Shown here one piece after another: positions 1 through 64,000 of a DNA stretch of 64,000 nucleotides (positions within the stretch are counted from its first letter, which is position 1; every line of letters starts with the position of its first letter). The notes under the pieces are model-generated. The model made no database searches. It was not told the origin of the DNA and saw nothing but the letters and a program-made list of their open reading frames with translations. This DNA is from a virus, in the IMG/VR virus record IMGVR_UViG_3300042691_044682, positions 28,322 through 92,321 of that record, one strand, 5' to 3'. The position numbers and the translations under genes are program-made.

Positions 1-16
1 GGGCCCGGTAGATGGA

Positions 17-256
17 GTGATTTCCTGTCTCGACCGGCGCGCGGCCGAAAGCCTCGCGGCGGGCGGACAGGCCTGGATCGCCCACAAGGACACGATCCTG
101 CTCCCCATCACCGCCGCCCAGTACGACCGCATCCGTGTCGTAGCCGCGCGTGACAAGTCCGATCTCCTGTATTTGGACGAAGACGCGCCGAGCGACCTCA
201 AAGACGAAATCTACGACCTGGTGGCCAACCACGAAGCCCGCGAGCTGATTGGCTGA
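17..256 (+). CDS. hypothetical early protein
   Basis: GGAG then GTG start; phage-like codon use; stop followed by repeat element A. Confidence 0.55.
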   Translation: MISCLDRRAAESLAAGGQAWIAHKDTILLPITAAQYDRIRVVAARDKSDLLYLDEDAPSDLKDEIYDLVANHEARELIG

Positions 257-359
257 CCCCTGACCAAGCGCCCCCGGCTTCGGCCGGGGGCAGTCCCCAC
301 CCGCCGGATCGCCCGGCGGGTCCGTCGAGCCCGCCGGATCGCGGGCGAAGGGACACCCG
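257..359 (+). repeat. intergenic structured element A (UUCG hairpin + hammerhead-like 3-way junction)
   Basis: gcccccggc-ttcg-gccgggggc 270-291; gtccc(293)/gggac(350) enclosing stem 299-321, ccgtcga 322-328, stem 329-346, gaa. Confidence 0.85.
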
Positions 360-521
360 ATGAACACCACCATCACCGTCCTGCAGGCCCTCGGCACCGC
401 CGGCGGCCTGCTCTTCCTGCTGAAGGTCGGCCTGGTCCTCGGAGAAGACATCTCCGAGTGGCTGCACCGCCGCCGCGCCGCCAGCCGCGCCATCATCACC
501 TACGATTCCCGGAGGCGCTGA
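360..521 (+). CDS. small membrane peptide (53 aa, not in ORF track)
   Basis: MNTTITVLQALGTAGGLLFLLKVGLVLGEDISEWLHRRR...; ATG directly after element A; TGATG coupling to next gene. Confidence 0.7.
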   Translation: MNTTITVLQALGTAGGLLFLLKVGLVLGEDISEWLHRRRAASRAIITYDSRRR

Positions 522-775
522 TGGTCCTGGGCTGGCTCGCCAGCGTCGCGGGCGCCTGCGCCCGCATGACGCTCACCCGGCCGGATCAGTGGTACCACCC
601 GAGCAACGAGCCGCCCGACACCTCGCGCGGCGTCTGGCTCCAGGGCCCCAGAGGGCTGTCCGCCTTCTGCCTGCCCGAGGACGCCTGCGCCTCGATCGTG
701 TCGGTGGTCTCGCCCACCGGGTCCATGATCCACCAGGAACGGCACATCGCCGACCTGGCCAACCAGCAGACCTGA
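521..775 (+). CDS. hypothetical protein
   Basis: TGATG overlap start (MVLGWL...), stop followed by element B. Confidence 0.6.
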   Translation: MVLGWLASVAGACARMTLTRPDQWYHPSNEPPDTSRGVWLQGPRGLSAFCLPEDACASIVSVVSPTGSMIHQERHIADLANQQT

Positions 776-873
776 CCGATGAGCCATGGCCCGCCCAGCG
801 GGCCATGCGCTAACGGAACGCCGCACCCCGCCGGCACCGTCCTTCGAGACGCGGGGTCATGGAGACATCCCCC
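776..873 (+). repeat. intergenic hairpin+pseudoknot element B
   Basis: hairpin 785-807; S1 813-823/832-840; S2 accccgc 825-831/gcggggt 851-857; core ccttcga 841-847; SD ggag 861. Confidence 0.85.
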
Positions 874-1650
874 ATGCCCAACCACGTCACCAGCAAGATC
901 ACCGTCTCCGGCCCCGCCGAGGACGTCGCCGCCTTCAAGGCGCTGATGATCCGCGAGGAGCCGACGCTCTACGGCCAGTTCCACGCTGATCCCGCGCTGC
1001 GGGGCCAGCCGACGGGCGAAACCGAGACGATCTTTGACTTCGGCCGCATCATCCCCCGCCCCGAGATTCTCGAGCGGACGGAGGAGAGCGGCGATTCCGC
1101 CCTCGGGCTCTTTGCCCTCGGCGTGGAGAATTCGGAGACCACTTTCGGCTTCCCCGCCCCGAATCCGCTCACCTATCCGTGGGTGAAGGATCTCGGCATC
1201 GAGACGCGCGAGCAGATGCTCGCATGGCTCGAGAAGGAGCGGCCCGAGGCCATCGCGGCGGCCAAGACCGCCATCGAGGCCAAGAAGCTGACGGGGCACA
1301 CAAGCTGGTACCCCTGGTCCATCGCCAACTGGGGCACGAAGTGGAACGCCTACTCGTTCCAGCTTCACGAGGAAGCGCCGGGACGGCTCGTGTACACGCA
1401 CGACACCGCCTGGTCCTTCCCCGAGCCCGTCTACGACGCGCTCTCCGAGCGCTTCCCCACCCTCCGGATCTGCATCGCGTGCTTCGACGAATGCAGCTGC
1501 TTTGCCGGCCGCGGGGCTTACAACGCCGGGCCCGACGACCAGCCCTTCGAAATCGTCGACGCGACGGACAGCATCTACGAGGAGGTCTATGGCCACCCGC
1601 CCGAGCGCTTCGACGACGAAGAGCCCGAGGCGGGGCCGGCCACCGCCTGA
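874..1650 (+). CDS. YubB/DUF1281-type ferredoxin-like fold protein
   Basis: MPNHV start, WYPWSIANWGTKWNA and DTAWSFP motifs typical of this family. Confidence 0.75.
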   Translation: MPNHVTSKITVSGPAEDVAAFKALMIREEPTLYGQFHADPALRGQPTGETETIFDFGRIIPRPEILERTEESGDSALGLFALGVENSETTFGFPAPNPLTYPWVKDLGIETREQMLAWLEKERPEAIAAAKTAIEAKKLTGHTSWYPWSIANWGTKWNAYSFQLHEEAPGRLVYTHDTAWSFPEPVYDALSERFPTLRICIACFDECSCFAGRGAYNAGPDDQPFEIVDATDSIYEEVYGHPPERFDDEEPEAGPATA

Positions 1651-1748
1651 CCTGCGCCCCCGGCTTCGGCCGGGGGCGTTCGTCCCTGTCGGCCCGTCCT
1701 GGGCCGGCCCGTCGAGCCCCGCCGGATCGCGGGGCGAAGGGACACCAC
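1651..1748 (+). repeat. intergenic structured element C (UUCG hairpin + hammerhead-like 3-way junction)
   Basis: same architecture as A: gtccc 1682/gggac 1739, stem 1688-1708, ccgtcga 1709-1715, stem 1716-1735, gaa. Confidence 0.85.
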
Positions 1749-2087
1749 ATGCCCCGCTTCCACGTCACCATCGAGCGCAAGCGCGCCGAGTACCTGACCG
1801 TGCGCGTCACGGCCGAGAACGAGGAGGAGGCCCGCAACCTCGCGCTCAAGCGCGACGGCGAGGGCCGCTACGACCTCCGCGACTGGGACGCCGGCGACGT
1901 GATCGAGGATTCGTCCGTGGTCACGCACGTCGAGCTCCCGAACTACGAGGAGCTCGCCGTGGAACTCGGCTTCGTCCTCGTCCAGAGCGCTGACAAGCAC
2001 GGCGACGAGGAGCACCTCTGGGAAAGCCCCAACGGGGTGGACCTCTATCGCACCGCCCGCGAGGCGGTGGAGAGCGCGAGCGCATGA
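1749..2087 (+). CDS. hypothetical protein (DpnD/PcfM-like VxVxAExEEEA motif)
   Basis: MPRFHVTIERKRAEYLTVRVTAENEEEA; ATG after element C. Confidence 0.7.
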   Translation: MPRFHVTIERKRAEYLTVRVTAENEEEARNLALKRDGEGRYDLRDWDAGDVIEDSSVVTHVELPNYEELAVELGFVLVQSADKHGDEEHLWESPNGVDLYRTAREAVESASA

Positions 2088-2317
2088 TCGGCTGGCACCC
2101 CTGCGAATGGATGCCCGCCATCGGGCGCTCCGCCAAGCGCCGCGCCATCGCCTGGTCCTGCCAGACCGATGCGCGGCTGCGGGTGCGCCACTGCGGCCAT
2201 CCGACCGCGCTCCGCCCCTACTACGTCGAGATCGACGGGACGTCGCAGCTCCACGAGCTCGGCACCTTCCGCCTTCTCGACGAGGCCCAGGCCGCCGCCA
2301 TGCGCGCGGTCGGCTGA
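2084..2317 (+). CDS. hypothetical protein
   Basis: ATGA overlap with previous gene; followed by terminator. Confidence 0.65.
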   Translation: MIGWHPCEWMPAIGRSAKRRAIAWSCQTDARLRVRHCGHPTALRPYYVEIDGTSQLHELGTFRLLDEAQAAAMRAVG

Positions 2318-2323
2318 CCGAAC

Positions 2324-2357
2324 CGCCCCGCTGGCTCCGGCCGGCGGGGCGTTTCTC
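2324..2357 (+). terminator. probable intrinsic terminator
   Basis: cgccccgctgg...ccggcggggcg followed by tttct. Confidence 0.6.
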
Positions 2358-2432
2358 GTGGCACCTTCATCGATTGCCCCGGCGCCTGACCCTCCGGGGT
2401 TCAGGAATTGTGCATCGGCCGAACCCGCCGCC

Positions 2433-2462
2433 TTGTTTATTCGTGATCCGTAACCATATAAG
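2433..2462 (+). promoter_or_regulatory. sigma70-like promoter for candidate ncRNA
   Basis: TTGTTT-N18-TATAAG in a locally AT-rich patch. Confidence 0.5.
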
Positions 2463-2469
2463 CTTCACG

Positions 2470-3100
2470 AGGGCAGCCCAGCCGGGCTGGTACCCTGCTC
2501 CCCCATTCAGCAACGTCAGTTTCGGGGGTGAGCAAAGGCCCGCCGCTTCTGCGCTGCGCCGTTTGGGCCGGCGCGCCGGCCGGGCAGTCCTCGAGGATCC
2601 ATCCTTCATTCCCGCGTCCCCTCCTCGTGAGGGGCCAGACCGCGAAGACCAGCCGCGCCGGGAGGCGCGGGGGAACGGGATCCGGCACGCTGCCCGCACG
2701 GCAGCGCTGCCGCCGAGCCTGCCGCGAGTGATGCCGCGGCGGGAGGAATCGGCCCACGCATCCGACCATTCTCCCCGCTGCTTCAGAGCCATGGGGTCTG
2801 GCCTGCTACGATATTCCCGAACGCCGCCCTTCGAGACGGCGCCCCCGAGGCAAGCTCCGCCGATCGGCGCTGACCAGCGCCACCGGGCGGAAAGCGCCGG
2901 CACGGTATGCCGGCCGGCTCGCCCGACGGGGTATTGGACCTGGAGCCCCGGCCGCAAGGCCGGCCCCCTGCTGAAGCGCATGGGGGGCAGTAGGACCAAT
3001 GGAACGCAAAGGTACCGCCGAACGACGCGCCTCCAGCGCGGCGGCCACCATGTGCAGAGAGAAACCCCCCACCGGCACGGTCCGGTGGGGGGTTTCGTCG
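2470..3100 (+). ncRNA. candidate large structured ncRNA (~630 nt), family unknown
   Basis: no credible ORF; promoter upstream, terminator downstream; many hairpins with GCAA/GGGA/UUCG loops and long-range complementarities. Confidence 0.6.
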
Positions 3101-3103
3101 TTT
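3061..3103. terminator. terminator hairpin between convergent units
   Basis: gaaaccccccaccgg-cacggt-ccggtggggggtttc perfect 15-bp stem. Confidence 0.75.
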
Positions 3104-3894
3104 CAGGGCGTCATCGCCGGCATGAGCTGCAGCTGGTCGGCGAGCAGGTCGAGCGCCTTGGGCACGCCCGCGAAGCGCGCCCGCCACTCGGCCTGGCGCC
3201 GCGGCAGGTCGGCCTGCACCCGCGCGCAGTGCGCCCGCCAGGCGCGCAGGTCGCTCTCGTGCGCCTCGGCCAGCCGCGCCAGGCGCCGCCCATACTCCTC
3301 CGCGCTCTCGTCGTGCCGCTGCGGCGGCGGCTCGCGCTCCGGCGGCGCCGGCGGCAGGCCCGGATAGGGCGCCACCTCAAGCTCGAACAGCACCAAGTCC
3401 AGCAACACGCCCAGCACCGGCCAGCTCAGCCGCCCGGCCAGGAGCGTGATGACCCGCCGTGCGCGCGTCACCCGCGGCGGCTCGAGCGCCTCATGGTTCC
3501 GGCCCGGCGCGCCGACGTCGTAGCGCCCCGACCAGCGCCGCTGCACGCCCGCCCGGGTGGCGTACTCGCGCAGGTCCGCCGCGGCCTGCAGGCGCCGGCG
3601 CAGCACGTCGCCCGTGTCGCCGAGCGCGCCACCAATCAGCAGCACCTCGATCGGACCGGGCAGCGCGGCATAGGCGGGGCCGAGGAGGGCGTAGATCTTG
3701 TCGCGGGCCAGCTGCAGGCCGCCGCGCTGGCGTTGCCGCTCCGGGGTGCCGCGATCGGCGCCCCATTTCTGCAGGATCAGGCCGGTGTCACGGTCCCGGT
3801 AGACCTCGACCTGCTCGCGCCGCCGGGTCGCCTCATGGCGAGTTCCCTTGGCCAGCCGCTTGAACCTGGACTTCCACCGCTTCGCCAACCGCAT
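3103..3894 (-). CDS. hypothetical protein, possibly late-gene regulator (DUF6456-like)
   Basis: good codon bias; C-terminal ALDLLADQL helix and position at end of replication block. Confidence 0.55.
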   Translation of the reverse strand: MRLAKRWKSRFKRLAKGTRHEATRRREQVEVYRDRDTGLILQKWGADRGTPERQRQRGGLQLARDKIYALLGPAYAALPGPIEVLLIGGALGDTGDVLRRRLQAAADLREYATRAGVQRRWSGRYDVGAPGRNHEALEPPRVTRARRVITLLAGRLSWPVLGVLLDLVLFELEVAPYPGLPPAPPEREPPPQRHDESAEEYGRRLARLAEAHESDLRAWRAHCARVQADLPRRQAEWRARFAGVPKALDLLADQLQLMPAMTP

Positions 3895-3911
3895 CGCGCC
3901 TCCGCACAGGC

Positions 3912-3930
3912 GCCACACTTCTATGTGGTC
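3912..3930. promoter_or_regulatory. CACA-N6-TGTG operator
   Basis: gccaca-cttcta-tgtggtc, intergenic. Confidence 0.6.
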
Positions 3931-3949
3931 CGGGCGAGGCTAGGCAAGG

Positions 3950-4681
3950 CTATACGTCGTCGGCCAGCAGCACCATGAGCGCGACCCGCCCGCGGATCTG
4001 GAAACTGTCGCCATCCACGCGCCAGACCTCGCCGCGATAGGGCCACGGCAGCTCGACCCGAACGCGCTGCATCGTGCCCGAATTGCGGAACACGAGAACC
4101 GCGCGCGCCGCCTCCCCCTCGCCCTCCACCGCCACGCTGCGGACGGTGACCTCATGGCGCCCCTCGCGGATCCGGTGCACGAGCACCAGGTCGCCATCGC
4201 GCAGCGGGCGGGTCATCGAAGCGAAGGCCTGCACGCCGATGTAGCTGCCGGCAGGGTAGATGGCGTTCGCATGGCCATCGAGCAGAACCGCCGCCTCGTC
4301 GGCCGCAAGGCCGGGCGGCAGCGCCAGGTGCTGCGGCGGGGCGATGTCGGCCTCATAGGTCGGCCGCCACATGCCGTCGGCCGCCGCAACCCGGACCGGC
4401 ACGGTCGCCGCCTTCACGCCGGTCGCCGGCGTCTCGCCGATGATCTCGGTCACCGTGGCGCCGGGGATTGCGCGCGCCAGCCGCTCGAGCGTCTCCTGGC
4501 TCAGCGTCTTCGAGTGGCCGTTCATGAAGTTGTAGATGGCATTGGCCGAGCGCAGGCCGGCCGCGCGCGCCCAGTCCGCCGCACGGAGGTCGTGCCGCTG
4601 CATGAAGGCCTCGAGGGCGCCGCGGCGGCGTCGGTACAGCCGATCGCCGCCCCGAGGCCCGTCTAATGGCTGCGTCATCAT
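3950..4681 (-). CDS. CI-like XRE HTH repressor with degenerate S24-like C-terminal domain
   Basis: AADWARAAGLRSANAIYNFMNG HTH; C-terminal beta domain (DGDLVLVHR...IRGRV); divergent from Cro-like gene. Confidence 0.75.
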   Translation of the reverse strand: MMTQPLDGPRGGDRLYRRRRGALEAFMQRHDLRAADWARAAGLRSANAIYNFMNGHSKTLSQETLERLARAIPGATVTEIIGETPATGVKAATVPVRVAAADGMWRPTYEADIAPPQHLALPPGLAADEAAVLLDGHANAIYPAGSYIGVQAFASMTRPLRDGDLVLVHRIREGRHEVTVRSVAVEGEGEAARAVLVFRNSGTMQRVRVELPWPYRGEVWRVDGDSFQIRGRVALMVLLADDV

Positions 4682-4690
4682 AGGACTAGC

Positions 4691-4709
4691 ATCACAGAGT
4701 GCTGTGGTT
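4691..4709. promoter_or_regulatory. CACA-N6-TGTG operator between CI-like and Cro-like genes
   Basis: atcaca-gagtgc-tgtggtt in a 41-bp divergent gap. Confidence 0.7.
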
Positions 4710-4722
4710 CATATTCCGCCCC

Positions 4723-4977
4723 ATGAATGGCACCCGCATCGAGGCGCTGCTCGACGAGCTCGAGAAGGCAGCTCGCAAGAAGCGCCTGACGAAGAAGCAG
4801 CTCGCCGAGATGGTCGGCCTGCATCAGAACACCCTCCGGAACTTCCGTGGCTACCGCGCTCGGGAGAAGCCCGACGACTGTCGCTGGACCCCATCGGTCG
4901 AGACCATCGCCCGACTGGAGCCCGTCCTGCTGCCACGCCGGGCACGCGACTCCGCGAAACCTCAGGTTTTCACATAA
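4723..4977 (+). CDS. Cro-like HTH protein
   Basis: LTKKQLAEMVGLHQNTLRNF...WTPSVETIARLE. Confidence 0.75.
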   Translation: MNGTRIEALLDELEKAARKKRLTKKQLAEMVGLHQNTLRNFRGYRAREKPDDCRWTPSVETIARLEPVLLPRRARDSAKPQVFT

Positions 4978-4981
4978 CCCG

Positions 4982-5431
4982 GTGTTCGCGTCCTCTGTCA
5001 AGCGAAAGCGCCCCGCCTCACCGGAGCACAAGCTCCAGGCGTCGCTGGTGGCCTGGCATGAACAGTGCGTGGCGCGGAACAGCTGCGAGCTCATCGCCAT
5101 CCCGAATGGCGGCTTCCGCCGCAAGTCCGTGGCCGGGAAGATGAAGGCCGAGGGTCAGCGCAAGGGCGCCACCGACCTCGTCCTCGCCCTGCCGGAAGGC
5201 CGCAGCCTGTGGATCGAGGTGAAGCTCGACGACACCCCCACCACCAAGCGCACGGACCTCTCGGCCGAGCAGCGCGCGTTCCGGACGAAGATCCTATCCC
5301 TGGGGCATTCTCACCGGGTGGTGCGCTCGATCGAGCAGTACCGCGCCGTGATCGAGGAGTTCGGCGTCCCGCACCTCGAGCGCGCGCCGCTCAGGCGAGC
5401 GGGCGAGCCTCGGCGGTCAGCTCCCGAATGA
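4982..5431 (+). CDS. VRR-NUC domain nuclease
   Basis: EHKLQ...IPNGG...KMKAEG...GATDL...WIEVK...SAEQ motif order. Confidence 0.85.
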   Translation: MFASSVKRKRPASPEHKLQASLVAWHEQCVARNSCELIAIPNGGFRRKSVAGKMKAEGQRKGATDLVLALPEGRSLWIEVKLDDTPTTKRTDLSAEQRAFRTKILSLGHSHRVVRSIEQYRAVIEEFGVPHLERAPLRRAGEPRRSAPE

Positions 5432-5738
5432 CGCGGCTGGCCTGGCGGAAGCTCTTCGCCGGCAGCTGACGCAGCTTCTCGACGAGCTCCCGGATCGCCT
5501 GGTCGCGCTCATGGGCCGGCGCCGCTGGCTCCGCGCCCGTCAGCCCCAGCGCCTCGTCGGCCGCCAGCCCCATCGCCTGGCACGCCCGCGCGAGCTGCTC
5601 GGCCGTGATGCGGTCCTCGTCGCGCTCGAACTTCGACCACTGCACGCCGCTCACGCCGATGACGGCGCCCGCCGCCGTCTGCGTCCACCCCAGCTCGACG
5701 CGCCGCCGGCGCAGCGCCGCCGCTATGCGCTCCCGCAT
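5391..5738 (-). CDS. XRE-family HTH regulator
   Basis: LRRRRVELGWTQTAAGAVIGVSGVQWSKFERDEDRI. Confidence 0.8.
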   Translation of the reverse strand: MRERIAAALRRRRVELGWTQTAAGAVIGVSGVQWSKFERDEDRITAEQLARACQAMGLAADEALGLTGAEPAAPAHERDQAIRELVEKLRQLPAKSFRQASRVIRELTAEARPLA

Positions 5739-5765
5739 GATCCCCCGTCCCACCGATCCGCCATC

Positions 5766-5784
5766 ATCACACGAAGCTGTGCTT
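5766..5784. promoter_or_regulatory. CACA-N6-TGTG operator
   Basis: atcaca-cgaagc-tgtgctt upstream of XRE gene. Confidence 0.65.
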
Positions 5785-6338
5785 CATGCCACTGCCTCGG
5801 CCAGCCGCGCCTCGATCTGCGCCACCCGCAGCCGCGCGGCCCCGGCCGCCGGCCCGCCGCTCGCCGCCAGCTTGCGGTAGTACTCGAGCAGCGCGCCGTC
5901 GCTGAGGTGGCCGGACGGTCGCGCCACCTTCGGCCCGGCCGCCTCCCGCTGGCGGGCCGGCGCGATGACCTCCTCCGCGTAGCGCGCCCGGAAGGCGGCC
6001 GCGATCGCGGCGCGCGCCTCCGGCGCCAGGGCATCGACGGGGTCGCGCGGCGGCGCCAGCAGGGGCGCGCCGCCGGCGTTCGCGATGGCGCGGCTGTGCG
6101 CCTGCGCGCGCCAGTCCTCGGCCACCAGGGCGCTGATTTCCTCGACCGAGGGCCAGAAGGCGAAGCGGCGGCAGGCCTCGCGCTGGAGCCGCTCGCTCAG
6201 CGCGGCCGTGGGGACGCTGAGCGCGAAGGCCAGCGCCCCGGCCCGGGCCTTGGCGTCGGCGGCGGTCGGCGGGTTCCGCACGGCGGCGGCGAGCGGGCGC
6301 AGGAAGCGCAGCCAGTCCTCGATGGCGGCGGGGGTCAT
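5784..6338 (-). CDS. replication-associated hypothetical protein (helicase-loader position)
   Basis: coupled to initiator by ATGA; FWPSVEEI motif. Confidence 0.6.
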   Translation of the reverse strand: MTPAAIEDWLRFLRPLAAAVRNPPTAADAKARAGALAFALSVPTAALSERLQREACRRFAFWPSVEEISALVAEDWRAQAHSRAIANAGGAPLLAPPRDPVDALAPEARAAIAAAFRARYAEEVIAPARQREAAGPKVARPSGHLSDGALLEYYRKLAASGGPAAGAARLRVAQIEARLAEAVA

Positions 6339-7465
6339 GAGATCCTCCTCGTTGCGAAGGTGACGTCTATCGGCTCGCCCGGGCCCTCGGCCTCGCGGCG
6401 CATGTCGTCCATCAGCCAGTCGAGCTTGCCCGGCCGGTCGCGGTAGACCTCGCCGCCGTGGCGGGTCGTCTCGGTCTTGTCGGGGAACAGCCCGGTCCAG
6501 CCGTTGGCGATGGATTGCTCGATGACGAGGCGCGGGTCCTGGCCCTTGGCGCGAAGGCGGTCGAGGGCCTTGAGCGACAACTCGGCCGCCCGCTGCGTCC
6601 AGCGCGCCTTGGCGACCTCGGCGCGGTAGCGCGACCAGTCGTCCCAGGCGTCGGCCGGCAGCCAGTCAGGCAGCGCTACGGCGATTTCCGGACGCGGCTT
6701 CGTGCGCCCCGCTCCCCCCCTGGGGGGGGACCCGTCCGAAGGACGGGGGGGGGATTCTTTCTTCTTCTCTACTACCTTCTCCTTCTCTATGGCATTTTCC
6801 GGCATGGCATCAGCATGGTTCGCGGAGTCCGAGGTTTTCTGCGGCTTTGCGGGAAAATGTAACGCGGCACTGGAAGTTACCGGCGGCGTTACAGGCGTTA
6901 CTGCGGGCGTTACGGTAACGCTGGTAACGGCGTTACGCGTTACACCCTCCGACGGCGTTACAGCCCCCGCCGCCGCACGACGGCGCGCCCGCAGCGCCGC
7001 CACCCGCTGGCGGGTCTTCTCGCGCCTCTCGTCCTCCTCGCTGACCCGCCCCCACCGCGCCGCCGCACCCGCATGCGCGCTCCGCCGCCGCGCCGATCGC
7101 CGCTCCCACGCATGCAGGACCGCCTCTGCCACGACCGGGTGGTACAGCCGCCCATCCGAGCATCGGACCCAATGTCGCAGCGCGACCCCCCGCACCTCCG
7201 GCCACAGCGCGCCCGCGCCCGAGAGGTGCTGCAGCACCCTGTCATCGTCCGGCAGGCTGCCCGCCGGCACCTGGTTCCACGACTTCGCCCACAGCGTCAC
7301 GCCAGCCTTGAACTCAGCCCCGTTCGCCAGCGCGTAGAAGTCGCTGTCCAGCAGGCGCATCACGTCGAGAGGCATGAAGCGCAGCCCGCGCAGGTCGGCC
7401 TCCGCCGGCACCAGGGGGTCCGGAAGGCCCTCCTCCCCATCCCGCAGGCGGACCACTCTTGCCAT
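6335..7465 (-). CDS. phage replication initiator, DUF1376/YdaU family
   Basis: FMPLDVMRLLDSD...LWAKSWNQVPAGSLPDDD...DGRLYHPVVAE; C-terminal WDDW...IEQSIANGWTGLF. Confidence 0.85.
   Translation of the reverse strand: MARVVRLRDGEEGLPDPLVPAEADLRGLRFMPLDVMRLLDSDFYALANGAEFKAGVTLWAKSWNQVPAGSLPDDDRVLQHLSGAGALWPEVRGVALRHWVRCSDGRLYHPVVAEAVLHAWERRSARRRSAHAGAAARWGRVSEEDERREKTRQRVAALRARRRAAAGAVTPSEGVTRNAVTSVTVTPAVTPVTPPVTSSAALHFPAKPQKTSDSANHADAMPENAIEKEKVVEKKKESPPRPSDGSPPRGGAGRTKPRPEIAVALPDWLPADAWDDWSRYRAEVAKARWTQRAAELSLKALDRLRAKGQDPRLVIEQSIANGWTGLFPDKTETTRHGGEVYRDRPGKLDWLMDDMRREAEGPGEPIDVTFATRRIS
6858..6962. repeat. iteron-like GCGTTAC/GTAACG repeats, probable replication origin inside initiator gene
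   Basis: about ten GTTAC/GTAAC units next to the T-rich tract 6756-6800. Confidence 0.65.
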
Positions 7466-7603
7466 ACGCCCCTCCGCACTTCCTGTGATCCTGAGCGATG
7501 CCGCAGCGCGCCCATTCGGCACGCGTGCGCATCAACCACACGGCAGGCTAATCCGCGATATGGTTCGGACGCAAGGCGAGTCTTTTCTCCTATCGTTCTG
7601 TGG

Positions 7604-7631
7604 TTGTCGGATTGATTTCCTTCCGTAGCAT
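7604..7631 (+). promoter_or_regulatory. putative early promoter
   Basis: TTGTCG-N16-TAGCAT in divergent gap; adjacent operator half-site tgtggtt. Confidence 0.4.
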
Positions 7632-7717
7632 CCCCATATCCACCACATCACCCGTCGCTCGCGCCGGACGCACCGCGGATCCGCCGCGGCGCCGCCGCCG
7701 CCAGCCGAGGCACCATC

Positions 7718-8260
7718 ATGCCGAAAGCGACCATCACGATCGGCGGCCCCATGAATTCCGAGGGGTTCGCCATGCTTGCCGCCGCCATGGCCGACGACGG
7801 CCTGCCGACGCGCGATCCCGACGACGACGCGGGCCCGGGCCAGCAGCCCACCCTCACCGCCGCCGGCACCGCCGACCCGGCCTTCTACCGCCAGGCGCTC
7901 ATCGACGCCCAGGCCGCCAACGAGCCCATCTCGCTCGGCACCTGGGACAACGACGACGACGTCACCGACGCCGGCAAGTACACCCTGCGCTGCGCCGACC
8001 AGCTCGCCCTGGTCGTGCGCACCTACCAGCCCGGCGGCTTCGATCCCGACTATGGCGAAGACCGCGACGCCTACATCGCCATCTCAGGACGCCTCGCCCC
8101 CGTGCGCGGCTCCGCCTGGATCGGCAGCGACGGCGAGCCGATGCTCCCCATCGCGCGCGCCGACATCGCGTCCTCGGACGCATTCAGGGCCCGCTACGAC
8201 GACGCCAGGAAAGCCTGGGCCGTCATCGACGCCAAGGTCCCGCCGATCGACATCCTCTGA
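7718..8260 (+). CDS. hypothetical early protein
   Basis: gagg SD, strong GC3 bias. Confidence 0.75.
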   Translation: MPKATITIGGPMNSEGFAMLAAAMADDGLPTRDPDDDAGPGQQPTLTAAGTADPAFYRQALIDAQAANEPISLGTWDNDDDVTDAGKYTLRCADQLALVVRTYQPGGFDPDYGEDRDAYIAISGRLAPVRGSAWIGSDGEPMLPIARADIASSDAFRARYDDARKAWAVIDAKVPPIDIL

Positions 8261-8343
8261 CCGCAAGCACGGCGCCCCTCCCGGGGCGCCGGCGCTTGCC
8301 GCGGCACTCCCGCCGCGGCCCGTTGAGCAAGAGGAACCACCCC
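8261..8343 (+). repeat. intergenic element D (degenerate S2)
   Basis: hairpin 8263-8299; S1 gccgcggc 8298/8312; core ccgttga 8320-8326. Confidence 0.7.
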
Positions 8344-8901
8344 ATGCCCGACTGCTTCGTGTGCCCGCTTGGCGGGAACGCGAAAGCCATGTCCTTCGCC
8401 GAGTTCTTCCGGCGCTTCCCCCACCGCCTCGTCCCCGAGGCATGGGAGGCGCTCGCAATCGCCGCCATGACCGACCAGATCATCGAGTTCCGCGACGATC
8501 GGCACGACCCCATGAAGGCCGTGTCGACCAACTTCGTCACCACGAACCCGACGGTGCCCGACGGCGCGCCGTACTGGTCGATATCCGCCAGGACGCTGAA
8601 GCTCGCCACCGCGCGCACGCTGCTTCACCAGCCGCAAGCGCGCGTCGTGACGCCGACGAAGCTCCTCACCGACGATCGTGGTCCGAAGACCACCTATCGC
8701 CTCGGCCTGCGTGCCTCGGTGACCGTGGACTCAGACGTCCTCGTCGACGCGCATTCGCCCGACGACGCGATCGCGCTCTTCGAAGCGTCCCCCGATCGCT
8801 ACCACGGCGAAGCCATGGACGTGCTCGAGAACTCCTGGGACTGGCACGAGCTGACGCCCATGCAATGGATCGTCGTCTCCGCCATCCCCACGGACGACTG
8901 A
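8344..8901 (+). CDS. hypothetical early protein
   Basis: MPDCFVCP start after element D. Confidence 0.75.
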   Translation: MPDCFVCPLGGNAKAMSFAEFFRRFPHRLVPEAWEALAIAAMTDQIIEFRDDRHDPMKAVSTNFVTTNPTVPDGAPYWSISARTLKLATARTLLHQPQARVVTPTKLLTDDRGPKTTYRLGLRASVTVDSDVLVDAHSPDDAIALFEASPDRYHGEAMDVLENSWDWHELTPMQWIVVSAIPTDD

Positions 8902-8999
8902 CATGCCGCATGCCGCCGGCGCCCCGTGCGCCGGCGTGCAAGCCGGCCCGCCCGCTGCCGGGCCTGCCCGTCGTGGCACTAGCAGCGCAGGAGACAGCC
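8902..8999 (+). repeat. intergenic element E
   Basis: S1 8942-8950/8959-8967; S2 cgctgc 8953/gcagcg 8982; core ccgtcgt 8968; SD aggag. Confidence 0.85.
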
Positions 9000-9644
9000 A
9001 TGAGCTTCCCCTTGCCGAGCGTGCGCTCCGTCTCCGGAGTGGCGCTCAAGGCGGCACTCGATGTGATCGCGACCGTGGCCCGCTGGCGGGACGCCCTGCC
9101 GAACGACCCCGACACGATCCGCGACGCCGCCATCAAGGCTCTGGCCGCGCTCGAGCTCATCCGCGAAGCCCCCACCGCCACCGCGGCGCGGGGCTTCAAG
9201 ACCGACGCCCTTTCCGAAGACGAGATCCTCGCCCTCTACGCCGCCCGCAACGCCTGGTTTCGAGCCGGCTGGCGCGCAATCGACCGGGCGATGGCCGTCT
9301 ACGGCCCCGACTGGGGGAAGGTGCCCGGCAACCGTGTCTATGCCACGGTGCCGCGCAACCTGCGCTTCCGCTACAACCGGCACACCCGCAAGGTGACCCT
9401 CGATGCCGCCCAGCAGATCATCGCCGCCCCGGTCTTCTGGGTCGACGGCGACCTGCCGGCCGAGGTGACGATCGGCGGAGTGGTGCCGTCCCCCTGGCAA
9501 CCCGACCTCGCCAGGCTCTCCCGCGAGGGCGAGATCTGGTCGAGCGGGAAGTGGGCGAAGACCTTCGAGATGAGGGTCGACTACGAGCTCTGGCGCGCGA
9601 AGTACCCGGACCAGTACCGGAACACTTCGGCCACCAGGTCATAG
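9000..9644 (+). CDS. hypothetical early protein
   Basis: MSFPLPS start after element E. Confidence 0.75.
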   Translation: MSFPLPSVRSVSGVALKAALDVIATVARWRDALPNDPDTIRDAAIKALAALELIREAPTATAARGFKTDALSEDEILALYAARNAWFRAGWRAIDRAMAVYGPDWGKVPGNRVYATVPRNLRFRYNRHTRKVTLDAAQQIIAAPVFWVDGDLPAEVTIGGVVPSPWQPDLARLSREGEIWSSGKWAKTFEMRVDYELWRAKYPDQYRNTSATRS

Positions 9645-9741
9645 CCGATGGGCCATGCCACCCCTCGCGGGAGGCATGCGCCAACGGACCGCCGCGCCCC
9701 CCCGGCACCGTCCTCCGAGGCGGGGGGCCATGGAGACCACC
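9645..9741 (+). repeat. intergenic element F (close relative of B)
   Basis: S1 9684-9694/9703-9711; S2 gcccccc 9696/ggggggc 9722; core cctccga 9712. Confidence 0.85.
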
Positions 9742-10479
9742 ATGACCGACTTCACCCTCGCCGGCTCCGATGTCGGCGTGCGGCGCGTCGACTTCGCCGG
9801 GCTCGTCGCTGAGCTCGGCGACGACGCCGCGCTGGACGCCATCGCCGCCACCGAAAATGGCGGCGTGCATCGCGCGCCCGGCACGCCGGTTCGCCTGGTC
9901 CGCCGCTTCAAGAGCGGCGACGAGGCGCTCGGCTTCGACTACTTCGCCCGCAAGGCCGGCGTCTCCCCCGAGGAGCGCGCCACGCCGGAGGGCGAGCCCG
10001 CCGACGACGACAAAAACGACGAGACCAACCGCAACGCTCCCCTCGAAGGGGAGGCGCTCGCACCCTCGTATCAGCACCTCTACACGACGTTCCAGCAGGA
10101 CCCTGAGTCGGTCCAGCTGAAGCGCGTGACCGTGCGCTTCTCCCTAACGGTGCCCGTCAGCCTGGCTGTGCGGGCGCCCGACGAGAAGGCCGCGCGCGAG
10201 GTGGTTCGCCGCTACATCACCGGCGAGGAATTCGACACCGACACGGCCATCCTGATGAGCCCGGTGGACATCCTCGCCGCCGCGGCGCGCCGCCTGGAGA
10301 ATGCCGAGAACCTGGCCGAGGCCGAATGGTCGGCCTCCACCTTGCGCGTCGAAGACGTGACCAAGGAGGAGGTCGAGAAGCTGCTGCGGCGCCTGCTCGC
10401 GGAGGAACTCCGCGCCTACCAGGAGACCGTCGTCAGCAACGTCGACGCACTCGCCGCCATCTTCGAGCGCGGTGGTTGA
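9742..10479 (+). CDS. hypothetical acidic early protein
   Basis: MTDFTL start after element F. Confidence 0.75.
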   Translation: MTDFTLAGSDVGVRRVDFAGLVAELGDDAALDAIAATENGGVHRAPGTPVRLVRRFKSGDEALGFDYFARKAGVSPEERATPEGEPADDDKNDETNRNAPLEGEALAPSYQHLYTTFQQDPESVQLKRVTVRFSLTVPVSLAVRAPDEKAAREVVRRYITGEEFDTDTAILMSPVDILAAAARRLENAENLAEAEWSASTLRVEDVTKEEVEKLLRRLLAEELRAYQETVVSNVDALAAIFERGG

Positions 10480-10569
10480 TCGCATGCCCGCCCGGCCCCG
10501 CGTCGGGCGGGACATGCGATGCCTCGCCCCCGGGCATCGCCCGTCGCGAATGGGGGCCGGAGACACCAT
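10480..10569 (+). repeat. intergenic element G
   Basis: S1 gcgatgcct 10516/gggcatcgc 10532; S2 gccccc 10526/gggggc 10552; core ccgtcgc 10541. Confidence 0.9.
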
Positions 10570-11187
10570 ATGTCCTCCATCCAGATGCCGCCCCCCAATC
10601 GCGGGGACCGGCGCCGCCTCGAGCGCAAGCAGCGCAAGAGGAACCGGAAGTATCCCATCTTCGGAATGATGGCCCACGGGACCTCCCGTGACCACGAAGA
10701 GCTCGCCCGCACCCCCGAACAGTCCGCCGATCACCACATGAAGATGATGAAGGACCTGTTCGAGAAGGCTGGCGCCAACTCGACGCCGCACCTGATCACA
10801 TTCGGCCCGTCGGGCTCGATGTTCATCCTCGGCGACCCCGAGGAACACGACAACGCGACCTCGGTCGCGCCTTCGCAAGCGAAGGTGGTCGCCTGGACGG
10901 CGGCCTGGGCCAAGCGCCGCAACGCCGACAGGTACGTCCTCGGCGTCGGTGCCTGGGTCATGCCGAACGCCCTGGCGAACGACCGGCAGCCGCGCCGTTG
11001 CATCCTCGTCGTCGTGGACGATCGCGAAGCCGGCCTAACCATCAAGGCCAGCGAGGTGGTGCACGATCCGAAGACGGACTCCATCGTCGGGTTCAACGAC
11101 CACGCCCCGATCGACCTGGGGATCCAGAAGGTCCTCTTCCGCAACCTGCTGCCGGCCAAGTCGGTCGGCGCAGAACTCGCCGCATGA
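10570..11187 (+). CDS. hypothetical early protein (N-terminal NRxxRR motif)
   Basis: MSSIQ start after element G. Confidence 0.75.
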   Translation: MSSIQMPPPNRGDRRRLERKQRKRNRKYPIFGMMAHGTSRDHEELARTPEQSADHHMKMMKDLFEKAGANSTPHLITFGPSGSMFILGDPEEHDNATSVAPSQAKVVAWTAAWAKRRNADRYVLGVGAWVMPNALANDRQPRRCILVVVDDREAGLTIKASEVVHDPKTDSIVGFNDHAPIDLGIQKVLFRNLLPAKSVGAELAA

Positions 11188-11280
11188 GAGTCCGGCGCCC
11201 CTTCCCGGGGCGCCGGCGCTAGCGGCGTCTCCCCCCGGGCGCCGCCCTTCGATCACGGGGGATCATGGAGAACCACTACC
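11188..11280 (+). repeat. intergenic element H
   Basis: S1 gcggcgtc 11222/ggcgccgc 11238; S2 tccccc 11230/ggggga 11257; core ccttcga 11246. Confidence 0.85.
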
Positions 11281-11580
11281 ATGACGACCAACGCTGCGCG
11301 CCGCGACCCGGCGCGCATCGAGCAGGCCATCGAGTGCCTGCGCCACGCCCGCCGCCTCCTCCGCAAGGCGGGCTGCAAGCGCGCCGCCCAGCGCGTCCGC
11401 GGCGCCCTCAAGAGCGCCGAGGGCGCGCACCGGCACGCCGAGAACCTGGTGGTCCGGCACGGCGACTACGGCCCGCCGGCGCCCGCCATCACCACCGACC
11501 TACTGCAGCCGCCGCCCGACCTCGCCCAGAAGTGGGAGGCCGAGGCGCGCCGGCTGACCGCGGCGGCGGGAGCCTCGTGA
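11281..11580 (+). CDS. hypothetical early protein
   Basis: ATG after element H. Confidence 0.7.
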   Translation: MTTNAARRDPARIEQAIECLRHARRLLRKAGCKRAAQRVRGALKSAEGAHRHAENLVVRHGDYGPPAPAITTDLLQPPPDLAQKWEAEARRLTAAAGAS

Positions 11581-11876
11581 TGAACACGCCGCTCCCGCCG
11601 CCGGTCGGCTTCGTCGTCTACCGCAGCGCCGCGAAAGCGGCGGTGCAGTGGAGCCGCACCGTGAAGCTCGCCGAGACCAAGACCTTCGTCGAGGCCTGCA
11701 TCAAGGCCGTCGCGCACTCCAAGAAGATCAACGGGGAGACCCGCGTCTTCCCGGTCGGTGCCGACCCCCGCAATGGCGCAAATGCCTGGGCGGTGGCCTG
11801 GTACGGCGAGACCATCCACCTGCGGCACGGCCCGTCGATGCGCGACATCATCGCGCGCGCCGCGGCCGCGACCTGA
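11580..11876 (+). CDS. hypothetical early protein
   Basis: TGATG coupling, MNTPLP. Confidence 0.7.
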   Translation: MNTPLPPPVGFVVYRSAAKAAVQWSRTVKLAETKTFVEACIKAVAHSKKINGETRVFPVGADPRNGANAWAVAWYGETIHLRHGPSMRDIIARAAAAT

Positions 11877-11969
11877 TCGTCTGCCACCGCCGGCTTCGGC
11901 CGGCGGTGCGCAAGCGATGCCACGCCCCCGGGCATTGCCCGTCGCGAACAGGGGGCCATGGAGACCACC
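11877..11969 (+). repeat. intergenic element I (close relative of G)
   Basis: UUCG hairpin; S1 gcgatgcc 11914/ggcattgc 11931; S2 gccccc 11924/gggggc 11951; core ccgtcgc 11939. Confidence 0.9.
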
Positions 11970-12296
11970 ATGACCATCTCACTCGAATTCCAGCGCGTCG
12001 TGATGCTCAGCACCGGGCACATCACGAAGGACGACAACGAGCGCCTGCACGAAATGGCGCTCGCCGACCTTGAGGACGGCGCGCAGCCGTTCCTGGTCGC
12101 GTCCTATTATGGGGGCTTCCTCATCCGAGTGCTCGGGGAGCCCATCTTCCCCGAAACGCTTCATCAGCGCGAGAATGCCGGCCTGTCCGATGCCTTCCTT
12201 GCCCTGATGAAGTTGGCGGCCGAGCACAAGGCGGACTGGCTTCGCCTCGACACGGACGGCCTCACCTCCGATGAGTTGCCCACTTTCGAGTGGTGA
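11970..12296 (+). CDS. DUF5983-like protein
   Basis: LSTGHIT...YGGFLI...WLRLDTDG...LPTFEW. Confidence 0.7.
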   Translation: MTISLEFQRVVMLSTGHITKDDNERLHEMALADLEDGAQPFLVASYYGGFLIRVLGEPIFPETLHQRENAGLSDAFLALMKLAAEHKADWLRLDTDGLTSDELPTFEW

Positions 12297-12400
12297 CCAA
12301 GCCGCATGCCGCCACCGGCCCGTCCGGTGGTGCGCATGCCTTCCGTCCCGCCCGCGCGGGAGGCCCGTCGTGGCCATAGCGGGCGAGGAGACCTCCCCCC
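12297..12400 (+). repeat. intergenic element J
   Basis: S1 gccttccgt 12338/gcgggaggc 12356; S2 cgcccgc 12349/gcgggcg 12379; core ccgtcgt 12365; SD aggag. Confidence 0.9.
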
Positions 12401-13792
12401 ATGGGGAAGAACCCTTTTCCTCCGGCGACGCCAGACGACCTGGCGCGCGTCGCGCCCATGCTCAGCTTCATGTCGAGCATGGAAGGCAGCTCGCGCTTCG
12501 CATCGGCGCTCCTCGAGGCCTTCAACCTCGTGAAGCTCGATGCGGAGACGCGCGCCTGGCTCGAAGGCCCCGTGGTGGTGCATTCCACCTCGACCTGGCC
12601 GATCGAGCACGGCGATACCCCCCGCTGGATGCTGGACCGGATCCCGGCCGAGAGGCTGGAGATCGTCATGGGCCAGCATCCGGGGATGATCGTCGGCCCG
12701 TGCGAGATCGCAGCGGTGATGCAAAGCGCCATCCATACGGCGCCCCTCACCATGCAAGGCAATGGCCTGTATCTCTGGGCCACGGCCCGCGCGCTGCAGC
12801 ATCGCACGCACGAAGACGGCACCCCGAATCCGCTGTCGGTGGAGGAAGCCGAGCGCATGCTCGGATCCCGGCTCCCACAGGACGCCGAGATCCTCAGCGC
12901 GGCCGGCATGTACCACCAGGACTACCGCTCCCTCTGCGCCGAGATCCGGCGCAAGGTGGCGGCAGGCGGGGGCAAGCGCATCGCGCCTGGTCTCAGGCCG
13001 CGGCCTGCTCCCCTGACGGCGCCCATCGCGGCGCCGCCCAAGACCGTCCCGGTCCCTTCCGAGGTCGCGGCCGTCCTGGCCACGTCGACCTGCGAGGGGA
13101 ACGTCCTCAAGCTCCCGCAGCAGCTCGATCGCCCGACCTACGAGGCGACCGATGCGGTGCTGAAGGCGCTGGGAGGGAAGTGGAATCGCCACAAGGGCGG
13201 GCACGTCTTCGCCGAAGACCCCGCCCCGCTGATCGCCAATGCCCTTGGCGACGGCGCGGTCATCGACCGCAAGAAGACCTTCGAGATCTTCGAGACGCCG
13301 CCCGAGGTGGCCGCGCGCATGGTGGGGATGCTCCCCGCCAGCGAGCGGCTCCTCGAGCCATCGGCCGGTACGGGCCGACTGGTGAAGGCAGCACTCCTCG
13401 CGGGCACGGCGCAGTCCATCCACGCCATCGAGGTTGACCCGCGCAACGTGGGCGAGCTGCGAGCGATCGCAGATCCCCGCGTCGCGGTGATCCATGGCGA
13501 CTTCCTTTCCATCGCCGGAGACACCACATATGACGCCTGCGCGATGAACCCGCCGTTCCGAAACGGCGCCGACATTGCGCATGTGCGTCGTGCCTACGAG
13601 CTGCTTCGGCCAGGCGGCACCCTCGTCGCCATCATGAGCGAGGGCGCGTTCCACCAGCAGCAGCGCCGGGCCAAGGAGTTCCGCTCCTGGCTCCGCGACC
13701 TCAAGACCGAGACGGAGAAACTGCCCGCCGGGACCTTCCGCCAGGAAGGCACCGACGTGGTTACGCGGCTCATCCAGATCCGGAAGCCGTGA
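12401..13792 (+). CDS. unknown N-terminal domain fused to N6-adenine-type methyltransferase
   Basis: FETPPEVA, LEPSAGTG (motif I), MNPPF (motif IV). Confidence 0.85.
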   Translation: MGKNPFPPATPDDLARVAPMLSFMSSMEGSSRFASALLEAFNLVKLDAETRAWLEGPVVVHSTSTWPIEHGDTPRWMLDRIPAERLEIVMGQHPGMIVGPCEIAAVMQSAIHTAPLTMQGNGLYLWATARALQHRTHEDGTPNPLSVEEAERMLGSRLPQDAEILSAAGMYHQDYRSLCAEIRRKVAAGGGKRIAPGLRPRPAPLTAPIAAPPKTVPVPSEVAAVLATSTCEGNVLKLPQQLDRPTYEATDAVLKALGGKWNRHKGGHVFAEDPAPLIANALGDGAVIDRKKTFEIFETPPEVAARMVGMLPASERLLEPSAGTGRLVKAALLAGTAQSIHAIEVDPRNVGELRAIADPRVAVIHGDFLSIAGDTTYDACAMNPPFRNGADIAHVRRAYELLRPGGTLVAIMSEGAFHQQQRRAKEFRSWLRDLKTETEKLPAGTFRQEGTDVVTRLIQIRKP

Positions 13793-13885
13793 TCGCATGC
13801 CGCCGCCTGGGCAACCGGGCGGCGCGCAAGCGTCTCAGCCGCCCCCCATGGGACGCCCGTCGTGAACGGGGGGAAGGAGATACCC
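13793..13885 (+). repeat. intergenic element K
   Basis: GCAA hairpin; S1 gcgtctca 13830/tgggacgc 13849; S2 cccccc 13842/gggggg 13868; core ccgtcgt 13857. Confidence 0.9.
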
Positions 13886-14014
13886 ATGATCGCTCAGCTG
13901 CTCGAACTCGTCGGGAAATTCATGCTGGCGATGGCGAACACGGTCGCCGCCTTGATGGTGGTGGTCGATATGATTCGCCGTCGCAGCGCCCCGGCGCAGG
14001 TCGGGAGCTACTGA
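13886..14014 (+). CDS. small hydrophobic peptide (42 aa, not in ORF track)
   Basis: aaggag SD; MIAQLLELVGKFMLAMANTVAALMVVVDMIRRRSAPAQVGSY; flanked by elements K and L. Confidence 0.7.
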   Translation: MIAQLLELVGKFMLAMANTVAALMVVVDMIRRRSAPAQVGSY

Positions 14015-14112
14015 CCGCGTGCCGCCGGCCTCCGCTCAGGGGGCCGGCGTGCAAGCCGGTCCGCGCCCCAGGGACCGGCCCTTCGAGGAAATGGGGCGAA
14101 GGAAGAGAGAGC
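14015..14112 (+). repeat. intergenic element L
   Basis: S1 gccggtcc 14055/ggaccggc 14072; S2 cgcccca 14064/tggggcg 14092; core ccttcga 14080. Confidence 0.9.
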
Positions 14113-14268
14113 ATGACCGGAACATTCGCGTTGGACCTCAGGACCATCGCGCACGCCCTCCTGCCGGAGGGGCTGCGCCGCTGGCTGGCCCACCTCCTCG
14201 AGCGCTTCGGGGAGGTGGCCGCCTTCGGCACGGCGATCATCGCTCTGGTGGTCGGCATTCTGCGCTGA
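14113..14268 (+). CDS. small peptide with C-terminal hydrophobic helix (51 aa)
   Basis: MTGTFALDL...VAAFGTAIIALVVGILR. Confidence 0.65.
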   Translation: MTGTFALDLRTIAHALLPEGLRRWLAHLLERFGEVAAFGTAIIALVVGILR

Positions 14269-14291
14269 CCACCGCACTGGCCCATCTGGGC

Positions 14292-14327
14292 GACGCCGCT
14301 TCGGGAGACCGGGGCGGCGTTTTTTCT
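14292..14327 (+). terminator. intrinsic terminator ending the early array
   Basis: gacgccgcttcgg-gaga-ccggggcggcgtt followed by T tract. Confidence 0.85.
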
Positions 14328-14358
14328 GTTGCGCCGCGAATCGCAGTATGCTGTGAAC

Positions 14359-14454
14359 CACATCGAGCCGCCTCCCCGGCGGCTCGACATTCTTGGACGT
14401 TTCCTCCCTAGACTCGGCCGCTGGCGGACCACCCGCCGGCGGCCTTTCTTTTTT
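14359..14454 (+). ncRNA. suhB/MmgR (alpha-r8)-like small RNA
   Basis: 5' hairpin, then TCTTGGACGTTTCCTCCCTAGACT, then intrinsic terminator; TATGCT -10 at 14347. Confidence 0.7.
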
Positions 14455-14458
14455 CCGC

Positions 14459-14487
14459 TTGACGCAAACCACAGGATCGTGTTGTTT
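14459..14487 (+). promoter_or_regulatory. promoter with overlapping CACA-N6-TGT operator
   Basis: TTGACG-N17-TTGTTT; aaccaca-ggatcg-tgttgtt 14467-14486. Confidence 0.6.
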
Positions 14488-14515
14488 TCCTCTCGTCGTT
14501 ATGACGGAGGCGAGA

Positions 14516-15379
14516 GTGAGCGACGCGATAGATGTGGCCGAGGCCCCGGCGGTTCCGGCGAGGCCCACACCCCGGGAGCCGGGGCTCCATTTCAATGTGC
14601 CGGAGGCCGAGTACCACTCGGGGCCGGAAGTCTCCGTCTCGAAGCTCAAGCGCCTGGCCGTCGCGCCCGCGAAGGTCCTGGTGCCGCAGAAGGAGACCGA
14701 GGCCCTCGCCGCCGGGACCCTGCGCCACATGGCGCTGCTCCAGCCCCATCTGCTCGAGGCGACCTACTTCGTGACCGACCTCGAGCGGATCTCCGCCCGC
14801 GAGAAGGCCACCCAGGCCGAGATCGAGCGCGCCGGCGGCCGCGAGCTGGTGAAGCGCGCGGAGTGGGAGGCCGCCCTGCGCCTGCGCGACGCCGTCCACA
14901 CCCACCCCACGCTGCGCGACATGCTCGCCCCCGAGGGCCTCGCCTGCGAGGCCAGCTTCTACTGGATCGACGCCGTGACGGGCCTGCGCTGCCGCGGCCG
15001 CGCCGACGCGCTGCGGCTCGACTGGGGGGTGGCGATCGACCTCAAGACCACCGAGGACGCCAGCCCCGCCGGCTTCGCGCGGGCCGTCGCGAACTACAAG
15101 TGGCACTGGCAGAACGCCTTCTATGCCCAGGGCCTGACCGCGACGTGGCAGGACCCGCAGGCGTTCTTCTTCGTCGCGGTCGAGAAGGAGCCGCCCTTCC
15201 TGCCGGCGATCTACGAGCTCGACCAGCGCGCCGTGGATCTCGGCCGGCGCGATGTCGCCGCCCAGCTCGAAATCTGGGCCCGCTGCGAGCGGGCCGGGAT
15301 CTGGCCCGGATACGACGAGCGGCCCGTGCGCCTCGATCTGCCCGGTTGGGCCTACGCGCAGGCCGGGGAGTACGCCTGA
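14516..15379 (+). CDS. recE: RecE-like exonuclease VIII (PD-(D/E)XK, DUF3799)
   Basis: EYH...VSVSKLK...GTLRH...EASFYW...CRGRAD...IDLKTT...QNAFY...FVAVEKEPP. Confidence 0.85.
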   Translation: MSDAIDVAEAPAVPARPTPREPGLHFNVPEAEYHSGPEVSVSKLKRLAVAPAKVLVPQKETEALAAGTLRHMALLQPHLLEATYFVTDLERISAREKATQAEIERAGGRELVKRAEWEAALRLRDAVHTHPTLRDMLAPEGLACEASFYWIDAVTGLRCRGRADALRLDWGVAIDLKTTEDASPAGFARAVANYKWHWQNAFYAQGLTATWQDPQAFFFVAVEKEPPFLPAIYELDQRAVDLGRRDVAAQLEIWARCERAGIWPGYDERPVRLDLPGWAYAQAGEYA

Positions 15380-15783
15380 TGTCCAGCGCCGCCACCATTC
15401 CCGCCGGCCTGGTCGCGCTCGGCCTGACCGACGGCCAGCGCCCCTTCGTGCTGGCCCAGGCCGAGATCGCCCAGTGCATGCATGACCTCGGGCTGGTCAT
15501 GCTGGCCCCGCCCTCCGAGGCGGCCGTCGCCCGCCTCGCCGGCGTCGCCGCCGGCCTGGACCGGGCCGCGAACAGGCTGCGCCGGGAGATCCTGCGCCAG
15601 GCGCCCGAGGCGGCGCCCGAACCCGCCGTCGTGACCCAGGAGATGTGCGAGGCCGCACATGCGGCCCTCGAGCAGCAGGCCAAGGGCGAGCTCTGGGACG
15701 ACGCCGATGAGGTCCTCGAGGGCATCGAATGGCCGCCCATCCTGAGCGCCGCGCTCGCCGCCCCCACCCAGCAGAAGGCATGA
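15379..15783 (+). CDS. hypothetical protein
   Basis: TGATG coupling. Confidence 0.7.
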   Translation: MSSAATIPAGLVALGLTDGQRPFVLAQAEIAQCMHDLGLVMLAPPSEAAVARLAGVAAGLDRAANRLRREILRQAPEAAPEPAVVTQEMCEAAHAALEQQAKGELWDDADEVLEGIEWPPILSAALAAPTQQKA

Positions 15784-15787
15784 CGCC

Positions 15788-16990
15788 ATGAGCCAGAACA
15801 GCAAGCCCCCCACGGGCGCCCCCACCCGCGATCTCGCCACCATCCGCGCCGCCGGCAAGCAGGTGGCCAAGGACGCCGGCGGCGACCTCGTGAAGAGCTT
15901 CTTCGAGGCCCACAAGGACACCATCGCCGCCGTGCTGCCCCGGCACATGACGCCGGAGCGCATGCTCAACCTCGGGCTGCGCGCCCTGCGAGTCACGCCC
16001 CGCCTCATGGAGGCGAACCTCGCCAGCCTGTTCGGCGCGACCGTGACGGTCGCGCAGATGGGCCTCGAGCCGAACACCCCGCTGCGCCACGTCCACCTCA
16101 TCCCCTACCGGAACACCAAGGCGAACCGGACGGACGTGCAGGTCATCATCGGCTACCAGGGCTACATCGAGCTCGCCCGCCGCTCGGGCCAGATCGAGAC
16201 GCTGGCCGCGCGCGCCGTCTTCGCCCGCGACAAGTTCCGGATCAGCTACGGCATCGAGGACACCATCGAGCACGAGCCGGCGCTGAACGGCGAGCGCGGC
16301 GAGTTCATCGGCGCCTACGCCGTCGCGAAGATGAAGGGCGGCGGCTACCAATTCGAGTGGATGGCGAAGGGCGAGATCGACCGCATCCGGGACGGCTCCT
16401 CGAACGTGAAGGAGGCGCTCCGGGCGGCCGAGAAGTACAAGCGGGCGCCCCAGGGCCCCTGGTTCGAGCACTACGACGAGATGGCCCGCAAGACCGTCAT
16501 CCGGCGGCTGGCCAAGTACCTGCCGCTCTCGGTCGAGCTCGCCTCGGCCATCGAGCTGGACGAGAAGGCCGAGCGCGGCGCCCCCGTGAACTTCGGCAAG
16601 GTCCTCGACAACGTCGACTACGCCGAGGTCGTGGCGGCGGAGGAGGAGGACGGCGAGCCGGAGGCCACGGAGCAGGCGGAACGGGCGGAGCCGGCCGCGG
16701 CCGTGCTCCCCCTGCGCGGGGCGCGCCAGGTGGATGGCGAGGCGGGCCGGCCCCCTGTCGCCCAGGAGGGCGTGGTGGAGCTCGCGGCAGCCTACCGCTC
16801 GACCGTCGAGGCCATCCTGGGCGACGAGCCGCGCTTCACGGTCAGGGTCCTGGTCATGCCGAACGGCGCCAAGCCGGCCTGCTTCCTCGACCACAAGGGG
16901 CACGTCCATGCCTACCTCGAGGAGGCCCAGGCCCGGGCGGCGGCGGCGCGCATGGTCGACGCCGATGACTTTCCCGGGGCGGGCGCCTGA
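15788..16990 (+). CDS. recT: RecT single-strand annealing protein with C-terminal extension
   Basis: LPRHMTPERM...GLEPN...IIGYQGYIELARRSG...EMARKTVIRRLAKYLPLS. Confidence 0.92.
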   Translation: MSQNSKPPTGAPTRDLATIRAAGKQVAKDAGGDLVKSFFEAHKDTIAAVLPRHMTPERMLNLGLRALRVTPRLMEANLASLFGATVTVAQMGLEPNTPLRHVHLIPYRNTKANRTDVQVIIGYQGYIELARRSGQIETLAARAVFARDKFRISYGIEDTIEHEPALNGERGEFIGAYAVAKMKGGGYQFEWMAKGEIDRIRDGSSNVKEALRAAEKYKRAPQGPWFEHYDEMARKTVIRRLAKYLPLSVELASAIELDEKAERGAPVNFGKVLDNVDYAEVVAAEEEDGEPEATEQAERAEPAAAVLPLRGARQVDGEAGRPPVAQEGVVELAAAYRSTVEAILGDEPRFTVRVLVMPNGAKPACFLDHKGHVHAYLEEAQARAAAARMVDADDFPGAGA

Positions 16991-17032
16991 CCAAACGCCC
17001 GCTCCATTCACCCCAGCACAAGGTAGATCCCA

Positions 17033-17332
17033 ATGAGCCAGTCCCATCTGCTGCCCGACGAGGCCGAGATCGCCCGCGCCCAGGCGCAGGTGACCGAGGA
17101 GGCGCGTGAGGGCGAGCAGACCTTCGCCACCCTCGTCGCCTCCGCCTCCGGCGCCGTGGTGTCGGTCGAGGTGTTCCAGACGAAGCGCGGCCCGCAGCTG
17201 CACGTCGTCGCGACCGGCAACGGCCGCCGCATGCAGCCCCTCATCTTCGACCGCTTCCAGATGGCCGCCCTGCTCGGCGCCATGGAGGGCGCTCGCCAGA
17301 CGGCGATCAACGGGGCGGCGGATCCCTTCTGA
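17033..17332 (+). CDS. hypothetical protein
   Basis: ORF with phage codon bias. Confidence 0.65.
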   Translation: MSQSHLLPDEAEIARAQAQVTEEAREGEQTFATLVASASGAVVSVEVFQTKRGPQLHVVATGNGRRMQPLIFDRFQMAALLGAMEGARQTAINGAADPF

Positions 17333-17694
17333 TGATCCCCCTCAACGGCATGCGGGTCCGTCACGATGGCCCCTGGCTGTGCCACGACGCACGGCTGAAG
17401 ACGCTCTACCCGGCGGACCACCCGGCCCGCCGGCCGACCAAGCTGACGCACTTCGCCGATGCCGTGAGCGCCACCAATGCTCTCAGCATCGACCACGGCC
17501 ACCTGCTCGACCTGGTGTGGAAGATCCGCTCGGCCGAGTCGTTGGCGATGCATGTGCGCGAGCACACCGGCTGCGAGAGGACCCGGGCGATCGCCATCGA
17601 GCTGTCGACCGGCTTCTTCGCGGACGTGCTGTCCGACATCGACGCCCTCCTCGCCCGCAAGGCCGAGGCGGAGCTCTGGGCCGAGGGGGACTGA
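17332..17694 (+). CDS. hypothetical protein
   Basis: TGATG coupling. Confidence 0.65.
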   Translation: MIPLNGMRVRHDGPWLCHDARLKTLYPADHPARRPTKLTHFADAVSATNALSIDHGHLLDLVWKIRSAESLAMHVREHTGCERTRAIAIELSTGFFADVLSDIDALLARKAEAELWAEGD

Positions 17695-17697
17695 GCC

Positions 17698-18063
17698 ATG
17701 ACCGACCTGCTGCCGCTCTTCCTGCGGCTGGTGCGCCAGGAGGAGCGCGAGCGCGACTTCACCGTGCGCCAGCTCTCGGTGCTGCTGCTGATCAACGCCC
17801 GCGGCGCCATGACCGTGCGGGCCATGGCGGCCGAGATGGGCATCCCGAAGCCTTCGGTGGTGCGCGCGATCGACGCGCTCCAGCGCATCGAGTTCGTCCG
17901 CCGGCGGGAGGATCCGAACGACCGGCGTAGCGTCCTGGTCTCGCTGCGCGCCGCCGGCCAGCGGTTCGTGGACGGCATCCGGCAAGAACCGGAGGGCAGG
18001 ACCGTTCGCGTCGCCGAGCCCGTGGGGCTCAAGCTCGCGCGCCCGACAGCCGCCCAGGCATAA
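17698..18063 (+). CDS. MarR-family winged HTH regulator
   Basis: TVRQLSVLL...TVRAMAAEMGIPKPSVVRAIDAL...RREDPNDRRSV. Confidence 0.88.
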   Translation: MTDLLPLFLRLVRQEERERDFTVRQLSVLLLINARGAMTVRAMAAEMGIPKPSVVRAIDALQRIEFVRRREDPNDRRSVLVSLRAAGQRFVDGIRQEPEGRTVRVAEPVGLKLARPTAAQA

Positions 18064-18069
18064 GCCGGT

Positions 18070-18089
18070 AATCACATTTTCCTGTTGTT
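18070..18089. promoter_or_regulatory. CACA-N6-TGT operator
   Basis: aatcaca-ttttcc-tgttgtt, intergenic. Confidence 0.6.
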
Positions 18090-18130
18090 ATGCGCGGGAA
18101 AATGTGCTGACTTCTGGGAGGGAGAAGCGG

Positions 18131-18352
18131 ATGAGCCAATTGCTGAAAGCGGTCGACGTCTATGGGCTGCTGCGCGAGCGGATCGCCGCCGCAGGCAGCC
18201 AGCGGGCCTACGCCACGCGCGTCGGCATCAGCCCTCAGTTCCTCTCCGACGTCCTCATGGCGCGCTCCGAGCCCTCGGCCGCCATCCTGGCCGACCTCGG
18301 CCTGCAGCGGGTGGTCCGCTACATCAGGAAGGATACGGTGAATGCCGGATAA
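18131..18352 (+). CDS. small HTH protein
   Basis: GSQRAYATRVGISPQFLSDVL. Confidence 0.75.
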   Translation: MSQLLKAVDVYGLLRERIAAAGSQRAYATRVGISPQFLSDVLMARSEPSAAILADLGLQRVVRYIRKDTVNAG

Positions 18353-18620
18353 CAAGGCGACCAAGCAGACATCCGACGAGGCCGAGGTCGGCGGCATCGC
18401 CGCCGAGCGGCTTCGTTCGATCATTGAGCGCATCGAACGCCTCGAGGAGGAGAAGAAGGCGCTCTCGTCCGACATCAAGGACATCATGGCCGAGGCCAAG
18501 TCCGCCGCCTTCGACGTGAAGGTCCTGCGCCAGATCCTCAAGATCCGGAAGGCCGAGCCCGCCGAGGTGGAGGAGCAAGAAACCTTGCTCGACCTCTACC
18601 GCCGCGCGCTCGGGATGTGA
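18342..18620 (+). CDS. gapR: GapR (DUF2312) nucleoid-associated protein
   Basis: AAERLRSIIERIERLEEEKKALSSDIKDIMAEAKS..FDVKVLRQILKIRK...LDLYRRALGM. Confidence 0.92.
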   Translation: MPDNKATKQTSDEAEVGGIAAERLRSIIERIERLEEEKKALSSDIKDIMAEAKSAAFDVKVLRQILKIRKAEPAEVEEQETLLDLYRRALGM

Positions 18621-19201
18621 GCGCCATGGCCTTCAGGGATCCTCCCCAGGATTGGCCGCCCGAGGACATCGCGCGGCTGCGCGAGCTCTGGGCGACCGGC
18701 ATGTCCACGGCGAAGATCGGCCAGGCGATGGGCCGCACGAAAAGCGCGGTCGTGGGCAAGGCGCACCGCCTCGATCTGCCCGGGCGGAAGTCGCCGATCA
18801 AGAAGGCCGCCGCGCCGGCGCCGAAGCCGGCAACCAGGCCGGCCGCCGCGGCCCCCAAGATCCAGCCCGAGAAGGCTCCTCTTCAACGCATCCCCCTTCT
18901 GCGGGGCGGGGCCGCGGCGTTCCAGCACATCATGGCGCGCAACGCGCAGGCCCGCGCCGCTGACCAGGCCCCGACGCCGGAGCCGCAACGCGAGCTCCGC
19001 GAGGCTCCTCCGCCCGCCGTCTCCGCCGCGGTGCGGGAGTCGGGGCGCGCGTGCCGCTACTGCCTGCCCTCGGGCCAGGACTTCCCGCGCTGGCGCTACT
19101 GCGACGCCCCGATCCAGGCCGACGGGCGCCGCTACCCCTACTGCGACGAGCACTATTACCGCTGCATCCAGCAGCGGGCCGAGAAGCAGGATGCGGCGTG
19201 A
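18617..19201 (+). CDS. gcrA: GcrA-family cell-cycle regulator
   Basis: W...LRELWATGMSTAKIG..MGRTKSAVVGKAHRLDL; C-terminal CRY...YC...PYCDEH. Confidence 0.88.
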   Translation: MSAMAFRDPPQDWPPEDIARLRELWATGMSTAKIGQAMGRTKSAVVGKAHRLDLPGRKSPIKKAAAPAPKPATRPAAAAPKIQPEKAPLQRIPLLRGGAAAFQHIMARNAQARAADQAPTPEPQRELREAPPPAVSAAVRESGRACRYCLPSGQDFPRWRYCDAPIQADGRRYPYCDEHYYRCIQQRAEKQDAA

Positions 19202-19392
19202 TGGGCGACCTGTTCGGCGGCTCTCTCCCCATCCCGCTCGAAGCGCAGATCAAGGAGGTCGAGCGGGAGATCGCGCAGCGCGAGCGCGTCTACCCCCGGT
19301 GGGTCGAGGCTGGAAAGCTCCCGCGCGCCACGGCCGACCGGCAGATCGCAGTCATGCGCGCCGTCCTCCACACACTGAAAGGGCTTTGCTGA
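19201..19392 (+). CDS. conserved phage hypothetical protein
   Basis: EVEREIAQRERVYPRWV..GKL motif. Confidence 0.75.
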   Translation: MGDLFGGSLPIPLEAQIKEVEREIAQRERVYPRWVEAGKLPRATADRQIAVMRAVLHTLKGLC

Positions 19393-19862
19393 TGCGCCCC
19401 GCCCCCTGGCTGCACCTCGAGCCGCATCGCCTGGGCGGGCTGTATGCCTCGCCCTACGGCTCGCCCTACGGCGCCTTCGAGGTCCTGCACAAGCCGACCG
19501 CGACGACGCTCCGCATCATCGCCTCCTCCGATGTCTTTGAGCACGTCTCGGTCAGCACGGCCCGCCGCACGCCAAACTGGGCGGAAATGGAGTTCGCCTG
19601 CCGCCTGTTCTGGGACGAGGAGGAGGCGGTGATGCAGCTGCACCCGCCGCGCAGCCAGTGGGTGAGCAACCACCCCTACGTGCTGCACCTCTGGAAGCCG
19701 GCCGACCCGGCGACGCCGATCCCGCTGCCGCCGCAGCTGATGGTTGGCATCCCTGGGGTGGAATTCGACCCGAACAACCCGAGGGACCGCGACGCGGCAG
19801 CGGCCGTGCATGCCGCCCTCTCCCAGAAGCTCGATGCGCACCTGCGCTCGGGAGGCCGCTGA
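19392..19862 (+). CDS. conserved phage protein (EHVSVS...HPYVLHLW family)
   Basis: EHVSVS..RTPNWAEM...VMQLHPP...NHPYVLHLW. Confidence 0.8.
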   Translation: MRPAPWLHLEPHRLGGLYASPYGSPYGAFEVLHKPTATTLRIIASSDVFEHVSVSTARRTPNWAEMEFACRLFWDEEEAVMQLHPPRSQWVSNHPYVLHLWKPADPATPIPLPPQLMVGIPGVEFDPNNPRDRDAAAAVHAALSQKLDAHLRSGGR

Positions 19863-20116
19863 TGCCGCTGTTCATCTCGGTCGCGATGCTCCGCGACCCC
19901 GTGCGGAATCGCGTCTTCAACCACACCCTGGTGACCATCGCCCCCAACGAGGCGAAGGCCATCGAGGCCGCCAAGGCGGACCTGGCGCGCATCCATCCCA
20001 CGATGGAGCTGCGGGACGGTTCCATTCTCATGGTCGAGCCGGCCGCGATCCGCGCCGCCTATGCCGAGCTTGCCGGCACCAAGCCCGCCGCGTCCGGCGA
20101 AGGCCGGATGCAATGA
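19862..20116 (+). CDS. hypothetical protein
   Basis: TGATG coupling. Confidence 0.65.
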   Translation: MPLFISVAMLRDPVRNRVFNHTLVTIAPNEAKAIEAAKADLARIHPTMELRDGSILMVEPAAIRAAYAELAGTKPAASGEGRMQ

Positions 20117-20292
20117 GCGCGCCCGGGGCCGACCGCAAACCGATGGTCGTGCATTGCGGCGACTGCAAGCACGTCTGGACGGCCTGTTGGCTGCCGATGG
20201 ACGCGCTCAAGGTCGCGCGTCTGGTGAAAGGGCTCTGCTGCCCGTCCTGCGGCGCGACGCCGAAGCGGATCTTCATGGGAGACGGCACATGA
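20113..20292 (+). CDS. small zinc-ribbon protein
   Basis: CGDC...CPSC. Confidence 0.7.
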   Translation: MSAPGADRKPMVVHCGDCKHVWTACWLPMDALKVARLVKGLCCPSCGATPKRIFMGDGT

Positions 20293-20528
20293 CCCGCGCC
20301 CCCAAGCGCGTGCGCGAGATCCTCGGCGCCCTGGGCGATGCGTGGGTGTGGGACGGCTTCACCGGCGGCCACCACCTCCGGTTCCGCCACAGGGCCAGCG
20401 GTGCAGCCCTGTTCGCCGCCAGCACATGCAGCGGTCATCCCCGCCGCGATCTGCAGAACACCCTGGCCATGGCCCGGCGCCTCGAGCGCCAGACGACGCC
20501 AGACGGAGTGCGCGCATGCAAACGTTGA
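20289..20528 (+). CDS. HicA-like fold small protein (tentative)
   Basis: TGGHHLRFRH...ASTCS...NTLAMARR. Confidence 0.5.
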   Translation: MTRAPKRVREILGALGDAWVWDGFTGGHHLRFRHRASGAALFAASTCSGHPRRDLQNTLAMARRLERQTTPDGVRACKR

Positions 20529-20749
20529 GCCTCGCGATCATCGTGCTCGCCGGCGCGGTCATCCCTTCGTTCTTCCTGTACGCCGTCGTCTATGAGCTGC
20601 GGACCGGGAAGAGCTTTGCCCTGGGCGGCCCATCCACGCCGCTCTCCGAGAAGGGCCCGTTCGCGGCGGCGATGGTCGTCCTCATGGTGCTGAGCAATCT
20701 CATCCTGGTGATCGCCGGCATCGCCCTCTTCGCGGAGAAGAACCTGTGA
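20516..20749 (+). CDS. two-TM membrane protein
   Basis: two hydrophobic helices. Confidence 0.65.
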   Translation: MQTLSLAIIVLAGAVIPSFFLYAVVYELRTGKSFALGGPSTPLSEKGPFAAAMVVLMVLSNLILVIAGIALFAEKNL

Positions 20750-21105
20750 CCAAGCAACCCAGTCTCGACATGCCGGCGGCCGTACCGGCGGACGGGCGCG
20801 TCGTTCCCATCGCCGACCCGAAGTTGCGCGTCCTCGTGCTCGCGATGCTGGGCCTCCGGGCGGCGAGGAGCGTGCTCGAGCAGGAAGGCAAGTTCGCCCA
20901 CGGCCTCGCGGGCATGCAGGTCGCCAGGACGCTCATCGAGCGCGAGTACTTCCAGACGGAGGCGGAGGTGCACCGCCGCCTGCCCAAGGTGATGGCGGCC
21001 GCCGGCGTCGACCTGAGCGCGTGGCAGGCCTGGGCGTTCAAGGATGGCGGCGAGGCCGTTGTGTGCCGCCCGTTCGCGGACGCGATCGAGGAGGTGAAGG
21101 GATGA
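20746..21105 (+). CDS. hypothetical protein
   Basis: GTGA coupling. Confidence 0.65.
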   Translation: MTKQPSLDMPAAVPADGRVVPIADPKLRVLVLAMLGLRAARSVLEQEGKFAHGLAGMQVARTLIEREYFQTEAEVHRRLPKVMAAAGVDLSAWQAWAFKDGGEAVVCRPFADAIEEVKG

Positions 21106-21629
21106 CCGACGCCCCCGACATGCAAGCTGCCGTGCCGGGTCCGGCTGCCGAAGCATGGATCCCCACCGACTATTCGGACGAGATCATCTACCACACCACC
21201 GACCACCCCTCGGAATGGCTCATCCCCCGCGGCTCCGGGCATGTCCTCGGCGATGAGCACGGAGAGGAGCCGCATGACGACGTGCCGCTACTCAAGGACG
21301 GCGACATCATCAGCTTCGATCGGCGGACGCAGCACGGCACCGGCACCCTCACCGTGCATCACCTCCCCGACGAGGACGAGGATGATAGCGGCTGGAGCCG
21401 CTGGACGATCGACCCGCCGATGCCGGCGGCCCCGTCAGGGGCGGACATGCATCTCTGCCTGGCCGACGACCCGGAAATCTACGGCGTCGAGCCCGGCGAG
21501 GTGGCTGACGAGCTGGACCCCGGCACCTACACGGTGCGCTTCTACGCCTGGGTCTCCGTGCCGTTCCGCTACGACGCCAAGGCCGGCGAACTGGTGCGCC
21601 TGGTCGCGGGCAAAAGGGCGCCGGCATGA
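21102..21629 (+). CDS. acidic hypothetical protein
   Basis: ATGA coupling. Confidence 0.7.
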   Translation: MTDAPDMQAAVPGPAAEAWIPTDYSDEIIYHTTDHPSEWLIPRGSGHVLGDEHGEEPHDDVPLLKDGDIISFDRRTQHGTGTLTVHHLPDEDEDDSGWSRWTIDPPMPAAPSGADMHLCLADDPEIYGVEPGEVADELDPGTYTVRFYAWVSVPFRYDAKAGELVRLVAGKRAPA

Positions 21630-22288
21630 CCGACCGCCCCATAATCTTTTCAGGCAGCATGGTCAGGGCGCTGCTCGACGGACGCAAGACCCAGACGCGG
21701 CGGATCCTGAAGCCGCAGCCGAAGACCTTCCGCATCACTGAGGACGGGGTCGAGCAGGACGCCCCGGTGATCCTGCATCATACCGAGAGCGAGCCCTGGC
21801 CCAAGGTAGCGATCGGGCGCGTCATCACCCGCCAGGAGGTGCGTTACCGCCCCGGCATGCGCCTGTGGGTGCGGGAGGCGCACGCGACCAGCGCGAATCC
21901 AGATCTCAAGCCGTGGTATCGCCTCGATCATCCTGAGGCCACGGCCGCAGGCCCCCGGGTGGACGTCAAATGGCGCCCCTCCATCCACATGCCGCGCTGG
22001 GCCAGCCGCTTCACCCTGAACGTGACCGCGGTGCGCGTGGAGCGGCTGCAGCAGATCAGCGAGGCGGATGCGATGGCGGAGGGGATGATCAATCTCGGCG
22101 GCCGCGGTGTGCCTGACTGCTGGTGGCACAGCCACGACGGCCTCTCTCGCGCAGGCGCCACGGCGCGAGCTGCGTTCGGGATGCTCTGGGATGATCTCCA
22201 CGGCGCCGGCGCCTGGGACGCGAACCCCTGGGTGGTCGCCATCACCTTCGGCGTGGCCAAGAGGAACATCGACGAGGCTGCGCCATGA
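21626..22288 (+). CDS. ASCH/PUA-like phage protein
   Basis: RPIIFSGSMVRALLDGRKTQTRR...WRPSIHMPRWASR...NPWV. Confidence 0.85.
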   Translation: MTDRPIIFSGSMVRALLDGRKTQTRRILKPQPKTFRITEDGVEQDAPVILHHTESEPWPKVAIGRVITRQEVRYRPGMRLWVREAHATSANPDLKPWYRLDHPEATAAGPRVDVKWRPSIHMPRWASRFTLNVTAVRVERLQQISEADAMAEGMINLGGRGVPDCWWHSHDGLSRAGATARAAFGMLWDDLHGAGAWDANPWVVAITFGVAKRNIDEAAP

Positions 22289-22443
22289 CCGGGCACTACG
22301 AGCGGCACGCCGCCTATCAGATCCTCGCTGGCTGGATCCGCCTCGAGCACGCCGGCGCGCGGCGCCGCGAGGCGGTCAGCTTCCGCGCCGCCGACGACAT
22401 GCAGGACCTCTGGACCTGGATCCTGCGGGAGGGGCTGGCATGA
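22285..22443 (+). CDS. small hypothetical protein (52 aa)
   Basis: ATGA coupling at both ends. Confidence 0.6.
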   Translation: MTGHYERHAAYQILAGWIRLEHAGARRREAVSFRAADDMQDLWTWILREGLA

Positions 22444-22832
22444 CCGCCCGCGCCCTCCGCATGCTCTACCGCGAGGTCCCCGAGGTGAAAGGCTGCCTGA
22501 CCGGCTGCGGCAAGTGCTGCGGCCCGGTGCCCTGGTCGCCGGCGGAGCTCGAGCGGGTGGCATCGCGCATCCCGCCGGGAACGCTGTCGAGGCCGGCGCC
22601 ATCCGGCCCCACCGAGATGGTGATGCTCATCAACCCCGTGACGGGCGGCTGCGCCATGCTCGACGCCGAGAAGCGCTGCACGGTCTACGAGGCGCGCCCG
22701 CTGATGTGCCGCATGTTCGGCGCCGTGGCCGGTCCTGGGCTCGAATGTCCCTTCGGCGCCCGTGCCGGCCGCCCGCTGTCCGATCGGAAGGCCGGCGCCC
22801 TGGCGCAGCGCTACAAGCGCGAGGCGCCATGA
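22440..22832 (+). CDS. YkgJ-family cysteine cluster protein
   Basis: CLTGCGKCC...CAMLD...CTVYEARPLMCRMF. Confidence 0.85.
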   Translation: MTARALRMLYREVPEVKGCLTGCGKCCGPVPWSPAELERVASRIPPGTLSRPAPSGPTEMVMLINPVTGGCAMLDAEKRCTVYEARPLMCRMFGAVAGPGLECPFGARAGRPLSDRKAGALAQRYKREAP

Positions 22833-23221
22833 CGCAGCTCGGGCTGTTCGACACGGCCGACGGCTCCGACCGGCACGGCGGCATGGCCATGCCGGACTGG
22901 CTGCACGACGAGCTATGGGGCGAACGGAAGGTCGCTGCCACCGTGTCGCGCGGCAAGGGCGCCCAATGGGTGATCGAGGTGGTGCAGGCGCCCGACCGCT
23001 CCTGCTGGTTCGCCGCCTACGCCTACGACTTCTGGGACGCGCCGGACGGCACGGCCTGCGGCGGCGGCACGCCCCTGTGCCACCGCGGGGAGACGCGCGA
23101 GGCGGCGATCGCCGCGGCGGCGCGCGCGCTCATGGCCCGGTTGCCCGACCCCGACAAGCTCAAGGGCAAGGCCCGGGCGCACGTCCGCGCCTTCCTCGAG
23201 GGCCTGGAGCGCGTCGCATGA
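22829..23221 (+). CDS. hypothetical protein
   Basis: ATGA coupling. Confidence 0.65.
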   Translation: MTQLGLFDTADGSDRHGGMAMPDWLHDELWGERKVAATVSRGKGAQWVIEVVQAPDRSCWFAAYAYDFWDAPDGTACGGGTPLCHRGETREAAIAAAARALMARLPDPDKLKGKARAHVRAFLEGLERVA

Positions 23222-23577
23222 CGGCGCTCCGCCTGCCCGACTGGCCGCTCCTGATGGACCAGCCGACGCTGCAGCGCTACCTGAGCCTGACGCGTCGCCA
23301 GCTGAAGGCCTATCTGGCCGCCGGCCTGGTTCCCCCGGCGCGCGAGCACCTGCCCGGCCAGCTGCGCTGGCACCGCGGCGAGGTGGATGCTTCGATCGCC
23401 CGCGCATGGGGGATGCGCCAGGCGGAGGAGCCAGGGGATGCGATCAGGGAAGCGAAGCAGCGCCTTGAGGGGCTCGCCGGCCCGGCCCGCCTACGTCCAG
23501 GCCGTGCAGGCGGCCAGCGGCGCGACCTACCTCTACTACCGCCGCAACGGCCGGCGAATCCCCCTTCCCGGCCCTGA
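23218..23577 (+). CDS. excisionase-like HTH protein
   Basis: WPLLMD...YLSL...VPP...RWHRGEVD immediately upstream of and overlapping integrase. Confidence 0.7.
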   Translation: MTALRLPDWPLLMDQPTLQRYLSLTRRQLKAYLAAGLVPPAREHLPGQLRWHRGEVDASIARAWGMRQAEEPGDAIREAKQRLEGLAGPARLRPGRAGGQRRDLPLLPPQRPANPPSRP

Positions 23578-24661
23578 GGGGTCGGAAGCCTTCCGGATCG
23601 CCTACCAGCAGGCTGAGAGGTTCTTCGAGGGCGCCTTCGCTCCCCCTGGCTCTGGGCGCCACACCGTCGAGGACGTCATCACCGCCTACCTCGACAGCGC
23701 CGACTATCGCCAGCTCGCGCCCAAGACCCGCGCCGACTACCGCCGTGTGCTGGACGGCTTCCGGACCCACTTCGGCGACCTCCCGGCGGCTGCGCTCACC
23801 GAGCCCTGGATCGAGGAACTGCGGGCCAGGTACGCTCCCGACCACAGCCGCGGCGATGCCGGCCACGCGATCGAGTGGAACGCGCTGCGCGCGCGCATGA
23901 TCAGCGCCATGCGCCACTACCGGCGGGTTCACCCCGAGGCCGGTCTGGCGAACCCATGGGAGGCGTCCCGCCGCCTCAAGCCGCCGGTCAGCACCGCGCA
24001 CCGGCCCTGGCCGCCGGAGGTGCTCCTGGCCGCGCTGCGCGCGGCGACGCCGGAGTTCCGCGCGCTGCTGGTCGGCTACCTCCTCACGGCGCAGCGCGGC
24101 GGCGACGTGACCCGCTTCGGGCCGGAGCAGTACGACGCCGCCAGCCGGACGCTCACGCTGAGCCAGGGCAAGACCGAGGTGCCGCTGCGGATCCATGTGC
24201 CGGCGCCACTGGCGACCGCGATCGAGGCGATGCGCGGCCGCGGCGCGACCAGGCTATTCGTCACCCCGCGCGGCCGACCATGGACGACAGCCAACGCGCA
24301 GGAGACGCTGGCGCGGCTGCTCGAGCAACTCGGCCTGGCGCGCTACACGCTGCACGGGCTCCGGGCGACAGGCCCGGTGGCGCTGAAGATGCTCGGCTTC
24401 GAGAACCGCGCCATCCGGGCGCTGACCGGGCACACCTCCGACCGCAACCTCGAGGTCTACCTGCGCGGCGTGGAGCACTACCCGCTCGCGCGCGAGGCGC
24501 AGGAAGCGCTCGCCGGCGTCTTCGGGCCAGTGATCGAGGACGCGCTCGCCGGATCCAACGAGCGCCGATTCAGCGGTGTGACCGGGCGCGCGGCCCGCGC
24601 AGGTGGCAAATCAGTGGCAAATGACAAATCTGGGCGGCGGGAGAAGGCTCTAAGTGATTGA
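23438..24661 (+). CDS. int: tyrosine integrase
   Basis: catalytic set TAQRGGD (R), QGKT (K), HGLR, LTGH, VYLR; arm-binding N-terminus YLYYRR. Confidence 0.92.
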   Translation: MRSGKRSSALRGSPARPAYVQAVQAASGATYLYYRRNGRRIPLPGPEGSEAFRIAYQQAERFFEGAFAPPGSGRHTVEDVITAYLDSADYRQLAPKTRADYRRVLDGFRTHFGDLPAAALTEPWIEELRARYAPDHSRGDAGHAIEWNALRARMISAMRHYRRVHPEAGLANPWEASRRLKPPVSTAHRPWPPEVLLAALRAATPEFRALLVGYLLTAQRGGDVTRFGPEQYDAASRTLTLSQGKTEVPLRIHVPAPLATAIEAMRGRGATRLFVTPRGRPWTTANAQETLARLLEQLGLARYTLHGLRATGPVALKMLGFENRAIRALTGHTSDRNLEVYLRGVEHYPLAREAQEALAGVFGPVIEDALAGSNERRFSGVTGRAARAGGKSVANDKSGRREKALSD

Positions 24662-24663
24662 TT
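24602..24663. promoter_or_regulatory. attP arm-type repeats and IHF site
   Basis: gtggcaaat x2 plus gacaaat (24603-24629); reverse-strand AATCAAtcacTTA at 24651-24663 matches WATCAANNNNTTR. Confidence 0.65.
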
Positions 24664-24669
24664 TTACTC

Positions 24670-24709
24670 TGGCATCCCGTACGGGATTCGAACCCGTGTT
24701 ACCAACGTG
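24670..24709 (-). other. attP core: 3' half of tRNA-Glu
   Basis: reverse complement cacgttggtaacacgggttcgaatcccgtacgggatgcca gives T-arm, acceptor 3' strand and CCA; no 5' half present. Confidence 0.85.
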
Positions 24710-24916
24710 GACACCACGATTTGCGCTAGATCAATGCCTTGAACCGGCAAATTTTCCAGGGCGCCGCCTGGTGCACCACATCGCCAGCACATCACTTCAC
24801 ATCGGCTTCATACGATCGGTAGGTTTTTTTCCTATTCTCCTGTGATACGGTGGAGCGATGACAACCACCTCGGCGGCGCTGGTCCGCCTGCCCTCCTGCA
24901 TTGCCGTCGAGACCGC

Positions 24917-25330
24917 ATGAGCGAATCGCCGGCGAGCGACACGCCCATCCTGTCGCCGGACGCGGTCTTCCGGATCTGGAACGCCTGCTTCTTCGTCGAC
25001 GCGATGGACCGCCCCGAGGACCTGGTGCGCGTCGACGGCATCATCACCAGCGTGCCCTTCAGCCGCACGCGCGTGGGCAACCATGCCGCCGAGATCAAGG
25101 TCCTTCTGCTGGAATTACCGGAGCAGTTTCGACGCAGCGCCGGTGGCGGGTGGACCTTCCTCAACGCCTGCACGGACCGCCGCGGCCGGTTCTGGACGGG
25201 CGAGCACACGGCCATGGAGCAGCTGGTGCTCCTGGGCGTGGCGGCGGGGCTGGTGAGCTGGACGCTGCCGCGGGACCTCTGGTCGATCCTGCCCGGCGGG
25301 ATGCCCTACCTGCGGGTGGAGGACCAATGA
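24917..25330 (+). CDS. conserved phage hypothetical protein
   Basis: GGGWTFLNACTDRRG..WTGEH..MEQL...LPGGMPY. Confidence 0.8.
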   Translation: MSESPASDTPILSPDAVFRIWNACFFVDAMDRPEDLVRVDGIITSVPFSRTRVGNHAAEIKVLLLELPEQFRRSAGGGWTFLNACTDRRGRFWTGEHTAMEQLVLLGVAAGLVSWTLPRDLWSILPGGMPYLRVEDQ

Positions 25331-25539
25331 CCGACGCCGAGCTGCTGAGCGCGATGAATGCGATCTGCCACCACCAGGTGGCGCGAAGCGTCCATCCGCT
25401 CACCTGCGGGAACGACAGCAACCACCCTCCCCTGTTCCCGCTCGTGCATGCGCAGCGCATCGTGCTGCGCTGCGCGCATTGCGACTACCGCCAGACCTAC
25501 CTGCCCGACATCGTCAGACCTACCTGCCCGACATCGTGA
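25327..25539 (+). CDS. small zinc-binding protein
   Basis: HPLTCGND..H...CAHCDYRQ. Confidence 0.7.
   Translation: MTDAELLSAMNAICHHQVARSVHPLTCGNDSNHPPLFPLVHAQRIVLRCAHCDYRQTYLPDIVRPTCPTS
25492..25537. repeat. perfect 23-bp tandem duplication
   Basis: cagacctacctgcccgacatcgt x2. Confidence 0.9.
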
Positions 25540-25753
25540 AGAGCGCTGCCGCCTGCACCCGGGCATGAGCCAAGAGGACGTCGGCCACAGGTTTGACGTG
25601 AAGGGCGGCCGGGTGTCGGAGGTCTTGCACGGCCACTACGACCCGGGCGGATCGAAGTGGGACAAGATGATGACCAGGGTGAGGCGGGATATCGGGAGAC
25701 GGTCCGCGCCGCGGGCGTCTACACCGGCATCGAGTTCATCTGATCCACGAACG

Positions 25754-25808
25754 ACGAAAGGCCCGCCGGGCCCCAGGGAGTGATCCCCAGGGCCCGGCGG
25801 GCCTTCGT
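25754..25808. terminator. long hairpin between convergent early and late units
   Basis: acgaaaggcccgccgggccc...gggcccggcgggccttcgt. Confidence 0.7.
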
Positions 25809-25923
25809 GCGTCACAATTCGACGGCCGGGGGACCACCCCCCGGCCGCCCTCGCCTGTCCAGACGGCGCTGGATCCTCTCGATTGGGGATGAGTGGTTCC
25901 GCCAGGCGCGCCGCCCGGCGAGC

Positions 25924-26241
25924 TCAGACGTAGCGGATGAGCAGGATCGCCGCCGCCTGGGCGTGCGCTACCAGCGCCGGCCAGCCAGCTTGGCGGATGA
26001 GCCGCTGGCGCTCCTCGACGGAGGCGCGCAGCCGCCAGGTCTTCCAGCCCCAGTGCGGCTCGATCTGCGCGATCTCGCGTGCCAGGAACCACACCGAGGC
26101 GATGCCGGCGCCGTAGAAGGCGCCGATCGCGCCGTCGCGCAGCAGGTAGCCGGAGGCCAGCGCGCCGAGCCCGGTCACCAGCATCGCGCCGGCCACATGC
26201 AGCAGGGAGGGGCCGAGGCCCCGCTTGGTCGCCATGTCCAT
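25924..26241 (-). CDS. membrane protein in lysis module
   Basis: hydrophobic helices; FLAREIAQIE motif; agggag SD. Confidence 0.7.
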   Translation of the reverse strand: MDMATKRGLGPSLLHVAGAMLVTGLGALASGYLLRDGAIGAFYGAGIASVWFLAREIAQIEPHWGWKTWRLRASVEERQRLIRQAGWPALVAHAQAAAILLIRYV

Positions 26242-26258
26242 GGATATCTCCCTTTCGT

Positions 26259-26924
26259 TCAACGCAGCGCGGCGCGCAGCTTCGTGATGATGTCCTCGAG
26301 CGCGGCAACGCGCGCCGCGAGAGCGGGATCTGCGCCGCCGGGAACGACGGCAGGGGCGACCGGCGCCGTCGGGCGCGGCACGGCCGGCACGGCCGGCTGG
26401 CCCGCCACGGCCGCGCAGGCGGCGGCCCAGTAGCCGCCCCAGGTCTGGCGGTGCGGCTTCCCGGGCCGCCAGTTGCGCAGATAGTACTGCCAGGCCTCCT
26501 CCTCGTTCACGGCCTCCGGAGCCGGCAACGGCCGCGGGTCGGTCAGCAGCAGCAGCCGCGCGAAGGCGGCGGCGAGCTCGTCGCCCTCGATGGTGGCGAA
26601 GTGCCGCCAGATGGCGTCCGCGTCGAACGGGACGCCGCCGGCGGCGGCGAGGTCCTGCGCGGCGGACCGGGACGCGGGGTGCCGCATGACCCCGGCCACG
26701 CCACCACCCCGCTCGAACTGCCAGAAACCCGTGGCCGGGCCGATCGCGCCCGGCACCAGGCGGCCGTTCTGCACCTCGAGCTGGTCGCGCGCCTCGAAGC
26801 CGCTCTCCTGCAGGCCGATCGCGGCCATCATGGCCATCGCCGGCGCGCCCCCGGAGGCGCCGTAGGTCGTGGCGATGTGGTCCACCGCCGGGCGGATGAG
26901 GGTGTTGAGCGGGATCGCCGCCAT
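26259..26924 (-). CDS. endolysin (lysozyme-like)
   Basis: AIGLQESG...GPATGFWQFERGGG...AWQYYLRNWRPGKPH; follows holin-like gene. Confidence 0.75.
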   Translation of the reverse strand: MAAIPLNTLIRPAVDHIATTYGASGGAPAMAMMAAIGLQESGFEARDQLEVQNGRLVPGAIGPATGFWQFERGGGVAGVMRHPASRSAAQDLAAAGGVPFDADAIWRHFATIEGDELAAAFARLLLLTDPRPLPAPEAVNEEEAWQYYLRNWRPGKPHRQTWGGYWAAACAAVAGQPAVPAVPRPTAPVAPAVVPGGADPALAARVAALEDIITKLRAALR

Positions 26925-26926
26925 GG

Positions 26927-27622
26927 TCAGTGCCCCCTGCCGAAAATGGAGGAGCGCGGCGATCGCTCCCCCGCGGCCATCGCGCTGCTCGCGGCCACGG
27001 AGCGCTGCACCGCCGCCGTCGCAGCCAGCCCGCCGGCACGGCTGCCACCGACCCAGTACTGGCAGACCCCCCTGAATTCCACGACGAGAGCACCCACCAG
27101 CGCCATCAGGATGTCGCGAAAGCCGTCCTGCAGCCGCGCGACCCCGCCGATGTTCAGCAGGAGCACCGCGAGCGTCATCGTGAAGAGCGATGTGACGGCC
27201 ACCGTCTGGAATGCCGGCATCCAGGCGAGGTTCGATCCGATCTTTGCCAACTCCACGGTCTGCCCCCGCGCGTTCGCGACGTCGGCCAGTGCGACGCGCA
27301 GCTCCTCGAGGTCGGCCTGGCGCTTCCGATCCTCGGCCGCGGCGACGATCTCGGCCAGCCGCACCCGCGCCTCGAGGGCCTTCTGCGGGTCGGCGCCGAA
27401 CACCGCGGCCGCCTGGACGGGGTCATCGGTGCCGGCGACCGCCTGCACGACCGTCGCCGCCTGCTGAGCCGCCTGCCCGGCGGTCTCGCCGGCCAGGGTG
27501 CGGACCAGCTCTGGCACGAGCGTGGTGGCGACACCGACGAGCGCGCCAAGCGGCCCGGCGGTGACGAACCCCGTGGCCCCGGCCGCGATGGTGCGACCGG
27601 CCACGTCTCCGATATCGGTCAT
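26927..27622 (-). CDS. holin-like protein
   Basis: LADVANAR, two TM helices, YWVGGSR motif. Confidence 0.7.
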   Translation of the reverse strand: MTDIGDVAGRTIAAGATGFVTAGPLGALVGVATTLVPELVRTLAGETAGQAAQQAATVVQAVAGTDDPVQAAAVFGADPQKALEARVRLAEIVAAAEDRKRQADLEELRVALADVANARGQTVELAKIGSNLAWMPAFQTVAVTSLFTMTLAVLLLNIGGVARLQDGFRDILMALVGALVVEFRGVCQYWVGGSRAGGLAATAAVQRSVAASSAMAAGERSPRSSIFGRGH

Positions 27623-27806
27623 GGGGGATCTCCGTGCGCGAGCCTCTCGAAGGCGGGCAGCTCGCGGGCCCGCACATGCATCCTGGAGCCGTCCGGCAGC
27701 ACCAGCTGGACCCACTGACCGTCCTCGACCCGGCGCACCCCGGGGTGCAGCAGGTAGGGCGTCACGCGCTTTGCGCGGACCCGCAGCCAGGCCTCGTCGT
27801 CGGCGC

Positions 27807-28328
27807 TCAGGCCGAGACCAGGGCCGCCTGGCGGAACATCTCGTCCAGGTTCGCGTCCGTCAGGCCGAACTGGGCCGCCATCTGCTGCACCAGCACCCCG
27901 TTCCGGGTGATCGTGTTCGCGTATTCCCACGCCTGCCATGCCGTCCCGCCCATCGCCCGCAGCGTGTCGTCGACGTCCTCGAAGAGCGTCCTGCCCTCGG
28001 CGCTGCCGGGCATGCCCATCAGCACCGCTCGAGCCTGGAAGTTCGTGATCTCCGGCGGCACGGTGCTGCCCGGCGGCAGCGGCGGCGTCGACGGCGTCCA
28101 GGCGCTCCAGGCGTCGATCGCGCTCTGAAAGCGCCCGATGTCGGTGAACCGCTCGTTCGGCGGGCGGGAGATCGGGCCGTCGCCATCATGGTCGACGAAT
28201 TCGATCTCGCCCTTGGCCCCATACCACTGCACTGCATGGATGTTGGCCGCGACGTCGAGCAGCAGCGGCCCGCGCGCCTGGCCATCGATGATGACGATGC
28301 GCTGCGCGGGCAGGATGGTCATCCGCAT
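27807..28328 (-). CDS. tail fibre assembly-type protein
   Basis: IHAVQWYG.KGEIE; ITNFQAR...WEYA..I.R...LDEMFRQAA. Confidence 0.65.
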   Translation of the reverse strand: MRMTILPAQRIVIIDGQARGPLLLDVAANIHAVQWYGAKGEIEFVDHDGDGPISRPPNERFTDIGRFQSAIDAWSAWTPSTPPLPPGSTVPPEITNFQARAVLMGMPGSAEGRTLFEDVDDTLRAMGGTAWQAWEYANTITRNGVLVQQMAAQFGLTDANLDEMFRQAALVSA

Positions 28329-28331
28329 GGG

Positions 28332-28658
28332 TCAGTTCTCCTGGGGGGGAAGCCGCCGCGGTGCGCCGACCAGCGGGCCCAGCAGGGAGGCGAGCGGCAG
28401 CATGGGTGCGTGGGCGGCGGCCTCGTTGGCGCGGACCATCTCGTTGCGGAAGCTCTCGATCGCGGCGCCGGTCTGGCGCGACTGCTGCGCGTTCTCGATC
28501 AGCAGCATCGGCAGCCAGGCCACCGCGCAGCCCCACTCGTCCACCTCCGCGCCCGTGTTCGGATTGGTGCCGCGGATCTGGGTGAACCAGGCGCAGTCGA
28601 GCTTGCGGCACGGCTCGAAGCCCGCCAGCGGGCAATTCGCCTTCGGCTCGATCTTCAT
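28332..28658 (-). CDS. Cys-rich conserved phage tail-region protein
   Basis: CPL...C...CAWF...WGCAVAWLPMLLIEN...AAIESFRNEMV. Confidence 0.75.
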   Translation of the reverse strand: MKIEPKANCPLAGFEPCRKLDCAWFTQIRGTNPNTGAEVDEWGCAVAWLPMLLIENAQQSRQTGAAIESFRNEMVRANEAAAHAPMLPLASLLGPLVGAPRRLPPQEN

Positions 28659-28706
28659 GCGGCATCCTTCGTCGAAAGGGCCTCGCTGCGAAGTTGCGAC
28701 ATTTCA

Positions 28707-29471
28707 CTAATCCCGGGCGGCGATGATCGCGTCGACGTACTTCACGGCCATGTCGAGGTTGTCCATCGCAAGAATGTGGTTGTGGGGCTGACTGCCACCG
28801 GTGGCGCCCGTAGTCGACGACCCAGCCGGGTATGGCGCCGCGCCACCGGGGCCGAACGAACCATCGCCCGCGATCCCGACGACGGAGTGCCAATGGGTAG
28901 GCATCTGGCTCTCGGTCAGCGTCGTATTTTCCACCGTGCCGCTCAGCCCCCGGGCCGCAGCGAAGGCGGCGCTGAAGTCGAGCGTCCCGCCCGAGCTCAC
29001 CGACCCGCTCACCACGCGCAGGGCCTTGTCGTTGTGCGCCGTGCTCTTGGTCCAGCCGGTCGGCGCCGCGCTCTGCACGAACAGCATCGTCGTGCCAGAG
29101 GGGTAGTAGGTGCCGACCTTCGCGTCGACGTAGGCCTTCCGCGCGAAGGCGTCGTCCGTCGCCGGGTCGGACGACGGACCGACCGGCGTCTGGGTGAAGG
29201 TGCCGCCCCGCACATAGAGGTCCCACACCCCGGTCGTCGGATTGATCTCGCCGAGCTTCAGGTCGCCCAGCGCGACCGAGATGAAGATCATCAGGTCCCA
29301 GCGCGTGCCGGACACCTCCTGGATCCACATCATGCCCGGCTGCACATAGGTCGGCCTGGTGGCGCCGCGGTGCAGCGTGTGCAGCGCGTCGCGCTGGTCC
29401 ATGAGGTCGTCGGCCAGCGACGGGCCCGACTTCGTGTCGGGGTCGATCGTGCCGAAGTCGAACTGCGTCAT
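28707..29471 (-). CDS. tail fibre protein with collar-like domain
   Basis: PSGTTMLFVQSAAPTGWTK...TLTESQMPTHWH...GGSQPHNH. Confidence 0.8.
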   Translation of the reverse strand: MTQFDFGTIDPDTKSGPSLADDLMDQRDALHTLHRGATRPTYVQPGMMWIQEVSGTRWDLMIFISVALGDLKLGEINPTTGVWDLYVRGGTFTQTPVGPSSDPATDDAFARKAYVDAKVGTYYPSGTTMLFVQSAAPTGWTKSTAHNDKALRVVSGSVSSGGTLDFSAAFAAARGLSGTVENTTLTESQMPTHWHSVVGIAGDGSFGPGGAAPYPAGSSTTGATGGSQPHNHILAMDNLDMAVKYVDAIIAARD

Positions 29472-29481
29472 GGTGCGCTCC

Positions 29482-29850
29482 TCAATTCGGCGGCGTGCGG
29501 CTGTTGCTGCCCTGCTGCACCGCCAAGCGCCCTTCTAGCACCCGCACCGCGCCGCGCAGGTCGGCCACCGTCTCGCGCAGCGCCTTCACGGCGCCGTCGA
29601 GCTCGGTCATCACACGCACCTGGGCGATCTCGCGCGCCGCCTGGTCGCGCATGTCGGCCCGGTCGCGATCTTCGAGCGTCTTCACCCGGTCGGCAATCTC
29701 GCCGAGGCGGTAGTAGGCGATGGCCCCCCCGGAGATCAGCACGAGGGCCTGGATGGTGAGGGTGGCGATCAGGGCCAGCGGGATCCTCTTGTCGAACGAC
29801 CAGTGGTTGTTCGGGTCTTCGGGCAGCGGCCGGGCGGGAATGAGCGACAT
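29482..29850 (-). CDS. TM plus coiled-coil protein
   Basis: HWSFDKRIPLALI, single TM. Confidence 0.7.
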   Translation of the reverse strand: MSLIPARPLPEDPNNHWSFDKRIPLALIATLTIQALVLISGGAIAYYRLGEIADRVKTLEDRDRADMRDQAAREIAQVRVMTELDGAVKALRETVADLRGAVRVLEGRLAVQQGSNSRTPPN

Positions 29851-29858
29851 GGAGGTTC

Positions 29859-30152
29859 TCACGCCGGCGGTGGGACGGTGCGCGCGACGACCTGGAAGGC
29901 TCCCTCGCGGGCCGCCTTGGTGCCGCTGGGGACCTCCCACCGCCAGCGCCAGACACCCGCGGTGGAGGGCGAGACCTCCGCGTAGAGCAGGTTGGCGTCG
30001 TCGGGATCGGGATTGGTCGAGATGATCTGGCCGACGTTGTCGGCCGGACCGAACAGCAACAGCCGCATGCCGGTCGGCTCGATCACGGCGTCGTCCTCGT
30101 CACGCAGCGAGGCGTCGAGCCGGATCGTCTGGCCGAGCGTGTAAATCTTCAT
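29859..30152 (-). CDS. small Ig-like structural protein
   Basis: AGVWRWRWE...EGAFQV. Confidence 0.7.
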   Translation of the reverse strand: MKIYTLGQTIRLDASLRDEDDAVIEPTGMRLLLFGPADNVGQIISTNPDPDDANLLYAEVSPSTAGVWRWRWEVPSGTKAAREGAFQVVARTVPPPA

Positions 30153-30155
30153 GGC

Positions 30156-32801
30156 TCAGATCTCCCGCACCACGATGTTCTGCCGAGGCTGGTCTTCGGC
30201 CGCAGGCACCGAAACGACGCGCTCGCGCGCAGCGATCGTGGGGGAGCGCAGCCACACTACCGTCCCCGGCACCGGATAAGTCCCGGCCCGGATATTTTTC
30301 ACGAGGAATTCACGCGCGAGCACCCGCGCGAAGCGCAGGTTGAAGATGACCTCGAGGCCCGCCTCGCCGGCCAGCAGGGCCTCGGCGAAGGCGGTCCGGT
30401 AGGCCTCGGCGAGCAGATCACCCTGGCCCAGCAGCAGCGCCTCGGCGCCGAGCAGGATGCGCGGCTCCGGCGCGACCAGGCCGCCCTGGCCGGCCAGTGC
30501 CGCAAGGGCGGCCAGATCCAGCCGGGCCAGCCCCGAGAGCCCGCCCTGCCCCGCCAGCGCCGCCGCGGCGAGCCGCTGCGCCTGGGGCGTCGCCGCAAGA
30601 GTGCCAGCGCCGGTGAGGGAGGCCAGCGCGCGCGCCCAGAGGCCCGCCTCAGCAGCCAGGGTGCCAGCGCCGGACAGCGCCACCGCGATCGAGGCGCCGC
30701 CCGTCGTGCTGGCGGCGAGGTTGCCTATACCGGAGAGGGCCGCCGCGATAGACAAACGAGCTTGTGGCTCGGCCGTGAGAGACAACGCCCCGGCCAGCGC
30801 CGCCTCGGCCAGCGCGATCCGCCGCGCGTCGGTGGCGAGGGTGCCGGCGCCGGCAAGCGCCTGGGTGGCGAACGAGGTCCGGCGAGCGTCTGCCGCGGCG
30901 GTGCCGGCGCCGGAGAAGGCGACGGCCAGGCGCAGGAGCGCGCGGGCGTCGGCTGCGAGCGTCCCGGTGCCGGTGAGGCTCGCGGTGCCGAGCTGCGTGC
31001 CTTCGGCGACGATGTAGAGGCTGCCGGCGCCCGAGAGGGAGGCGGCGAGCCGCAGCAGCGCCTTGGCGTCGGCCGAGACCGCGCCTGCGCCGCTCAGCAG
31101 CTCCGCGACGAGCGCGATGCGGCGGCTGTCGGCGGTGGCGGTGCCGCTGCCGGCCAGCGTGGCGGCGGCGCGTACCAGGGCGACCGGGTCGGCGTAGAGC
31201 CCACCGGCGCCCGCCAGGGCAGCCAGCGCGGCGGCCCGCATCCCCGCATCGACGGCGAGGGTGCCCTGCCCCGACAGGGCGGCCGAGGCGAACTGGGTGC
31301 CTTCGGCGGTGACAGAGATGGAGCCCGCGCCGGCCAGGCTGGCGGCGAGGCGCAGATGGGCCCGGGCATCGGCCGAGAGGCCGGCGACGGCGGCCAGGGC
31401 TGCGGCGTCGCGCAGCAGAACGCCGGCGTCGGCGGCGAGCGTCCCGACCCCCGAGAGGCTCGCGGCGGCGAAGGCGGCCCTGGTGCCGTCCACCGACACC
31501 GCGCCGGAGCCGGACAGCGCGGCGGTGACCCGGATCTGTGCGGCGGGATCCGCGGCGACCGCGCCGACACCCGTGAGGGCGGCCGAGGCGCTGACGGTCG
31601 AGCCCCCGATGTCCGGCAGGATGAGGGCGGCGAAGGCGAGGCGGACCCGGCTGCCGGCGCCGCTCTGCACCGTGGCGTCGGCGGCCAGGCTGCCGGCGCC
31701 TGCGAGCGCGGCCGTGAAGCGGATCGTGGCGGCGGCATCGGTGGCGAGGGCGCCGGCGCCGGCGAGCGCCGCCGCGGCGAGAGCCTGGTTCTGCCCGGTG
31801 GCGGCCAGGGTGCCCGCCCCGGTCAGGGCGGCGGTCCCGGTAGTGATGACCCCGGCGCTCGCGACAAGGGTGCCGGCGCCCGTCAGCGCAGCGGCGGCGA
31901 GAAGCTGGTTCTGGCCCGCGCCGACGAGGCTACCCGCCCCCGTGAGCGCCGCGGTGCCGGACTGAATGCGGCGCGCCTCGCCCGCCAGCAAACCGGCGCC
32001 GGTGAGGGATGCCTCCCCCTGGTAGGTCGTACCGCCGCCCTGGACGGTGGCGTCGGCGGCCAGGCTGCCGGCGCCCGAGAGCGCCACCGCCAGGCTCAGG
32101 GACGCCTTGGCGTCGGAGGACGCGGTGCCGGCGCCGGTGAGCGAAGCCGTCGCCTGCAGCGGGATCGGCGGGCTGATCGCCAGCGTCCACGACACCCACT
32201 GCTCGGAGGCGCTGGTGAAGGTGCCGGGGTCGAGCGACGAGGCGTTGGCCTGGTACTCGGCCGTGTTGGTCGAGGCGCCGCCCGTGCCCGCCGCCGCCTG
32301 GGTCTGGAGGTCGGTGAAGGTGCCCGGCGTGGTCGGCGCGACGGTGGCGACCGTCGTGCTGTCGCCCGAGCGGGTGACGATCCAGAGGTAGTCCTGCGCG
32401 CCGCTCGGGCCCGTGTGCTGAGGCGGGTTCGAGTTGGTCGACGAGTTGTTCGCGCTCGTGCCGGTGACCGGGTTGGTGCTGGCGTGCCCGGTGATGCGAA
32501 GCGAGGTGTGCGACGACTGCTCGGAGGCGCTGGTCGTCAGCGTGAGGGCGTCGGAGCCCTCAGCGATCTTCCAGATGATCGCGCCCGTGACGATGGTGCC
32601 GTTCGAGGCTTGCCCGAGGATGCTCCAGTTGTCGCCCGAGACGCCCGTGTTGATTGAGACGGTCGGGTTGCCGTCCACCGAGAAGACCACCACCAGCAGG
32701 TCGCCGGCCGAGATGCTGGCGGGCAGCGTGATGGCGTGCGACGTGGTGTTCGTTGCGGTGGTGCGGTTGTTCGCCCGGGTCTGGACGCTCGGAAAGGCCA
32801 T
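30156..32801 (-). CDS. fibre-like protein: N-terminal beta domain + long AxLxGxGxLxA repeat
   Basis: ~19-21 aa Ala/Gly repeats over about 600 aa. Confidence 0.8.
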   Translation of the reverse strand: MAFPSVQTRANNRTTATNTTSHAITLPASISAGDLLVVVFSVDGNPTVSINTGVSGDNWSILGQASNGTIVTGAIIWKIAEGSDALTLTTSASEQSSHTSLRITGHASTNPVTGTSANNSSTNSNPPQHTGPSGAQDYLWIVTRSGDSTTVATVAPTTPGTFTDLQTQAAAGTGGASTNTAEYQANASSLDPGTFTSASEQWVSWTLAISPPIPLQATASLTGAGTASSDAKASLSLAVALSGAGSLAADATVQGGGTTYQGEASLTGAGLLAGEARRIQSGTAALTGAGSLVGAGQNQLLAAAALTGAGTLVASAGVITTGTAALTGAGTLAATGQNQALAAAALAGAGALATDAAATIRFTAALAGAGSLAADATVQSGAGSRVRLAFAALILPDIGGSTVSASAALTGVGAVAADPAAQIRVTAALSGSGAVSVDGTRAAFAAASLSGVGTLAADAGVLLRDAAALAAVAGLSADARAHLRLAASLAGAGSISVTAEGTQFASAALSGQGTLAVDAGMRAAALAALAGAGGLYADPVALVRAAATLAGSGTATADSRRIALVAELLSGAGAVSADAKALLRLAASLSGAGSLYIVAEGTQLGTASLTGTGTLAADARALLRLAVAFSGAGTAAADARRTSFATQALAGAGTLATDARRIALAEAALAGALSLTAEPQARLSIAAALSGIGNLAASTTGGASIAVALSGAGTLAAEAGLWARALASLTGAGTLAATPQAQRLAAAALAGQGGLSGLARLDLAALAALAGQGGLVAPEPRILLGAEALLLGQGDLLAEAYRTAFAEALLAGEAGLEVIFNLRFARVLAREFLVKNIRAGTYPVPGTVVWLRSPTIAARERVVSVPAAEDQPRQNIVVREI

Positions 32802-32804
32802 GGC

Positions 32805-34352
32805 TTACGGCACCGGCACAAAGCGAAGCCTGAGGTCGGTGTAGTCCGTGATCGCGGCGCGCTCGCCCGCGCTGATCTCCTGCGTGTAGAGGGTCTCGGT
32901 GTCCGCCAGCGCCGGGTGCGACCACTCGGCGATGACGGTGGTGCCCTGCCGCAGCTGCACCGTCGCGCCAATCGTGCTGCCGTCGCGCCGCAGGGCGTAG
33001 TGCGCCTTGATCACCCCCGCCCCCGGCGCGCCGGGCAGCCCCAGTAGCATCTCGAAGGGATCCGACCCGCCGGGCGCCGACTGCGCATAGTCGGCCCAAT
33101 CGGGCGGCGGGGTCTCATCGACGCGGGACCACAGGTCCGTCGTGCCCCCGAGCTGATCCGTCCAGCCGGTCGAGGCGGTGTCGGAGGTGGGGAACATCCA
33201 CGTCTCCTTCACGTTCGCGCTGTCGACCGTCCCGACGCCGGCGAGCGCGGCGCGCGCGGCGGCGATGAGCCCCGCTTCGGTCAGCGCCGTCCCCTGCCCC
33301 GCCAGCGCGGCCAGGGCATTCGCTACCATCCCCCCTTCGGCGGCGACCGCGCCAGCGCCGGACATCGCGATGGCGGCGAGCGCCGTGCGCTGCGCGGCCG
33401 CGGCGGCGGTGCCCGCGCCGGCCAGGGCCGTGGCGAGGCGGATCTCCGCGCGCGGCTCGATGATAGCGGCGCCTGCCCCGGCGAGGGCGGCATTGGCCAG
33501 GCTGGTGCGGGTTGCCGCGGCGGCCGCGCTGCCCGCGCCCGTCAGCGAGACATTCTGTCGGACCTCGGCGCGCGGCTCGGCCGCCAGGGTGCCGGCGCCC
33601 GCCAGTGCGGCGGCGGCGAACTGTGTCGAGATGCTCGAGACGGCCAGCGCGCCTTCACCGGCCAGGGCGACACTCGCCTGCAGCAGGGCGGACGGTTCCG
33701 CCGCCAGGGCGCCCGCGCCGGCCAGGGCAGCGCTGTCGCGCAGCACAACCCCGGCCTGGGCCGCGAGGGTACCGGCACCCGTCAGCGCCGCCGTGGCGGT
33801 GTAGGTCGCCGCGGTCGAGGCCTCGGCGGCAAGGGTGCCGACGCCCGAAAACGCGGCGGTGGCGAGCAGATGGTTCTGCGCAGCCGCCGCCTGGGTGCCG
33901 ACCCCGGCCAGGGCAACGGTCGGACGAACATCAGCCCTCGGCTCGACCGTCAGAGTGCCTGCGCCGGAGAGCGCCGCCGCGGTGAGCAGCTGGTTCTGCC
34001 CGGCCGCAGCGAGCGAGCCCGCGCCGGCCAGGGCGATGTCGCCCGAGACGGACCGGCTGGCCGCGGCGGCTACGGTGCCGACGCCGACGAAGGCGACGGC
34101 GATGGACAGCGCGGCGCGCGGCTCGGCGGCGACCGTGCCGGCGCCCGTAAGGGCCGCCTCGGCGAACTGGACGCGCCTGGCGTCGGCGGCGAGCGCGCCC
34201 GCGCCGGAGAGAACCGCCGGGAGGCTAAGCTGCGCGGACGAACCGGCCGTCGCGACGCCAGCGCCGGTGAGCGACGCGGTGCCTTGGTAAGTCGTGCCGC
34301 CCGTCGCGTGTAGTTCGGCGCCACCTGGGACGAGAACGCCGAACGGCATCAT
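32805..34352 (-). CDS. fibre-like protein: AxLxGxGxLxA repeats + C-terminal domain
   Basis: same repeat as neighbour. Confidence 0.8.
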   Translation of the reverse strand: MMPFGVLVPGGAELHATGGTTYQGTASLTGAGVATAGSSAQLSLPAVLSGAGALAADARRVQFAEAALTGAGTVAAEPRAALSIAVAFVGVGTVAAAASRSVSGDIALAGAGSLAAAGQNQLLTAAALSGAGTLTVEPRADVRPTVALAGVGTQAAAAQNHLLATAAFSGVGTLAAEASTAATYTATAALTGAGTLAAQAGVVLRDSAALAGAGALAAEPSALLQASVALAGEGALAVSSISTQFAAAALAGAGTLAAEPRAEVRQNVSLTGAGSAAAAATRTSLANAALAGAGAAIIEPRAEIRLATALAGAGTAAAAAQRTALAAIAMSGAGAVAAEGGMVANALAALAGQGTALTEAGLIAAARAALAGVGTVDSANVKETWMFPTSDTASTGWTDQLGGTTDLWSRVDETPPPDWADYAQSAPGGSDPFEMLLGLPGAPGAGVIKAHYALRRDGSTIGATVQLRQGTTVIAEWSHPALADTETLYTQEISAGERAAITDYTDLRLRFVPVP

Positions 34353-34356
34353 GGCG

Positions 34357-34602
34357 TTACTCCGGCGTCAGTCCGAGATGTTGTTCCATGGTCAAGTCGA
34401 GCCGGTCGCTCATCGTCACCACCAACCAGTTGACGCCGCTGAAACGCTTGATCGTGATGCCAGTAGGCTCTTGAGGCAGATTGTGACTGTGCAGAATGAT
34501 TGACTGCAACAGCGCCAGCCCGTCCGTCACCACGGGCGCGATCACGTTCCAGCCGGCTTTCCAATTGGGCACCTGCATGACGCGATAATCCGTCGCGGGC
34601 AT
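34357..34602 (-). CDS. hypothetical protein
   Basis: ORF fills gap in the operon; lower GC. Confidence 0.6.
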   Translation of the reverse strand: MPATDYRVMQVPNWKAGWNVIAPVVTDGLALLQSIILHSHNLPQEPTGITIKRFSGVNWLVVTMSDRLDLTMEQHLGLTPE

Positions 34603-34603
34603 G

Positions 34604-34942
34604 TCAGCTAATCCGCCGGATCGACCACGGGAAGGATCGCACCGTCCCCGTCGTCTGGCGCGCGCTCAGAGACCAGTTGTGCAGCAGGATCAGCGACGGG
34701 GAGACGATCATCGCCTCCGCCTGCGCGTTCGCCGCGGACGCCACCCAGCACACGCGATCCGTCCCGCCCGACAGCGCGCGCTCCTCGAGGCGCAGCTCGA
34801 CCACGTCGCCGGCCGCCAGCGCGCCGATGTCGAAGAACACCTGGTAGATGCCGTCGTCGGCGTTGTCGGCGTCCAAGTCCGTCCATGTGGTGGACGTAGC
34901 ACCCGGCGAGAACGTGCCGCTGTTGTGTTCCGTGATCGCCAT
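34604..34942 (-). CDS. small beta-rich structural protein
   Basis: DGIYQVFFD...AGD...WSIRRI. Confidence 0.7.
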   Translation of the reverse strand: MAITEHNSGTFSPGATSTTWTDLDADNADDGIYQVFFDIGALAAGDVVELRLEERALSGGTDRVCWVASAANAQAEAMIVSPSLILLHNWSLSARQTTGTVRSFPWSIRRIS

Positions 34943-34945
34943 GCC

Positions 34946-35803
34946 TCACCCCGCCACGCTGTAGATTGCCCAATACGTCTCGACCGCCGTGCCGCTGCAC
35001 TTGCCGCGCACCTGAAGCTGCGTGCCCTCCGGCACGTCCGCGAAGATCGGGACGCTGGTATGGAACCCCAGAAGCTCGTTCGTCGTGGTATTGACGTTGG
35101 CGTGCGCCGCATCTGTGTCGCCAAGCGTCAAGGGATTATTGCCCGCTCCGATCTGGCCGTAATAGGCGAGAGAGGTCCATGAGCCGGAATTTGGACCGGT
35201 AAACAAAAGGTTGTGGCAGAACAGGTTGGTTGGCGTCGTGCTGCCGACGGCCGTCCACGATCCCGCCCATGCGCCGGAGTTGCCCGCCGTGTGCGCCGTG
35301 CCGGAGTAGTTCGCCTCGTCCACCCCGGTCGAGACCACGCGCGACCCGCAGCGCCACGTCCCAGGCCCCTTGTAGCCGCCATAGACCGAGATCACGCCGC
35401 GATGCGTCCGGCCCGTCGTCAGGCTGCGCGCCTGAAGCCCGAGATTAGCGCCGGAAGGGATGCGAACGGGCAGCCATAGGTCTCTGGTGGCCGGATAACT
35501 GCCGCCGTGGCCAACGATAATGCCGCTAACCAAGGGGGCCGCTGCCCATGATGTCCCGCCAGCCGGGTCAATCAAGATGTCGGCAAGGCTCCGCGTGTCT
35601 GTGTTTGCCACATTTCCGCCGTAGATGCGGGCAACCAAAAGCTGCCCCTCGAACCCCAGCGCGCCGCCCCCCCAGGCGACCGGCGTGCCGTTTGTGCTGT
35701 TGCCGCCCGTGAAGCTGGTTCCGACCGTCGTGACGCCAGTGGTCGGCGTCGCCGCAAGGTTGTCGGTCAGGTAGGCGAAGGCGTGCGCGAAGGGCTTCAG
35801 CAC
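34946..35803 (-). CDS. putative receptor-binding/structural protein with two-domain repeat
   Basis: LPVRIPSGANL / VPIFADVPEGTQL repeated motif; lower GC. Confidence 0.7.
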   Translation of the reverse strand: MLKPFAHAFAYLTDNLAATPTTGVTTVGTSFTGGNSTNGTPVAWGGGALGFEGQLLVARIYGGNVANTDTRSLADILIDPAGGTSWAAAPLVSGIIVGHGGSYPATRDLWLPVRIPSGANLGLQARSLTTGRTHRGVISVYGGYKGPGTWRCGSRVVSTGVDEANYSGTAHTAGNSGAWAGSWTAVGSTTPTNLFCHNLLFTGPNSGSWTSLAYYGQIGAGNNPLTLGDTDAAHANVNTTTNELLGFHTSVPIFADVPEGTQLQVRGKCSGTAVETYWAIYSVAG

Positions 35804-35934
35804 GAGCGCACCTCTTCATCGGCCACGATGGCGAATGACGGCAGACGAATGGAGGCCGACCTTCTTCGCCGGCCTCCATCCTGTGCCGCCGGAGCGATGA
35901 TCGCGCGCGGCATGGCCCGCCCCCGTCGTCGCGC

Positions 35935-36330
35935 TCAGGCCATCGACAGATCGAGCGCGCCGGCGGCGATGGTGAGCTGGTCGTTGATGTTGATGGTGCG
36001 CGCGGTGGCGAACGTCCCCTGAAAGAGGCAGTTGCCGGCCGTCGTGGCATCCCACACCGAGACGCCGGAAACGACACCCCAGTTCGAGGTCGTCGCCGGG
36101 CCGAAGGTGATGTCGGCCGTGTTGTCGGACGTGCCCGTGCCGGCCACCGCCGAGGCGAAGGTCGCCGTCTTGCGGACATAGCCCGAGGTGGTCCCGAGCT
36201 CGCCGGTGCCGGTCTCGCCCGGGTTGGCGGTGTGGATTGCGACGAACCACGCCGTCGGTCGCGTGACCGCCTGCGCGTTCATCAGCCAGTTCAGGGTGGC
36301 GGCCTCGGCGTAGTCGCTGAGGTTGGACAT
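35935..36330 (-). CDS. phage tail fibre-associated protein
   Basis: SDYAE...AIHTANPGE...ITFGPATT.NWGVV...WDATTAGN. Confidence 0.8.
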   Translation of the reverse strand: MSNLSDYAEAATLNWLMNAQAVTRPTAWFVAIHTANPGETGTGELGTTSGYVRKTATFASAVAGTGTSDNTADITFGPATTSNWGVVSGVSVWDATTAGNCLFQGTFATARTININDQLTIAAGALDLSMA

Positions 36331-37346
36331 GCGGAGATCTCCTGTGTCGTGGTCAGAACCGACCGCAACAGCGTCTCGGGGGAGATCGACGCGATGCAGC
36401 TAGCAGCGCCGGTGTCCTTCTGGACCCGGCAGGTCGCCGGCTCCTTGTGGAGCCGGTGGCATGGCCAGCACGGCACTTCCTGCGGATCAGCGTGCAGGGT
36501 TGCCGTGTTGCGCCAGTGCTTCGTGATGTTGGTCGGGCTCGCATGGCTGAGCAGCAGCACCTTGCGGATGCGCTCTTCCATCGAGGCCGCCCACATGAGC
36601 CCGGTATCCGGGCCGATCAGCACGTCGAGCTGCTGCACCATCGTGAGCGCCTGACGGATGGACCAGCCCGAGGTGTGCTTGATGCGCGAGGTCCCGTCCG
36701 GGACGGTGTCGTGCGCCAGCTTCAGCACCTCCTCCACGATCTCGCGATCGCGCGGGAAGGTGCCAGCGAAAAAGACCAGCCGGGACCGCGGGAACGTCAT
36801 CAGCAGACGCGCCACCGCATGCGGCATCTTCGGATAGACCTTGTCGAGGTTGCTGCCGGCGCAGACCACGCCGATCAGCGGCTTCGCATCCCACCCCTCG
36901 ACCATGTCGGCCGCCCAGGCCTTCTCTTCGTCGGCGGGGAAGAAGCCCGGGGCGAAGTCGTGCGGCACGCCGGCCAGGTCGTGCAAGCGCTCCAGGTAGT
37001 TCACGTCCGCCAGCGCGCGCCGCGCCGTGTCGTCCCACCAGAACTGCATCTGGTCGGGAAAGAAGACGCAGGTGCGCTCAATGCTCTCGCTGAGGTGGAT
37101 GACCCTGTCATACGCCGGCGCCACCCGCTTGAAGAACTCCACGAAATCGTCGTGCTTCGGCCCGAAGGCGCCCTGGTCGAGCTCGCGCAGCACGTCGATG
37201 TGCGGGTTGTTCCGGTGGATCTCGGAGTAGGGCCGGTAGGCCATGAATGTGACGTGGTAACCCTGGGCCTTGAGCCCCGGGAGGATCGAGGAGGCGATGA
37301 GCTGATCGCCGATCACGCCCAGGCGGGCGACAAGGCAGGTCTTCAA
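36291..37346 (-). CDS. glycosyltransferase family 9 (heptosyltransferase-like)
   Basis: TTG start after ggaggag; RLGVIGD, NNPHID, LIGPDTGLMWAA, CWPC. Confidence 0.85.
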   Translation of the reverse strand: MKTCLVARLGVIGDQLIASSILPGLKAQGYHVTFMAYRPYSEIHRNNPHIDVLRELDQGAFGPKHDDFVEFFKRVAPAYDRVIHLSESIERTCVFFPDQMQFWWDDTARRALADVNYLERLHDLAGVPHDFAPGFFPADEEKAWAADMVEGWDAKPLIGVVCAGSNLDKVYPKMPHAVARLLMTFPRSRLVFFAGTFPRDREIVEEVLKLAHDTVPDGTSRIKHTSGWSIRQALTMVQQLDVLIGPDTGLMWAASMEERIRKVLLLSHASPTNITKHWRNTATLHADPQEVPCWPCHRLHKEPATCRVQKDTGAASCIASISPETLLRSVLTTTQEISACPTSATTPRPPP

Positions 37347-37738
37347 CGCGCTCCTCCGGAATAGGTGTGGCCGTGGCCCTCCTGCAGGAGCGTCGCCACG
37401 ACGTCCTGGCCCGCCTCGGTCCAGACCTCGGTCAGGTAGCGGCCGTACTTCTCCTGGCGGTCGCGATGGGTGCGGAGCAGCACCCGCGTCCCGGCGCCCG
37501 CCAGCTCGATCAGCCGGTTGCGCGCATGGAGCGCCCGCTGCCGTTCGTCCGGATCGCGGCTGTTGAGCTCGGGGGTGTCGATCCCCTGCAGGCGGAAGCG
37601 GTCGCGCCGGTAGACCCCGAAGCCGAGGTCCACCTCGGCGTCGATGGTGTCGCCGTCCACCACGCGCAGGATGGTGGCGCGGTAGACCCACAGATCCGTG
37701 GGCGGCGGGCAGACGAAGATGGCGGATGCGCTGCTCAC
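37343..37738 (-). CDS. thermonuclease (SNase) family protein
   Basis: RVVDGDTID...RLQGIDTPE...EKYGRYL...LLQEGHG. Confidence 0.92.
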   Translation of the reverse strand: MSSASAIFVCPPPTDLWVYRATILRVVDGDTIDAEVDLGFGVYRRDRFRLQGIDTPELNSRDPDERQRALHARNRLIELAGAGTRVLLRTHRDRQEKYGRYLTEVWTEAGQDVVATLLQEGHGHTYSGGAR

Positions 37739-38379
37739 GCTGCCCTCCACACCGACCAGACCGACCCCGCGGCGTAGAGCGGCGGGCCGAGCTGCTCCTC
37801 CTCCTCGAGCTTGAACCCCGCCGCCCGCAGCGCCGTGGGCACGTCCTTGCCGTCCGGCATCCAGCCGCCCACCACCGGGATCACCCGCTCCACCCGGTTG
37901 AGCAGGAAGAGCGGCGCCCGGGGCTTCAGGGTTCGCCGGATCGCCGCGATCGCCCGCTCGAGCTTCGGGATGTGCTGGAGCGACCAGGTCGCCACCGCCG
38001 CGTCGAAGCAGGCGTAGGTGCTGCTGCCCGCCCCCTCCTCGTAGACGGCCGGCGCCACAACCCGGAAGCGCTCCTCGTCCCCGACGTAGTACCGCGCCAG
38101 GCGCCGCATGTCGGGCGAGATGTCCACCCCGACCACATGGACGCCCCACTCGCACAGCGGCTTGGCCAGGCGGCCGATCCCGCACCCCCAGTCGAGGATG
38201 ACGCTCGGGGCGTCAGTCGGCGGCTCGAGGAACCCGACCATCCGCTGGAAGACGTCGGGGGTCTCCTTCTCCCACCGCTCGTCCGGGGTCATCCCGGCCT
38301 CCGGGGTCAGGATGATGTCCTTGGCCTGCCGCTCGGAGGCCACATTGAAGACCGTCGGGTCATAGGTTGGGGAAGCCAT
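37735..38379 (-). CDS. class I SAM-dependent methyltransferase
   Basis: ILDWGCGIGRL, GVDISPDM, WSLQHI, LKP. Confidence 0.9.
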   Translation of the reverse strand: MASPTYDPTVFNVASERQAKDIILTPEAGMTPDERWEKETPDVFQRMVGFLEPPTDAPSVILDWGCGIGRLAKPLCEWGVHVVGVDISPDMRRLARYYVGDEERFRVVAPAVYEEGAGSSTYACFDAAVATWSLQHIPKLERAIAAIRRTLKPRAPLFLLNRVERVIPVVGGWMPDGKDVPTALRAAGFKLEEEEQLGPPLYAAGSVWSVWRAA

Positions 38380-38391
38380 GCCCCGCGGTTT

Positions 38392-38410
38392 ATCACAGCC
38401 CTCTGTGCTT
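38392..38410. promoter_or_regulatory. CACA-N6-TGTG operator upstream of MTase cassette
   Basis: atcaca-gccctc-tgtgctt in a 39-bp gap. Confidence 0.65.
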
Positions 38411-38418
38411 CGCCACAA

Positions 38419-41400
38419 TCAGCCGGGCAGCTTGTCGATGACCCCGCCGACCCCGTAGCCCATGGTGTAGAACCCGACCCGGCGCATCCAGCCATTGATC
38501 TGGCGGTGGTCGGAACCGCCGGTGCCGGTGCCGGTCGTAAAGCCGCCCGCCACGATGACCGTCCCTTCCAGGGCCGGCAGGCCGCCGCCCTGGGCCGCGT
38601 CGTACTCGGTCGAGACGTTGCGCAGCGAGCGGCGCACCCGCGACGACGACCAGCTGGCCGCGCCGCGCAGGGTCGGCGAGACACCATGAGCCGTCTGCAC
38701 CGAGGACAGCGGGACATTGTAGAAAACGCCCCCGCTGATCTTCACCGGGTTGAAGGGGTTCGCGGTACCATTGTCGGACAGGGTCAACCCGAAGCCGTCG
38801 TTGTTGTTGTGGGTCCCGAAGGCCAGCACGTCCGAATTGCCGCTCTGGCGGCGCGTGCCCCGCATCAGCTCCCACTCGGCCGAAAGCGTGATCCCGTTCG
38901 TGCTGTCGTAGGGCACGTTGCTGATCGCGGTGGACACGATGTCGCGCTCGACGGTGGAGACGTCCGGCGAGGCCGCCGTCGGCAGGGAGATCGGGCCCGG
39001 ATAGTTGGTCTTGGTGACCTGGGGCACGCCGACCAGCAGGGAGAAGTCCAGCGCCGTGGTCGCGCTCCCGTTCGCCACCTCGAGGCCGACCACGAAGGTC
39101 GTGGTCCCGCTCTGGGCGAGAGTGAAGACCTCCCACAGCCGCAGGCGCCCAAAACCGTCCTCGGCATTGGCCGAACGCACCCGCGAGAGGGTCTGCCAGG
39201 CGCCTACCGCGGTCGAGCCGAGCTTGTTCCCGGCGCCGTCGTACTCGTCGACGACAAACCGCGCCTTCACCGCCGGCAGGGCGTCAAGGATCCCGATGAA
39301 GGCCGAGACGCAGACCTGCTCGCCGGTCGTGCCGGTGTGGCGGCCATAGGTGCCGGTGGTCGCATCGCCCCAGGCATAGACGGTGCCGATCTGGGTGCCG
39401 TCGCCGCCGCTGGCGGTGCCGTAGAGCCGGACCCGGCTGCGCGGGATGCCGTCCAGGTTCGCGGTGGCGAAGGTCTCCTTGGACAGCCCGCCAGCGGCGC
39501 TGATGATCCAGCCGGTCGGGTCGGTGCCCGGCGTGCCGGCCGAGGCGCCCTCGGCACGGGGGTTCTTGTTGAGCACGTCCGTCTTGCGGCGGATCATCAG
39601 GCCCTTGAGGCCGTGCAGCGGCACGCTGGAGCCGTTGCGGGCGGCATAGGCCGCCGCCGTCGCGGCCGTCATCAGCGCCGCCGAGTTCCGGCTCAGGTGC
39701 GGGAAATAGACCCGGAGCGTGATGTCGCACGCCGTGCTGGTCGTCGTCGCCACATGCAGATGCGGGGAGACCCGGGTGGTATCGGGGTCCGACAGCGTGC
39801 GCGTGTAGCTCGCCCAATAGATCGAACTGCCGCTGAGCGACCCCATGAAGCTCGAGGTGCCACCCTGCGTCTGCAGGGTCCCGGCGTCATTGTACTCCGC
39901 CATCCACAGGCGGATGTAGTTAAGGCCGGTCGTGCTACCCGCGACGATCCTGAGACCGACCTCGAAGGTCCAGGCTTCATTCTGGGCCGCCACGCAGTAG
40001 GTCGTGCTCGGCAGGGGATTGATGGCGTAGTTATTGCCGGCCGGGCTGGTGGCGTAGATGCGGATTTCGAGATACGGAATGCCGTTCTCGACGCCATTGC
40101 CGATGATCTCGCGGCTGACGCCGGACACCCCCGTCACGGTCCAGTTCGTGGGCAAGGTGCCGGGCGTGCCGGCGACGGCCCCATCGGCCCACGGGTTCGG
40201 ATTGCTCGGGTACTTCGCCGCCGGATCCCAATCCCAGGTGGCGACGTCGATCGCCGCCTCGGTCAGCGCCGGCCGCCCGCCACCCGCCGGCGCCGCGAAG
40301 TACCAGCCCTTCGTGGACCGGGCATGCGTCAGCACGGGGTCGCCCGGCATGGTCGCCTGCATGAAGTCCCAGGTGACCGTCTCGCCCGCCGCGTAGGCAA
40401 TCGCGCTGCCTGCCCCGGTAATCGCCGCCGGGGTGGGCCTCACCACCGACTTCGGCGTCGAGGCCAGCGTGCCGGCACCCGCCAGCGCCCGGCTCATCTT
40501 CACCACCGCACGCGGCGACGCCGCCACGCCGCCGGCGCCCGCAATAGCGCCGCTCACCTTCACGATCGACTTCGCCTGCGCGGCGACACTCCCGGACCCG
40601 GTCAGAGACGCATTGCCCATCCTCGCGTTGGCCCACGCGGAAAGACCGCCCGCGCCAGCGACCATCGCCGAGGCGGCGGCCTTGACGCGCGGCGTCGCGG
40701 CGTTGACGCCACCAGCGCCGGTCAGCGACGCCGTCATGGCGTGCGTCTGCCGCGGCATGGCCGCCACACTGCCGCCGCCGCCGGCCAGAGACGCCTGCGC
40801 GCCATAGGCCTGGATCGGCTGCCCGGCCGCCATGGCGCCAGCGCCGGTAAGCGTCGCCCGACCGTGCTTGCGCGACGTGAAGGCCCGCTCGCGGCCATAC
40901 CCCTTGGCAATCCAGTCCGCGGTGCGCTCCACCCCGGTCCCGGCCGCGTTGAAAAACCGCACCGTGAACCCGGTCCGGCTGATGCTGGTGATGGACCAGT
41001 AGTCGCCCGTGGCGAGATCCTGCCCCGTCACCGCCAGCGCCGGCGTCTCGTGGAACCGCTCGGTGAAGGTGATGGCAGTCCCGGCCGCAGCGATGGTGAC
41101 GTCGTTCGCCGCCTCCACCCGGTCCGGCACATCGATGGCGATGGACAGGTCGGACACCTCGACCCCCGTCACGCCGCCGTCGAGGCTCGCGATGGTCAGG
41201 CGGAACTGCAGGGCGCGCGCCTCGATCTCGGCGGTGGTGAAGGGCTTCCACAGCCCCCAGCCTTCCTCCGCCGGGTCATCGATGGTGGCGCGGTACTCGA
41301 GCGAAGCCGACCAGTCCTCCCCGCCGCCGGAGGCCATCTGCGTGACGTCCGACAGCGTCGTCCACGAGCCGATGATGTCGCTGTCGACGACCCCGTAGGC

Positions 41401-44094
41401 CACGATGGACGGCATGACCCGGACGCGGGAGGGCTCGCCGATGTCGGCGGTCTGGAAGGTGTAGGTGCCGGAGGTCTGCCCCTCTGCCAAGGTCAGACCG
41501 TCGCCGGTGACCGTGGTGGAGACCTTCGTGCCGGTCCAGTCCGGGTGCTCGTCCTGGGTGGCGATGACGTTGAGGGTCGCCAGCTCAAAGGCGGTCGAAA
41601 TCACAACGATCGCGGTCTCGCTCTCCACCCCGGCCAGGCTGACCGCCTTGAGCAGGTAGGTCCCGTCGCGCGGCGGCCCGTCGAACAGCAGCGCATCCAC
41701 CCGGTCGACCAGCACCACCGAGGCCGGCCAGGACGCGGAGGACAGGCTCGGGCTGTACTTGATCCGGTAGAAGACCGACTTGTGCTGCCGCACCGCGCCC
41801 CAGGTCAGCCGCAGCCGGCCATCGACCATCTCGGCGTTGAAGTCCGTCACGTTGTCGGGGACCCAGGCCAGCCCCTTCACCGTGAGGCCGGTGCGCTCCA
41901 GCCAGATCGAGCTGCGGCCGAGCGCGTCCACGGCGCGCACCCGGATCGAGATGGCGCCCTCGGTGATGTCGCCGACGTCGATCGAGTTGCCGAAGGCGTC
42001 CCCGATGCGGGTGTAGGCCGGGTCCACCGAGCGCTTCACCTCGACCGTGTAGGAGCGCACGCGGGCGTCGGTGCTGTGCTTCCAGGACACCGTCGCCATG
42101 GCGCGCACGGCGCCGCTGGCGAAGCTCTGGAACTCCTCGAGGCTGATCTCGCTCGGCGGCTGGATCGCCCCGGTCGGGAACATCGAGAAGGACGGCGGGT
42201 CGCGGTTGATGCCCTGCTCAACCCGGTCGTACTTCGTCTCGTCGTGGAAGAGCGCGGAGATCTCGTAGATGTGCTTGTCCACCTCGGCGATGGAGATGAC
42301 CCGATGCGGCCGCGGCGCGGCGGCAGAGGTCGTCATCATCCACACGCTCTCGGTGCCCGGCACCTGGCTGAAAGGCGCTGCCAGGGTGAGGACGGTATGG
42401 CTCCCGAGCCCGTTGGTGACCGCGCGCTCTTCCAGCGCACCGTCGGGCAGCGTGACCCGCAGATAGGCGGTCGAGCCATCGATGGTGACCGGGCTGTCCA
42501 CCGTCACGGACCAGAGCGAGGCCGAGACCACCCGCCCGCCGAACCGCGCGCCGGCCCACCAGCGATCCGAGATGAGCACGATGTCGCCAGGGCGAACGTC
42601 GATCTGATCGAAGCCGCCGCGGTAGGTGCAGAGCTGCGTCTCGTTCTCCTCGGCGTCGAGTGCCCACCGGCCGATCCGGCGTGCCTGGGTGCGGCTCGAC
42701 ACGCCCATGCCGGCGATCTCGATGGGAACGCTGCCGCGCGTGCCGAGGCCCTTTCCCTGGATGAGTTCGATGTCCGGCCGGTAGCCATTGAGCGGGTCGG
42801 AGAACATGACCGCGGCGACGGTATGCCGGGCGCGCAAACCAGAGCCCTCGTAGTTGAAGGTTCCTTCGAGGACATTGGCATTGGTGACCAGCTTCACAGG
42901 CGAGGCCGGGCGGTCCTGCGTCGCGGTGATAGTGCCGGCGCCCCAGTAGACCATGCCGCGGAAGGTGGCGGCGATGGACTGCAGGACGGAATAGGCTTCG
43001 GACCTGGTGTTGATGACGCCGTTGAAGGCGAAGCGCGGCTCCATGCCGCCCTGGCCGTCCGGTACCAGCTGGTCGCAGTACTGGGCAATCTCGTAGATCG
43101 CCCACTTGTCGACCATGGCCGGCTTGATCTGCGCGCCGAGCCCGTAGCGGGTGTTCGTCAGCAGGTCGTAGAAGACCCAGGCCGGATTGTCGGTCCAGGC
43201 GATCTTCGACAGCGAGCCGTTCCAGACGCCGCCCGTCGTGCCCGGGCCTGAGGTGGCATAGGCGCGCGTCACCGGGTCATAGTTCTCCGGGACCGCGATC
43301 TTGAGGCCCTTGATCTCGTAGGTGCGCTGCGGAACCGAGGAGCCGAAGGTCTCGGCATCGAGCGCGAGCCCGATGTAGGCCGTGTTCGGGTAGGACAGCT
43401 TCCAGTCGAGGATCTCGGTGAAGCTGCCCCAGTAGATCTTGTCCTGGATGGTGGTGTCGTCGTCGTTGTCGGCCGGGTCGAGGCGCTTCACGCGGATCTG
43501 CCACGGCCCCGTGCCATGGACTGGGAAGGTCCAGGACTTCTCGTAGGGCGAGGTACACTTCCCGCTGATGACGTCGTTGACCATCAGCGCCCAGTCGCCG
43601 GTCGAGGCCTTGAGCTCGATGCCGATGCGAACGGCGACCGCGGTGACGTCGCCGGTCGTGCGGTCCTGGATGAACAGGGCCGGGAAGCGCAGCGTCACCC
43701 GCAGGTGGGTGAGCGGCCCGAGCGCGGTGCTCTTGGTGACACCGCCCATCTTCATCGAGACGAGCTGGCCGACCGGCACCTCGCGCGCCGCGGTCTCGGA
43801 CACCGCGGCGGCCATCGCGTCCTGGTCGGGCAGGCCGGCCATGAGCGCGAGGTTCACGCCCTGGAAGTTGTAGGACCCGTCGGCGTTCTGCAGCGGCGTG
43901 TCGTCGAAGAAGACGCTCTTGAGCCCGTCCGCGAAGCCCTCGATCGGCCCTTCGGACAGGATATCCATGACGTAGGCTGTCGATTTCGAGCGCAGGGTAT
44001 TGGGCGCCTCGTAGGGCGCGCGCTGCCGGCCGCCGCCACCGCCCTTGCCGCCGCCGGCGCCGCGCACGCTCATCGCCGAGGCCTCGGCGGTCAT
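38419..44094 (-). CDS. central tail tip protein (lambda J-like) with long C-terminal extension
   Basis: GAGGGKGG, LSEGPIEG, YPNTA, WTDNPAW, FN3-like domains. Confidence 0.9.
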   Translation of the reverse strand: MTAEASAMSVRGAGGGKGGGGGRQRAPYEAPNTLRSKSTAYVMDILSEGPIEGFADGLKSVFFDDTPLQNADGSYNFQGVNLALMAGLPDQDAMAAAVSETAAREVPVGQLVSMKMGGVTKSTALGPLTHLRVTLRFPALFIQDRTTGDVTAVAVRIGIELKASTGDWALMVNDVISGKCTSPYEKSWTFPVHGTGPWQIRVKRLDPADNDDDTTIQDKIYWGSFTEILDWKLSYPNTAYIGLALDAETFGSSVPQRTYEIKGLKIAVPENYDPVTRAYATSGPGTTGGVWNGSLSKIAWTDNPAWVFYDLLTNTRYGLGAQIKPAMVDKWAIYEIAQYCDQLVPDGQGGMEPRFAFNGVINTRSEAYSVLQSIAATFRGMVYWGAGTITATQDRPASPVKLVTNANVLEGTFNYEGSGLRARHTVAAVMFSDPLNGYRPDIELIQGKGLGTRGSVPIEIAGMGVSSRTQARRIGRWALDAEENETQLCTYRGGFDQIDVRPGDIVLISDRWWAGARFGGRVVSASLWSVTVDSPVTIDGSTAYLRVTLPDGALEERAVTNGLGSHTVLTLAAPFSQVPGTESVWMMTTSAAAPRPHRVISIAEVDKHIYEISALFHDETKYDRVEQGINRDPPSFSMFPTGAIQPPSEISLEEFQSFASGAVRAMATVSWKHSTDARVRSYTVEVKRSVDPAYTRIGDAFGNSIDVGDITEGAISIRVRAVDALGRSSIWLERTGLTVKGLAWVPDNVTDFNAEMVDGRLRLTWGAVRQHKSVFYRIKYSPSLSSASWPASVVLVDRVDALLFDGPPRDGTYLLKAVSLAGVESETAIVVISTAFELATLNVIATQDEHPDWTGTKVSTTVTGDGLTLAEGQTSGTYTFQTADIGEPSRVRVMPSIVAYGVVDSDIIGSWTTLSDVTQMASGGGEDWSASLEYRATIDDPAEEGWGLWKPFTTAEIEARALQFRLTIASLDGGVTGVEVSDLSIAIDVPDRVEAANDVTIAAAGTAITFTERFHETPALAVTGQDLATGDYWSITSISRTGFTVRFFNAAGTGVERTADWIAKGYGRERAFTSRKHGRATLTGAGAMAAGQPIQAYGAQASLAGGGGSVAAMPRQTHAMTASLTGAGGVNAATPRVKAAASAMVAGAGGLSAWANARMGNASLTGSGSVAAQAKSIVKVSGAIAGAGGVAASPRAVVKMSRALAGAGTLASTPKSVVRPTPAAITGAGSAIAYAAGETVTWDFMQATMPGDPVLTHARSTKGWYFAAPAGGGRPALTEAAIDVATWDWDPAAKYPSNPNPWADGAVAGTPGTLPTNWTVTGVSGVSREIIGNGVENGIPYLEIRIYATSPAGNNYAINPLPSTTYCVAAQNEAWTFEVGLRIVAGSTTGLNYIRLWMAEYNDAGTLQTQGGTSSFMGSLSGSSIYWASYTRTLSDPDTTRVSPHLHVATTTSTACDITLRVYFPHLSRNSAALMTAATAAAYAARNGSSVPLHGLKGLMIRRKTDVLNKNPRAEGASAGTPGTDPTGWIISAAGGLSKETFATANLDGIPRSRVRLYGTASGGDGTQIGTVYAWGDATTGTYGRHTGTTGEQVCVSAFIGILDALPAVKARFVVDEYDGAGNKLGSTAVGAWQTLSRVRSANAEDGFGRLRLWEVFTLAQSGTTTFVVGLEVANGSATTALDFSLLVGVPQVTKTNYPGPISLPTAASPDVSTVERDIVSTAISNVPYDSTNGITLSAEWELMRGTRRQSGNSDVLAFGTHNNNDGFGLTLSDNGTANPFNPVKISGGVFYNVPLSSVQTAHGVSPTLRGAASWSSSRVRRSLRNVSTEYDAAQGGGLPALEGTVIVAGGFTTGTGTGGSDHRQINGWMRRVGFYTMGYGVGGVIDKLPG

Positions 44095-44834
44095 CAGGTG
44101 CGCCCCACCACGGCCGCGGTGATCTTGCCCGTCTGGCCGGCGGTCGTGATCACGGAGTTGGCGACGTAGTCCTCGGCCTTGAGCGAGGCCGCGCCAACCA
44201 CCGTTCCCGCGCGCACCTTGCCGTAGACCAGCGGCACCGGGCCGCCCTGGACGTAGGTATTCACCGGCCCGGTGAAGAGGAACGAGGGGTTCTGGTCGAC
44301 GGTCAGCGGTCCCTGCGTCTTCGGCTGCGGAGCGAGCATCATGGTCACCCCGGTGAAGACCAGGCCCAGGCCCATCATGCCGACGGTGCTCGCCGACAAG
44401 ACGCCGCTCACGCCGATAACCGAAGTGCCCCAGGCCGCCGCCGAGGCCGCCGAAGCGCCGCCCGCCGCGCCCGCCGCCGTCACAGATGCCGAAGCCGCGC
44501 CGAACCAACCGATTGCCGCGCCATAGGTGACCACCGCGGCGACGATCATCACCACTCCGGCGATGATCTTGCCCGCCCCGCTGTTCTTCGCGCCCGCGGC
44601 CGCGGGGACGATGTGCAACTCGGTCTCGGCCCCGAAGCGCAGCCCGAGCCCCTCCGGCGTCAGCCCCATGCGGCCGCGCACTACCCGGTAGGCCCCGTCG
44701 GCCACCGCCTGCCGGAAGCCGCGCAGCATGCTGCACAGGGCCCGGATCGCCTCGGCGGGGGTGTCCACCGCCAAGTCGAAGCGGGGCCCGAAGCGCCGCC
44801 CCAGGCCGCCATGCAGATGGATGGATCGGATCAT
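44094..44834 (-). CDS. tail assembly protein (lambda I-like)
   Basis: IHLHGGLGRRFG...EAIRAL...QGGPVPLVYG. Confidence 0.88.
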   Translation of the reverse strand: MIRSIHLHGGLGRRFGPRFDLAVDTPAEAIRALCSMLRGFRQAVADGAYRVVRGRMGLTPEGLGLRFGAETELHIVPAAAGAKNSGAGKIIAGVVMIVAAVVTYGAAIGWFGAASASVTAAGAAGGASAASAAAWGTSVIGVSGVLSASTVGMMGLGLVFTGVTMMLAPQPKTQGPLTVDQNPSFLFTGPVNTYVQGGPVPLVYGKVRAGTVVGAASLKAEDYVANSVITTAGQTGKITAAVVGRT

Positions 44835-45556
44835 GCCTGGCTCTCGTGCCGCAGCGCATGTGTCACGAAGGACAGCCAGCGCGACAGGGGTTCTTCCCGG
44901 CTGAGCCGGTTCGACAGGTGATGCAGGATCAACCCGTTCCCGAGCACGATGGCGGCGTGGTTCGCCACCTGGCTCTGGATCTGCATCAGCAGGACGTCGC
45001 CGCGCCGCGCGCCCTCGATAGAGACCACCCGGAAGCCCGCCGCGGCGAAGTTCTCGCGATAGAGGTCGCCACCGGCACGCCACCACTCATGGCTGCGCGG
45101 CCCCTCGACCAACTCCACGCCGAGCTCCACCGCGTACCAGTCCTTGATCAGCGCGTAGCAGTCGCCCTTGCCGTCCGATCCGCTCGGGCCATGGCGGAAA
45201 TCCCGCCCGACCAGCGGCGGCGTCTCGATGCCCGGCCCCCACCAAAGAATGCCGGTCGCGTCCGTCCCGTCGGTCGAGACCAGGCCCCAGAGCAGGCCCG
45301 TCGCCATCTGCTGGCGCATATCGTCGGCCGAGGGCCATGGCGCCTGGTCGGGGTGGCTGTGGACGATGGCCTGGATGCCCTCGCGCAGCATCTCCACGGG
45401 AGCGATCTCGAATTCGTCGCGCGGGTTCGCGGCGATGTTCTCCAGCGGCACGTAGGACCCGTTCACCACCAGGCCGCATGCCTCGTTCGGATAGGCGGCC
45501 AAGGCGTGCTCCCGGATCGCCGCGTCGACAGCGAAGCCGAATGGCCTGAGCGGCAT
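44831..45556 (-). CDS. tail tip assembly protein (lambda K-like, JAB + NlpC/P60)
   Basis: YPNEACG, VHSHP, DCYALIKDWY, NHAAI. Confidence 0.9.
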   Translation of the reverse strand: MPLRPFGFAVDAAIREHALAAYPNEACGLVVNGSYVPLENIAANPRDEFEIAPVEMLREGIQAIVHSHPDQAPWPSADDMRQQMATGLLWGLVSTDGTDATGILWWGPGIETPPLVGRDFRHGPSGSDGKGDCYALIKDWYAVELGVELVEGPRSHEWWRAGGDLYRENFAAAGFRVVSIEGARRGDVLLMQIQSQVANHAAIVLGNGLILHHLSNRLSREEPLSRWLSFVTHALRHESQA

Positions 45557-45567
45557 CTTGTTCTCCC

Positions 45568-46317
45568 TCAGCGCGCTCTGCCGAGCCCTGGGAACCCCCA
45601 GGTCGGCAGCGCGCTCCACCCGGAGGCGTCGGCGCGGAGCTTGCAGCTTGTCAGGCGCTTGCCGCACCGGTCGCGGGTCGCGTCCGTCGGCAGGTCGTCC
45701 TCGCTCCAGTAGGACGTGCCCACATAGGGGCAAGTCACCCCCTCGTAGCTGAAGGCACCCGTAGCGTTGTTCCACTCTCGATAGACCTGGGTGCAGACAT
45801 CGCGAAGCAGCTGCCTCGAAGGCAGGTAGCGCCCCTGCTGATCGAGGATCGAGGAGAGCTCCCACTCAATGATCGTGGGGTTGTGCTGCACCTTTCGCTC
45901 GACATACCAGATATCGGGCTCGATGTAGGCGTTTGGGTCGGCAGAGGGCATGCCGTCGAGGAACTTCGCGTAGGTGCGGGTGCGGGTGATTTTCGCTCCG
46001 ACGAGATCGCCAGACACGACGACCAGGCTGCCGGCGATGTTCTCGATGTTGCTCACGCGGATCCGTGGCCGCGGCGCCGGCCCCTTGCCGCGCCACTCGA
46101 AGCCCTCGGCCTCGATCGGGTAGGGCGTGTATTCCTGCCCGCCGAAGGCGATGCGCACGGGCGCGGCCGGGTTCGACGCATCCACCGAGGGCGTCCAGAA
46201 GAGTTCCAGCGTGCCACCGATCACCGTGGTGTCGAGGTGATAGAGGTGGATCAGCGCGTCGGGAGAGGATAGCTTCTGGGTTTCGACCGCGACGGCGGCG
46301 GGGAGGGTCCCGCTCAT
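45568..46317 (-). CDS. minor tail protein (lambda L-like)
   Basis: YPIEAEGFE, RTRTYAKFLD, DRCGKRLTSCKLR, GFPG. Confidence 0.9.
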   Translation of the reverse strand: MSGTLPAAVAVETQKLSSPDALIHLYHLDTTVIGGTLELFWTPSVDASNPAAPVRIAFGGQEYTPYPIEAEGFEWRGKGPAPRPRIRVSNIENIAGSLVVVSGDLVGAKITRTRTYAKFLDGMPSADPNAYIEPDIWYVERKVQHNPTIIEWELSSILDQQGRYLPSRQLLRDVCTQVYREWNNATGAFSYEGVTCPYVGTSYWSEDDLPTDATRDRCGKRLTSCKLRADASGWSALPTWGFPGLGRAR

Positions 46318-46318
46318 C

Positions 46319-46675
46319 TCAGACCGCCAGGCCGAAGTCTTCGACGAAGGTCGCGCTGACCCCCGAGGCGTTCCACTGCGGCTCCGTCCTCTCCCACTCG
46401 GGGCAGGTGTACTTCCGCGGCGAGCCGTCGCGCGGCGAGGTCCACCAGAACGGCGTTACGCCGCCGTGCGTCTCGAAGAAGCCGATGATGTAGTCGGCCT
46501 CGGCCGGGGTGCAGGGCGCCCACTCCAGCCGGTAGGAGCGCGGCATGGTGTTGAGCCCGTCCGCCGTGCGCTGGACATACCCGTCGCCGAAGGCCGCCGA
46601 CAGCACGCGCGGGCGCTGCTGGTAGGCCATGCCAAGGTTCGGGTTGCGGCCGGGGGAGAAGGTCTGCAGCGCCAT
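46319..46675 (-). CDS. distal tail protein (lambda M-like)
   Basis: FGDGYVQRTADGLN...PFWWTSP. Confidence 0.9.
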   Translation of the reverse strand: MALQTFSPGRNPNLGMAYQQRPRVLSAAFGDGYVQRTADGLNTMPRSYRLEWAPCTPAEADYIIGFFETHGGVTPFWWTSPRDGSPRKYTCPEWERTEPQWNASGVSATFVEDFGLAV

Positions 46676-46678
46676 GCG

Positions 46679-49600
46679 TCACCTCATCGTCGGCTGGCCG
46701 GCGTCGTTGAGCACACCGCCGGGGGCGAGCTGGCGGACCATCACCGAGGTCACCATGCCTTCCAGGGCGCGGGCGATGTCGTTGCCCATGCGCTGGCCAC
46801 CTCCCTGGCCGCCGCCGCCGCCGCCGCCGCCGTTCACGGTGACGTTGAAGTTGTTGCTGATCGCCGGCCCGCCGCCGCCGCCGGTGCGGACGCCGAGGTT
46901 GCCAGATGGCATGCGCACCAGAGGGACAGCGGCCTCGGGGCCGGCCTCGGCGACCAGCGCGGTGCCGCCGTTCGCCATGGGGACGTACTGGGCGTGGCTG
47001 AAGATCCCGCCGCCGCCCTGGGCAAGGGGGGTGTAGAAGGACCGGCTGTCGAGGACGCCACCAAGGGCCATTGGGCCCAGCACGCTCCCTTCCAGAACGC
47101 CTCCAGACGCCCAGGCAGCCTCAGTCGCGCCCTTTGCAACCGTGCCGGCGCTTCCAGTACCGAAAAGCCAGTTGAAGCCGCCCTGAAGCAGATCACCGCC
47201 CTGCTGCATCAGGATCCGGCTGCCGAGACGGGTGTAGTAGGCCGCCATCTCGGCCATCATCGCCCGCAGCACGTCAGTCGCCTTGCCGCCCTGCAGGATG
47301 ATGCGCTCGAGCGCCTGTCCGGCCGAGTTGCCAAGCTGGTACCAGCCGTCGCGCATCATCCCCACCAGGCGGTCCTGCTCGCGGAGCTGGGCGAGCTGCC
47401 CGGCGCGCTGGACGCGCTCATCCACCTCGTTCGACGACAGGTCGCCGCGATTCCGCTCAAGCGACCGCCGAAGCTGCCGCTCGGCCAGGTCGCGCTGCGC
47501 GAGCCGCGACGAGAAAAAGTAGCCCGAGGTGAACTGAAGATCCCCGATCTCGTCTTCCTGGCGCTGGCGCTCCTCCGGATCGCGGGCGCGCAGCTGCGCG
47601 ATGTAGGAATCGCGCTGCTGGTCCTCGAGCGTCTGTGCCTGGCCAAGCAGGGCCAGGCGCTGCTCGGGCGTCGTCTCCGGCCGGGCGGCCAGGCGGCGCA
47701 GGTTCTCGGTCAGCGGACGCACCTGGTCGATGGCCTGGGCCAGCCCCTGCTGGAACGGCGTCAGGCCCGAGCGGGACAGCGTCTCCATCTGGACGGTGTT
47801 GCGGTCCACTTCGGTGCGGAACCGCTCCATGCTTTCTTCGACGCGCTGCTGCACGTCGGCGGTCGTGAAGCCCCGGACGTCCACACCGGGGTTGTCCTGG
47901 GCGTAGGCCCGCGCCGCGCCGGCGATCGCGGCGTCCGGCCCGTAGAGCCGCCCGCGCGCCGCGCCGACATCCGCCCCGTCCGGCGCGGTGAGGAATCGCG
48001 AGCCGCCGAGGTCCACTCCGGCGCGTGGCGAGCCGTCCGGGTTGACCGCCCAGCGGTGGTTCTGGAGCGTGCCGCGGCGCGCCATCTCGTCGCGGCCATA
48101 GAAGAACGTCGCCCCGCCCGTCGGGTCGCCGACCATGCCCTGCACCAGGTCCATGAGCATCTGGCGCGCTTGCTGGAGCGCGGGATCGTTCGGACGGACC
48201 GCCTGCGCCTGGCCGCGCTGCCAGACCTCGAACTGCCCCGGCGCCCGGACCACGTCGGACACCGTCGAGCCGCCATAGTTGCCGGCGAGGACCCGGTTGA
48301 GGATGGTCGCGGCAACGCCCAGCCGGGCGTCAGGGTTGTTCTCCTCCGTCACGATGGTCCGGGCGCCGTCGTCGAGGTCGGCCGGGGTCATCCGAATGCC
48401 GCCGTAGCGCGCCCCGGCGCGCGCGGCCGCGACCTCCGTCCGGCGCCGTGCCGACACGATCGGGGCATTGGCGCGGTCGGCGTCCTCGCTCGCCCACTGG
48501 GCGCGCCGGATCTGTTCCTCGAGCGCCCGGCCGGGGTCATCCCCCATCCGATTCCGGAGCTCCTCAAGCTCGAGGTCGCGCGCCCTCTGGCGCTGCACCA
48601 CCGGATCGCCCGACCCGCCGACCCGGGTGGCGCGCAGCCGCTCCTCGCGCGCCAGGCGCTCGCGCTCGGCCTGCTCGCGCTGGCGCTGGCGGTAGGCGTC
48701 CTCGACGCGGGTGGCGAGCTCGCTGTCGCTCTGAAGCTGCCGATCGGCCCACTCGTTCGGGTCTTCGCCATCCGGGGCCGGGCGCTCGCGCAGCGCCAGG
48801 GTGCGCCGCGCGTCGCGCTCGGAGCGCTGGGCGTAGGTGCGGTCGCGCTGGAGGATGGACTCCTCGAGGCCGGAACGCTGCGTGGCGAGAATGGTGTTCT
48901 GGGCGCCGATCTCGCGGGTGCGCTCCCGCTCGGCGATCAGCTGCGCCCGGATCGAGGTCTCGATCTCCTTGATCTTGTCGAGCATGCGGCCGTACTCGGC
49001 CGTGCCCTCCTGGCCTGCCCGGGCCATGGCAGCGGCAGCCTCGCGCAGCGGCGCGAGCTGCTGGTTGACCTGCATGCTGTCGCGGGTGGCGACGGGGTCG
49101 TCGCCGCGGCGCAGCGCCCCGAGCAGGTACTCCTGCTGCTCGCCCTGGCGCCGGGCGGCGAAGAGCGTCTGCTGGGCGCGCTGGACCTCCTGCGCGAAGT
49201 CGCCTTGCAGGATCTGCGCCTGGCCGGCCGCGCCCGGCTGCTGGCTCGCCCGCAGCGCCCGCCGCGCGCGCAGGGCGGCGCCGGTGCCTTCCGTGGCCCC
49301 GCCGCGCCCCAGGATGTCGCCCTCCTCCTCGGCGTCGGCGATCCGGCGCGCTAGGTCGTCGGAAGCGCGGGCCCGGCGCTCGTCGATCTGGCGGTCGAGC
49401 TCGGCAACCTCCTGGCGGATGCGGATGCCGCGACGGCGGGCGTCGCCGATGGTGGTCTCGGCCCGGACGATGATCTCGGCGATGCGCTGCGCGCGGTCCG
49501 CCTCGGCCTCGGTGCCCCCGGCATTGCCAGCGAAGGCCTCGAGGCCGTAGTCATCCCCGACCTGGCCGGAGCCACCCCGCCCGATCGCCGCCATCCGCTG

Positions 49601-51055
49601 CCGCCGCTCGCCGCCCCGGATGAGGTCGGACATATCGTTGGCGAATAGCGTCTCCTCGCGCCGCTCGATGGCGTAGCGCTGGTTCGGGCTCAGCCGCGCC
49701 ATGATGTCCTGCGGCATGAGCTGGTCGAAGCCCGCCGTCTCGACGCCGAACTGGTTGGCAGCCTCGATCATCATGCGCTGACGCTGCCGGTTGAACGGCA
49801 GCAGCGAGCCCTGGAACGACATCGCGTCCGTGGCCGAGTTGAAGCCCCCCACGCGCTCGTTCACCGGGCGGGTGTCCTGGCGCGGCGTCACCTCGCCGGT
49901 GCCGAACGCGTTCAGCGCGTGGCGATAGAGCGCCCGGCCGCCGACAGCGAAGGTCCCCCAGAAGCCCGTCTGCTGCGCCTCATTGAGCGCGTCCTCTTCG
50001 ATCGTCTGCGCACGGAGGCTGAATTCGTCGGATCCCAGCCAACGCAGCGCGCGCTCGGAGGCGCGGTAGTTGGTAACGGCGCCGCCCATGATCATGCCGG
50101 GCAAGGTGCCGGTGGCATAGCCACGGGCCATCGGATCGGCGATGTAGCCGGGGCTCCGCTCGTAGGTGCTGCGGCTTTGCGCCCCGGTGTCGCGCAAGCG
50201 CTCCAGTTCCCGGCGCCGCGAAGCGTCGCTCTGGAACCATCCCTGCCCCCGGTCGTGCCAGCCGTATTCCCGCTCGAGGTCGGCATCCTCGGTGTTCCGG
50301 AGCTCGCGCTCCCGGCGGGACGCCACCAGGCCGTTGCGCAGCTCGGCGATGCGCCGGGCCTCGGCGTCGGCCGTCATGTCGCGCTGGCGCTGGCCGATGG
50401 TGCGGTACTCGGGATCCAGCAGCGCCGCGATGCCGGCCGTCGTCATCGGGCCCAGGAGCGCCTGGATGTCGGACCCGGTCCTCGCATCCATCCGCTGGGC
50501 GCGCAGGCGCTCGGTGAACTCGCGCAGGACCGCCGCGGGGTCGCCTCCCCGGCCCTCGGTCGACACCCCGTAGTCACGCAGGATGCGGCGCGCCCGCTCG
50601 CCCTCCTCGGAGACGTCGCGCAGCGCGCTCGAGATGCGGGCGAGGCCCTGGGACGTCTCGGCCGACGAGATGCCGATGTTCCGGCTCGTCCGGACGAACA
50701 TCTCCATCCCGACGGCGGTCGTGTTGAAGGCCGTCGCCGCGGCCTCGATCTGCCCCACCATCTGGCGGAGCTCGCGCATGTTGCCCGAGCCCGCGGCGAG
50801 CGACTGGGTCAGCTCGTTGAGGCGGCCGACGAGGCCCTCGATGCTGCGCTGCGCGTTGGTCGTGTCGCGCTGGAACAGCTCCAGCTCGGCGCGCAGCGCG
50901 CGCATGGGGTCGCGCCCCTCGGCGATGGCGCGGTTGACCTTGACCTGCGCCTCCGCGACCTCGGATGCCGACAGCTTCAGGGCGTCGAGGTCGGTCTTGG
51001 CGCGGCGCGAATCCGAGCTGTCGATCGCGAACGAGAGGGCGGCGACATCAACCAT
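46679..51055 (-). CDS. tape measure protein with internal SleB/Hydrolase_2 domain
   Basis: DVAALSFAIDS start; ARTIVTE...ILNRV...VVRAPGQFE...DPTGGATFFY; AEAGPEA..PL. Confidence 0.88.
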   Translation of the reverse strand: MVDVAALSFAIDSSDSRRAKTDLDALKLSASEVAEAQVKVNRAIAEGRDPMRALRAELELFQRDTTNAQRSIEGLVGRLNELTQSLAAGSGNMRELRQMVGQIEAAATAFNTTAVGMEMFVRTSRNIGISSAETSQGLARISSALRDVSEEGERARRILRDYGVSTEGRGGDPAAVLREFTERLRAQRMDARTGSDIQALLGPMTTAGIAALLDPEYRTIGQRQRDMTADAEARRIAELRNGLVASRRERELRNTEDADLEREYGWHDRGQGWFQSDASRRRELERLRDTGAQSRSTYERSPGYIADPMARGYATGTLPGMIMGGAVTNYRASERALRWLGSDEFSLRAQTIEEDALNEAQQTGFWGTFAVGGRALYRHALNAFGTGEVTPRQDTRPVNERVGGFNSATDAMSFQGSLLPFNRQRQRMMIEAANQFGVETAGFDQLMPQDIMARLSPNQRYAIERREETLFANDMSDLIRGGERRQRMAAIGRGGSGQVGDDYGLEAFAGNAGGTEAEADRAQRIAEIIVRAETTIGDARRRGIRIRQEVAELDRQIDERRARASDDLARRIADAEEEGDILGRGGATEGTGAALRARRALRASQQPGAAGQAQILQGDFAQEVQRAQQTLFAARRQGEQQEYLLGALRRGDDPVATRDSMQVNQQLAPLREAAAAMARAGQEGTAEYGRMLDKIKEIETSIRAQLIAERERTREIGAQNTILATQRSGLEESILQRDRTYAQRSERDARRTLALRERPAPDGEDPNEWADRQLQSDSELATRVEDAYRQRQREQAERERLAREERLRATRVGGSGDPVVQRQRARDLELEELRNRMGDDPGRALEEQIRRAQWASEDADRANAPIVSARRRTEVAAARAGARYGGIRMTPADLDDGARTIVTEENNPDARLGVAATILNRVLAGNYGGSTVSDVVRAPGQFEVWQRGQAQAVRPNDPALQQARQMLMDLVQGMVGDPTGGATFFYGRDEMARRGTLQNHRWAVNPDGSPRAGVDLGGSRFLTAPDGADVGAARGRLYGPDAAIAGAARAYAQDNPGVDVRGFTTADVQQRVEESMERFRTEVDRNTVQMETLSRSGLTPFQQGLAQAIDQVRPLTENLRRLAARPETTPEQRLALLGQAQTLEDQQRDSYIAQLRARDPEERQRQEDEIGDLQFTSGYFFSSRLAQRDLAERQLRRSLERNRGDLSSNEVDERVQRAGQLAQLREQDRLVGMMRDGWYQLGNSAGQALERIILQGGKATDVLRAMMAEMAAYYTRLGSRILMQQGGDLLQGGFNWLFGTGSAGTVAKGATEAAWASGGVLEGSVLGPMALGGVLDSRSFYTPLAQGGGGIFSHAQYVPMANGGTALVAEAGPEAAVPLVRMPSGNLGVRTGGGGGPAISNNFNVTVNGGGGGGGGQGGGQRMGNDIARALEGMVTSVMVRQLAPGGVLNDAGQPTMR

Positions 51056-51443
51056 CCTCGGGTGCTCCCTTCGTCCGCATCACGTGCAGCCAGGTCTGGT
51101 CGAGCAGGTCGAGCATGAAGAGCTCGACCTGGTTGAGCGGCTCACCCCGAAGCTGCGACCAGGCGAGGATCTCGCTGTCGCGCAGCGGCGCCGGAACGCC
51201 GCCGTCGAGGTAGGAGCGTGTGCCGCACAGCCGGTAGAACACCGGGAGAATCCGATGCAGTTCCGGCGGCGGGGGCGGCGGCTCGGATGGCAGCCCGAAG
51301 GATGCCATCTGCTCCGCCGTCATGCCCTGGCGCTTCGCGCTGGCGAGGTGGTCGCGCAGCGATGACCCGTCAGGCTGCGGTACGTCGAGGCGAAACGCGG
51401 CCTTGGCCCAGGCCTCGATGCGCCGCCTCAGCCGGCCAAAAAA
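51048..51443 (-). CDS. tail assembly chaperone T segment (reached by -1 frameshift)
   Basis: -1 frame open from TTTTTTG to stop; PLRDSEILAW..L. Confidence 0.75.
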   Translation of the reverse strand, partial: FFGRLRRRIEAWAKAAFRLDVPQPDGSSLRDHLASAKRQGMTAEQMASFGLPSEPPPPPPELHRILPVFYRLCGTRSYLDGGVPAPLRDSEILAWSQLRGEPLNQVELFMLDLLDQTWLHVMRTKGAPEDG

Positions 51444-51844
51444 TTGCCGGTCTCGTTGATGAAGCCGTAGGCCCGCGGGCGCAGCCAGAGGAACCGCTTG
51501 TCGGCCCAGAACTTCTGGGCGTTCGCCGCGTTGAAGTCGAAGGGGCCGCCGTCGAGCTGGTCGAAGTTCCAGCCGCGCGTCGCCTCCACCAGGAAGCGGA
51601 CGTCCCAGGCCTCCATCTGCTCCGGCGTCGGGGTCCGGCCGTCCGCCTCGAGGGCGTTGCGCTCGTCGGTGATGCTGCGCTGGCAGGCGCGCAGCACGGC
51701 GCTCGCCTGGCCGAGGAGGACGATGTGCACGGCCTCCTTGTCGGCCCGCAGGAAGGGCTGGCCGGTGGTCGGGTGGTACAGCTTCATGGGCCTGCCCTGC
51801 TCGGCGGCGGTCAGGGCGTCGAGGCGGCCGATATCGAACTGCAT
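51428..51844 (-). CDS. tail assembly chaperone G
   Basis: between tube and TMP; HPTTG, ends GNFL at slippery site. Confidence 0.85.
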   Translation of the reverse strand: MQFDIGRLDALTAAEQGRPMKLYHPTTGQPFLRADKEAVHIVLLGQASAVLRACQRSITDERNALEADGRTPTPEQMEAWDVRFLVEATRGWNFDQLDGGPFDFNAANAQKFWADKRFLWLRPRAYGFINETGNFLAG

Positions 51845-51890
51845 GGATCCTCCGGGGGAATGGGGGAGTGGGGGTGGGGGGAAGCCAGGA

Positions 51891-53111
51891 TCAGGCGAGG
51901 CTGTCCTGCATGATGATCGTCGAGGCGTCGTACTTGGTGCCGGAGCCGGCGCCCGTGACGTGCTCGAAGGCCTGGAACGAGAGCATCTGCATCAGGCTGC
52001 GGTCGCCGTCGTTCCGCTGGTTCGACATCATCTTCACGCGGTTCATGACGATGGTGGCGAAGTCGGCGTTCGCGGTGCTGCCCGTGGTCAGCCACAGGTG
52101 CAGGTCCACCTCGGTCTCCTGGTCGAACAGCGTCAGGAGGGAGTTGTCCTTGAGCAGGGCGTTGAGCTGGCCCTGGGCGGTGATGACGCCCGCGAAGACC
52201 TCCGGGACGATGTTCGAGCCGACGACCGGCGGGGCATCGACGGGCGCGGCGATGGTGATCTGCGCGCCCGTGATGTAGGCGACGTCGGCGCCGTTGAAGC
52301 GCACGCGCCCGTTCACCGCGGCGAGGCTGTTGGCGCTGTTCGGCGCCGTCGCCGCCGGATAGGCCTGGGTGGCCGTGAAGGCCATGTCCTGGCCGACCAT
52401 CTGGAAGTCGACGGTGGCGAAGCCGGTGGCGGGCAGGTTCAGGCGCGCCGCCTGCATGGTCATGCCGAGCCCGCGGTTGGAGGTGGCCGTTGCACCGTCC
52501 GGCATCCACTCCTCGATCGAGTGCGACATGAATTCGTGGCCGCTGACCGGCACGAAGCTCTTCTTGCCGACGACCGAGCAGGTGATCGAGGTCTGCTGCG
52601 CGACCGTCGTCACGTTCTCGGGCGCCACGTTGTAGACGGTCATCACCGTCGCATCGAGGTCCTTGATGCGGAAGTTCCGGGCGTTGTTGTCCACGCCTCC
52701 GGAGATGAAGCCGGAGAAGCGCACCACGTCGCCGACCTTGAACCCGTCGGTCAGCCAGGAGCCGGAGGCGCGGGTGAAGGTGCCGGCGGTGCCGTTCGGC
52801 GTGATCGAGAGCGAGCTGACGCTGACGCCGGCCGCGAAGGGCTTGCGCAGCATGTTCTCGAAGAACGCCACGTAGGAGCCGGGGCTCCACTGGCCGTTCA
52901 TGTTCGCGGTGACGCGGCGCACGCCATGGCGGCCGTCACGGACCTGCTGGCTCGGCAGGATCTCCTGGGACTGGTAGGCGTCCTTGTTCAGGTTCATCAC
53001 GAAGTTGACGCGGCGGAGCTGCTGCGCCGTGGCCGCGGAGAGCGTCCCGAAGGTCGTCTCCTTGGCGATCGCGATGACCTTGTTCACGCCCTTCTTGTAG
53101 GAACCGGACAT
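51891..53111 (-). CDS. tail tube protein
   Basis: KETTFG...YQSQEI...QVRDGRHG; GFKVGDVV insertion domain. Confidence 0.85.
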   Translation of the reverse strand: MSGSYKKGVNKVIAIAKETTFGTLSAATAQQLRRVNFVMNLNKDAYQSQEILPSQQVRDGRHGVRRVTANMNGQWSPGSYVAFFENMLRKPFAAGVSVSSLSITPNGTAGTFTRASGSWLTDGFKVGDVVRFSGFISGGVDNNARNFRIKDLDATVMTVYNVAPENVTTVAQQTSITCSVVGKKSFVPVSGHEFMSHSIEEWMPDGATATSNRGLGMTMQAARLNLPATGFATVDFQMVGQDMAFTATQAYPAATAPNSANSLAAVNGRVRFNGADVAYITGAQITIAAPVDAPPVVGSNIVPEVFAGVITAQGQLNALLKDNSLLTLFDQETEVDLHLWLTTGSTANADFATIVMNRVKMMSNQRNDGDRSLMQMLSFQAFEHVTGAGSGTKYDASTIIMQDSLA

Positions 53112-53129
53112 GCGGGGTGGCCCTCAACG

Positions 53130-53154
53130 AAAAAGGGCGCCCGAAGGCGCCCTT
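53130..53154 (-). terminator. intrinsic terminator upstream of tail tube gene
   Basis: aagggcgcc-ttcg-ggcgccc-ttttt on minus strand. Confidence 0.75.
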
Positions 53155-53200
53155 GTGGGTGGATGGATGGGCCTGCCCGCTGGCGGCCCGGCTCGGTGGA

Positions 53201-53404
53201 TCAGCCCTCGTCGGGCTCGGGGGCGGGGGAAAGCTCGTCCTCGGCGGCCGGCGCCTGATCCTGCGCCAGCAGGCTGCGCCGCAGCGCCCAGTCGCGATGC
53301 TCTGGCGTGGCGCCGCGCGCGGCGAGCTCCTCGTCGGTGAAGGTCTCGCCGGGCCGGTAGGTCCAGCCCGCCATGTCGAACTGGTGGACGACGCGATAGG
53401 TCAT
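53201..53404 (-). CDS. small hypothetical protein
   Basis: ggag SD, ATGA coupling, YRPGETF. Confidence 0.65.
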   Translation of the reverse strand: MTYRVVHQFDMAGWTYRPGETFTDEELAARGATPEHRDWALRRSLLAQDQAPAAEDELSPAPEPDEG

Positions 53405-53805
53405 GCGGGGATCTCCTCGGCGAACCATCCGATGAGGACCGGATAGTTGTTCCAGTCGATCGCGGCGTAGGCCGGCTGGATCGAGCGGGTCTCGATGATC
53501 ACGCGCGCCGCGCCCTGCACCAGCGTCAGGCCGCGCGGGAAATGGTCGCGGACTGCCTCGGCGCGGATCCGGGCGGGCTTGGGGCCCTCGTTCATCGGGT
53601 GCGCCACCAGCAGCTGCAGCGTGCCCTGCCAGAGCTCCGGTGAGGACGCACCGACGCCCATGGGCGAGGCTGCGCGCGCGGCGATCTGGGCGGTGATGTA
53701 GGCCTGCCCCTTGGTGGGGCTGAAGGGCCGCCCCCACCAGGCGATGGTCTCGCCCGACAGGGTGAGCAGCCGCGCCTCGAGGGCGGCCTCGATGTCGGTG
53801 ATCAT
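53401..53805 (-). CDS. tail terminator protein
   Basis: IEAALEARL...GTLQL...HFPRGLTL; position. Confidence 0.8.
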   Translation of the reverse strand: MITDIEAALEARLLTLSGETIAWWGRPFSPTKGQAYITAQIAARAASPMGVGASSPELWQGTLQLLVAHPMNEGPKPARIRAEAVRDHFPRGLTLVQGAARVIIETRSIQPAYAAIDWNNYPVLIGWFAEEIPA

Positions 53806-54605
53806 GCGCCGGCCCTCCTCTTTTCCCACATGCGCCGGCTGGCATCGCCAATCCCTCGGCGGTGTTCGGGGGAGAGGGTCTTGCCCAGCTTCGCCGCCCG
53901 CATCTTCGCTTTGGCCTCAGCGCTGTGGGTCTTCGGTGCGACCGATCGGAGCTGCGCCGCTTTGGCCGCCCGCGCCTCGTCCGTCATGGTCTCCTTGCGC
54001 GTTTCCGCACCCCGTCGATTGCCTTCGATCATCGCCGGGGACATGCCGTTCGGCCACATGGCCTTTCGGCGGACCCAAGCGGCGCGGAGCTTCTCCTTCT
54101 GCGCCTCGCTCATCGGCTTCCCGGCGTTGGCCGGCCCGCCATTCGTGGCCCGCCACTCCGCCAGGGTCTTCACTGCCTGTTCGCGCCGCTCTGGCGGCAG
54201 GCAGCGGCCACGATGGCCTGCCCCGATCTTCGCGCAGACGTCTGCCGGGCGCCGCTTGCCTCGGTGGAATGCGCCGATCCGCGCCTTGGCCTCGTCCGAC
54301 ATGACGTTGCCGAAGGCGCCGTCACCGCCCTTGGTCAGGTTGTAGCCGGAGGCGGAGCGATAGGTGCCGCACTGATCGATGAGGATGCGCTCCAAGGCGC
54401 ACAGGTCATCCCAGGTTCGCGCGCTGGCGATCTGCTCGACCGTGAACGCCTCCGGCCCGTGCTTGCGGATCGCCGCGTAGAGCGCGCCCTTCCGCCCCGC
54501 CTGGGCGTTGCGCAGATGCATCTTCCAGCGCTCCTCGACGGAGCCCTTGGTGATGCCGATGTAGCTGCGCCCGGTGCGGTCGTGCCGCACCACGTAGGCC
54601 GGCAT
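53802..54605 (-). CDS. free-standing GIY-YIG homing endonuclease with NUMOD3 repeats
   Basis: AY...YIGIT...RW..H...E...GYNLTKGG; repeated (H/M)S.EAK.K motifs. Confidence 0.88.
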   Translation of the reverse strand: MPAYVVRHDRTGRSYIGITKGSVEERWKMHLRNAQAGRKGALYAAIRKHGPEAFTVEQIASARTWDDLCALERILIDQCGTYRSASGYNLTKGGDGAFGNVMSDEAKARIGAFHRGKRRPADVCAKIGAGHRGRCLPPERREQAVKTLAEWRATNGGPANAGKPMSEAQKEKLRAAWVRRKAMWPNGMSPAMIEGNRRGAETRKETMTDEARAAKAAQLRSVAPKTHSAEAKAKMRAAKLGKTLSPEHRRGIGDASRRMWEKRRAGA

Positions 54606-55189
54606 CAGCCCTGCCCGATGACGCGGCGAACCGCCTTCTGCGCAATGGACGGGATCTCGGCCACGGTCTGCTGGACCATGCCTCGCCCGTGCACGTGAGT
54701 TATCGATCCGTCAGCCCTCTGAACCTGCCTTCCGGCTTCGATGCTTCTAGCATACCGCACCGGATTGACGATGCGGATCTTCTCGCCGAGCTGCGCCTGC
54801 GTGAATGGAACGAGGGTCGGATCCTCCAGGCTGCGCACGAAGCCCTCGGCGGCCTCCTGGGCTGCCATGCCGCCGGCGATGCTGCCCGCGATGCCGCCGA
54901 CCGGGCCGCCCAGCGCGGTCCCCGCCGCGGCGCCAGCCGCGCCGCCCGCGAAGCCGGCGGCGATGCCGGCGGCGATCTCGGCGGTGCTCTTGATGCCCTC
55001 GCGGCGCTCCACCGGGAGGTCGGAACTGTCGGTGACCGCCTGCCAGTTCGACCGGAGCCAGCCGGTGCGGACCGGGGTGAGCTCCTTCACGCGGGTCAGC
55101 GCATCCCAGGCGATGGCGATGAAGGCTTCGCGCGCCCGCCCCTCGGCCTTGTCGCACCACCGCCCGACCTGAGTGGCGAAGTCGTCCAT
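54605..55189 (-). CDS. HK97 gp10-like neck protein with glycine-zipper insertion
   Basis: TPVRTGWLRSNW, NPVRYARSIEAG, GMV. Confidence 0.8.
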   Translation of the reverse strand: MDDFATQVGRWCDKAEGRAREAFIAIAWDALTRVKELTPVRTGWLRSNWQAVTDSSDLPVERREGIKSTAEIAAGIAAGFAGGAAGAAAGTALGGPVGGIAGSIAGGMAAQEAAEGFVRSLEDPTLVPFTQAQLGEKIRIVNPVRYARSIEAGRQVQRADGSITHVHGRGMVQQTVAEIPSIAQKAVRRVIGQG

Positions 55190-55782
55190 CAGCGCACCTG
55201 CACGCGCCAGGTGACGGCGATGCCCTCCTCCATGATCGGCTGCGCCACCACGACCGACCGGATGTCGCCGCCGGGCAGCGCCACCTCGTCGCCGGATGCC
55301 GGCGGCCAGGGAAGGTTGCCGGCGGCGATGGTGAGGAAGAGGTCACGCATCTCAACCAGCGTACCGTCCGGGATGCGCTCGCCCAGGCCCTGGATCTCGG
55401 CCGGGACGTCCGCACGCACGTTGAGCCATTCGACCGCCACCGCGGCGCCGTCGGCCAAGCCGACCGGCAGGCCGGCGGTGATGGTCACCGTGGCGGCGTT
55501 GTTGTCCGCGACGGCGTCGGCGGCGACGGCCAGGATGGCATCCCCGATGCGCAGCAGGTCGCCGGCGATGAAGCGGCCGACCATGGCGGTGCCGCGCAGG
55601 CCGAAGGTGGTCGCGCCGGCGAGCGGGTTGCCATTCACCACCAGGCCGGCGATGCGCGCGGGGTTCGGCGCGGGATCGGGGCCGGCGAGGCGGGTGATGT
55701 GGCGGTAGGTCACGCGGCCGCCCTGGCGCCGCTGGTCGCGGCGCGCGACGCGGGCGAGGAGGCGGTCGGTGCGGCGGCTCAC
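55189..55782 (-). CDS. head closure-type protein
   Basis: position; ends WRVQVR. Confidence 0.65.
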   Translation of the reverse strand: MSRRTDRLLARVARRDQRRQGGRVTYRHITRLAGPDPAPNPARIAGLVVNGNPLAGATTFGLRGTAMVGRFIAGDLLRIGDAILAVAADAVADNNAATVTITAGLPVGLADGAAVAVEWLNVRADVPAEIQGLGERIPDGTLVEMRDLFLTIAAGNLPWPPASGDEVALPGGDIRSVVVAQPIMEEGIAVTWRVQVR

Positions 55783-56309
55783 TGGTGCATCCAGGAGCGC
55801 CGGTAGGGCGCGAGGATGGTCTGGGCGGCGCGCGGCAGCGAACCGGGACCGCCGGGCTGGTAGGAGCCGCCGAAGTTGCCGCCCTCGGCGAGCAGGTTGG
55901 CGTCGAGGTCGCCGGCGTCGAAGACGGCCTGGGCGGTGATCATGATGGCGGTCTTCACGTCGGCCGGCGCGGCGGCGAGGCCACCGGTGTAGGTCAGGGT
56001 AATGACCTGGCTCCGCGCGAAGTAGGCGCCGTTCGACCGCCGCACCCAGATGTCCGAATGCGTGACGTCCACGCTGGTGCCGTCGACCAGGCAGGAGGCG
56101 ACGGCGGTGATCGGCGTGCGGCGCGGGTAGATGGTCGGCGCGTCGGTCGGGCGCACCGATTCCGTCACCTGCTGGGAGAGGAGGCTGCGGCCCATGAAGG
56201 CGTCGGCCATGGCCTCGGCGGCCGCGATGGCGGCGCGCAGCTGGTTGTCATGGTCGCCCGTCGTCACCCCGAGGAAGTCCTTGAGCTCATCGAGCGTGAC
56301 GTAGGGCAT
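55779..56309 (-). CDS. head-tail connector protein
   Basis: YVTLDELKDFL...YTGG...PADVKTA...ILAPYRR. Confidence 0.85.
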   Translation of the reverse strand: MPYVTLDELKDFLGVTTGDHDNQLRAAIAAAEAMADAFMGRSLLSQQVTESVRPTDAPTIYPRRTPITAVASCLVDGTSVDVTHSDIWVRRSNGAYFARSQVITLTYTGGLAAAPADVKTAIMITAQAVFDAGDLDANLLAEGGNFGGSYQPGGPGSLPRAAQTILAPYRRSWMHQ

Positions 56310-56315
56310 GGCGGA

Positions 56316-56576
56316 TCAGCCTTCGGTCTTCTTGCTGCGACCGGCCTTGGGCGCCGGCGGCTGCTCGGGCGGCTGCTCGGGCGGCTGCTCGGGCTCGGAC
56401 GGGGGCTCGGGCGGGGGCTCGGGGACCATCTCGAGCTTCACGCCGTGATTCTGGAACGCGGCGAGATACAGGGCATTGAGATCGATCTCGAACACGCCGT
56501 TCTCGTCGGCCGTGAACGCAGTGCCGTCCGGCATGGTGAGCCCGGTGATCGGCGGGCTGCTCTGGAAGCGGGGCAT
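56316..56576 (-). CDS. small Pro/Glu-rich protein
   Basis: agga SD; follows capsid gene. Confidence 0.65.
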   Translation of the reverse strand: MPRFQSSPPITGLTMPDGTAFTADENGVFEIDLNALYLAAFQNHGVKLEMVPEPPPEPPSEPEQPPEQPPEQPPAPKAGRSKKTEG

Positions 56577-56655
56577 CGGGGGGGTTTCCTGTGCCAGGAG
56601 TTGCGGAGCGAAACGGGGAGGGTCACCCCTCCCCGCCCGCAGGCTCGCCGCGGCC

Positions 56656-58209
56656 TCAGCCGGCGGCGATGTTGCTGATGACCGCCTGGCCCGGCAGGAA
56701 GTAGCACTGCAGGACCTGGTCGGTGTAGACGCCGTACTCGTAGCTGCGAGTCCGGAGCGGCCACTCCATCTGGTAGTAGTCCTGACGGCACAGGACCCGG
56801 TTCACCTCGCCGACGCCCGACAGCGGATACGGGATCTCGTGCGTCAGGAAGAGGATGGTCCCCGGCGGCACGTTCGGGTGCAGCTTGATCGGGATCTCCT
56901 GCGCCCCATCCATCGAGTACTGGTTGATGTACCCGCGGATCATGCCGCCCGCACGGATGCCATCCTGCGCCGCCATGTAGGTGAAGCGCTGCATGGAGGT
57001 GGAGGCGCCCGTGGTGGCCTTGGCGCGCATCGAGCCGAGCTCGCGCGCGTTCACCCAGATCTCGGACGGCGAGATCTTCAGGTTGTCCCAGTACCAGCGC
57101 AGCACGTAGTCGATCTCGACGATGCCGCCGGCATTGTCCGAGGTCAGCGGCGTGCCCGTGCCGGCCGTGCCGGTGGCGAGGTTGTGCCACAGCGCGCCCG
57201 AGCCCGACTTGGCCACCATCGACATGAAGCCATCGTGCACCAGCGCGTTCTGGCTCCGGTCGTTCGACACCAGGTCCGCCGGAAGCGCCTGGTTGCCGCC
57301 GGCCGGAAGCGCGGTGATGACCGTGGAGTTGATCGTGGTGATCGCGTGGAGCTTCAGGTTCGCCGCGGTGCCGTCCGTCGAGCCCGCGTACCAGGCGTAG
57401 GCGACCGCGCCCTTCACCGGAGCGACGGAAGCGCTGACCACGTGCACCGAGCCGCCGGAGCCCGCCGTCGCCTGCGAGGCGGCGTCGGACGCCTGGCTGG
57501 AGCCGCCGCCGAAGGCCTGCGAGGTGCCGTCCGCGTTGGTGCGGGACACCTCGGCACGGATGCCGGTCGCGAGCGACTGCGCCGCGCCGTGCATGTAGCC
57601 CTCGAGGGTCAGCGCCACGACGCGGACATAGACCGTCGTCGCCTGCGCGATGGTGCCGCCGGATGCCGCGGTGGCGAGCGTCGGCGTCGGCGCCTTGCCG
57701 AGGCCGAAGGTGCCCAGGCCGCCGAGGATGACCTTCTCCTCGCCGATCATGAGCGCGCGCAGGTTGGACTGCACCGCGCGGGCCTTCGCATCGTCGAAGC
57801 CCTGCGCCGCCAGCTGCGCCTCGAAGGTCACGTCGCCCTCGATGCCCAGCGTGCGGAACTGCGCGAAGTAGTCCGCGGTGGTGACGGCCTGCACGCCGCC
57901 ACGACGGCCCTCGCCGACACCGACACCGATGTTCGAGGTGTCGATTCCGGTGATCGCACGCCAGTTCGCCTGGATGCCGGCGCCGCCCGTCGCGCGGGAC
58001 AACTTGTTCCGCAGCGGCGTGATGACGGGCATGAGGAGCTTGGCGGGCGCCTCGAGCGAATACGCCGTCAGCCCGGAGGTGGCCGAGCCGGACTGCGCGA
58101 AGGTGGCCTTGGCGAGCTGGCCAGGGTCCATCGCCTTGGCGAGCGCTTCCTTCACGACCGACAGCGACCGCGCGCTGTCGACCGGGTTTCCGTACTGGTC
58201 GAAGTTCAT
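56656..58209 (-). CDS. major capsid protein
   Basis: size, position, strong codon bias; LEAPAKLL.PV.TPLRN, DYYQMEWP..TRSYEYGVY, ISNIAAG. Confidence 0.8.
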   Translation of the reverse strand: MNFDQYGNPVDSARSLSVVKEALAKAMDPGQLAKATFAQSGSATSGLTAYSLEAPAKLLMPVITPLRNKLSRATGGAGIQANWRAITGIDTSNIGVGVGEGRRGGVQAVTTADYFAQFRTLGIEGDVTFEAQLAAQGFDDAKARAVQSNLRALMIGEEKVILGGLGTFGLGKAPTPTLATAASGGTIAQATTVYVRVVALTLEGYMHGAAQSLATGIRAEVSRTNADGTSQAFGGGSSQASDAASQATAGSGGSVHVVSASVAPVKGAVAYAWYAGSTDGTAANLKLHAITTINSTVITALPAGGNQALPADLVSNDRSQNALVHDGFMSMVAKSGSGALWHNLATGTAGTGTPLTSDNAGGIVEIDYVLRWYWDNLKISPSEIWVNARELGSMRAKATTGASTSMQRFTYMAAQDGIRAGGMIRGYINQYSMDGAQEIPIKLHPNVPPGTILFLTHEIPYPLSGVGEVNRVLCRQDYYQMEWPLRTRSYEYGVYTDQVLQCYFLPGQAVISNIAAG

Positions 58210-58496
58210 GGGTGTGGGTTCCCGGCTCCCTCGGGGAGCCGCGCGTCGCCGCGCCCCAGCGGCGTCGTGCACGGGGCTGGACAGCGCTCAGCCGCGCCCG
58301 CACCCGCGCGCTGCGCGCCGGGCGTGGCCGTGTCGTCGTGCTGTCAGAGGTGCCGGTTGCTCAGGCCGGCGATTTGCGAGCGGCGCCGCGCGAGGCGACG
58401 CGAGGCGGAACCGGCACGAGGCCGGACCGCGAACCTGGAATCAGAAAGGGCCCGCGGCGGTTGCCAGCGGGCCCTTCTGTCGTTGCGCCGAACGCC

Positions 58497-59903
58497 TCAG
58501 CGGATCGGCGGCAGCGCGCTGATCGGCTTGCTCAGCGCCATCTTGGTGAGCACCAGCGCGGCCTTCTCGGGGTCGTGCTCGTACTGCTTCGCGAGGTCGT
58601 TGACGTTGATCTCGCCGGGGTCGCCGCCGGTCTCCGCCGCCTTCGACAGGGCCGGCGCCAGCATCGCCTTGGGCGGGGCCGCGGCCTTGCCCAGGGCGGT
58701 CATCTGGCTCGTCACCTCGGCCAGCTGCTTCTTGAGGGCGTCGATCTCGGCCACCGTGGCAGGGTCGGGGCCGGCCGCCTTGGCGAGGTCCGTCGTCTTG
58801 CGGCTCTTCTCGAACTCGTCGGCGCCCACCGGCTCGGGCTCGCCGCCCTCGACCGGCGGGCCCTCACCCACCTGCGGCTCGGCATAGCCCTCGTCGCCCT
58901 CGCCGTTCGCCGCGTCGAGCAGCGCATCGGCGGTGGCCGTCAGGAGCGCGGCGTGCTGGCCCATGGCATCGAGCATCGAGAGCTCGCCGCCGCCCTGGTC
59001 GCCGCCCTGCAGCGCTTCCGGCGGCAGGCCGGCGCGGATGTTCTCGATCTCGACCAGCATCATCGAGCCGAGGCGCGAGAGGTTGTCGAGCGGGTTGTCG
59101 GAGGCCTCGGCGCCCTCGCCCTCCTCGAACTCCCCGCCTTCCTCGTCGCCGAACTCCCCGCCTTCCTCGCCCTCGTCGAGCTCCTCGTCTTCCTCGCCCT
59201 CGGCGCCCTCGGCATCGAGCTCCTCGTCGTCTTCCTCGTCGTCTTCCTCGGCCCGCGCCTGGGGCGGGAAGGGCGCCTTCTTCGCCAGGCGCTTCGCCAG
59301 GTTCACGCGCGCGGACTTGCCGAGCGCGTCGAAGCCCGTCTCCACCAGGGCGCGCGGCGCCACCCCAGCCATGCTCAGCAGGTCGAAGCCGAGCAGCGCC
59401 AGCGCCTCGGCCGTGTCCGCCGGATCGGCGAGCAGCTGCGCGGACGCCTCCGGCAGCACCGTCTTCACCAGGATCTCGCCCCCGGCGGCATTGGACGCCA
59501 CCTTGACCAGGGACAGCCCATCCTCGACCCCCTCGCCCTGCTCGACCGGCGCGGCGAAGTCCGTCGCCGCGGTGCGGACGACGATCTCGCCCATGTCGCA
59601 CCAGGCCTTGGCCAGCGTCAGGGCCTCGTCGCTCACGGCGCCGGCGGGCAGATCGAGGCACGCGCCGTTCTCGATCATGTCCACCGCGCGCTCGATGCCG
59701 GCGAGGCTGTCCGCGAGGACGGAGACCGGGTCGGCCTCCCCGGGGCCGAGCGGCAGCTCGGCATCGAGCTTCTTCGCCAGGTGGTCGCTGAAGGCGTCGA
59801 ACGACTTCTTCAGCATCTCCTCCCGGTTGTCGGGGTTCGCATTGATGATCTCGGACACGCTGGTGCGCAGCGCGTCGACCATCTCCAGAAAGGCCTTCGC
59901 CAT
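58497..59903 (-). CDS. acidic scaffold-like head protein
   Basis: caggag SD at MAKAF; acidic tract; C-terminal coiled coil; frame also open to 60074. Confidence 0.6.
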   Translation of the reverse strand: MAKAFLEMVDALRTSVSEIINANPDNREEMLKKSFDAFSDHLAKKLDAELPLGPGEADPVSVLADSLAGIERAVDMIENGACLDLPAGAVSDEALTLAKAWCDMGEIVVRTAATDFAAPVEQGEGVEDGLSLVKVASNAAGGEILVKTVLPEASAQLLADPADTAEALALLGFDLLSMAGVAPRALVETGFDALGKSARVNLAKRLAKKAPFPPQARAEEDDEEDDEELDAEGAEGEEDEELDEGEEGGEFGDEEGGEFEEGEGAEASDNPLDNLSRLGSMMLVEIENIRAGLPPEALQGGDQGGGELSMLDAMGQHAALLTATADALLDAANGEGDEGYAEPQVGEGPPVEGGEPEPVGADEFEKSRKTTDLAKAAGPDPATVAEIDALKKQLAEVTSQMTALGKAAAPPKAMLAPALSKAAETGGDPGEINVNDLAKQYEHDPEKAALVLTKMALSKPISALPPIR

Positions 59904-60070
59904 GGTGGTCTCCTGCTGATCGTCCCGGAACCGCCGCCGCCGGCGGTGGCTGCGCACCACGCCGGGTCGGACGGAACCCCGGGCGGCGTTGCGGATGGCG
60001 CGGTCGGAACCGACCAAGCCGTAGGGAGCCAGGCCGGTCGTCGGACCGGTCGGCTGGGTGAAGGTCGCGC

Positions 60071-63000
60071 TCATTGGTAGGTCGGCGTCGGCATCGCGCC
60101 GCGCGCCACGCGCGCCGCGACCTCGGGGCCGTAGCGCTTCTCGGCGGCGGCATAGGCACGCGCCGCCACTTCCTCGACGCCCAGGCTGGCGATCGCGCCG
60201 TAGATCGTGCCGCGCATCGCGGTCTTGGCCGCGGCGCTCACCACCGCCTGGGTGCCGATGCCGGCCCCGGCGCGGGTCAGCTCCTCGCCCGCTTCGCGCT
60301 CCGGCGGATCCCAGCCGGGCGGGGCCTCCTTGCCGCGCATGCGGTAGGTCGCCGCGCCCACCTCCTCGCCGCCCATCTGCCCCCCGAGGCCGCCAGCGAT
60401 GGCGCCAGCGAGCACGGCGGGCCCGCGGATGCCGATGGCAGCCGTCTTGCCGGCCGCACGGGCGGCGAAGCGCGCGGTGCGCGGCCCGATCGCGCCACCG
60501 AGGCGCGAAGCCAGGCGGGCGACGGTGCCGGCGGTGCGCAGCGGCTTCGGCAAATAGCGGCTCGCCACCTCGAAGGCTGCCGCGCCACCCAGCGCGCCGC
60601 CGAGCATGCCGCCCATCCGGACGGGCTCGAAGAAGCTGCGCTCGGGCGGCGCGGGCGGCGCTTGGCGCTCAGCGCGCGGGCGCGCCGGACCGCTGCCGCC
60701 GGCCTTCGGGGCGAACTCGCCGCCGCGGTCGTCGCCACGCGGGTTGCGCCGGATCTTCTGCTCGTCGAACTCACGCCGACGGCCGGGGATGCCCTCCTCC
60801 GCTGCCTTGCGCAGCAGGGCATGCGAGGCCTTGCGGAGATCGCCGGCCGACCAGGAGGCCTCCTTCCTCTTGGCGGGGCGGATCCTGCCCATGGTGCGCC
60901 GCTCGGCCTCGGCCTGGACCTCCGCCCACCAATCCTCGGCCGAACGCTCGGGCGTCCGCTTGCTCGCGAGATCCTGCTCCACCGCGCGAACCGCGGCATC
61001 GAACATCTGCTCCACCCGCGCGCGCCCGGCCATGCTGAGCACCTTGACGCCGTAGCCGCCATCCGAGACCGGGCGGGTGAGTTTGCCCACGCCGTCGACG
61101 ATGGCGCCCTTCCGGGCTTCCTCGTCGTCGAAGGACTCCACCGTCGTCGCCCCTTGTGGCGAGGTGCGCACGGTCGCCGCCGGCGGCGGGCCTGCGACGG
61201 GCGCGGGCTTGGGCGCCGGGGCCGGGGAGGCGGCACGCTTGCTCTCGATCTCGCCGATCAGCCGCGTCGCCTCGTCCGAGGTCAGCCGCATGCCCTGCGC
61301 CGGCACGATGTGCTGGTAGAAGCCGACGATCCGGCGCACGGCCTGCATCTGCGCGTCGTCGCGCGGCGGGGCGAGGCCGGTGAGCGAGTTCCTCAGCGCG
61401 CCCGCGAACTTCGCCTTCTCGGTGCCGGTGCCATAGGATTCGCGGACACCCGGCAGCAGCAGGCCGGCCTGCTTGTCGGTGCCGGCGAGCACCTGGTGGA
61501 TGAAGTTCGGGTTGAGCAGGTTGGTCTCATCCGCCTCGAACACCCGCGCCGCCGTCTCATACCAGGCCCCGGTGTTGAACTTGCCGCCCGCCCGGACCTT
61601 GTCGGAGACTTCCTTGAGCAGCGCATCGCGGACCTGCAGGCCGGGCTGCTGCACCTCGGCATCGCCGCTGGAATCCTGCTTGCGGTACGAGAAGGCGTCG
61701 TCGCCGAGCTCGTCGGCGCGAACGACGTAGCCCTTGGCGTTTGCCACCCCGAGCGCCTTGGCCCAGGCCTCGTGCTGCTCCTGGCTGCCCTCGACGCGCG
61801 GCTTGGCGCCGCCCTGGCCGGGCTTCTGCTGCTGCGCCTGGCGGCGGTTGCGGGCCATCTCGTTCGTGTCGGCGACAACGTCCTTCACCCGCGAGCCCGC
61901 GGGGATGTCCTGCACGACCTGCTTGCCGTCCTTGTCCTTCACGATGCGGACGCCACTCACCACGATGCGCTCGCCGGAAAGGTTCGGGGCGGCGATCAGG
62001 CTGAGGCGCACCTCGCTGTCGAGGCCCGGGTTGCGGATGAAGTTCACCGGCCGCGGGCGGGTCTCCGCGGCGACGAGGTGCGCCGGGATGTCTTTCACGC
62101 GGTCGAAGCGGAAGTTCACCTCCCCGTCGTCGGCCTGGTCGGCGAGGCCGAGGGTGGTGGCGATCGCCGTGCCGGTCGCCCCGGCGACGAGCAGCTCCTT
62201 CGCGTTCCGGTTGGCCCAGCGCGCGCCGCTCATGACACCTGTGCCGGCGTCTTGCGCCTTCGTCTTCAGCGTCTCGATCGACGGCAGGCGCGCCGCCACC
62301 GCGTCCTTCACCTCGCGGCCGAGCCGTGCCGCGTCCTGCCCGAAGGAGCGCAGCGGCGGGCCGAGGCGGTTCATCAGGTCGCGCGCCCGCTGGAAGCCCA
62401 CGGGCACGTTGTCGCTCTCCCGCACGCCGCGCAGGGCGCGCTGGTAGACCGCCTGGGCCGCGTTGGCGGCGCGGTCGAGGTCGGCCACCGAGCGGGACGC
62501 CGCCTGGGCGATCTCGTCGGTAAGGCCCTTGAGCTCGTTGGTCGAGACGGCCGAGATGAGGGCGTTCAACTCCTTGTCGTCGACCGGGCGCGAGGTGAGG
62601 AAGGTGGTGCGCGCCCACGGGTTCTCGATCGGCGGCGCCTTCGCGGGCTTCAGCGCGTCAGCCGCCTCAGCCACCCGCTTCATGGCGGCCTCGGCGCTGG
62701 TGTTGAGGTCGGCGACCTCGGCCTCGAGCTTGGCGATGTCGTCGCGGTACTTCGGGAGGTTCTTGATCGGCGACTCGCCGCCGTCCTTCACGATCTGCTC
62801 GACCTCCTCGAGGCGCTGCTGGCGCCGCGTGAGGTCGCTCTGCTTGAGGGCATGGGCGGTCTTCAGATCGACGGCTTCCTTGCGGATGGCCTGGTTCGCC
62901 TGCGCCAACGCATCGATCCGCGCCTTGTAGGCGGCCTTGGCGTCGGACGCCTCGCTCCGGATCTTGTCGATGATGGTCTTCTGGCGATCGGTGAGCGGGA

Positions 63001-64000
63001 AGCCGTCGTAGTTCCCGTTCATCAGGTCGCTGAGCGCGTCGGGCTTCGCGACCTTGCCGTCCTTGCCGACCAGCACCTTGCTGGTCAGGGCGGACTTGAG
63101 GCGCTTCCAGTCCTCGGGCTTCTGGCCCTTCTCGTAGAAGCCGGCCTTCGCCCCGGCGAGGCCGCGCAGGCGATCGCGCAGCTGGAGGTCCACCTGCAGG
63201 TTCGCCCAGTCGGTGGGGTCGGAGGAGTTCCAGGCCGCCTTGAGGGCGTCCGTGGTCGCCTTGCTGCGCCGCGTGGCGGCTTCCAGCGCCGGGCCCTTCG
63301 CGCGCTCGAGGTTGACCATGGCGCGCTCGCGCGCGCGGTCGCGCAGCAGCTTCAGGCGCTCGTCGGCGGGGAGCGCCTGGTAGTCGGGAGTGCCGGGCTT
63401 CGGCGGGTAGGCGGTGAAGGGCGAGCGGGTGGTGGTGGCCTTGCTGCCGTCGGTCAGGGTCTGCTCGGCCGAAATGGTGGGCTCAGCGCCGGAGCGGCGC
63501 GCGGTGGCCTGGGTGCCGAGCTTGAGGTCCGGGCGCTTGGTGTCCGGGCCGCGCGACGCCATGAACGATGCCGGGACGCTGACCGAGACTTCGCCGGTCG
63601 TGTCGGGGCGGATGACGCGCGTGCCCGGGACGCCTTCGAGGATGCGGCGCGCCACGGCGGCGTTGCGGCCGCGGATGAACTGGGCGCCGGCGATGGCGCC
63701 GCCGACGACGCCGGCACCGGCCAGGCCGGCGATCACGCCGCGCTCGTGCGCGCTGAGCCCTTCCGCCTTCGGACCGCGATCGCCGACGTCGCGCTCCTTC
63801 GACGTGAAGCGGCCGTTCTCGTCGCGGTAGTAGCGCCGGTTGGCCATGACGCCGCCGTAACCCGCAGCCGCGCCCGCGCCGCCACCCAGCGCAGCGCCGC
63901 CCAGGGCGGTAAGGCCGAGGCCGCCGAGGCCATAGGCGCCGGCCTGGCGCATGCGGGTGCGCGCGGCCAGACGGCCGATGCGCTCGTACTTGGCCGAGCG
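60071..64000 (-). CDS. very large head-region protein, 5'-truncated by window edge
   Basis: >1300 codons, open to window end; RDENGRF / RNPRGDDRGGEF motifs, glycine zippers, coiled coil. Confidence 0.8.
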   Translation of the reverse strand, partial: RSAKYERIGRLAARTRMRQAGAYGLGGLGLTALGGAALGGGAGAAAGYGGVMANRRYYRDENGRFTSKERDVGDRGPKAEGLSAHERGVIAGLAGAGVVGGAIAGAQFIRGRNAAVARRILEGVPGTRVIRPDTTGEVSVSVPASFMASRGPDTKRPDLKLGTQATARRSGAEPTISAEQTLTDGSKATTTRSPFTAYPPKPGTPDYQALPADERLKLLRDRARERAMVNLERAKGPALEAATRRSKATTDALKAAWNSSDPTDWANLQVDLQLRDRLRGLAGAKAGFYEKGQKPEDWKRLKSALTSKVLVGKDGKVAKPDALSDLMNGNYDGFPLTDRQKTIIDKIRSEASDAKAAYKARIDALAQANQAIRKEAVDLKTAHALKQSDLTRRQQRLEEVEQIVKDGGESPIKNLPKYRDDIAKLEAEVADLNTSAEAAMKRVAEAADALKPAKAPPIENPWARTTFLTSRPVDDKELNALISAVSTNELKGLTDEIAQAASRSVADLDRAANAAQAVYQRALRGVRESDNVPVGFQRARDLMNRLGPPLRSFGQDAARLGREVKDAVAARLPSIETLKTKAQDAGTGVMSGARWANRNAKELLVAGATGTAIATTLGLADQADDGEVNFRFDRVKDIPAHLVAAETRPRPVNFIRNPGLDSEVRLSLIAAPNLSGERIVVSGVRIVKDKDGKQVVQDIPAGSRVKDVVADTNEMARNRRQAQQQKPGQGGAKPRVEGSQEQHEAWAKALGVANAKGYVVRADELGDDAFSYRKQDSSGDAEVQQPGLQVRDALLKEVSDKVRAGGKFNTGAWYETAARVFEADETNLLNPNFIHQVLAGTDKQAGLLLPGVRESYGTGTEKAKFAGALRNSLTGLAPPRDDAQMQAVRRIVGFYQHIVPAQGMRLTSDEATRLIGEIESKRAASPAPAPKPAPVAGPPPAATVRTSPQGATTVESFDDEEARKGAIVDGVGKLTRPVSDGGYGVKVLSMAGRARVEQMFDAAVRAVEQDLASKRTPERSAEDWWAEVQAEAERRTMGRIRPAKRKEASWSAGDLRKASHALLRKAAEEGIPGRRREFDEQKIRRNPRGDDRGGEFAPKAGGSGPARPRAERQAPPAPPERSFFEPVRMGGMLGGALGGAAAFEVASRYLPKPLRTAGTVARLASRLGGAIGPRTARFAARAAGKTAAIGIRGPAVLAGAIAGGLGGQMGGEEVGAATYRMRGKEAPPGWDPPEREAGEELTRAGAGIGTQAVVSAAAKTAMRGTIYGAIASLGVEEVAARAYAAAEKRYGPEVAARVARGAMPTPTYQ

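Follow-up and report, generated by a model that had tools for sequence, protein, structure and literature searches.

The last 64 kb of a 92-kb IMG/VR virus record (IMGVR_UViG_3300042691_044682) were analysed as one stretch, referred to here as the window. The record belongs to an uncultured, temperate phage. Between nearly all small accessory genes of its two long operons, here called arrays, lies a copy of one repeated RNA element, and the same is found in two distant relatives, further IMG/VR phages whose tail tube proteins are only ~50% identical. Conserved non-structural proteins resemble a CI-type repressor, the small terminase subunit, a VRR-NUC nuclease and a replication protein, and the sole integrase has its match in phrog_1, a general phage integrase family. 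The arrays lie next to the genes for the CI-like repressor and for replication, and are plausibly early.

Architecture and distribution of the element

Each gap is built in the same order: stop codon, a GC hairpin without a U tract (hairpin A), ~6 nt, the S1 hairpin, the core CCGTCGA, an A-rich linker, S2b, Shine-Dalgarno (SD) and ATG, with S2b complementary to the S1 loop (S2 helix). The gaps of the 12 window copies are 83-104 nt long, and every core sits directly 3′ of a stem arm, 22-38 nt upstream of the ATG (Table 1). An earlier sequence-only reading had placed all 12 cores exactly, and the repeat is more extensive than it claimed: twelve is correct for the window, but no fewer than 24 copies occur in the genome as a whole, every one on the plus strand (12 in the window and 12 upstream of it), and the two relatives contribute ~40 more. 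That reading also assigned a hairpin and pseudoknot to every copy, which stands for the nine of 12 that form an H-type pseudoknot; in two (cores at 322 and 1709) a local hairpin takes the place of S2 in a three-way junction, and one (8320) lacks S2.

Table 1. Positions of the twelve elements and flanking features in the window.
Feature	Position	Strand	Helices	Core, start codon and remarks
Element 1, type B (three-way junction)	257..359	+	hairpin A 270-291; S1 299-307 with 313-321; local hairpin 329-334 with 341-346	core 322-329 CCGTCGAG; GAA 347-349; ATG 360
Element 1, stem III	293-297 with 350-354	+		covers SD AGGGA
Element 2, type C (S1 split by internal loop)	776..873	+	hairpin A 785-807; S1 813-816 + 820-823 with 832-835 + 837-840; S2a 825-831 ACCCCGC; S2b 851-857 GCGGGGT	core 841-848 CCTTCGAG; ATG 874 (DUF1281/Api92-like gene)
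Element 3, type B	1651..1748	+	hairpin A 1654-1679; stem III 1682-1687 with 1738-1743; S1 1688-1695 with 1701-1708; local hairpin 1716-1722 with 1729-1735	core 1709-1716; ATG 1749
Element 4, degenerate	8261..8343	+	hairpin A 8270-8291; S1 8298-8305 with 8312-8319; S2 none (<=3 bp)	core 8320-8327 CCGTTGAG; ATG 8344
Element 5, type A (pseudoknot)	8902..8999	+	hairpin A 8914-8936; S1 8942-8950 with 8959-8967; S2a 8953-8958 CGCTGC; S2b 8982-8987 GCAGCG	core 8968-8975; ATG 9000
Element 6, type C	9645..9741	+	hairpin A 9654-9678; S1 9684-9687 + 9691-9694 with 9703-9706 + 9708-9711; S2a 9696-9702 GCCCCCC; S2b 9722-9728 GGGGGGC	core 9712-9719 CCTCCGAG; ATG 9742
Element 7, type A	10480..10569	+	hairpin A 10487-10511; S1 10516-10524 with 10532-10540; S2a 10526-10531 GCCCCC; S2b 10552-10557 GGGGGC	core 10541-10548; ATG 10570
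Element 8, type A	11188..11280	+	hairpin A 11192-11216; S1 11222-11230 with 11237-11245; S2a 11230-11235 TCCCCC; S2b 11257-11262 GGGGGA	core 11246-11253 CCTTCGAT; ATG 11281
Element 9, type A	11877..11969	+	hairpin A 11885-11908 (cUUCGg loop); S1 11914-11921 with 11931-11938; S2a 11924-11929; S2b 11951-11956	core 11939-11946; ATG 11970 (DUF5983 gene)
Element 10, type A	12297..12400	+	hairpin A 12310-12332; S1 12338-12346 with 12356-12364; S2a 12349-12355 CGCCCGC; S2b 12379-12385 GCGGGCG	core 12365-12372; ATG 12401 (methyltransferase gene)
Element 11, type A	13793..13885	+	hairpin A 13801-13824; S1 13830-13837 with 13849-13856; S2a 13842-13847; S2b 13868-13873	core 13857-13864; ATG 13886
Element 12, type A	14015..14112	+	hairpin A 14023-14049; S1 14055-14062 with 14072-14079; S2a 14064-14070 CGCCCCA; S2b 14092-14098 TGGGGCG	core 14080-14087 CCTTCGAG; ATG 14113
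U-tract terminator closing array 1	2324..2351	+	12-bp stem	then TTTCTCGT; overlapping prediction 2334-2350
U-tract terminator	14292..14321	+	13-bp stem	then TTTTCTGTT; 24 nt past last cassette gene (14113-14268)
Second U-tract terminator beyond last cassette	14416-14444	+		
Divergent intergenic region	7466..7717			less GC-rich; head of array 2
First gene of array 2	7718-8260			plain leader, element absent

In the pseudoknot, S1 has 8-9 bp and S2 6-7 bp, and the loops are those of a classical H-type knot (L1 ~3 nt, L2 0-1 nt, L3 10-12 nt), the third consisting of CCGUCGA and 2-4 further residues, mostly A. Among 60 copies from the three distant phages, the stems vary while the core hardly does: its positions 1, 2 and 6 never change, and 3-5 and 7 almost never; in all, ~9-10 conserved unpaired nucleotides surround the covarying helices. 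Both CCGUCGA and GCCCCC/GGGGGC are constant across distant phages. The stretch joining hairpin A to S1 differs from phage to phage (GCGCAA in this genome, GGCCCC in relative G001). Hairpin A is perfect, with 9-13 bp. Between S2b and the SD lie 0-5 nt; the start codon follows the end of S2b at 12-14 nt in 40 of 60 copies (11-16 nt in 51). Type B, with four copies in this genome only, runs stem III, C, stem I, CCGUCGA, stem II (G-C closing pair), GAA, stem III; the minimum-free-energy fold is the closed three-way junction in three of the four (-39 to -41 kcal/mol). The SD itself is base-paired in type B, whereas it lies outside the knot in type A.

The element is kept across phages with 40-60% protein identity, although the genes it flanks are almost all different: ~4 of roughly 30 array genes are common to all three. 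Between the common anchors (a 245/205-aa gene pair and the methyltransferase) lie 2 cassettes in this genome and 5-6 in G001. The element was absent from 21 capsid relatives (37-58% identity), including one 47-kb record judged 96% complete.

Covarying helices and database searches

The sequence-only reading held that the stems differ between copies yet remain paired, and permutation controls bear this out for both helices. For S1, which has 42 distinct S1b sequences among 65 copies, 4.92 of 6 inner positions pair with the copy's own partner, against 4.32 +/- 0.065 with swapped partners (0 of 2000 permutations as good); 76% of cells are paired, compared to 65% after shuffling (0/500) and 31-47% when slid. 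The S2 helix averages 6.22 bp with its own partner and 5.57 +/- 0.076 with swapped ones (0/2000). All 13 S2 loops that depart from consensus have a matching partner, and compensatory changes occur in four of the six S2 pairs. RNAalifold recovered neither helix on either of two alignments. A covariance model gave 58 matches with E down to 1e-13, on a single strand in each phage, and nothing convincing elsewhere in the three genomes (best E ~0.1). A pattern scan returned 34 reverse and 0 forward matches, and a reversed control pattern none.

The proposal that the sequence features favour plus-strand RNA is upheld by the tetraloops (six cUUCGg and four GCAA, with no complement of either) but not by the comparison of G-T with A-C pairs, whose difference is not significant (23 v 15 in S1, 8 v 5 in the hairpin). 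The element matches no catalogued RNA family, in agreement with the earlier failure to recognise a known riboswitch or ribozyme: Rfam 15 gave 0 matches at gathering level on 64 kb, and at E up to 5-10 (14 kb plus two 131-nt pieces) only chance-level miRNA/sRNA matches. Taken together, the element is supported as an RNA pseudoknot module between cistrons, a cis-acting structure of the plus strand; this much of the sequence-only interpretation survives, with its count and its universal pseudoknot amended as above.

Transcription context and possible functions

Elements are confined to gaps between cistrons. They are absent before the first gene of array 1, of array 2 and the homologous first gene in G001, and translationally coupled gene pairs within the arrays also lack them. 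No sigma-70 site (-35/-10 hexamers 16-18 bp apart) was found in window positions 1-15000 or in any element; the single sigma-70-like site, at L028 3862-3890, lies upstream of the first gene of array 1, and the head of array 2 gave no such site in the scan. On the plus strand of window positions 1-15000, the terminator scan listed only the three sites of Table 1 (one with an overlapping prediction). U-tract terminators lie outside the element gaps, mostly at array ends, and hairpin A, long and GC-rich as first described, has no U tract at any of the 12 gaps and was rejected as an intrinsic terminator. The element-less first genes, the lone sigma-70-like site heading array 1 and the hairpins without U tracts support a single long transcript; however, array 1 may not be one transcript, because a terminator-like U-tract site (L028 11442-11469) lies inside it. 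The knot-ATG spacing, the element-less first genes and the position of the U-tract terminators argue for an intercistronic mRNA element and not a promoter or terminator.

Our preferred reading, held tentatively and at somewhat less than even confidence, is that the element is a module for mRNA processing, stability and translation insulation, which would make each gene independently stable and translatable. Host polymerase apparently starts at a promoter heading each array and produces long polycistronic mRNAs, which apparently end at the ordinary U-tract terminators. The hairpin past each stop codon would be a 3′ barrier stabilising the upstream cistron, and the knot, a compact self-contained fold ending 12-14 nt before the start codon, would keep the SD free of the surrounding 70%-GC RNA. 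After a putative cut in or near the module, the knot could serve as a structured 5′ end for the downstream cistron, resisting 5′-end-dependent decay. The outcome would be plug-in expression cassettes, in which unrelated accessory genes are expressed whatever their neighbours. The structure, its covariation, its position and its confinement to gaps between cistrons are observed, whereas cleavage, stabilisation and an effect on translation are what we infer. This reading is supported by the covarying helices, H-type loop lengths, fixed S2b-ATG distance and plus-strand tetraloops, by the gap-only location of the element, by first genes and coupled pairs without an element, by U-less hairpins against U-tract terminators at array ends, by conservation despite differing flanked genes, and by the precedent of clustered prophage hammerheads (PMC3088659). 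It is weakened by the lack of a nameable cleavage site, the unconserved hairpin A-S1 linker, the non-significant G-U versus A-C test, the RNAalifold result, the terminator-like site inside array 1 and the missing sigma-70-like site at the head of array 2. A pure structural insulator would also leave the fixed CCGUCGA and GCCCCC/GGGGGC unexplained; because the loop sequence is invariant, it is implied to be read by something, be it a tertiary contact, a protein, a nuclease or the ribosome.

An unlikely alternative is an operator for a trans-acting factor. Bound at the S1 base and CCGUCGA loop, this factor, of phage or host origin or the 30S subunit itself, would switch translation of all cassettes on or off jointly, much as T4 RegA acts on early mRNAs or as in the repZ activator pseudoknot. 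The near-fixed core amid varying stems, the set distance between knot and SD and the paired SD of type B are all consistent with it, yet no candidate RNA-binding protein was found among the conserved non-structural proteins, and with nothing more than a translational operator it would be unexplained that the first gene of each array is element-less.

More doubtful is a self-cleaving ribozyme, of a new class or derived from the hammerhead, cutting the operon transcript at every junction. Type III hammerheads have three helices around a junction, a core CUGANGA ... GAA, an A15.1-U16.1 pair and H17. The closed three-way junction of type B agrees with the hammerhead at C3, G5, G8, A9, G10.1-C11.1, G12-A14 (the GAA) and C17. 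Because its core reads CCGUCGA, however, U4 is C and A6 is U, and the 15.1-16.1 pair is G-C; changes at these positions are known to cripple activity, and searches with 131 nt gave no Rfam ribozyme model at E up to 10. Type A, the common form, differs in topology and offers no obvious cleavage site, and type B is restricted to this genome. The conserved unpaired nucleotides around covarying helices still fit a ribozyme, as does a niche shared with the clustered prophage hammerheads of Agrobacterium and Azorhizobium (PMC3088659).

Conserved, multi-copy, one-strand intergenic motifs in phages are often promoters, and a strong hairpin follows every cassette; each element might then hold a phage-specific promoter, and each cassette would form a separate transcription unit that stops at the following hairpin. 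We consider this improbable, as the sequence-only reading did for a dsDNA promoter. The elements lack -35/-10 hexamers, the spacing varies, S1 is variable yet complementary, which a DNA-reading protein cannot require, and the S2 loop-to-downstream pairing is meaningful only within a single strand. The leaders of operon-head genes are of another kind and richer in AT, no phage RNA polymerase turned up among the proteins scanned, and the hairpins lack U tracts though the phage has U-tract terminators elsewhere.

Very improbable is a DNA recombination module, in which ~55-bp units act as homology patches (boundary sequences) for cassette gain, loss or swap and the RNA fold is secondary. Modules conserved amid few common genes, differing cassette numbers between anchors and capsid relatives without the element would suit it, but homology alone needs no compensatory stems, pseudoknot, fixed start-codon distance or single orientation. 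Nor was an integron-type integrase or attC core seen: attC sites have R''/R' cores (RYYYAAC ... GTTRRRY) and go with an IntI integrase, but the gaps contain no GTTRRRY partner and the only integrase matches phrog_1. Least credible is a ligand-sensing pseudoknot riboswitch tuning all cassettes to a host metabolite: a small H-type knot with a conserved loop beside the SD recalls the preQ1, SAM-II and guanidine-III classes, but there is no Rfam riboswitch match, >20 copies precede unrelated genes and the type A SD lies outside the knot.

Comparison with known systems

Two other ribozyme folds were compared and rejected. The element shares with pistol ribozymes the pairing of a loop (that of P1 in pistol) to 3′ sequence, but where pistol has P2/P3 and a G-U cleavage site, the element has no conserved P2/P3 and continues into SD and ATG. 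HDV-like ribozymes are nested double pseudoknots with P1, P1.1, P2, P3 and P4, whereas the element has just two interleaved helices and, because S2a and S1b are 0-1 nt apart, no P3/L3. Neither gave a model match.

In the repZ leader of ColIb-P9 (IncI-alpha/IncB plasmid rep leaders), pairing of a hairpin loop with nucleotides immediately 5′ of the SD makes a knot that promotes translation. The element loop likewise pairs with bases just 5′ of the SD. The repZ activator pseudoknot, however, occurs once per replicon, under the control of an antisense RNA and a leader peptide; the element is present in >20 copies, its third loop has 7 conserved nt, and it shows no hint of such control, an unsystematic look at the 83-104-nt gaps having shown no leader ORF or antisense promoter. 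The long T7 early transcript is divided at RNase III hairpins, which remain at the 3′ ends and stabilise the mRNAs; by analogy, one long transcript with structured intercistronic sites is proposed here. T7 sites are ~20-bp irregular duplexes without a pseudoknot, unlike the shorter, perfect hairpin A and its adjoining knot.

Exonuclease-resistant RNA knots (xrRNA, coremin) and plastid intercistronic elements (PMC2230500) offer a further parallel, in that stable monocistronic units fit for translation are delimited by a compact fold, or by a factor bound between the cistrons. The element has no sequence likeness to either group, those being eukaryotic-viral or plastid, and exonuclease resistance would be a putative property here.

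Within phages, the SAS/ESAS repeats of Cluster K mycobacteriophages, whose function was still not known in 2025, occur in 11 to 19 copies per genome; SAS is a fixed 13-mer (GGGATAGGAGCCC) containing the SD, and ESAS consists of 17-bp inverted repeats conserved in sequence (PMC3203893; PMC12699233). Like them, the element is present in many copies in one orientation, in the non-structural half only, just 5′ of start codons and before some genes only. Identity is rejected, with the 13-mer absent from the aligned elements and stems that vary between copies, covary and form a pseudoknot. Clustered hammerhead ribozymes flank single genes in Agrobacterium and Azorhizobium prophages, one set flanking an anti-restriction gene; the proposal is that they divide long phage transcripts into mRNAs of gene length (PMC3088659). 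In common with these hammerheads, the element is a small structured RNA repeated in phage operons, between single genes or short blocks of variable identity. It matches no ribozyme family by sequence or by model, its type A topology differs and catalysis is only a candidate property.

Layout, copies and distribution of the element

The sequence-only reading had proposed that one architecture recurs in nearly every non-coupled gap of two stretches of the window, and the same order of parts was indeed found in all twelve of these gaps. A stop codon is followed by a perfect 9-13-bp GC hairpin without a U tract (hairpin A), a linker of about 6 nt, the 5′ arm S1a, a loop bearing S2a, the 3′ arm S1b, the core CC[G/T]TCG, a short linker whose last base is mostly A, S2b, a Shine-Dalgarno sequence (SD) and ATG; S1a pairs with S1b, and S2a with S2b. 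All twelve cores lie exactly where they had been placed, but the count of twelve holds for the window only: a whole-genome motif scan and a regular expression found twelve more copies upstream, from 19555 to 28229 of the 92,321-bp record, all on the plus strand. Across the three array regions, a covariance model based on 50 copies retrieved 58 elements, all in the orientation of the genes and with E-values down to 1e-13, and nothing convincing in the remainder of the three genomes that carry the element (best E about 0.1).

A pseudoknot had been claimed for all twelve window copies. Seven are plain H-type pseudoknots (type A) and two keep the knot with a split S1 (type C), but two are three-way junctions (type B) and one is without S2. 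Type B folds as a closed junction at -39 to -41 kcal/mol and is represented by four copies, all in this genome. In this genome hairpin A is flanked by GCATGCC on its 5′ side and GCGCAAGC on its 3′ side, both of which lengthen its stem. The gaps of the two other phages, G001 and G002, have a conserved GAAGC(C) motif immediately 5′ of hairpin A, placed either across the stop codon or after it (TGAAGCC...). In G002, an interval of 87 nt devoid of any ORF separates two complete elements, and after the first of them a stretch poorer in GC stands in place of SD and ATG; the pair could be a former cassette that has lost its gene, or an internal promoter.

The record, of which the window spans bases 28322-92321, has about 70% GC; among its products are a tape measure protein, a lambda-J-like central tail fibre, an integrase, an XRE-type HTH protein and a replication protein that combines a DUF1376 domain and an O-like one. 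Together with a CI-like repressor, these identify an uncultured temperate siphovirus, its temperate nature being indicated by the integrase, the XRE-type protein and the CI-like 217-aa protein common to all three phages. The latter has no Pfam or PHROG match; on alignment, the motifs of the two unnamed proteins common to all three phages suggest a CI-type repressor in one case and a small terminase subunit in the other. By tail tube protein, the closest isolates are Limnohabitans, Curvibacter and Caulobacter phages (34-40% identity), and the element is absent from the three such isolates Limnohabitans DC31, Curvibacter P26059A and Caulobacter DMCA, as it is from 21 capsid relatives of 37-58% identity, one of which is a 47-kb record with an estimated completeness of 96%. 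In IMG/VR, a scan for the exact pattern yielded G001 (100.7 kb, with terminal repeats, judged complete) and G002 (82.9 kb), each with many copies; their tail tube proteins are 49% identical to that of this phage, and other common proteins 25-69%. A scan of genome contigs gave four isolated matches, and a locus search with a single protein gave no match. Of the two sets of matches listed from metagenome and looser viral scans, only one gave covariance-model hits, all of them weak (≤28 bits). The family is known from three genomes, all metagenomic, and the sequence is present in DNA metagenome runs only (fungus, freshwater), with no RNA run among the runs listed.

Covariation of the two helices and coding strand

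Covariation in S1, as previously claimed, is borne out by 42 different S1b sequences in 65 copies, whose arms pair better with their own partners than with swapped ones (4.92 of six inner pairs versus 4.32 ± 0.065; 0 of 2000 permutations). In the model alignment 76% of S1 cells are paired, against 65% after shuffling and 31-47% with the partner column slid, and six of the eight S1 pairs show changes on both sides. S2 is less variable, being mostly GCCCCC with GGGGGC, but the claim of covariation holds here too, with a matching partner in all 13 copies that have a deviant loop (for example CGCTGC/GCAGCG, ACCCCGC/GCGGGGT, GCCCTCC/GGAGGGC, GCCTCCC/GGGAGGC, CGCCCGC/GCGGGCG and CGCCCCA/TGGGGCG, and in G001 GCCTCCG/CGGAGGC and GTCCCG/CGGGAC). 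The S2 helix averages 6.22 bp with its own partner versus 5.57 ± 0.076 bp with swapped partners (0/2000), and a second model, fitted to S2, shows compensatory changes in four of six pairs. With S1 of 8-9 bp, L1 of about 3 nt, S2 of 6-7 bp, L2 of 0-1 nt and L3 of 10-12 nt, the element has the dimensions of a classical H-type pseudoknot, and the structure model is already well constrained by about 65 natural variants.

RNAalifold recovered neither helix from the MAFFT alignment or from the model alignment, likely because of 1-nt register shifts, the mid-S1 C-C or C-A mismatch of G001 and G002, and the fact that the program draws no pseudoknots. A heuristic stem finder was dropped as over-permissive in 70%-GC DNA. 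In this genome the S1 stems are mostly perfect; in most of those from G001 and G002, pair four or five is a C-C or C-A mismatch (C-C in 28 of 65 stems), and this conserved mismatch hints at a possible recognition feature.

As to strand, G-T pairs had been held to favour a plus-strand RNA, but the excess of G-U over A-C is not significant. The argument from tetraloops fared better, with cUUCGg and GCAA present and their complements absent. The plus-strand reading further rests on the confinement of the elements to one strand, on the SD directly after the knot, and on interleaved inverted repeats, which can pair jointly only within a single strand.

Two arrays of small genes

The elements are confined to two arrays of small plus-strand genes that flank the repressor and replication module, an arrangement also seen in G001 and G002. 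No element precedes the first gene of either array, nor does any lie between gene pairs with overlapping stop and start codons. The head of array 1 has the sole sigma-70-like site found, and array 2 starts behind a less GC-rich divergent region. Hairpins with U tracts end the arrays, and no U tract follows the inter-gene hairpins. A terminator-like site with a U tract inside array 1 suggests a possible division of this array into two units; no hairpin A is present in the gap that leads to the following element (genome 26844-26907).

The first gene of array 1 belongs to AAA_33, a P-loop kinase family that includes polynucleotide-kinase-like enzymes. It is the sole array-1 gene without an element upstream, and it heads an array in both this phage and G001. 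A putative 5′-kinase heading an operon whose RNA is possibly cut would be a suggestive connection. The flanked genes are mostly orphans; of the array genes, only about four have homologues in G001 and G002. The recognisable flanked genes encode a DUF1281/Api92-like protein, DUF5983 and a methyltransferase, families of the anti-restriction and establishment regions of mobile elements, and the accessory genes probably include anti-defence genes. The methyltransferase, which matches phage and plasmid PHROG proteins of 1200-3900 aa, is among the few cassette genes common with G001 (40% identity).

Coordinates of the features discussed (copies are named by core start; L028 is a stretch of this genome, L065 a stretch of G002)
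Feature	Position	Strand	Remarks
Array 1	genome 18.9-30.7 kb	+	
Sigma-70-like site	L028 3862-3890		TTGATA-17-CATATT; head of array 1
AAA_33 kinase-like gene	L028 3950-4504 (genome 18949-19503)		first of array 1; homologue heads G001 array (G001 56884-57393)
AT-rich terminator-like hairpin with U tract	L028 11442-11469 (genome 26441-26468)	+	inside array 1
Type B copies	window 322, 1709		local hairpin after core, then GAA; SD AGGGA paired with GUCCC 5′ of S1
Type C copies	window 841, 9712		S1 interrupted by internal loop, knot kept
Degenerate copy	window 8320		S1 and core, S2 absent
U-tract hairpins	window 2324-2351, 14292-14321, 14416-14444		end the arrays
217-aa protein	window 3950-4603	-	N-terminal HTH-like segment; C-terminal likeness to LexA/CI self-cleaving domain
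115-aa XRE-type HTH protein	window 5391-5738	-	near 217-aa protein
Array 2	window 7.7-14.3 kb	+	starts at 7718
Methyltransferase	window 12401-13792	+	behind element 10; matches C-terminal parts of very large PHROG proteins
Integrase	window 23387-24661		
Paired elements	L065 9154-9296 (G002 about 47154-47296)	-	

Candidate roles and known systems

That the element acts as RNA and not as a double-stranded DNA promoter is upheld by the covariation of its variable stems. Elements occur only downstream of another cistron, and in 40 of 60 copies the end of the knot lies 12-14 nt from the start codon; they are therefore mRNA devices of intercistronic gaps, linked to the initiation of translation. In the simplest model, favoured here and inferred in all its functional steps, hairpin A would shield the upstream cistron at its 3′ side, and the knot would keep the ribosome-binding site clear of the GC-rich RNA around it; after a cut, the knot would be a folded 5′ end resisting 5′-end-dependent decay. 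Such a device would be superfluous for the first cistron of a primary transcript, whose end is a triphosphate and which has no cistron before it. The model does not explain the invariant CCGUCGA, which implies a specific reader, be it a tertiary contact, a protein, a nuclease or catalysis, and operator and ribozyme rivals were kept for this reason. As to a trans-acting factor, about 40 proteins were compared with Pfam and PHROGs, and neither an RNA-binding protein nor an RNase turned up among them.

On the ribozyme reading, the element would be a new or hammerhead-derived class of small self-cleaving RNA whose core for catalysis or recognition, the invariant CCGUCGA loop, would be held by the H-type pseudoknot; used more than 20 times per genome, it would cut accessory-gene operons into single-gene messages with pre-folded 5′ ends. 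Type B is laid out like a type III hammerhead, but its core is CCGUCGA rather than CUGANGA, its 15.1-16.1 pair is G-C, and none of the hammerhead models matches it. The niche is the same as that of the clustered hammerheads that flank single genes of changing identity in Agrobacterium, Azorhizobium and Clostridium prophages (PMC3088659); Perreault et al. saw the polycistronic RNA cut in vitro, and one of their clusters flanks ardA (PMC3088659). On balance we regard self-cleavage as rather improbable.

Covarying structure in stems of variable sequence cannot be a DNA site read by a protein, so that promoter, DNA-operator and attC readings fall. An ECF-type promoter (GGAAC ... CGTC) was rejected on inspection, as its spacing fits the four type C copies only and its -35 is unconserved in type A. 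Integron attC sites, N4-type DNA hairpin promoters, type III toxin-antitoxin repeats and a type II hammerhead with hairpin A as stem III each lack a defining feature when read against the sequences. The likeness of GCCCGUC and CCAUGGAG to a strand of the 16S rRNA decoding site is presumably a coincidence.

Should the element serve for processing or insulation, it would show how phages keep unrelated accessory genes expressible wherever they are inserted, and synthetic biology would gain from it a natural, compact insulator to use in GC-rich hosts; if it is self-cleaving, it would be a new ribozyme class. Structured RNAs are known to punctuate phage operons, among them hammerhead and twister ribozymes and RNase III sites, and the element resembles ribozyme and RNase III punctuation in role and the repZ-type activator pseudoknot in geometry. 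Its distribution is like that of SAS/ESAS, repeats in Cluster K mycobacteriophages (PMC3203893) that remained uncharacterised as of 2025 (PMC12699233). The sequence-only reading had recognised no known RNA class, and a search of Rfam matched no family; the sequence family is new and a member of none in Rfam. What is uncatalogued is a covarying fixed-loop pseudoknot that occurs more than 20 times per genome and is conserved among phages with almost no flanked genes in common.

Follow-up and report, generated by a model that had tools for sequence, protein, structure and literature searches.

Hammerhead-like three-way junctions in a phage early region as probable variants of a repeated intercistronic pseudoknot element

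The three-way junctions termed A, A′ and C, which resemble type III hammerhead ribozymes and lie between small genes of an uncultured phage, most likely arose by rearrangement from copies of a pseudoknot element that is repeated in the same phage. Rather than hammerheads, they are probably altered-topology forms of an intercistronic, phage-specific RNA element that would act in cis on translation initiation. Three related, uncultured high-GC phages (G000, G001 and G002) together contain over 60 copies of the element family, with 20 or more per genome, and the family is absent from Rfam.

Elements A and C are located in the analyzed stretch of 64,000 nucleotides (hereafter the window), and every part of the layout that an earlier note had described for them was found at its place in the sequence. 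The two copies known from that note are joined by a third one, A′, outside the window. The coordinates are as follows.

293..354, + strand: element A, three-way junction (sequence reading and ViennaRNA fold); stem III 293-297 (GTCCC)/350-354 (GGGAC); C298; stem I 299-307/313-321; core CCGTCGA 322-328; stem II 329-334/341-346 with loop CGGATC; GAA 347-349; ATG at 360
1682..1743, + strand: element C, three-way junction (sequence reading and ViennaRNA fold); stem III 1682-1686 (GTCCC)/1739-1743 (GGGAC); T1687; stem I 1688-1695/1701-1708; core CCGTCGA 1709-1715; stem II 1716-1722/1729-1735; GAA 1736-1738; ATG at 1749
28161-28263 of G000: element A′, third junction copy, 415 bases upstream of A and outside the 64-kb window

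The predicted junction fold of A and C was confirmed. In A, A′ and C the three-way junction is both the minimum free energy (MFE) and the centroid structure computed by ViennaRNA, and the junction linkers are 1, 7 and 3 nt long, as had been proposed for A and C. The fold energy is -39.5 kcal/mol for A and -41.3 kcal/mol for C (z -3.0 in both cases), and the junction persists when the upstream hairpin is added to the folded stretch (z -3.4 for A and -4.1 for C). The nucleotide before stem I was thought to be unpaired in both copies; this holds for C298, but T1687 pairs in the MFE structure of C with A1738, the last A of GAA, and thereby lengthens stem III. A 13-nt sequence occurs twice in direct orientation in A and A′ (CCCGCCGGATCGC; positions 299-311 and 330-342). 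It permits a long hairpin that competes with the junction, and only about half of the predicted ensemble adopts the junction.

The description of stem I as fully covarying proved overstated: with A and C in register, three of the eight pairs are changed on both sides and one on a single side. Stem II differs between A and C by a single compensated C-G insertion, and stem III (GTCCC/GGGAC) is invariant across A, A′ and C, without covariation. A′ is 92% identical to A. Both A and C are present without variants in DNA contigs from four other metagenome runs, so these contigs do not increase the covariation evidence; no RNA run is listed among the sequencing runs that contain the sequence. The covariation support specific to the junction is thin, with two independent sequences only. 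Stem I and the core are supported by the entire pseudoknot family, beyond A and C.

The standard unit of this family consists of a stop codon, a GC hairpin (P0), an H-type pseudoknot with CCGUCGA in its second loop, a Shine-Dalgarno sequence and AUG, in this order. All copies are located on the coding strand between the stop-proximal hairpin and the next Shine-Dalgarno sequence; nearly all are H-type pseudoknots without stem II and with strongly covarying stems. In the canonical helix S2, the loop of the first hairpin (S1) pairs with the strand immediately preceding the Shine-Dalgarno sequence. Most copies have 27-45 nt between the stop codon and S1 (median 33.5) and 11-16 nt between the 3′ strand of S2 and AUG (median 13). 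Copies in the window include the following.

813..864, + strand: element B, pseudoknot-type, between A and C; S1 ACGG..GCCG/CGGC.CCGT, S2 ACCCCGC/GCGGGGT, loop CCTTCGAGA
8290..8340, + strand: copy e4, possibly of nested topology without stem II (CTTGC ... hairpin ... CCCGTTGA GCAAG), with an ambiguous fold
10514..10564, + strand: canonical pseudoknot copy, GCGATGCC-TC-GCCCCC-G-GGCATCGC-CCGTCGCGAAT-GGGGGC-CGGAGAC
11220..11271, + strand: pseudoknot copy with core CCTTCGATCAC and S2 TCCCCC/GGGGGA
11912..11964, + strand: pseudoknot copy
13828..13880, + strand: pseudoknot copy
14053..14104, + strand: pseudoknot copy with core CCTTCGAGGAAA and S2 GCCCCA/TGGGGC

Copy e4 was considered as a second example of the nested topology and set aside for its ambiguous fold. 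In the family alignment 97.6% of cells are paired and eight pairs are changed on both sides. The covariation score is 0.301 versus 0.089 in shuffles, none of 500 shuffles reaches 0.301, and the score falls to about 0.03 with slid partners. The pattern search gave 14 matches in G000, 22 in G001 and 18 in G002, all on the coding strand and nearly all of them true copies, compared with 0-2 matches for reversed-pattern controls. The model search yielded 57 matches at E<=1, again all on the coding strand; most are true, and at least three low-scoring ones are spurious.

The family model R1, built from G001 and G002 copies and biased to them, assigns 8.0 bits to A, 6.3 bits to C and 6.4 bits to B. 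Since B, an undoubted copy, scores as weakly as A and C, the membership of A and C is based on architecture and the shared core, not on score. The 3′ strand of the S1 hairpin directly adjoins CC(G/U)UCG(A) in the family, and likewise in A (313-321 followed by 322-328) and C (1701-1708 followed by 1709-1715). The pseudoknot copies of G000 carry CCGTCG-N-GAA-N, ending in CGAAT, CGAAC, TGAAC or AGAAT. The earlier observation that one CCGTCG core is common to two topologies is borne out. The occurrence of CCGUCGA beside the same hairpin in a pseudoknot and in a three-way junction constitutes a natural experiment on which parts matter.

The pseudoknot form was found in all three phages, and the A-type junction form only in G000, in three clustered copies. 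A scan of viral contigs with the A-type pattern gave at least 119 matches, none of which has both hairpins, and all are therefore ascribed to chance. In genome contigs the pseudoknot pattern produced only chance hits among the first 120 matches listed, including two Methylobacterium loci. A second viral scan returned only G001 and G002, apart from singletons of at most 25 bits with model R1. No Rfam family reached its gathering score in the window and the early regions of the three phages, and at E<=10 neither a hammerhead nor any other family was placed on the elements. ARAGORN detected no tRNA-like gene, and no close relative emerged among isolated phages in a RecT search. Similarity between the loop and either the decoding site or the 3′ end of 16S rRNA was at chance level and was rejected.

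Since the pseudoknot form occurs in three phages and the junction form as three clustered copies in one, the junction form and the hammerhead resemblance appear by parsimony to be derived and not ancestral. We suggest that the conserved loop acquired an inserted hairpin (stem II) between CCGUCGA and GAA; the A-type loop would then be the CCGTCG-N-GAA-N loop of the pseudoknot copies split by a hairpin. The 3′ helix strand GGGAC could have been re-paired with GUCCC upstream of stem I and not with the stem I loop. Both changes together would yield a nested three-way junction in place of the pseudoknot. The loop of A and A′, AUCGC, is unable to pair with GGGAC, whose partner is GUCCC upstream of S1 instead. 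Element C has the same upstream partner, and its loop GUCCU could pair with GGGAC; however, this alternative pseudoknot, put forward in the earlier note, would consume the whole 5-nt loop and leave zero crossing loops, and it is therefore sterically doubtful. In one G001 copy (L033:5717-5790), a pseudoknot, S2 is formed by GTCCC/GGGAC, and GGGAC stands 5 nt upstream of GTG. The pseudoknot-derived reading does not account for the exact agreement of the 1/7/3 linkers with those of the hammerhead, which it has to treat as a coincidence.

The transcript context of the junction elements includes the following features.

271..290, + strand: P0 hairpin of unit A, CCCCCGGC-TTCG-GCCGGGGG, 14 nt past the stop codon, without a T-run and not classed as a terminator
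360..521, + strand: gene downstream of A; its product is a hydrophobic 53-aa protein with a basic tail
521-775: 84-aa gene, coupled to the 53-aa gene
1657..1676, + strand: P0 hairpin of unit C, identical in sequence to that of unit A
2324..2351, + strand: T-run terminator (terminator scan), the sole one of the left gene block

No promoter-like sites were found in positions 1-3200. Together with the lone T-run terminator at 2324, this suggests that a single polycistronic transcript probably contains A, B and C as internal elements. In Pfam and PHROGs searches, the cargo genes matched DUF1281_C, DUF5983 and a methyltransferase only.

Judging by their position, the elements could work in cis on a polycistronic early mRNA, setting the initiation of the downstream gene. 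In A, A′ and C, GGGAC is the only Shine-Dalgarno-like sequence; it lies 5-7 nt before AUG and is paired in stem III, in agreement with the overlap noted before. As this sequence is held in a very stable fold, translation of the cargo would be damped or gated, including that of the 53-aa membrane peptide. The best reading, which follows from position only, is a cis-acting intercistronic element that would restrain translation. CCGUCGA may be a tertiary-structure element, or it may be where a factor shared by the two forms, the ribosome or a protein, makes contact. With its Shine-Dalgarno sequence buried, the junction form offers a ready contrast for reporter or probing work, and the family is a putative way of organizing the expression of early accessory gene cassettes.

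The Escherichia coli rpsO/S15 and T4 gene 32 operators are H-type pseudoknots proximal to the Shine-Dalgarno sequence, each a single autoregulatory site bound by the encoded protein. They share with the present elements a pseudoknot at the 5′ edge of the ribosome binding site, able to dock on or block the 30S subunit, and control of initiation in cis; in contrast, the present elements stand in 20 or more copies per genome before unrelated genes. A review deals with operators of this kind (PMC3014915).

A second reading, which we regard as possible though rather unlikely, is that of an RNA-processing site, where the unit of P0 and pseudoknot or junction would direct a cut by a host or phage endoribonuclease between cistrons. 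Each resulting mRNA would be monocistronic, with a hairpin at its 3′ end and structure at its 5′ end, as is the case for RNase III cleavage of the T7 early transcript. The presence of one unit per non-overlapping junction throughout a long operon, a P0 hairpin without a T-run, a conserved single-stranded strand adjoining helices and the fixed spacing to both flanking cistrons are consistent with processing, but the tight start-codon spacing and the Shine-Dalgarno overlap favor initiation over cleavage. Processing and restraint of translation in cis are compatible and not mutually exclusive. The T7 early-region sites are bulged hairpins cut by RNase III, and the T4 PeSL units consist of an early promoter and a stem-loop. 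Both resemble the present family in having a structured repeat at each early-gene boundary that outlasts the cargo genes, but neither has a pseudoknot or the CCGUCGA strand.

It is improbable that the elements are sensors or operators, in which a pocket built from CCGUCGA and the helices would bind a small molecule or a phage protein and so switch the early cassettes all together, with the junction as a variant aptamer. Invariant unpaired letters beside covarying stems, and a Shine-Dalgarno sequence that adjoins or sits within the 3′ helix, would suit such a pocket. Against it are the 20 or more copies per genome in three phages only, the lack of an Rfam riboswitch match, and the fact that the 3′ helix lies at one end of stem I in the pseudoknot and at the other in the junction, which is hard to fit to a single pocket. 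The search for a trans-acting factor found two cassette proteins common to all three phages. The lone conserved early protein with an Arg-rich N-terminus (205 aa) was rejected as such a factor, as that N-terminus is missing in G001 and G002.

A role at the DNA level, in which the repeats would delimit cassettes and promote the shuffling of early genes by recombination, the RNA folds being incidental, is very improbable. The elements are conserved and most of the flanked genes are not common to the three phages, as such shuffling would predict. However, pairing kept by compensatory changes, strict coding-strand orientation and fixed start-codon spacing imply selection on the transcript, and cassette shuffling may be a by-product.

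The earlier note had offered A and C as either an unusual hammerhead or a catalytically dead derivative, and neither identity is supported. Scoring against the Rfam hammerhead covariance models, which that note had proposed, gave no match at E<=10 in 121-nt windows around the elements or in 15 kb, and no canonical hammerhead was found in the window or the scanned early regions of the three phages. A and C share with the type III hammerhead (RF00008) three helices, loop-closed stems I and II, the 1/7/3 linkers and an intergenic site in a phage. The earlier tally of the core is correct: C3, G5, G8, A9, G10.1-C11.1, G12, A13 and A14 are present (GAA at 347-349 and 1736-1738), and nucleotide 17 is not G (C298 in A, U1687 in C). 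In contrast to the hammerhead strand C3-U4-G5-A6-N7-G8-A9, the sequence CCGUCGA has C in place of U4 and U in place of A6, and A15.1-U16.1 is replaced by G350-C297 in A and G1739-C1686 in C. The letters that do match (CCGUCGA...GAA) are those of the conserved loop of the pseudoknot family, which has neither stem II nor a junction. The hammerhead reading lacks support in view of the missing model match, the simultaneous failure of three core requirements and the pseudoknot-family origin of the matching letters.

An active variant would cleave slowly after C298 and U1687 despite C4, U6 and G15.1-C16.1, detaching the 5-nt strand of stem III and freeing the Shine-Dalgarno sequence as a ribozyme-gated translational switch; we give this model hardly any credence. 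Natural C variation at position 4 has been reported (PMC4075628), and for every deviation taken singly there is a precedent that retains some activity, namely U4C in a viroid, C6 and U15.1-A16.1 (PMC3088659). On the other hand, U4C is reported to lower activity in vitro (PMC3088659), mutation of A6 causes a 10-100-fold and that of A15.1 a >100-fold loss (PMC4075628), and hammerhead-like natural RNAs deviating at more than one core position were inactive in tests (PMC3088659, Fig. S7 legend). Loops I and II could form 3-4 bp (AUC/GAU in A, GUCC/GGAU in C), a complementarity so short that it easily arises by chance. Stem I exceeds stem II by 3 bp in A and by 1 bp in C, a shift that fits poorly with a conserved loop-loop contact, and A14 is paired with U17 in the MFE structure of C. 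Were slow cleavage true, the pseudoknot family would be converging on the hammerhead architecture. Most likely, the claim of a new hammerhead variant fails, and a bench test on a coincidental resemblance is spared.

In prophages, hammerheads are known next to single genes, one of them upstream of ardA (PMC3088659), a precedent for the active variant. The clustered prophage hammerheads, for which a role in processing long transcripts was proposed, resemble the present elements in that small RNA structures recur from gene to gene, between single small genes in an early or accessory region of the prophage type (Perreault et al. 2011, PMC3088659). They differ in having the consensus catalytic core and cleaving in vitro and in vivo, whereas the present units, which are not known to cleave, consist of a hairpin and a pseudoknot with another conserved strand. 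Descent of the entire family, pseudoknot copies included, from such gene-flanking hammerheads that have since died is the least credible reading: the genomic niche is the same and 7 of 11 core letters are retained in the A-type copies, but the G001 and G002 copies have neither GAA nor stem II, and the pseudoknot form occurs in all three phages whereas the junction form is confined to one cluster in which two of the three copies are nearly identical.

The RNA elements considered here lie in a 92,321-bp IMG/VR virus record (G000), of which the window covers bases 28322-92321. The small-gene run at the left end of the window (1-2317, + strand) holds two junction elements, A and C, and between them B (813-864), a member of a pseudoknot-type family; a third junction copy, A', lies upstream.

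A, 5' part: GTCCC 293-297; C298; stem I 299-307/313-321; CCGTCGA 322-328
A, 3' part: stem II 329-334/341-346 (loop CGGATC); GAA 347-349; GGGAC 350-354; ATG at 360
C, 5' part: GTCCC 1682-1686; T1687; stem I 1688-1695/1701-1708; CCGTCGA 1709-1715
C, 3' part: stem II 1716-1722/1729-1735; GAA 1736-1738; GGGAC 1739-1743; ATG at 1749
A': positions 28161-28263 of the record, just upstream of the window; 92% identity to A, folded as A
2324-2351: T-run terminator, the single one in 1-3200

Since no promoter-like sites were found in 1-3200 and the region has only this terminator, A, B and C probably lie within a single polycistronic transcript.

The sequence itself bears out the layout that the earlier note gave for A and C, and the three-way junction is exactly the minimum free energy and centroid fold of both (ViennaRNA; -39.5 kcal/mol, z -3.0 for A and -41.3 kcal/mol, z -3.0 for C). 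It is retained when the elements are refolded with the upstream hairpin (ViennaRNA). The unpaired nucleotide reported after stem III is found in A (C298) and not in C, where T1687 is base-paired to the final A of GAA in the minimum free energy fold. Stem I, described as fully covarying, has both-side changes in three of eight pairs when aligned in register. Between A and C, stem II differs by a single C-G insertion, which is compensated; stem III shows no change among the three copies, and the GUCCC 5' of the stem I hairpin (S1) is kept in all three despite differing flanks; the junction-specific support comes from two independent sequences. No variants in A or C were seen in other metagenome contigs, and a search of RNA sequencing runs for the sequence gave no matching run. 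The 5' halves of stems I and II in A and A' form a direct repeat of 13 nt, CCCGCCGGATCGC (299-311 and 330-342), which permits a competing long hairpin with CCGUCGA in its loop; in these two copies the junction accounts for about half of the predicted ensemble. C is without the repeat.

A recurrent unit occupies the majority of early-array junctions at which genes do not overlap, in the intergenic gaps of the window and of the rest of the record. It consists of the stop codon, a GC hairpin without a T-run (P0), S1a, 2-3 nt, S2a, 0-1 nt, S1b, CC(G/T)TCG(A) with 2-5 nt, S2b, a Shine-Dalgarno sequence and ATG, where a and b are the 5' and 3' strands of the pseudoknot helices S1 and S2. Two related uncultured phages also carry it.

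G001: IMGVR_UViG_3300035683_000002; 100,689 bp; terminal repeats, complete
G002: IMGVR_UViG_3300016482_000089

A loose pattern has 14, 22 and 18 matches in G000, G001 and G002, respectively, nearly all of them true copies and all on the coding strand; the reversed-pattern control has 0-2. With the covariance model built from ten copies, 57 matches reach E<=1; they lie without exception on the coding strand, and most are true, with at least three low-scoring spurious ones. Both pseudoknot helices are paired in 97.6% of alignment cells, and eight pairs of the family alignment show both-side changes. The covariation score is 0.301, a value that none of 500 shuffles (0.089) attained, and is about 0.03 with partners slid; the covariation is located mostly in S1. 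S2 is nearly invariant in G001 and G002 (GCCCCC/GGGGGC); in G000 it is variable and compensated (e.g. CGCTGC/GCAGCG, GCCCGC/GCGGGC, ACCCCGC/GCGGGGT, TCCCCC/GGGGGA). Spacing to both flanking genes is fixed: in most copies 27-45 nt (median 33.5) separate the stop codon from S1a, and 11-16 nt (median 13) separate S2b from the start codon. No Rfam family reached its gathering score on the units in the window and the early regions of the three phages, and there were no other carriers among the matches listed in additional pattern scans of viral and genomic sequence collections.

The hairpin-pseudoknot unit is specific to non-overlapping internal junctions. The first gene of the right array (7718), after the divergent promoter region, is without it, as are overlapping (coupled) gene junctions, e.g. 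518-523 and 11577-11582. One G002 copy, L035:9235-9302 (-), has no gene behind it; a second, 87 nt after it (L035:9148-9215, -), heads a 401-aa gene, an arrangement suggestive of tandem duplication.

A, A' and C are most likely a new variant in this family of mRNA structures between cistrons, itself new and of narrow distribution. They occupy the family slot between the P0 hairpin and the start codon, and each has a perfect hairpin with CCGTCGA directly after its 3' strand, as after S1b. The proposal of one core on two topologies is supported, CCGTCGA lying beside the S1 hairpin in pseudoknot and junction copies alike. The G000 pseudoknot loops read CCGTCG-N-GAA-N (CGAAT, CGAAC, TGAAC, AGAAT), and, judged by sequence, the A-type CCGTCGA-hairpin-GAA is such a loop with an inserted hairpin. 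GGGAC is partnered in A, A' and C by the GUCCC just 5' of S1 instead of the S1 loop, which in A and A' is AUCGC and does not pair with GGGAC; in C it is the 5-nt GUCCU, and pairing with GGGAC would leave no crossing loops. An ordinary pseudoknot in G001 (L033:5717-5790) has GTCCC/GGGAC as its S2, so this helix is present in both arrangements. Junction-type copies were found neither in G001 and G002 nor among 119 pattern matches listed in viral contigs, and the hairpin sequence of stem II is confined to A, A' and C; the pseudoknot is, by parsimony, the older form, from which the junction arose recently. A and C receive weak family-model scores; that of B, an undoubted copy, is just as low. Two G001 copies, L034:5090-5201 (-) and L034:6347-6445 (-), have additional sequence 3' of the core, one with about 45 nt inserted after CCGTCGAGA and the other with a long spacer before the Shine-Dalgarno sequence; the A-type hairpin is therefore not the sole insertion in this region.

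The position and spacing of the unit tie it to initiation of the downstream cistron, where it most likely acts. Canonical copies have a free GGAG or GGAC 1-3 nt downstream of the pseudoknot. Junction copies are without a separate Shine-Dalgarno sequence, and their GGGAC, 5-7 nt before AUG, is predicted to form the 3' strand of stem III in a fold of about -40 kcal/mol. Translation of the three junction cassettes, one of which has a gene for a hydrophobic peptide of 53 aa with a basic tail, would be damped or gated by holding GGGAC in stem III. CCGUCGA, beside S1 in both topologies, may be a tertiary element or the site touched by a common factor. The T7 early transcript is cut between cistrons, and by analogy the unit might serve processing through a cut between P0 and the element; such a role is compatible with initiation and seems rather unlikely.

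An active hammerhead ribozyme in the junction copies, one of two possibilities raised in the earlier note, is highly improbable. The three-way junction, the linkers (1/7/3) and most core letters fit (C3, G5, G8, A9, G12, A13 and A14, with position 17 non-G), but U4, A6 and the A15.1-U16.1 pair are replaced by C, U and G-C. Single variants U4C, C6 and U15.1-A16.1 retain low activity, and hammerhead-like RNAs with more than one deviant core position were inactive when tested (PMC3088659). Activity falls >100-fold on mutating C3, G5, G8, G12, A14 or A15.1 and 10-100-fold on mutating A6, A9 or A13, and natural C variation at position 4 occurs (PMC4075628). No Rfam hammerhead model matched either element at E<=10, not even with windows of 121 nt, on which the filters are laxest, and none had a match in a 15-kb scan. 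A possible loop I-loop II pairing (AUC/GAU in A, GUCC/GGAU in C) was given little weight, as it comprises just 3-4 bp and the stem length difference goes from 3 to 1 bp. Prophage hammerheads flank single genes and almost all have the consensus core (PMC3088659); their context fits A and C, which however depart from that core. A dead hammerhead descendant is likewise highly improbable, as parsimony does not derive the pseudoknot from the junction.

Most cargo genes are not common to the three phages, yet the units are conserved, and so, from these sequence comparisons, the units appear to form a constant framework in which the cassettes are interchangeable. Matches among the cargo genes are limited to DUF1281_C, DUF5983 and a methyltransferase.

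Several other features of the window were observed. The stretch 2433-3103, about 650 nt between the terminator and a convergent gene, has no credible ORF or Rfam match and may be a long non-coding RNA. A C8/G8-rich palindrome (6706-6765; ccccccc tggggggggacccgtccgaaggacgggggggg) adjoins an AT-richer stretch within the divergent control region, with minus-strand genes on one side and the right cassette array on the other. Directly 3' of the cassette array, 14375-14459 (+) is a near-threshold match to the alphaproteobacterial suhB/mmgR sRNA (RF00519; 39.1 bits, gathering score 41) with CCUCCC motifs, whose loops resemble anti-SD sequences and might in principle bind the units through their G-rich S2b/SD strands by base-pairing. 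A large minus-strand gene contains a long array of diverged 60-nt-period repeats (30500-34300, -) and probably encodes a repetitive tail-fibre-type protein.

Follow-up and report, generated by a model that had tools for sequence, protein, structure and literature searches.

Non-coding DNA between converging operons of a high-GC temperate phage: a plausible lineage-specific transcription unit, with no support for a large structured RNA

What does a tightly packed temperate phage keep in nearly 800 bp of DNA between two converging genes? The window analysed here is a stretch of 64,000 nucleotides (28322-92321) from an IMG/VR virus record of 92 kb, and the phage is temperate with about 70% GC. 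In it a plus-strand gene (2084-2317) and a minus-strand gene (3103-3918) point at each other across a gap. A first-pass annotation, made from the sequence alone, put this gap at about 780 bp, and it measures 785 bp (2318-3102). The annotation read the gap as one large ornate RNA of about 630 nt with its own promoter and terminator, possibly a sponge for a factor that binds a repeated element of the phage. The feature is real and its boundaries are as first described, but a large structured RNA is not supported. We argue that a lineage-specific non-coding transcription unit is plausible instead. The argument needs the following features.

2084 to 2317, plus strand: last gene of the rightward early operon, 77 aa (GC3 0.95, GC2 0.56; phase consistent to 2317).
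2324 to 2351, plus strand: early-operon intrinsic terminator, one-way (12-bp stem with 11 GC pairs, tail TTTCTCGTGG).
2430 to 2468, plus strand: AT-rich promoter-like island (TTGTTT at 2433-2438, N18, TATAAG at 2457-2462).
2469 to 3060, plus strand: GC-rich (about 0.72) untranslated body with ten short independent hairpins, recognised by periodicity loss and hairpin excess.
2819 to 2838, plus strand: partial copy of the core of a repeated intergenic element (GAACGCCGC..CCTTCGAGACG).
3061 to 3096, both strands: two-way intrinsic terminator (perfect 15-bp arms at 3061-3075 and 3082-3096, 6-nt loop).
3103 to 3918, minus strand: 271-aa gene, second of the immunity operon (GC3 0.94).
3950 to 4681, minus strand: cI-like HTH repressor gene, 243 aa (weak HTH_26 match; phrog_4, 'transcriptional repressor').

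The stretch 2318-3102 is a non-coding junction between two converging units. GC differs among codon positions by 0.35-0.6 in the flanking genes, and this spread falls to 0.06-0.2 in about 2320-3050. No 150-nt window of the gap has any residual periodicity, and despite this collapse the gap keeps a GC of about 0.72 overall. Three ORFs in the gap belong to no Pfam or PHROGs family. The gene caller does place a minus-strand ORF here (about 204-210 aa), but a word-indexed protein search with it matched on identical DNA only. The stop-free plus-strand frame had zero matches in a full HMMER search against 1.84 billion representative proteins. The non-coding status claimed at first pass therefore holds both by periodicity and by the absence of protein relatives for the frames searched. 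Larger apparent gaps from a cruder gene call were rejected. The largest of them (30.7-34.3 kb) is one long gene in a single frame, which makes 2318-3102 the clearest gene-free stretch of the window. In that region (30750-34350) the codon phase never changes, and each codon position has a GC of 0.74-0.79. Its probable content is a gene of more than 1000 aa, Gly/Ala/Pro-rich and tail fibre-like, which simple GC3/GC2 rules miss.

Other kinds of content were also sought. A tRNA/tmRNA scan found none. The gap has no tandem repeats or iterons and no overall enrichment of palindromic hexamers, and compared with the rest of the phage it gives only GC-rich matches of 23-24 nt, which have no weight. The 77-aa gene to its left matches no Pfam or PHROG family.

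The phage has an integrase gene (23387-24661), RecT and exonuclease genes, and a lambda-O-like replication protein gene (6335-7522, minus strand). The capsid proteins nearest to its own, at 48%, are those of Brevundimonas phages, and its host is probably an alphaproteobacterium. The DNA occurs in fungus-associated and freshwater metagenomes in public sequencing runs, and no RNA run is among the listed runs that hold the phage. Four low-share runs gave only short contigs identical to the window and unrelated GC-rich fragments, with zero variants. Close relatives were sought through the 271-aa, capsid and replication proteins and by alignments in viral, metagenome and genome collections, and these searches returned none. 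No viral contig has an exact 27-mer from the gap, and DNA and protein searches of phage and plasmid collections gave no match.

The boundaries come next. The terminator that the first-pass annotation called at 2324 passes a terminator scan as 2324-2351. It works in one direction, since the U tract is on the plus strand only and the minus-strand tail, GGTTCGGTC, has no T run. The perfect 15-bp stem claimed for the other end is present as the inverted repeat 3061-3096. Its tails, TTTCGTCGTTT on the plus strand and TTTCTCTCT on the minus strand, are both T-rich, so the structure can serve as the end of a rightward RNA as well as of the immunity operon. It should be added that the T run is interrupted and fails the scan's 5-of-8 rule.

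The AT-rich island begins about 80 nt past the one-way terminator. It is one of only 14 such islands in the 92-kb record when an island is defined by a GC of at most 40% per 30 nt. The remaining islands sit where control sites are to be expected: in the cI/early-operon switch regions, within the O-like gene, and beside the integrase gene. The promoter proposed earlier, TTGTTT-N18-TATAAG, is in the island at 2433-2462 as described, but a strict scan for hexamers close to TTGACA/TATAAT, spaced by 16-18 nt, finds no promoter; TATAAG has no final T, and the spacer is N18. The host may have a different consensus, and we infer promoter activity from the island and its place. An inverted repeat, TCGTGA-N18-TCACGA (2441-2470), brackets the candidate -10. 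It occurs exactly twice in the window, at 2441-2470 and 11998-12027, where 0.01 occurrences are expected, and it may be a putative site for some regulator. The second copy sits 40 nt inside the gene 11958-12296.

Two other AT-rich places in the window can be named here. One is an AT-rich and pyrimidine-rich island at 6751-6799, inside the lambda-O-like gene. The replication origin of lambda is within its O gene, and by this analogy 6751-6799 is likely the candidate ori. The other consists of three AT-rich islands at 24639-24854, directly past the integrase gene, and is likely the putative attP region.

Do the hairpins of the body add up to a fold? All of the local hairpins listed in the first-pass annotation are present, and short hairpins are in excess. 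There are 10 perfect hairpins of at least 6 bp in 2463-3055 (stems of 6-7 bp and loops of 3-8 nt, counted within 593 nt), where shuffles give 2.3±1.5. Control segments from the same genome (35, equal-sized) have 2.4±1.9, with a maximum of 7. The ten are not copies of each other and have no repeated loop motif. Two of them have GNRA loops, GGGA at 2660 and GCAA at 2954, and GNRA loops are found on the plus strand only. The excess is also seen elsewhere: a 513-nt intergenic stretch directly left of the window has 6 hairpins where 1.5 are expected.

The folding energy says something different. With its terminator the whole stretch folds at a z of about -3 on both strands, but this is because of 3061-3096. 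The body without the terminator has a z of -1.6 against shuffles, again on both strands. Folding no better than shuffles had been set beforehand as the outcome that speaks against the ornate RNA, and this is what the body does, since without the terminator it does not outdo composition-matched shuffles. Local 120-nt windows in the gap have z values between +1.2 and -1.5 and do not surpass the coding flanks, and the hairpin energies have no strand preference (-170.1 vs -169.6 kcal/mol). The nested multi-stem domain drawn earlier does come back as a three-way domain (2581-2696) in the MFE fold of 2578-2699, but its z is -0.84 and its fold is equalled by 39 of 200 shuffles. Long-range complementary 9-mers are at the level of chance (3 observed, 3.4±2.5 expected from shuffles). 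Hence neither the proposed 9-bp "pseudoknot" pair nor the GGTACC helix said to close the ends carries any weight. The other proposed long-range pair, attggacct/aggaccaat, has a central mismatch as well.

Known RNA families are equally silent. Rfam 15 covariance models at gathering thresholds have no match anywhere in the window. With the limit relaxed to E<=10, the gap matches terminator look-alikes alone (NsiR1 with 22 bits against a cut-off of 39, ctRNA_pGA1 with 18 against 45), and the analogous slots of related phages give nothing beyond such look-alikes. The earlier remark that the gap is not recognisably ROOL, GOLLD or OLE was thus correct.

One RNA-level signal does differ between the strands. 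Across five slots (the window and those of the related phages L004-L007 described below), 5 of the 18 tetraloop hairpins in the window's plus orientation have a stable GNRA/UNCG loop and none in the opposite orientation does. The background is 4.4% and P is about 9e-4, for a count of five loops, two of which are in terminators. This is the only strand-specific hint at the RNA level, and it points rightward.

The sponge idea depends on the repeated intergenic element of the phage. Its defining parts are a long hairpin, S1 and S2 segments that pair around a CC[G/T]TCG core, and a Shine-Dalgarno sequence followed by a start codon. A resemblance to the core of "element B" had been noted at about 2826, and the core does match: GCCCTTCGAG at 2826 is identical to the core of the element at 14078. 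The gap copy also agrees without a mismatch over 13 nt with the element 11188-11280, and it has matches of 9 and 11 nt to the element 776-858. The full architecture is absent, however. Within 2819-2838 only the core and 9 nt upstream of it match, about 16 nt of the element 776-858 are missing, and there is no Shine-Dalgarno sequence or start codon behind the copy. One partial copy is a trace and not an array, so a sponge is not supported. The gap has no repeated motif either, and its counts of GGA/ANGGA and CTCCC are at shuffle level. As a separate observation, intergenic elements with the hairpin, a CC[G/T]TCGA core and the Shine-Dalgarno sequence are visible at 776-858, 1651-1748, 11188-11280 and 14015-14112, and GCCCTTCGAG with at most one mismatch occurs 26 times where 10.6 are expected.

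Since the sequence of the gap has no match, it is worth looking at the same position in related phages. The repressor has relatives in four IMG/VR phages of 103-111 kb, L004-L007, at 32-48% identity (48% in L004, 37% in L007). These phages are syntenic around the repressor gene and an endonuclease-like gene. The synteny extends to a weak homologue of the second immunity-operon gene in L007 and to one far-side gene in L004. All four have a gene-poor stretch at the same convergent junction, of 431 nt in L004, 646 nt in L007, about 1.1 kb in L005 and about 1.3 kb in L006. The gap has no detectable similarity to any of these slots by blastn, nhmmer, a whole-record search or Smith-Waterman alignment against shuffles, and in practice the slots have none to each other. 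An ornate RNA, if conserved, should outlast a protein that is 32-48% identical. The unconserved sequence of the slot therefore argues against this class of RNA.

What recurs is the layout. In the orientation of the window, L004 and L007 have a far-operon terminator, an AT island, a non-coding body and a strong terminator beside the immunity operon. Their bodies are 320-380 nt long and enriched in hairpins, and their islands have promoter-like hexamers (TTGCAT-N17-TATATT in L004, TTGTAA-N16-TATCTA in L007). This recurrence makes a separate non-coding transcription unit on the plus strand plausible. A local hairpin excess is found in the gaps of L004, L005 and L007. A CCGAAC+hairpin motif that seemed common to the window, L004 and L007 was rejected, as it occurs at chance frequency. 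L005 and L006 have no AT island inside the gap. Their slots have small genes in the orientation of the candidate RNA:

L005, 9016 to 9312, minus strand of that record: small gene, about 98 aa, no family.
L006, 9538 to 9729, minus strand of that record: possible small gene, 63 aa, no family.

This implies that the slot behaves as a site where autonomous accessory cassettes come and go.

The other side of the junction is the immunity operon. The place behind a phage repressor gene is the usual seat of exclusion or defence genes. For the 271-aa protein encoded there, a search of 5.8 billion proteins gives just three relatives, at 82-89% identity, and Pfam, PHROG and PADLOC give no match. An ORF for an 84-aa HTH (Cro-like) protein (4723-4977, plus strand) is divergent from the repressor gene, and the divergent region 4682-4722 contains the palindrome CACAGAGTGCTGTG at 4693-4706. 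Going by this arrangement, 3950-4977 looks like a cI/cro-type switch. A similar sequence, CACAGttttCTGT, is found some 9.5 kb to the left of the window, within an AT island where the long rightward operon starts, which suggests a putative second operator.

We argue that the stretch is best explained as a small autonomous, 'moron-like', lineage-specific transcription unit without an ORF. We hold this tentatively and would give it somewhat less than an even chance. In this scenario transcription from a promoter in the AT-rich island (2433-2462) would begin near 2469 and yield about 0.6 kb of RNA, built as a string of short independent GC hairpins and not as a single global fold. The transcript would end at the two-way terminator 3061-3096, which would also end the cI-like immunity operon. 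With this terminator in common, the 3' ends of both RNAs would overlap and be complementary over it. The local role would be to occupy and insulate the convergent junction, stopping read-through both ways. The unit might also modulate the immunity mRNA, via the 3' overlap or via occasional read-through antisense to cI, and read-through past cI would continue sense into the cro-like gene. Such a function would be sequence-tolerant, and the RNA would be fast-evolving and lineage-specific.

Several observations count for this transcription unit. The loss of periodicity is confined to 2320-3050, where protein relatives are absent. A terminator is followed by a rare AT island, the far terminator has T-rich tails both ways, and the tetraloop bias is on the plus strand. 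The layout is that of L004 and L007, and the hairpin excess is found in the window and in the L004, L005 and L007 gaps. Other observations count against it: the promoter fails the scan, the hairpin energies are strand-neutral, folding is at shuffle level, the analogous slots are dissimilar in sequence, and L005 and L006 have small genes and no island. A long untranslated RNA would be a Rho target, which also counts against it. One can go further and claim that a group of high-GC temperate phages of about 100 kb has a non-coding RNA gene facing the 3' end of the immunity operon, with a conserved position and an unconstrained sequence. Its convergent transcription, or the 3' overlap with the cI-operon mRNA, would tune the maintenance of lysogeny or the lytic switch. 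We consider this extended claim distinctly unlikely.

The rival that survives best is that the gap is a passive spacer. It would be untranscribed or incidentally transcribed DNA at a mosaic junction, its terminators would belong to the flanking operons, and the island would be no working promoter. This is unlikely in our view, but it is a serious competitor. It accounts for a sequence that is unconserved across related phages though the neighbouring repressor is conserved, and for a gap length of about 160 to 1100 nt among relatives. Folding at shuffle level and a promoter that fails the scan fit it too, as does the hairpin excess in other intergenic DNA of the phage such as the 513-nt stretch. 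However, the gap has a GC as high as the genome average, and the usual AT-biased mutation would be expected to lower the GC of neutral DNA. AT islands are rare, and the one in the gap directly follows a terminator, an arrangement also found in L004 and L007. A spacer also leaves both the plus-strand tail of the second terminator and the plus-strand bias in stable tetraloops unexplained.

Another scenario is the relic of an accessory (moron) gene, in which a promoter-gene-terminator cassette like those in L005 and L006 was once present and its ORF has decayed. The cassette-like boundaries fit, the genes of about 98 aa and possibly 63 aa lie in the same slot and orientation, and the element copied in part at 2819-2838 normally precedes a gene. 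Against this, codon periodicity is absent in every 150-nt window, the two frames searched have no protein similarity, tblastx gives no collinear match to the L005 or L006 slots, and the GC is undecayed. We regard a relic as improbable.

The chances are slim that the stretch acts as DNA, with the island, the inverted repeat and the hairpin-rich sequence forming a protein-binding or recombination site such as a distal operator or a hot spot of module exchange. The one further exact copy of TCGTGA-N18-TCACGA in the window (at 11998, 0.01 expected) is in its favour, and a slot that varies among relatives is expected of a recombination hot spot. However, the gap has no copy of the cI/cro palindrome CACAGNNNNCTGTG and no iterons or tandem repeats, and the likely origin (6751-6799) and attP (beside the integrase gene) are elsewhere. 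Finally, a large, globally folded RNA of about 630 nt like ROOL, GOLLD or OLE, possibly a sponge for a repeat-binding factor, is very improbable: the size, the non-coding nature, the boundaries, the many hairpins (two with GNRA loops) and the three-way domain of the MFE fold of 2578-2699 all fit it, but the body folds at z -1.6 overall and -0.84 in the domain with local windows at or above shuffle level, the long-range helices are at chance, Rfam at E<10 gives terminator look-alikes alone, and conserved sequence in related phages and a repeated binding motif are both absent.

Should the ORF-less unit be transcribed, a little-studied group of high-GC temperate phages gains an orphan RNA, and with it a case of a regulatory slot that is maintained through its position and not through its sequence. 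As things stand, the main value of the case is negative. To the eye, DNA that is GC-rich, free of ORFs and studded with hairpins can pass for a large ornate RNA even when its folding energy and long-range pairings do not go beyond what its composition yields. A simple control set for such calls in high-GC genomes is to count local hairpins, to count complementary k-mers at long range, and to fold the sequence with its terminator taken off.

How does the stretch compare with known systems? ROOL (RF03087), GOLLD (RF01998) and OLE (RF01071) are large ornate non-coding RNAs of 500-800 nt, and ROOL and GOLLD occur in a phage or prophage context (PMC5737381; bioRxiv 10.1101/2024.12.08.627333). The gap is non-coding and of the same size class, and it shares the phage context of ROOL and GOLLD. 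Unlike them it matches no covariance model, its sequence is unconserved and its long-range helices are unsupported. The host group, probably alphaproteobacterial, is a different one, and so is the composition, which is high-GC.

Convergent genes joined by two-way intrinsic terminators, with overlapping 3' ends, are a general bacterial arrangement. The stretch is like such junctions in having a single hairpin with T-rich tails on both strands between converging units, and in being GC-rich, ORF-free and downstream of a repressor gene. It is unlike a plain junction in that both operons terminate right after their stop codons, with 700 nt and a promoter-like island between them. The 6S RNA/tR' leader of lambda PR' and the HK022 put RNAs are short terminated leader transcripts that become read-through substrates. 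The leader would be far longer here, and neither an antiterminator gene nor an element like nut, qut or put was recognised. The likeness, which is pure analogy, is in the order of parts: a candidate promoter, an untranslated RNA and a strong terminator, where read-through would be regulatory.

Morons, as reportedly described by Hendrix and colleagues, are autonomous promoter-gene-terminator cassettes between temperate-phage genes, often beside the immunity region. The stretch is unlike them in that it has no cargo ORF or sign of a former one, and its expression is predicted only. Like a moron, however, it has its own promoter-like island and terminator and adjoins the repressor operon, and the content of its slot differs between relatives, with small genes in L005 and L006.
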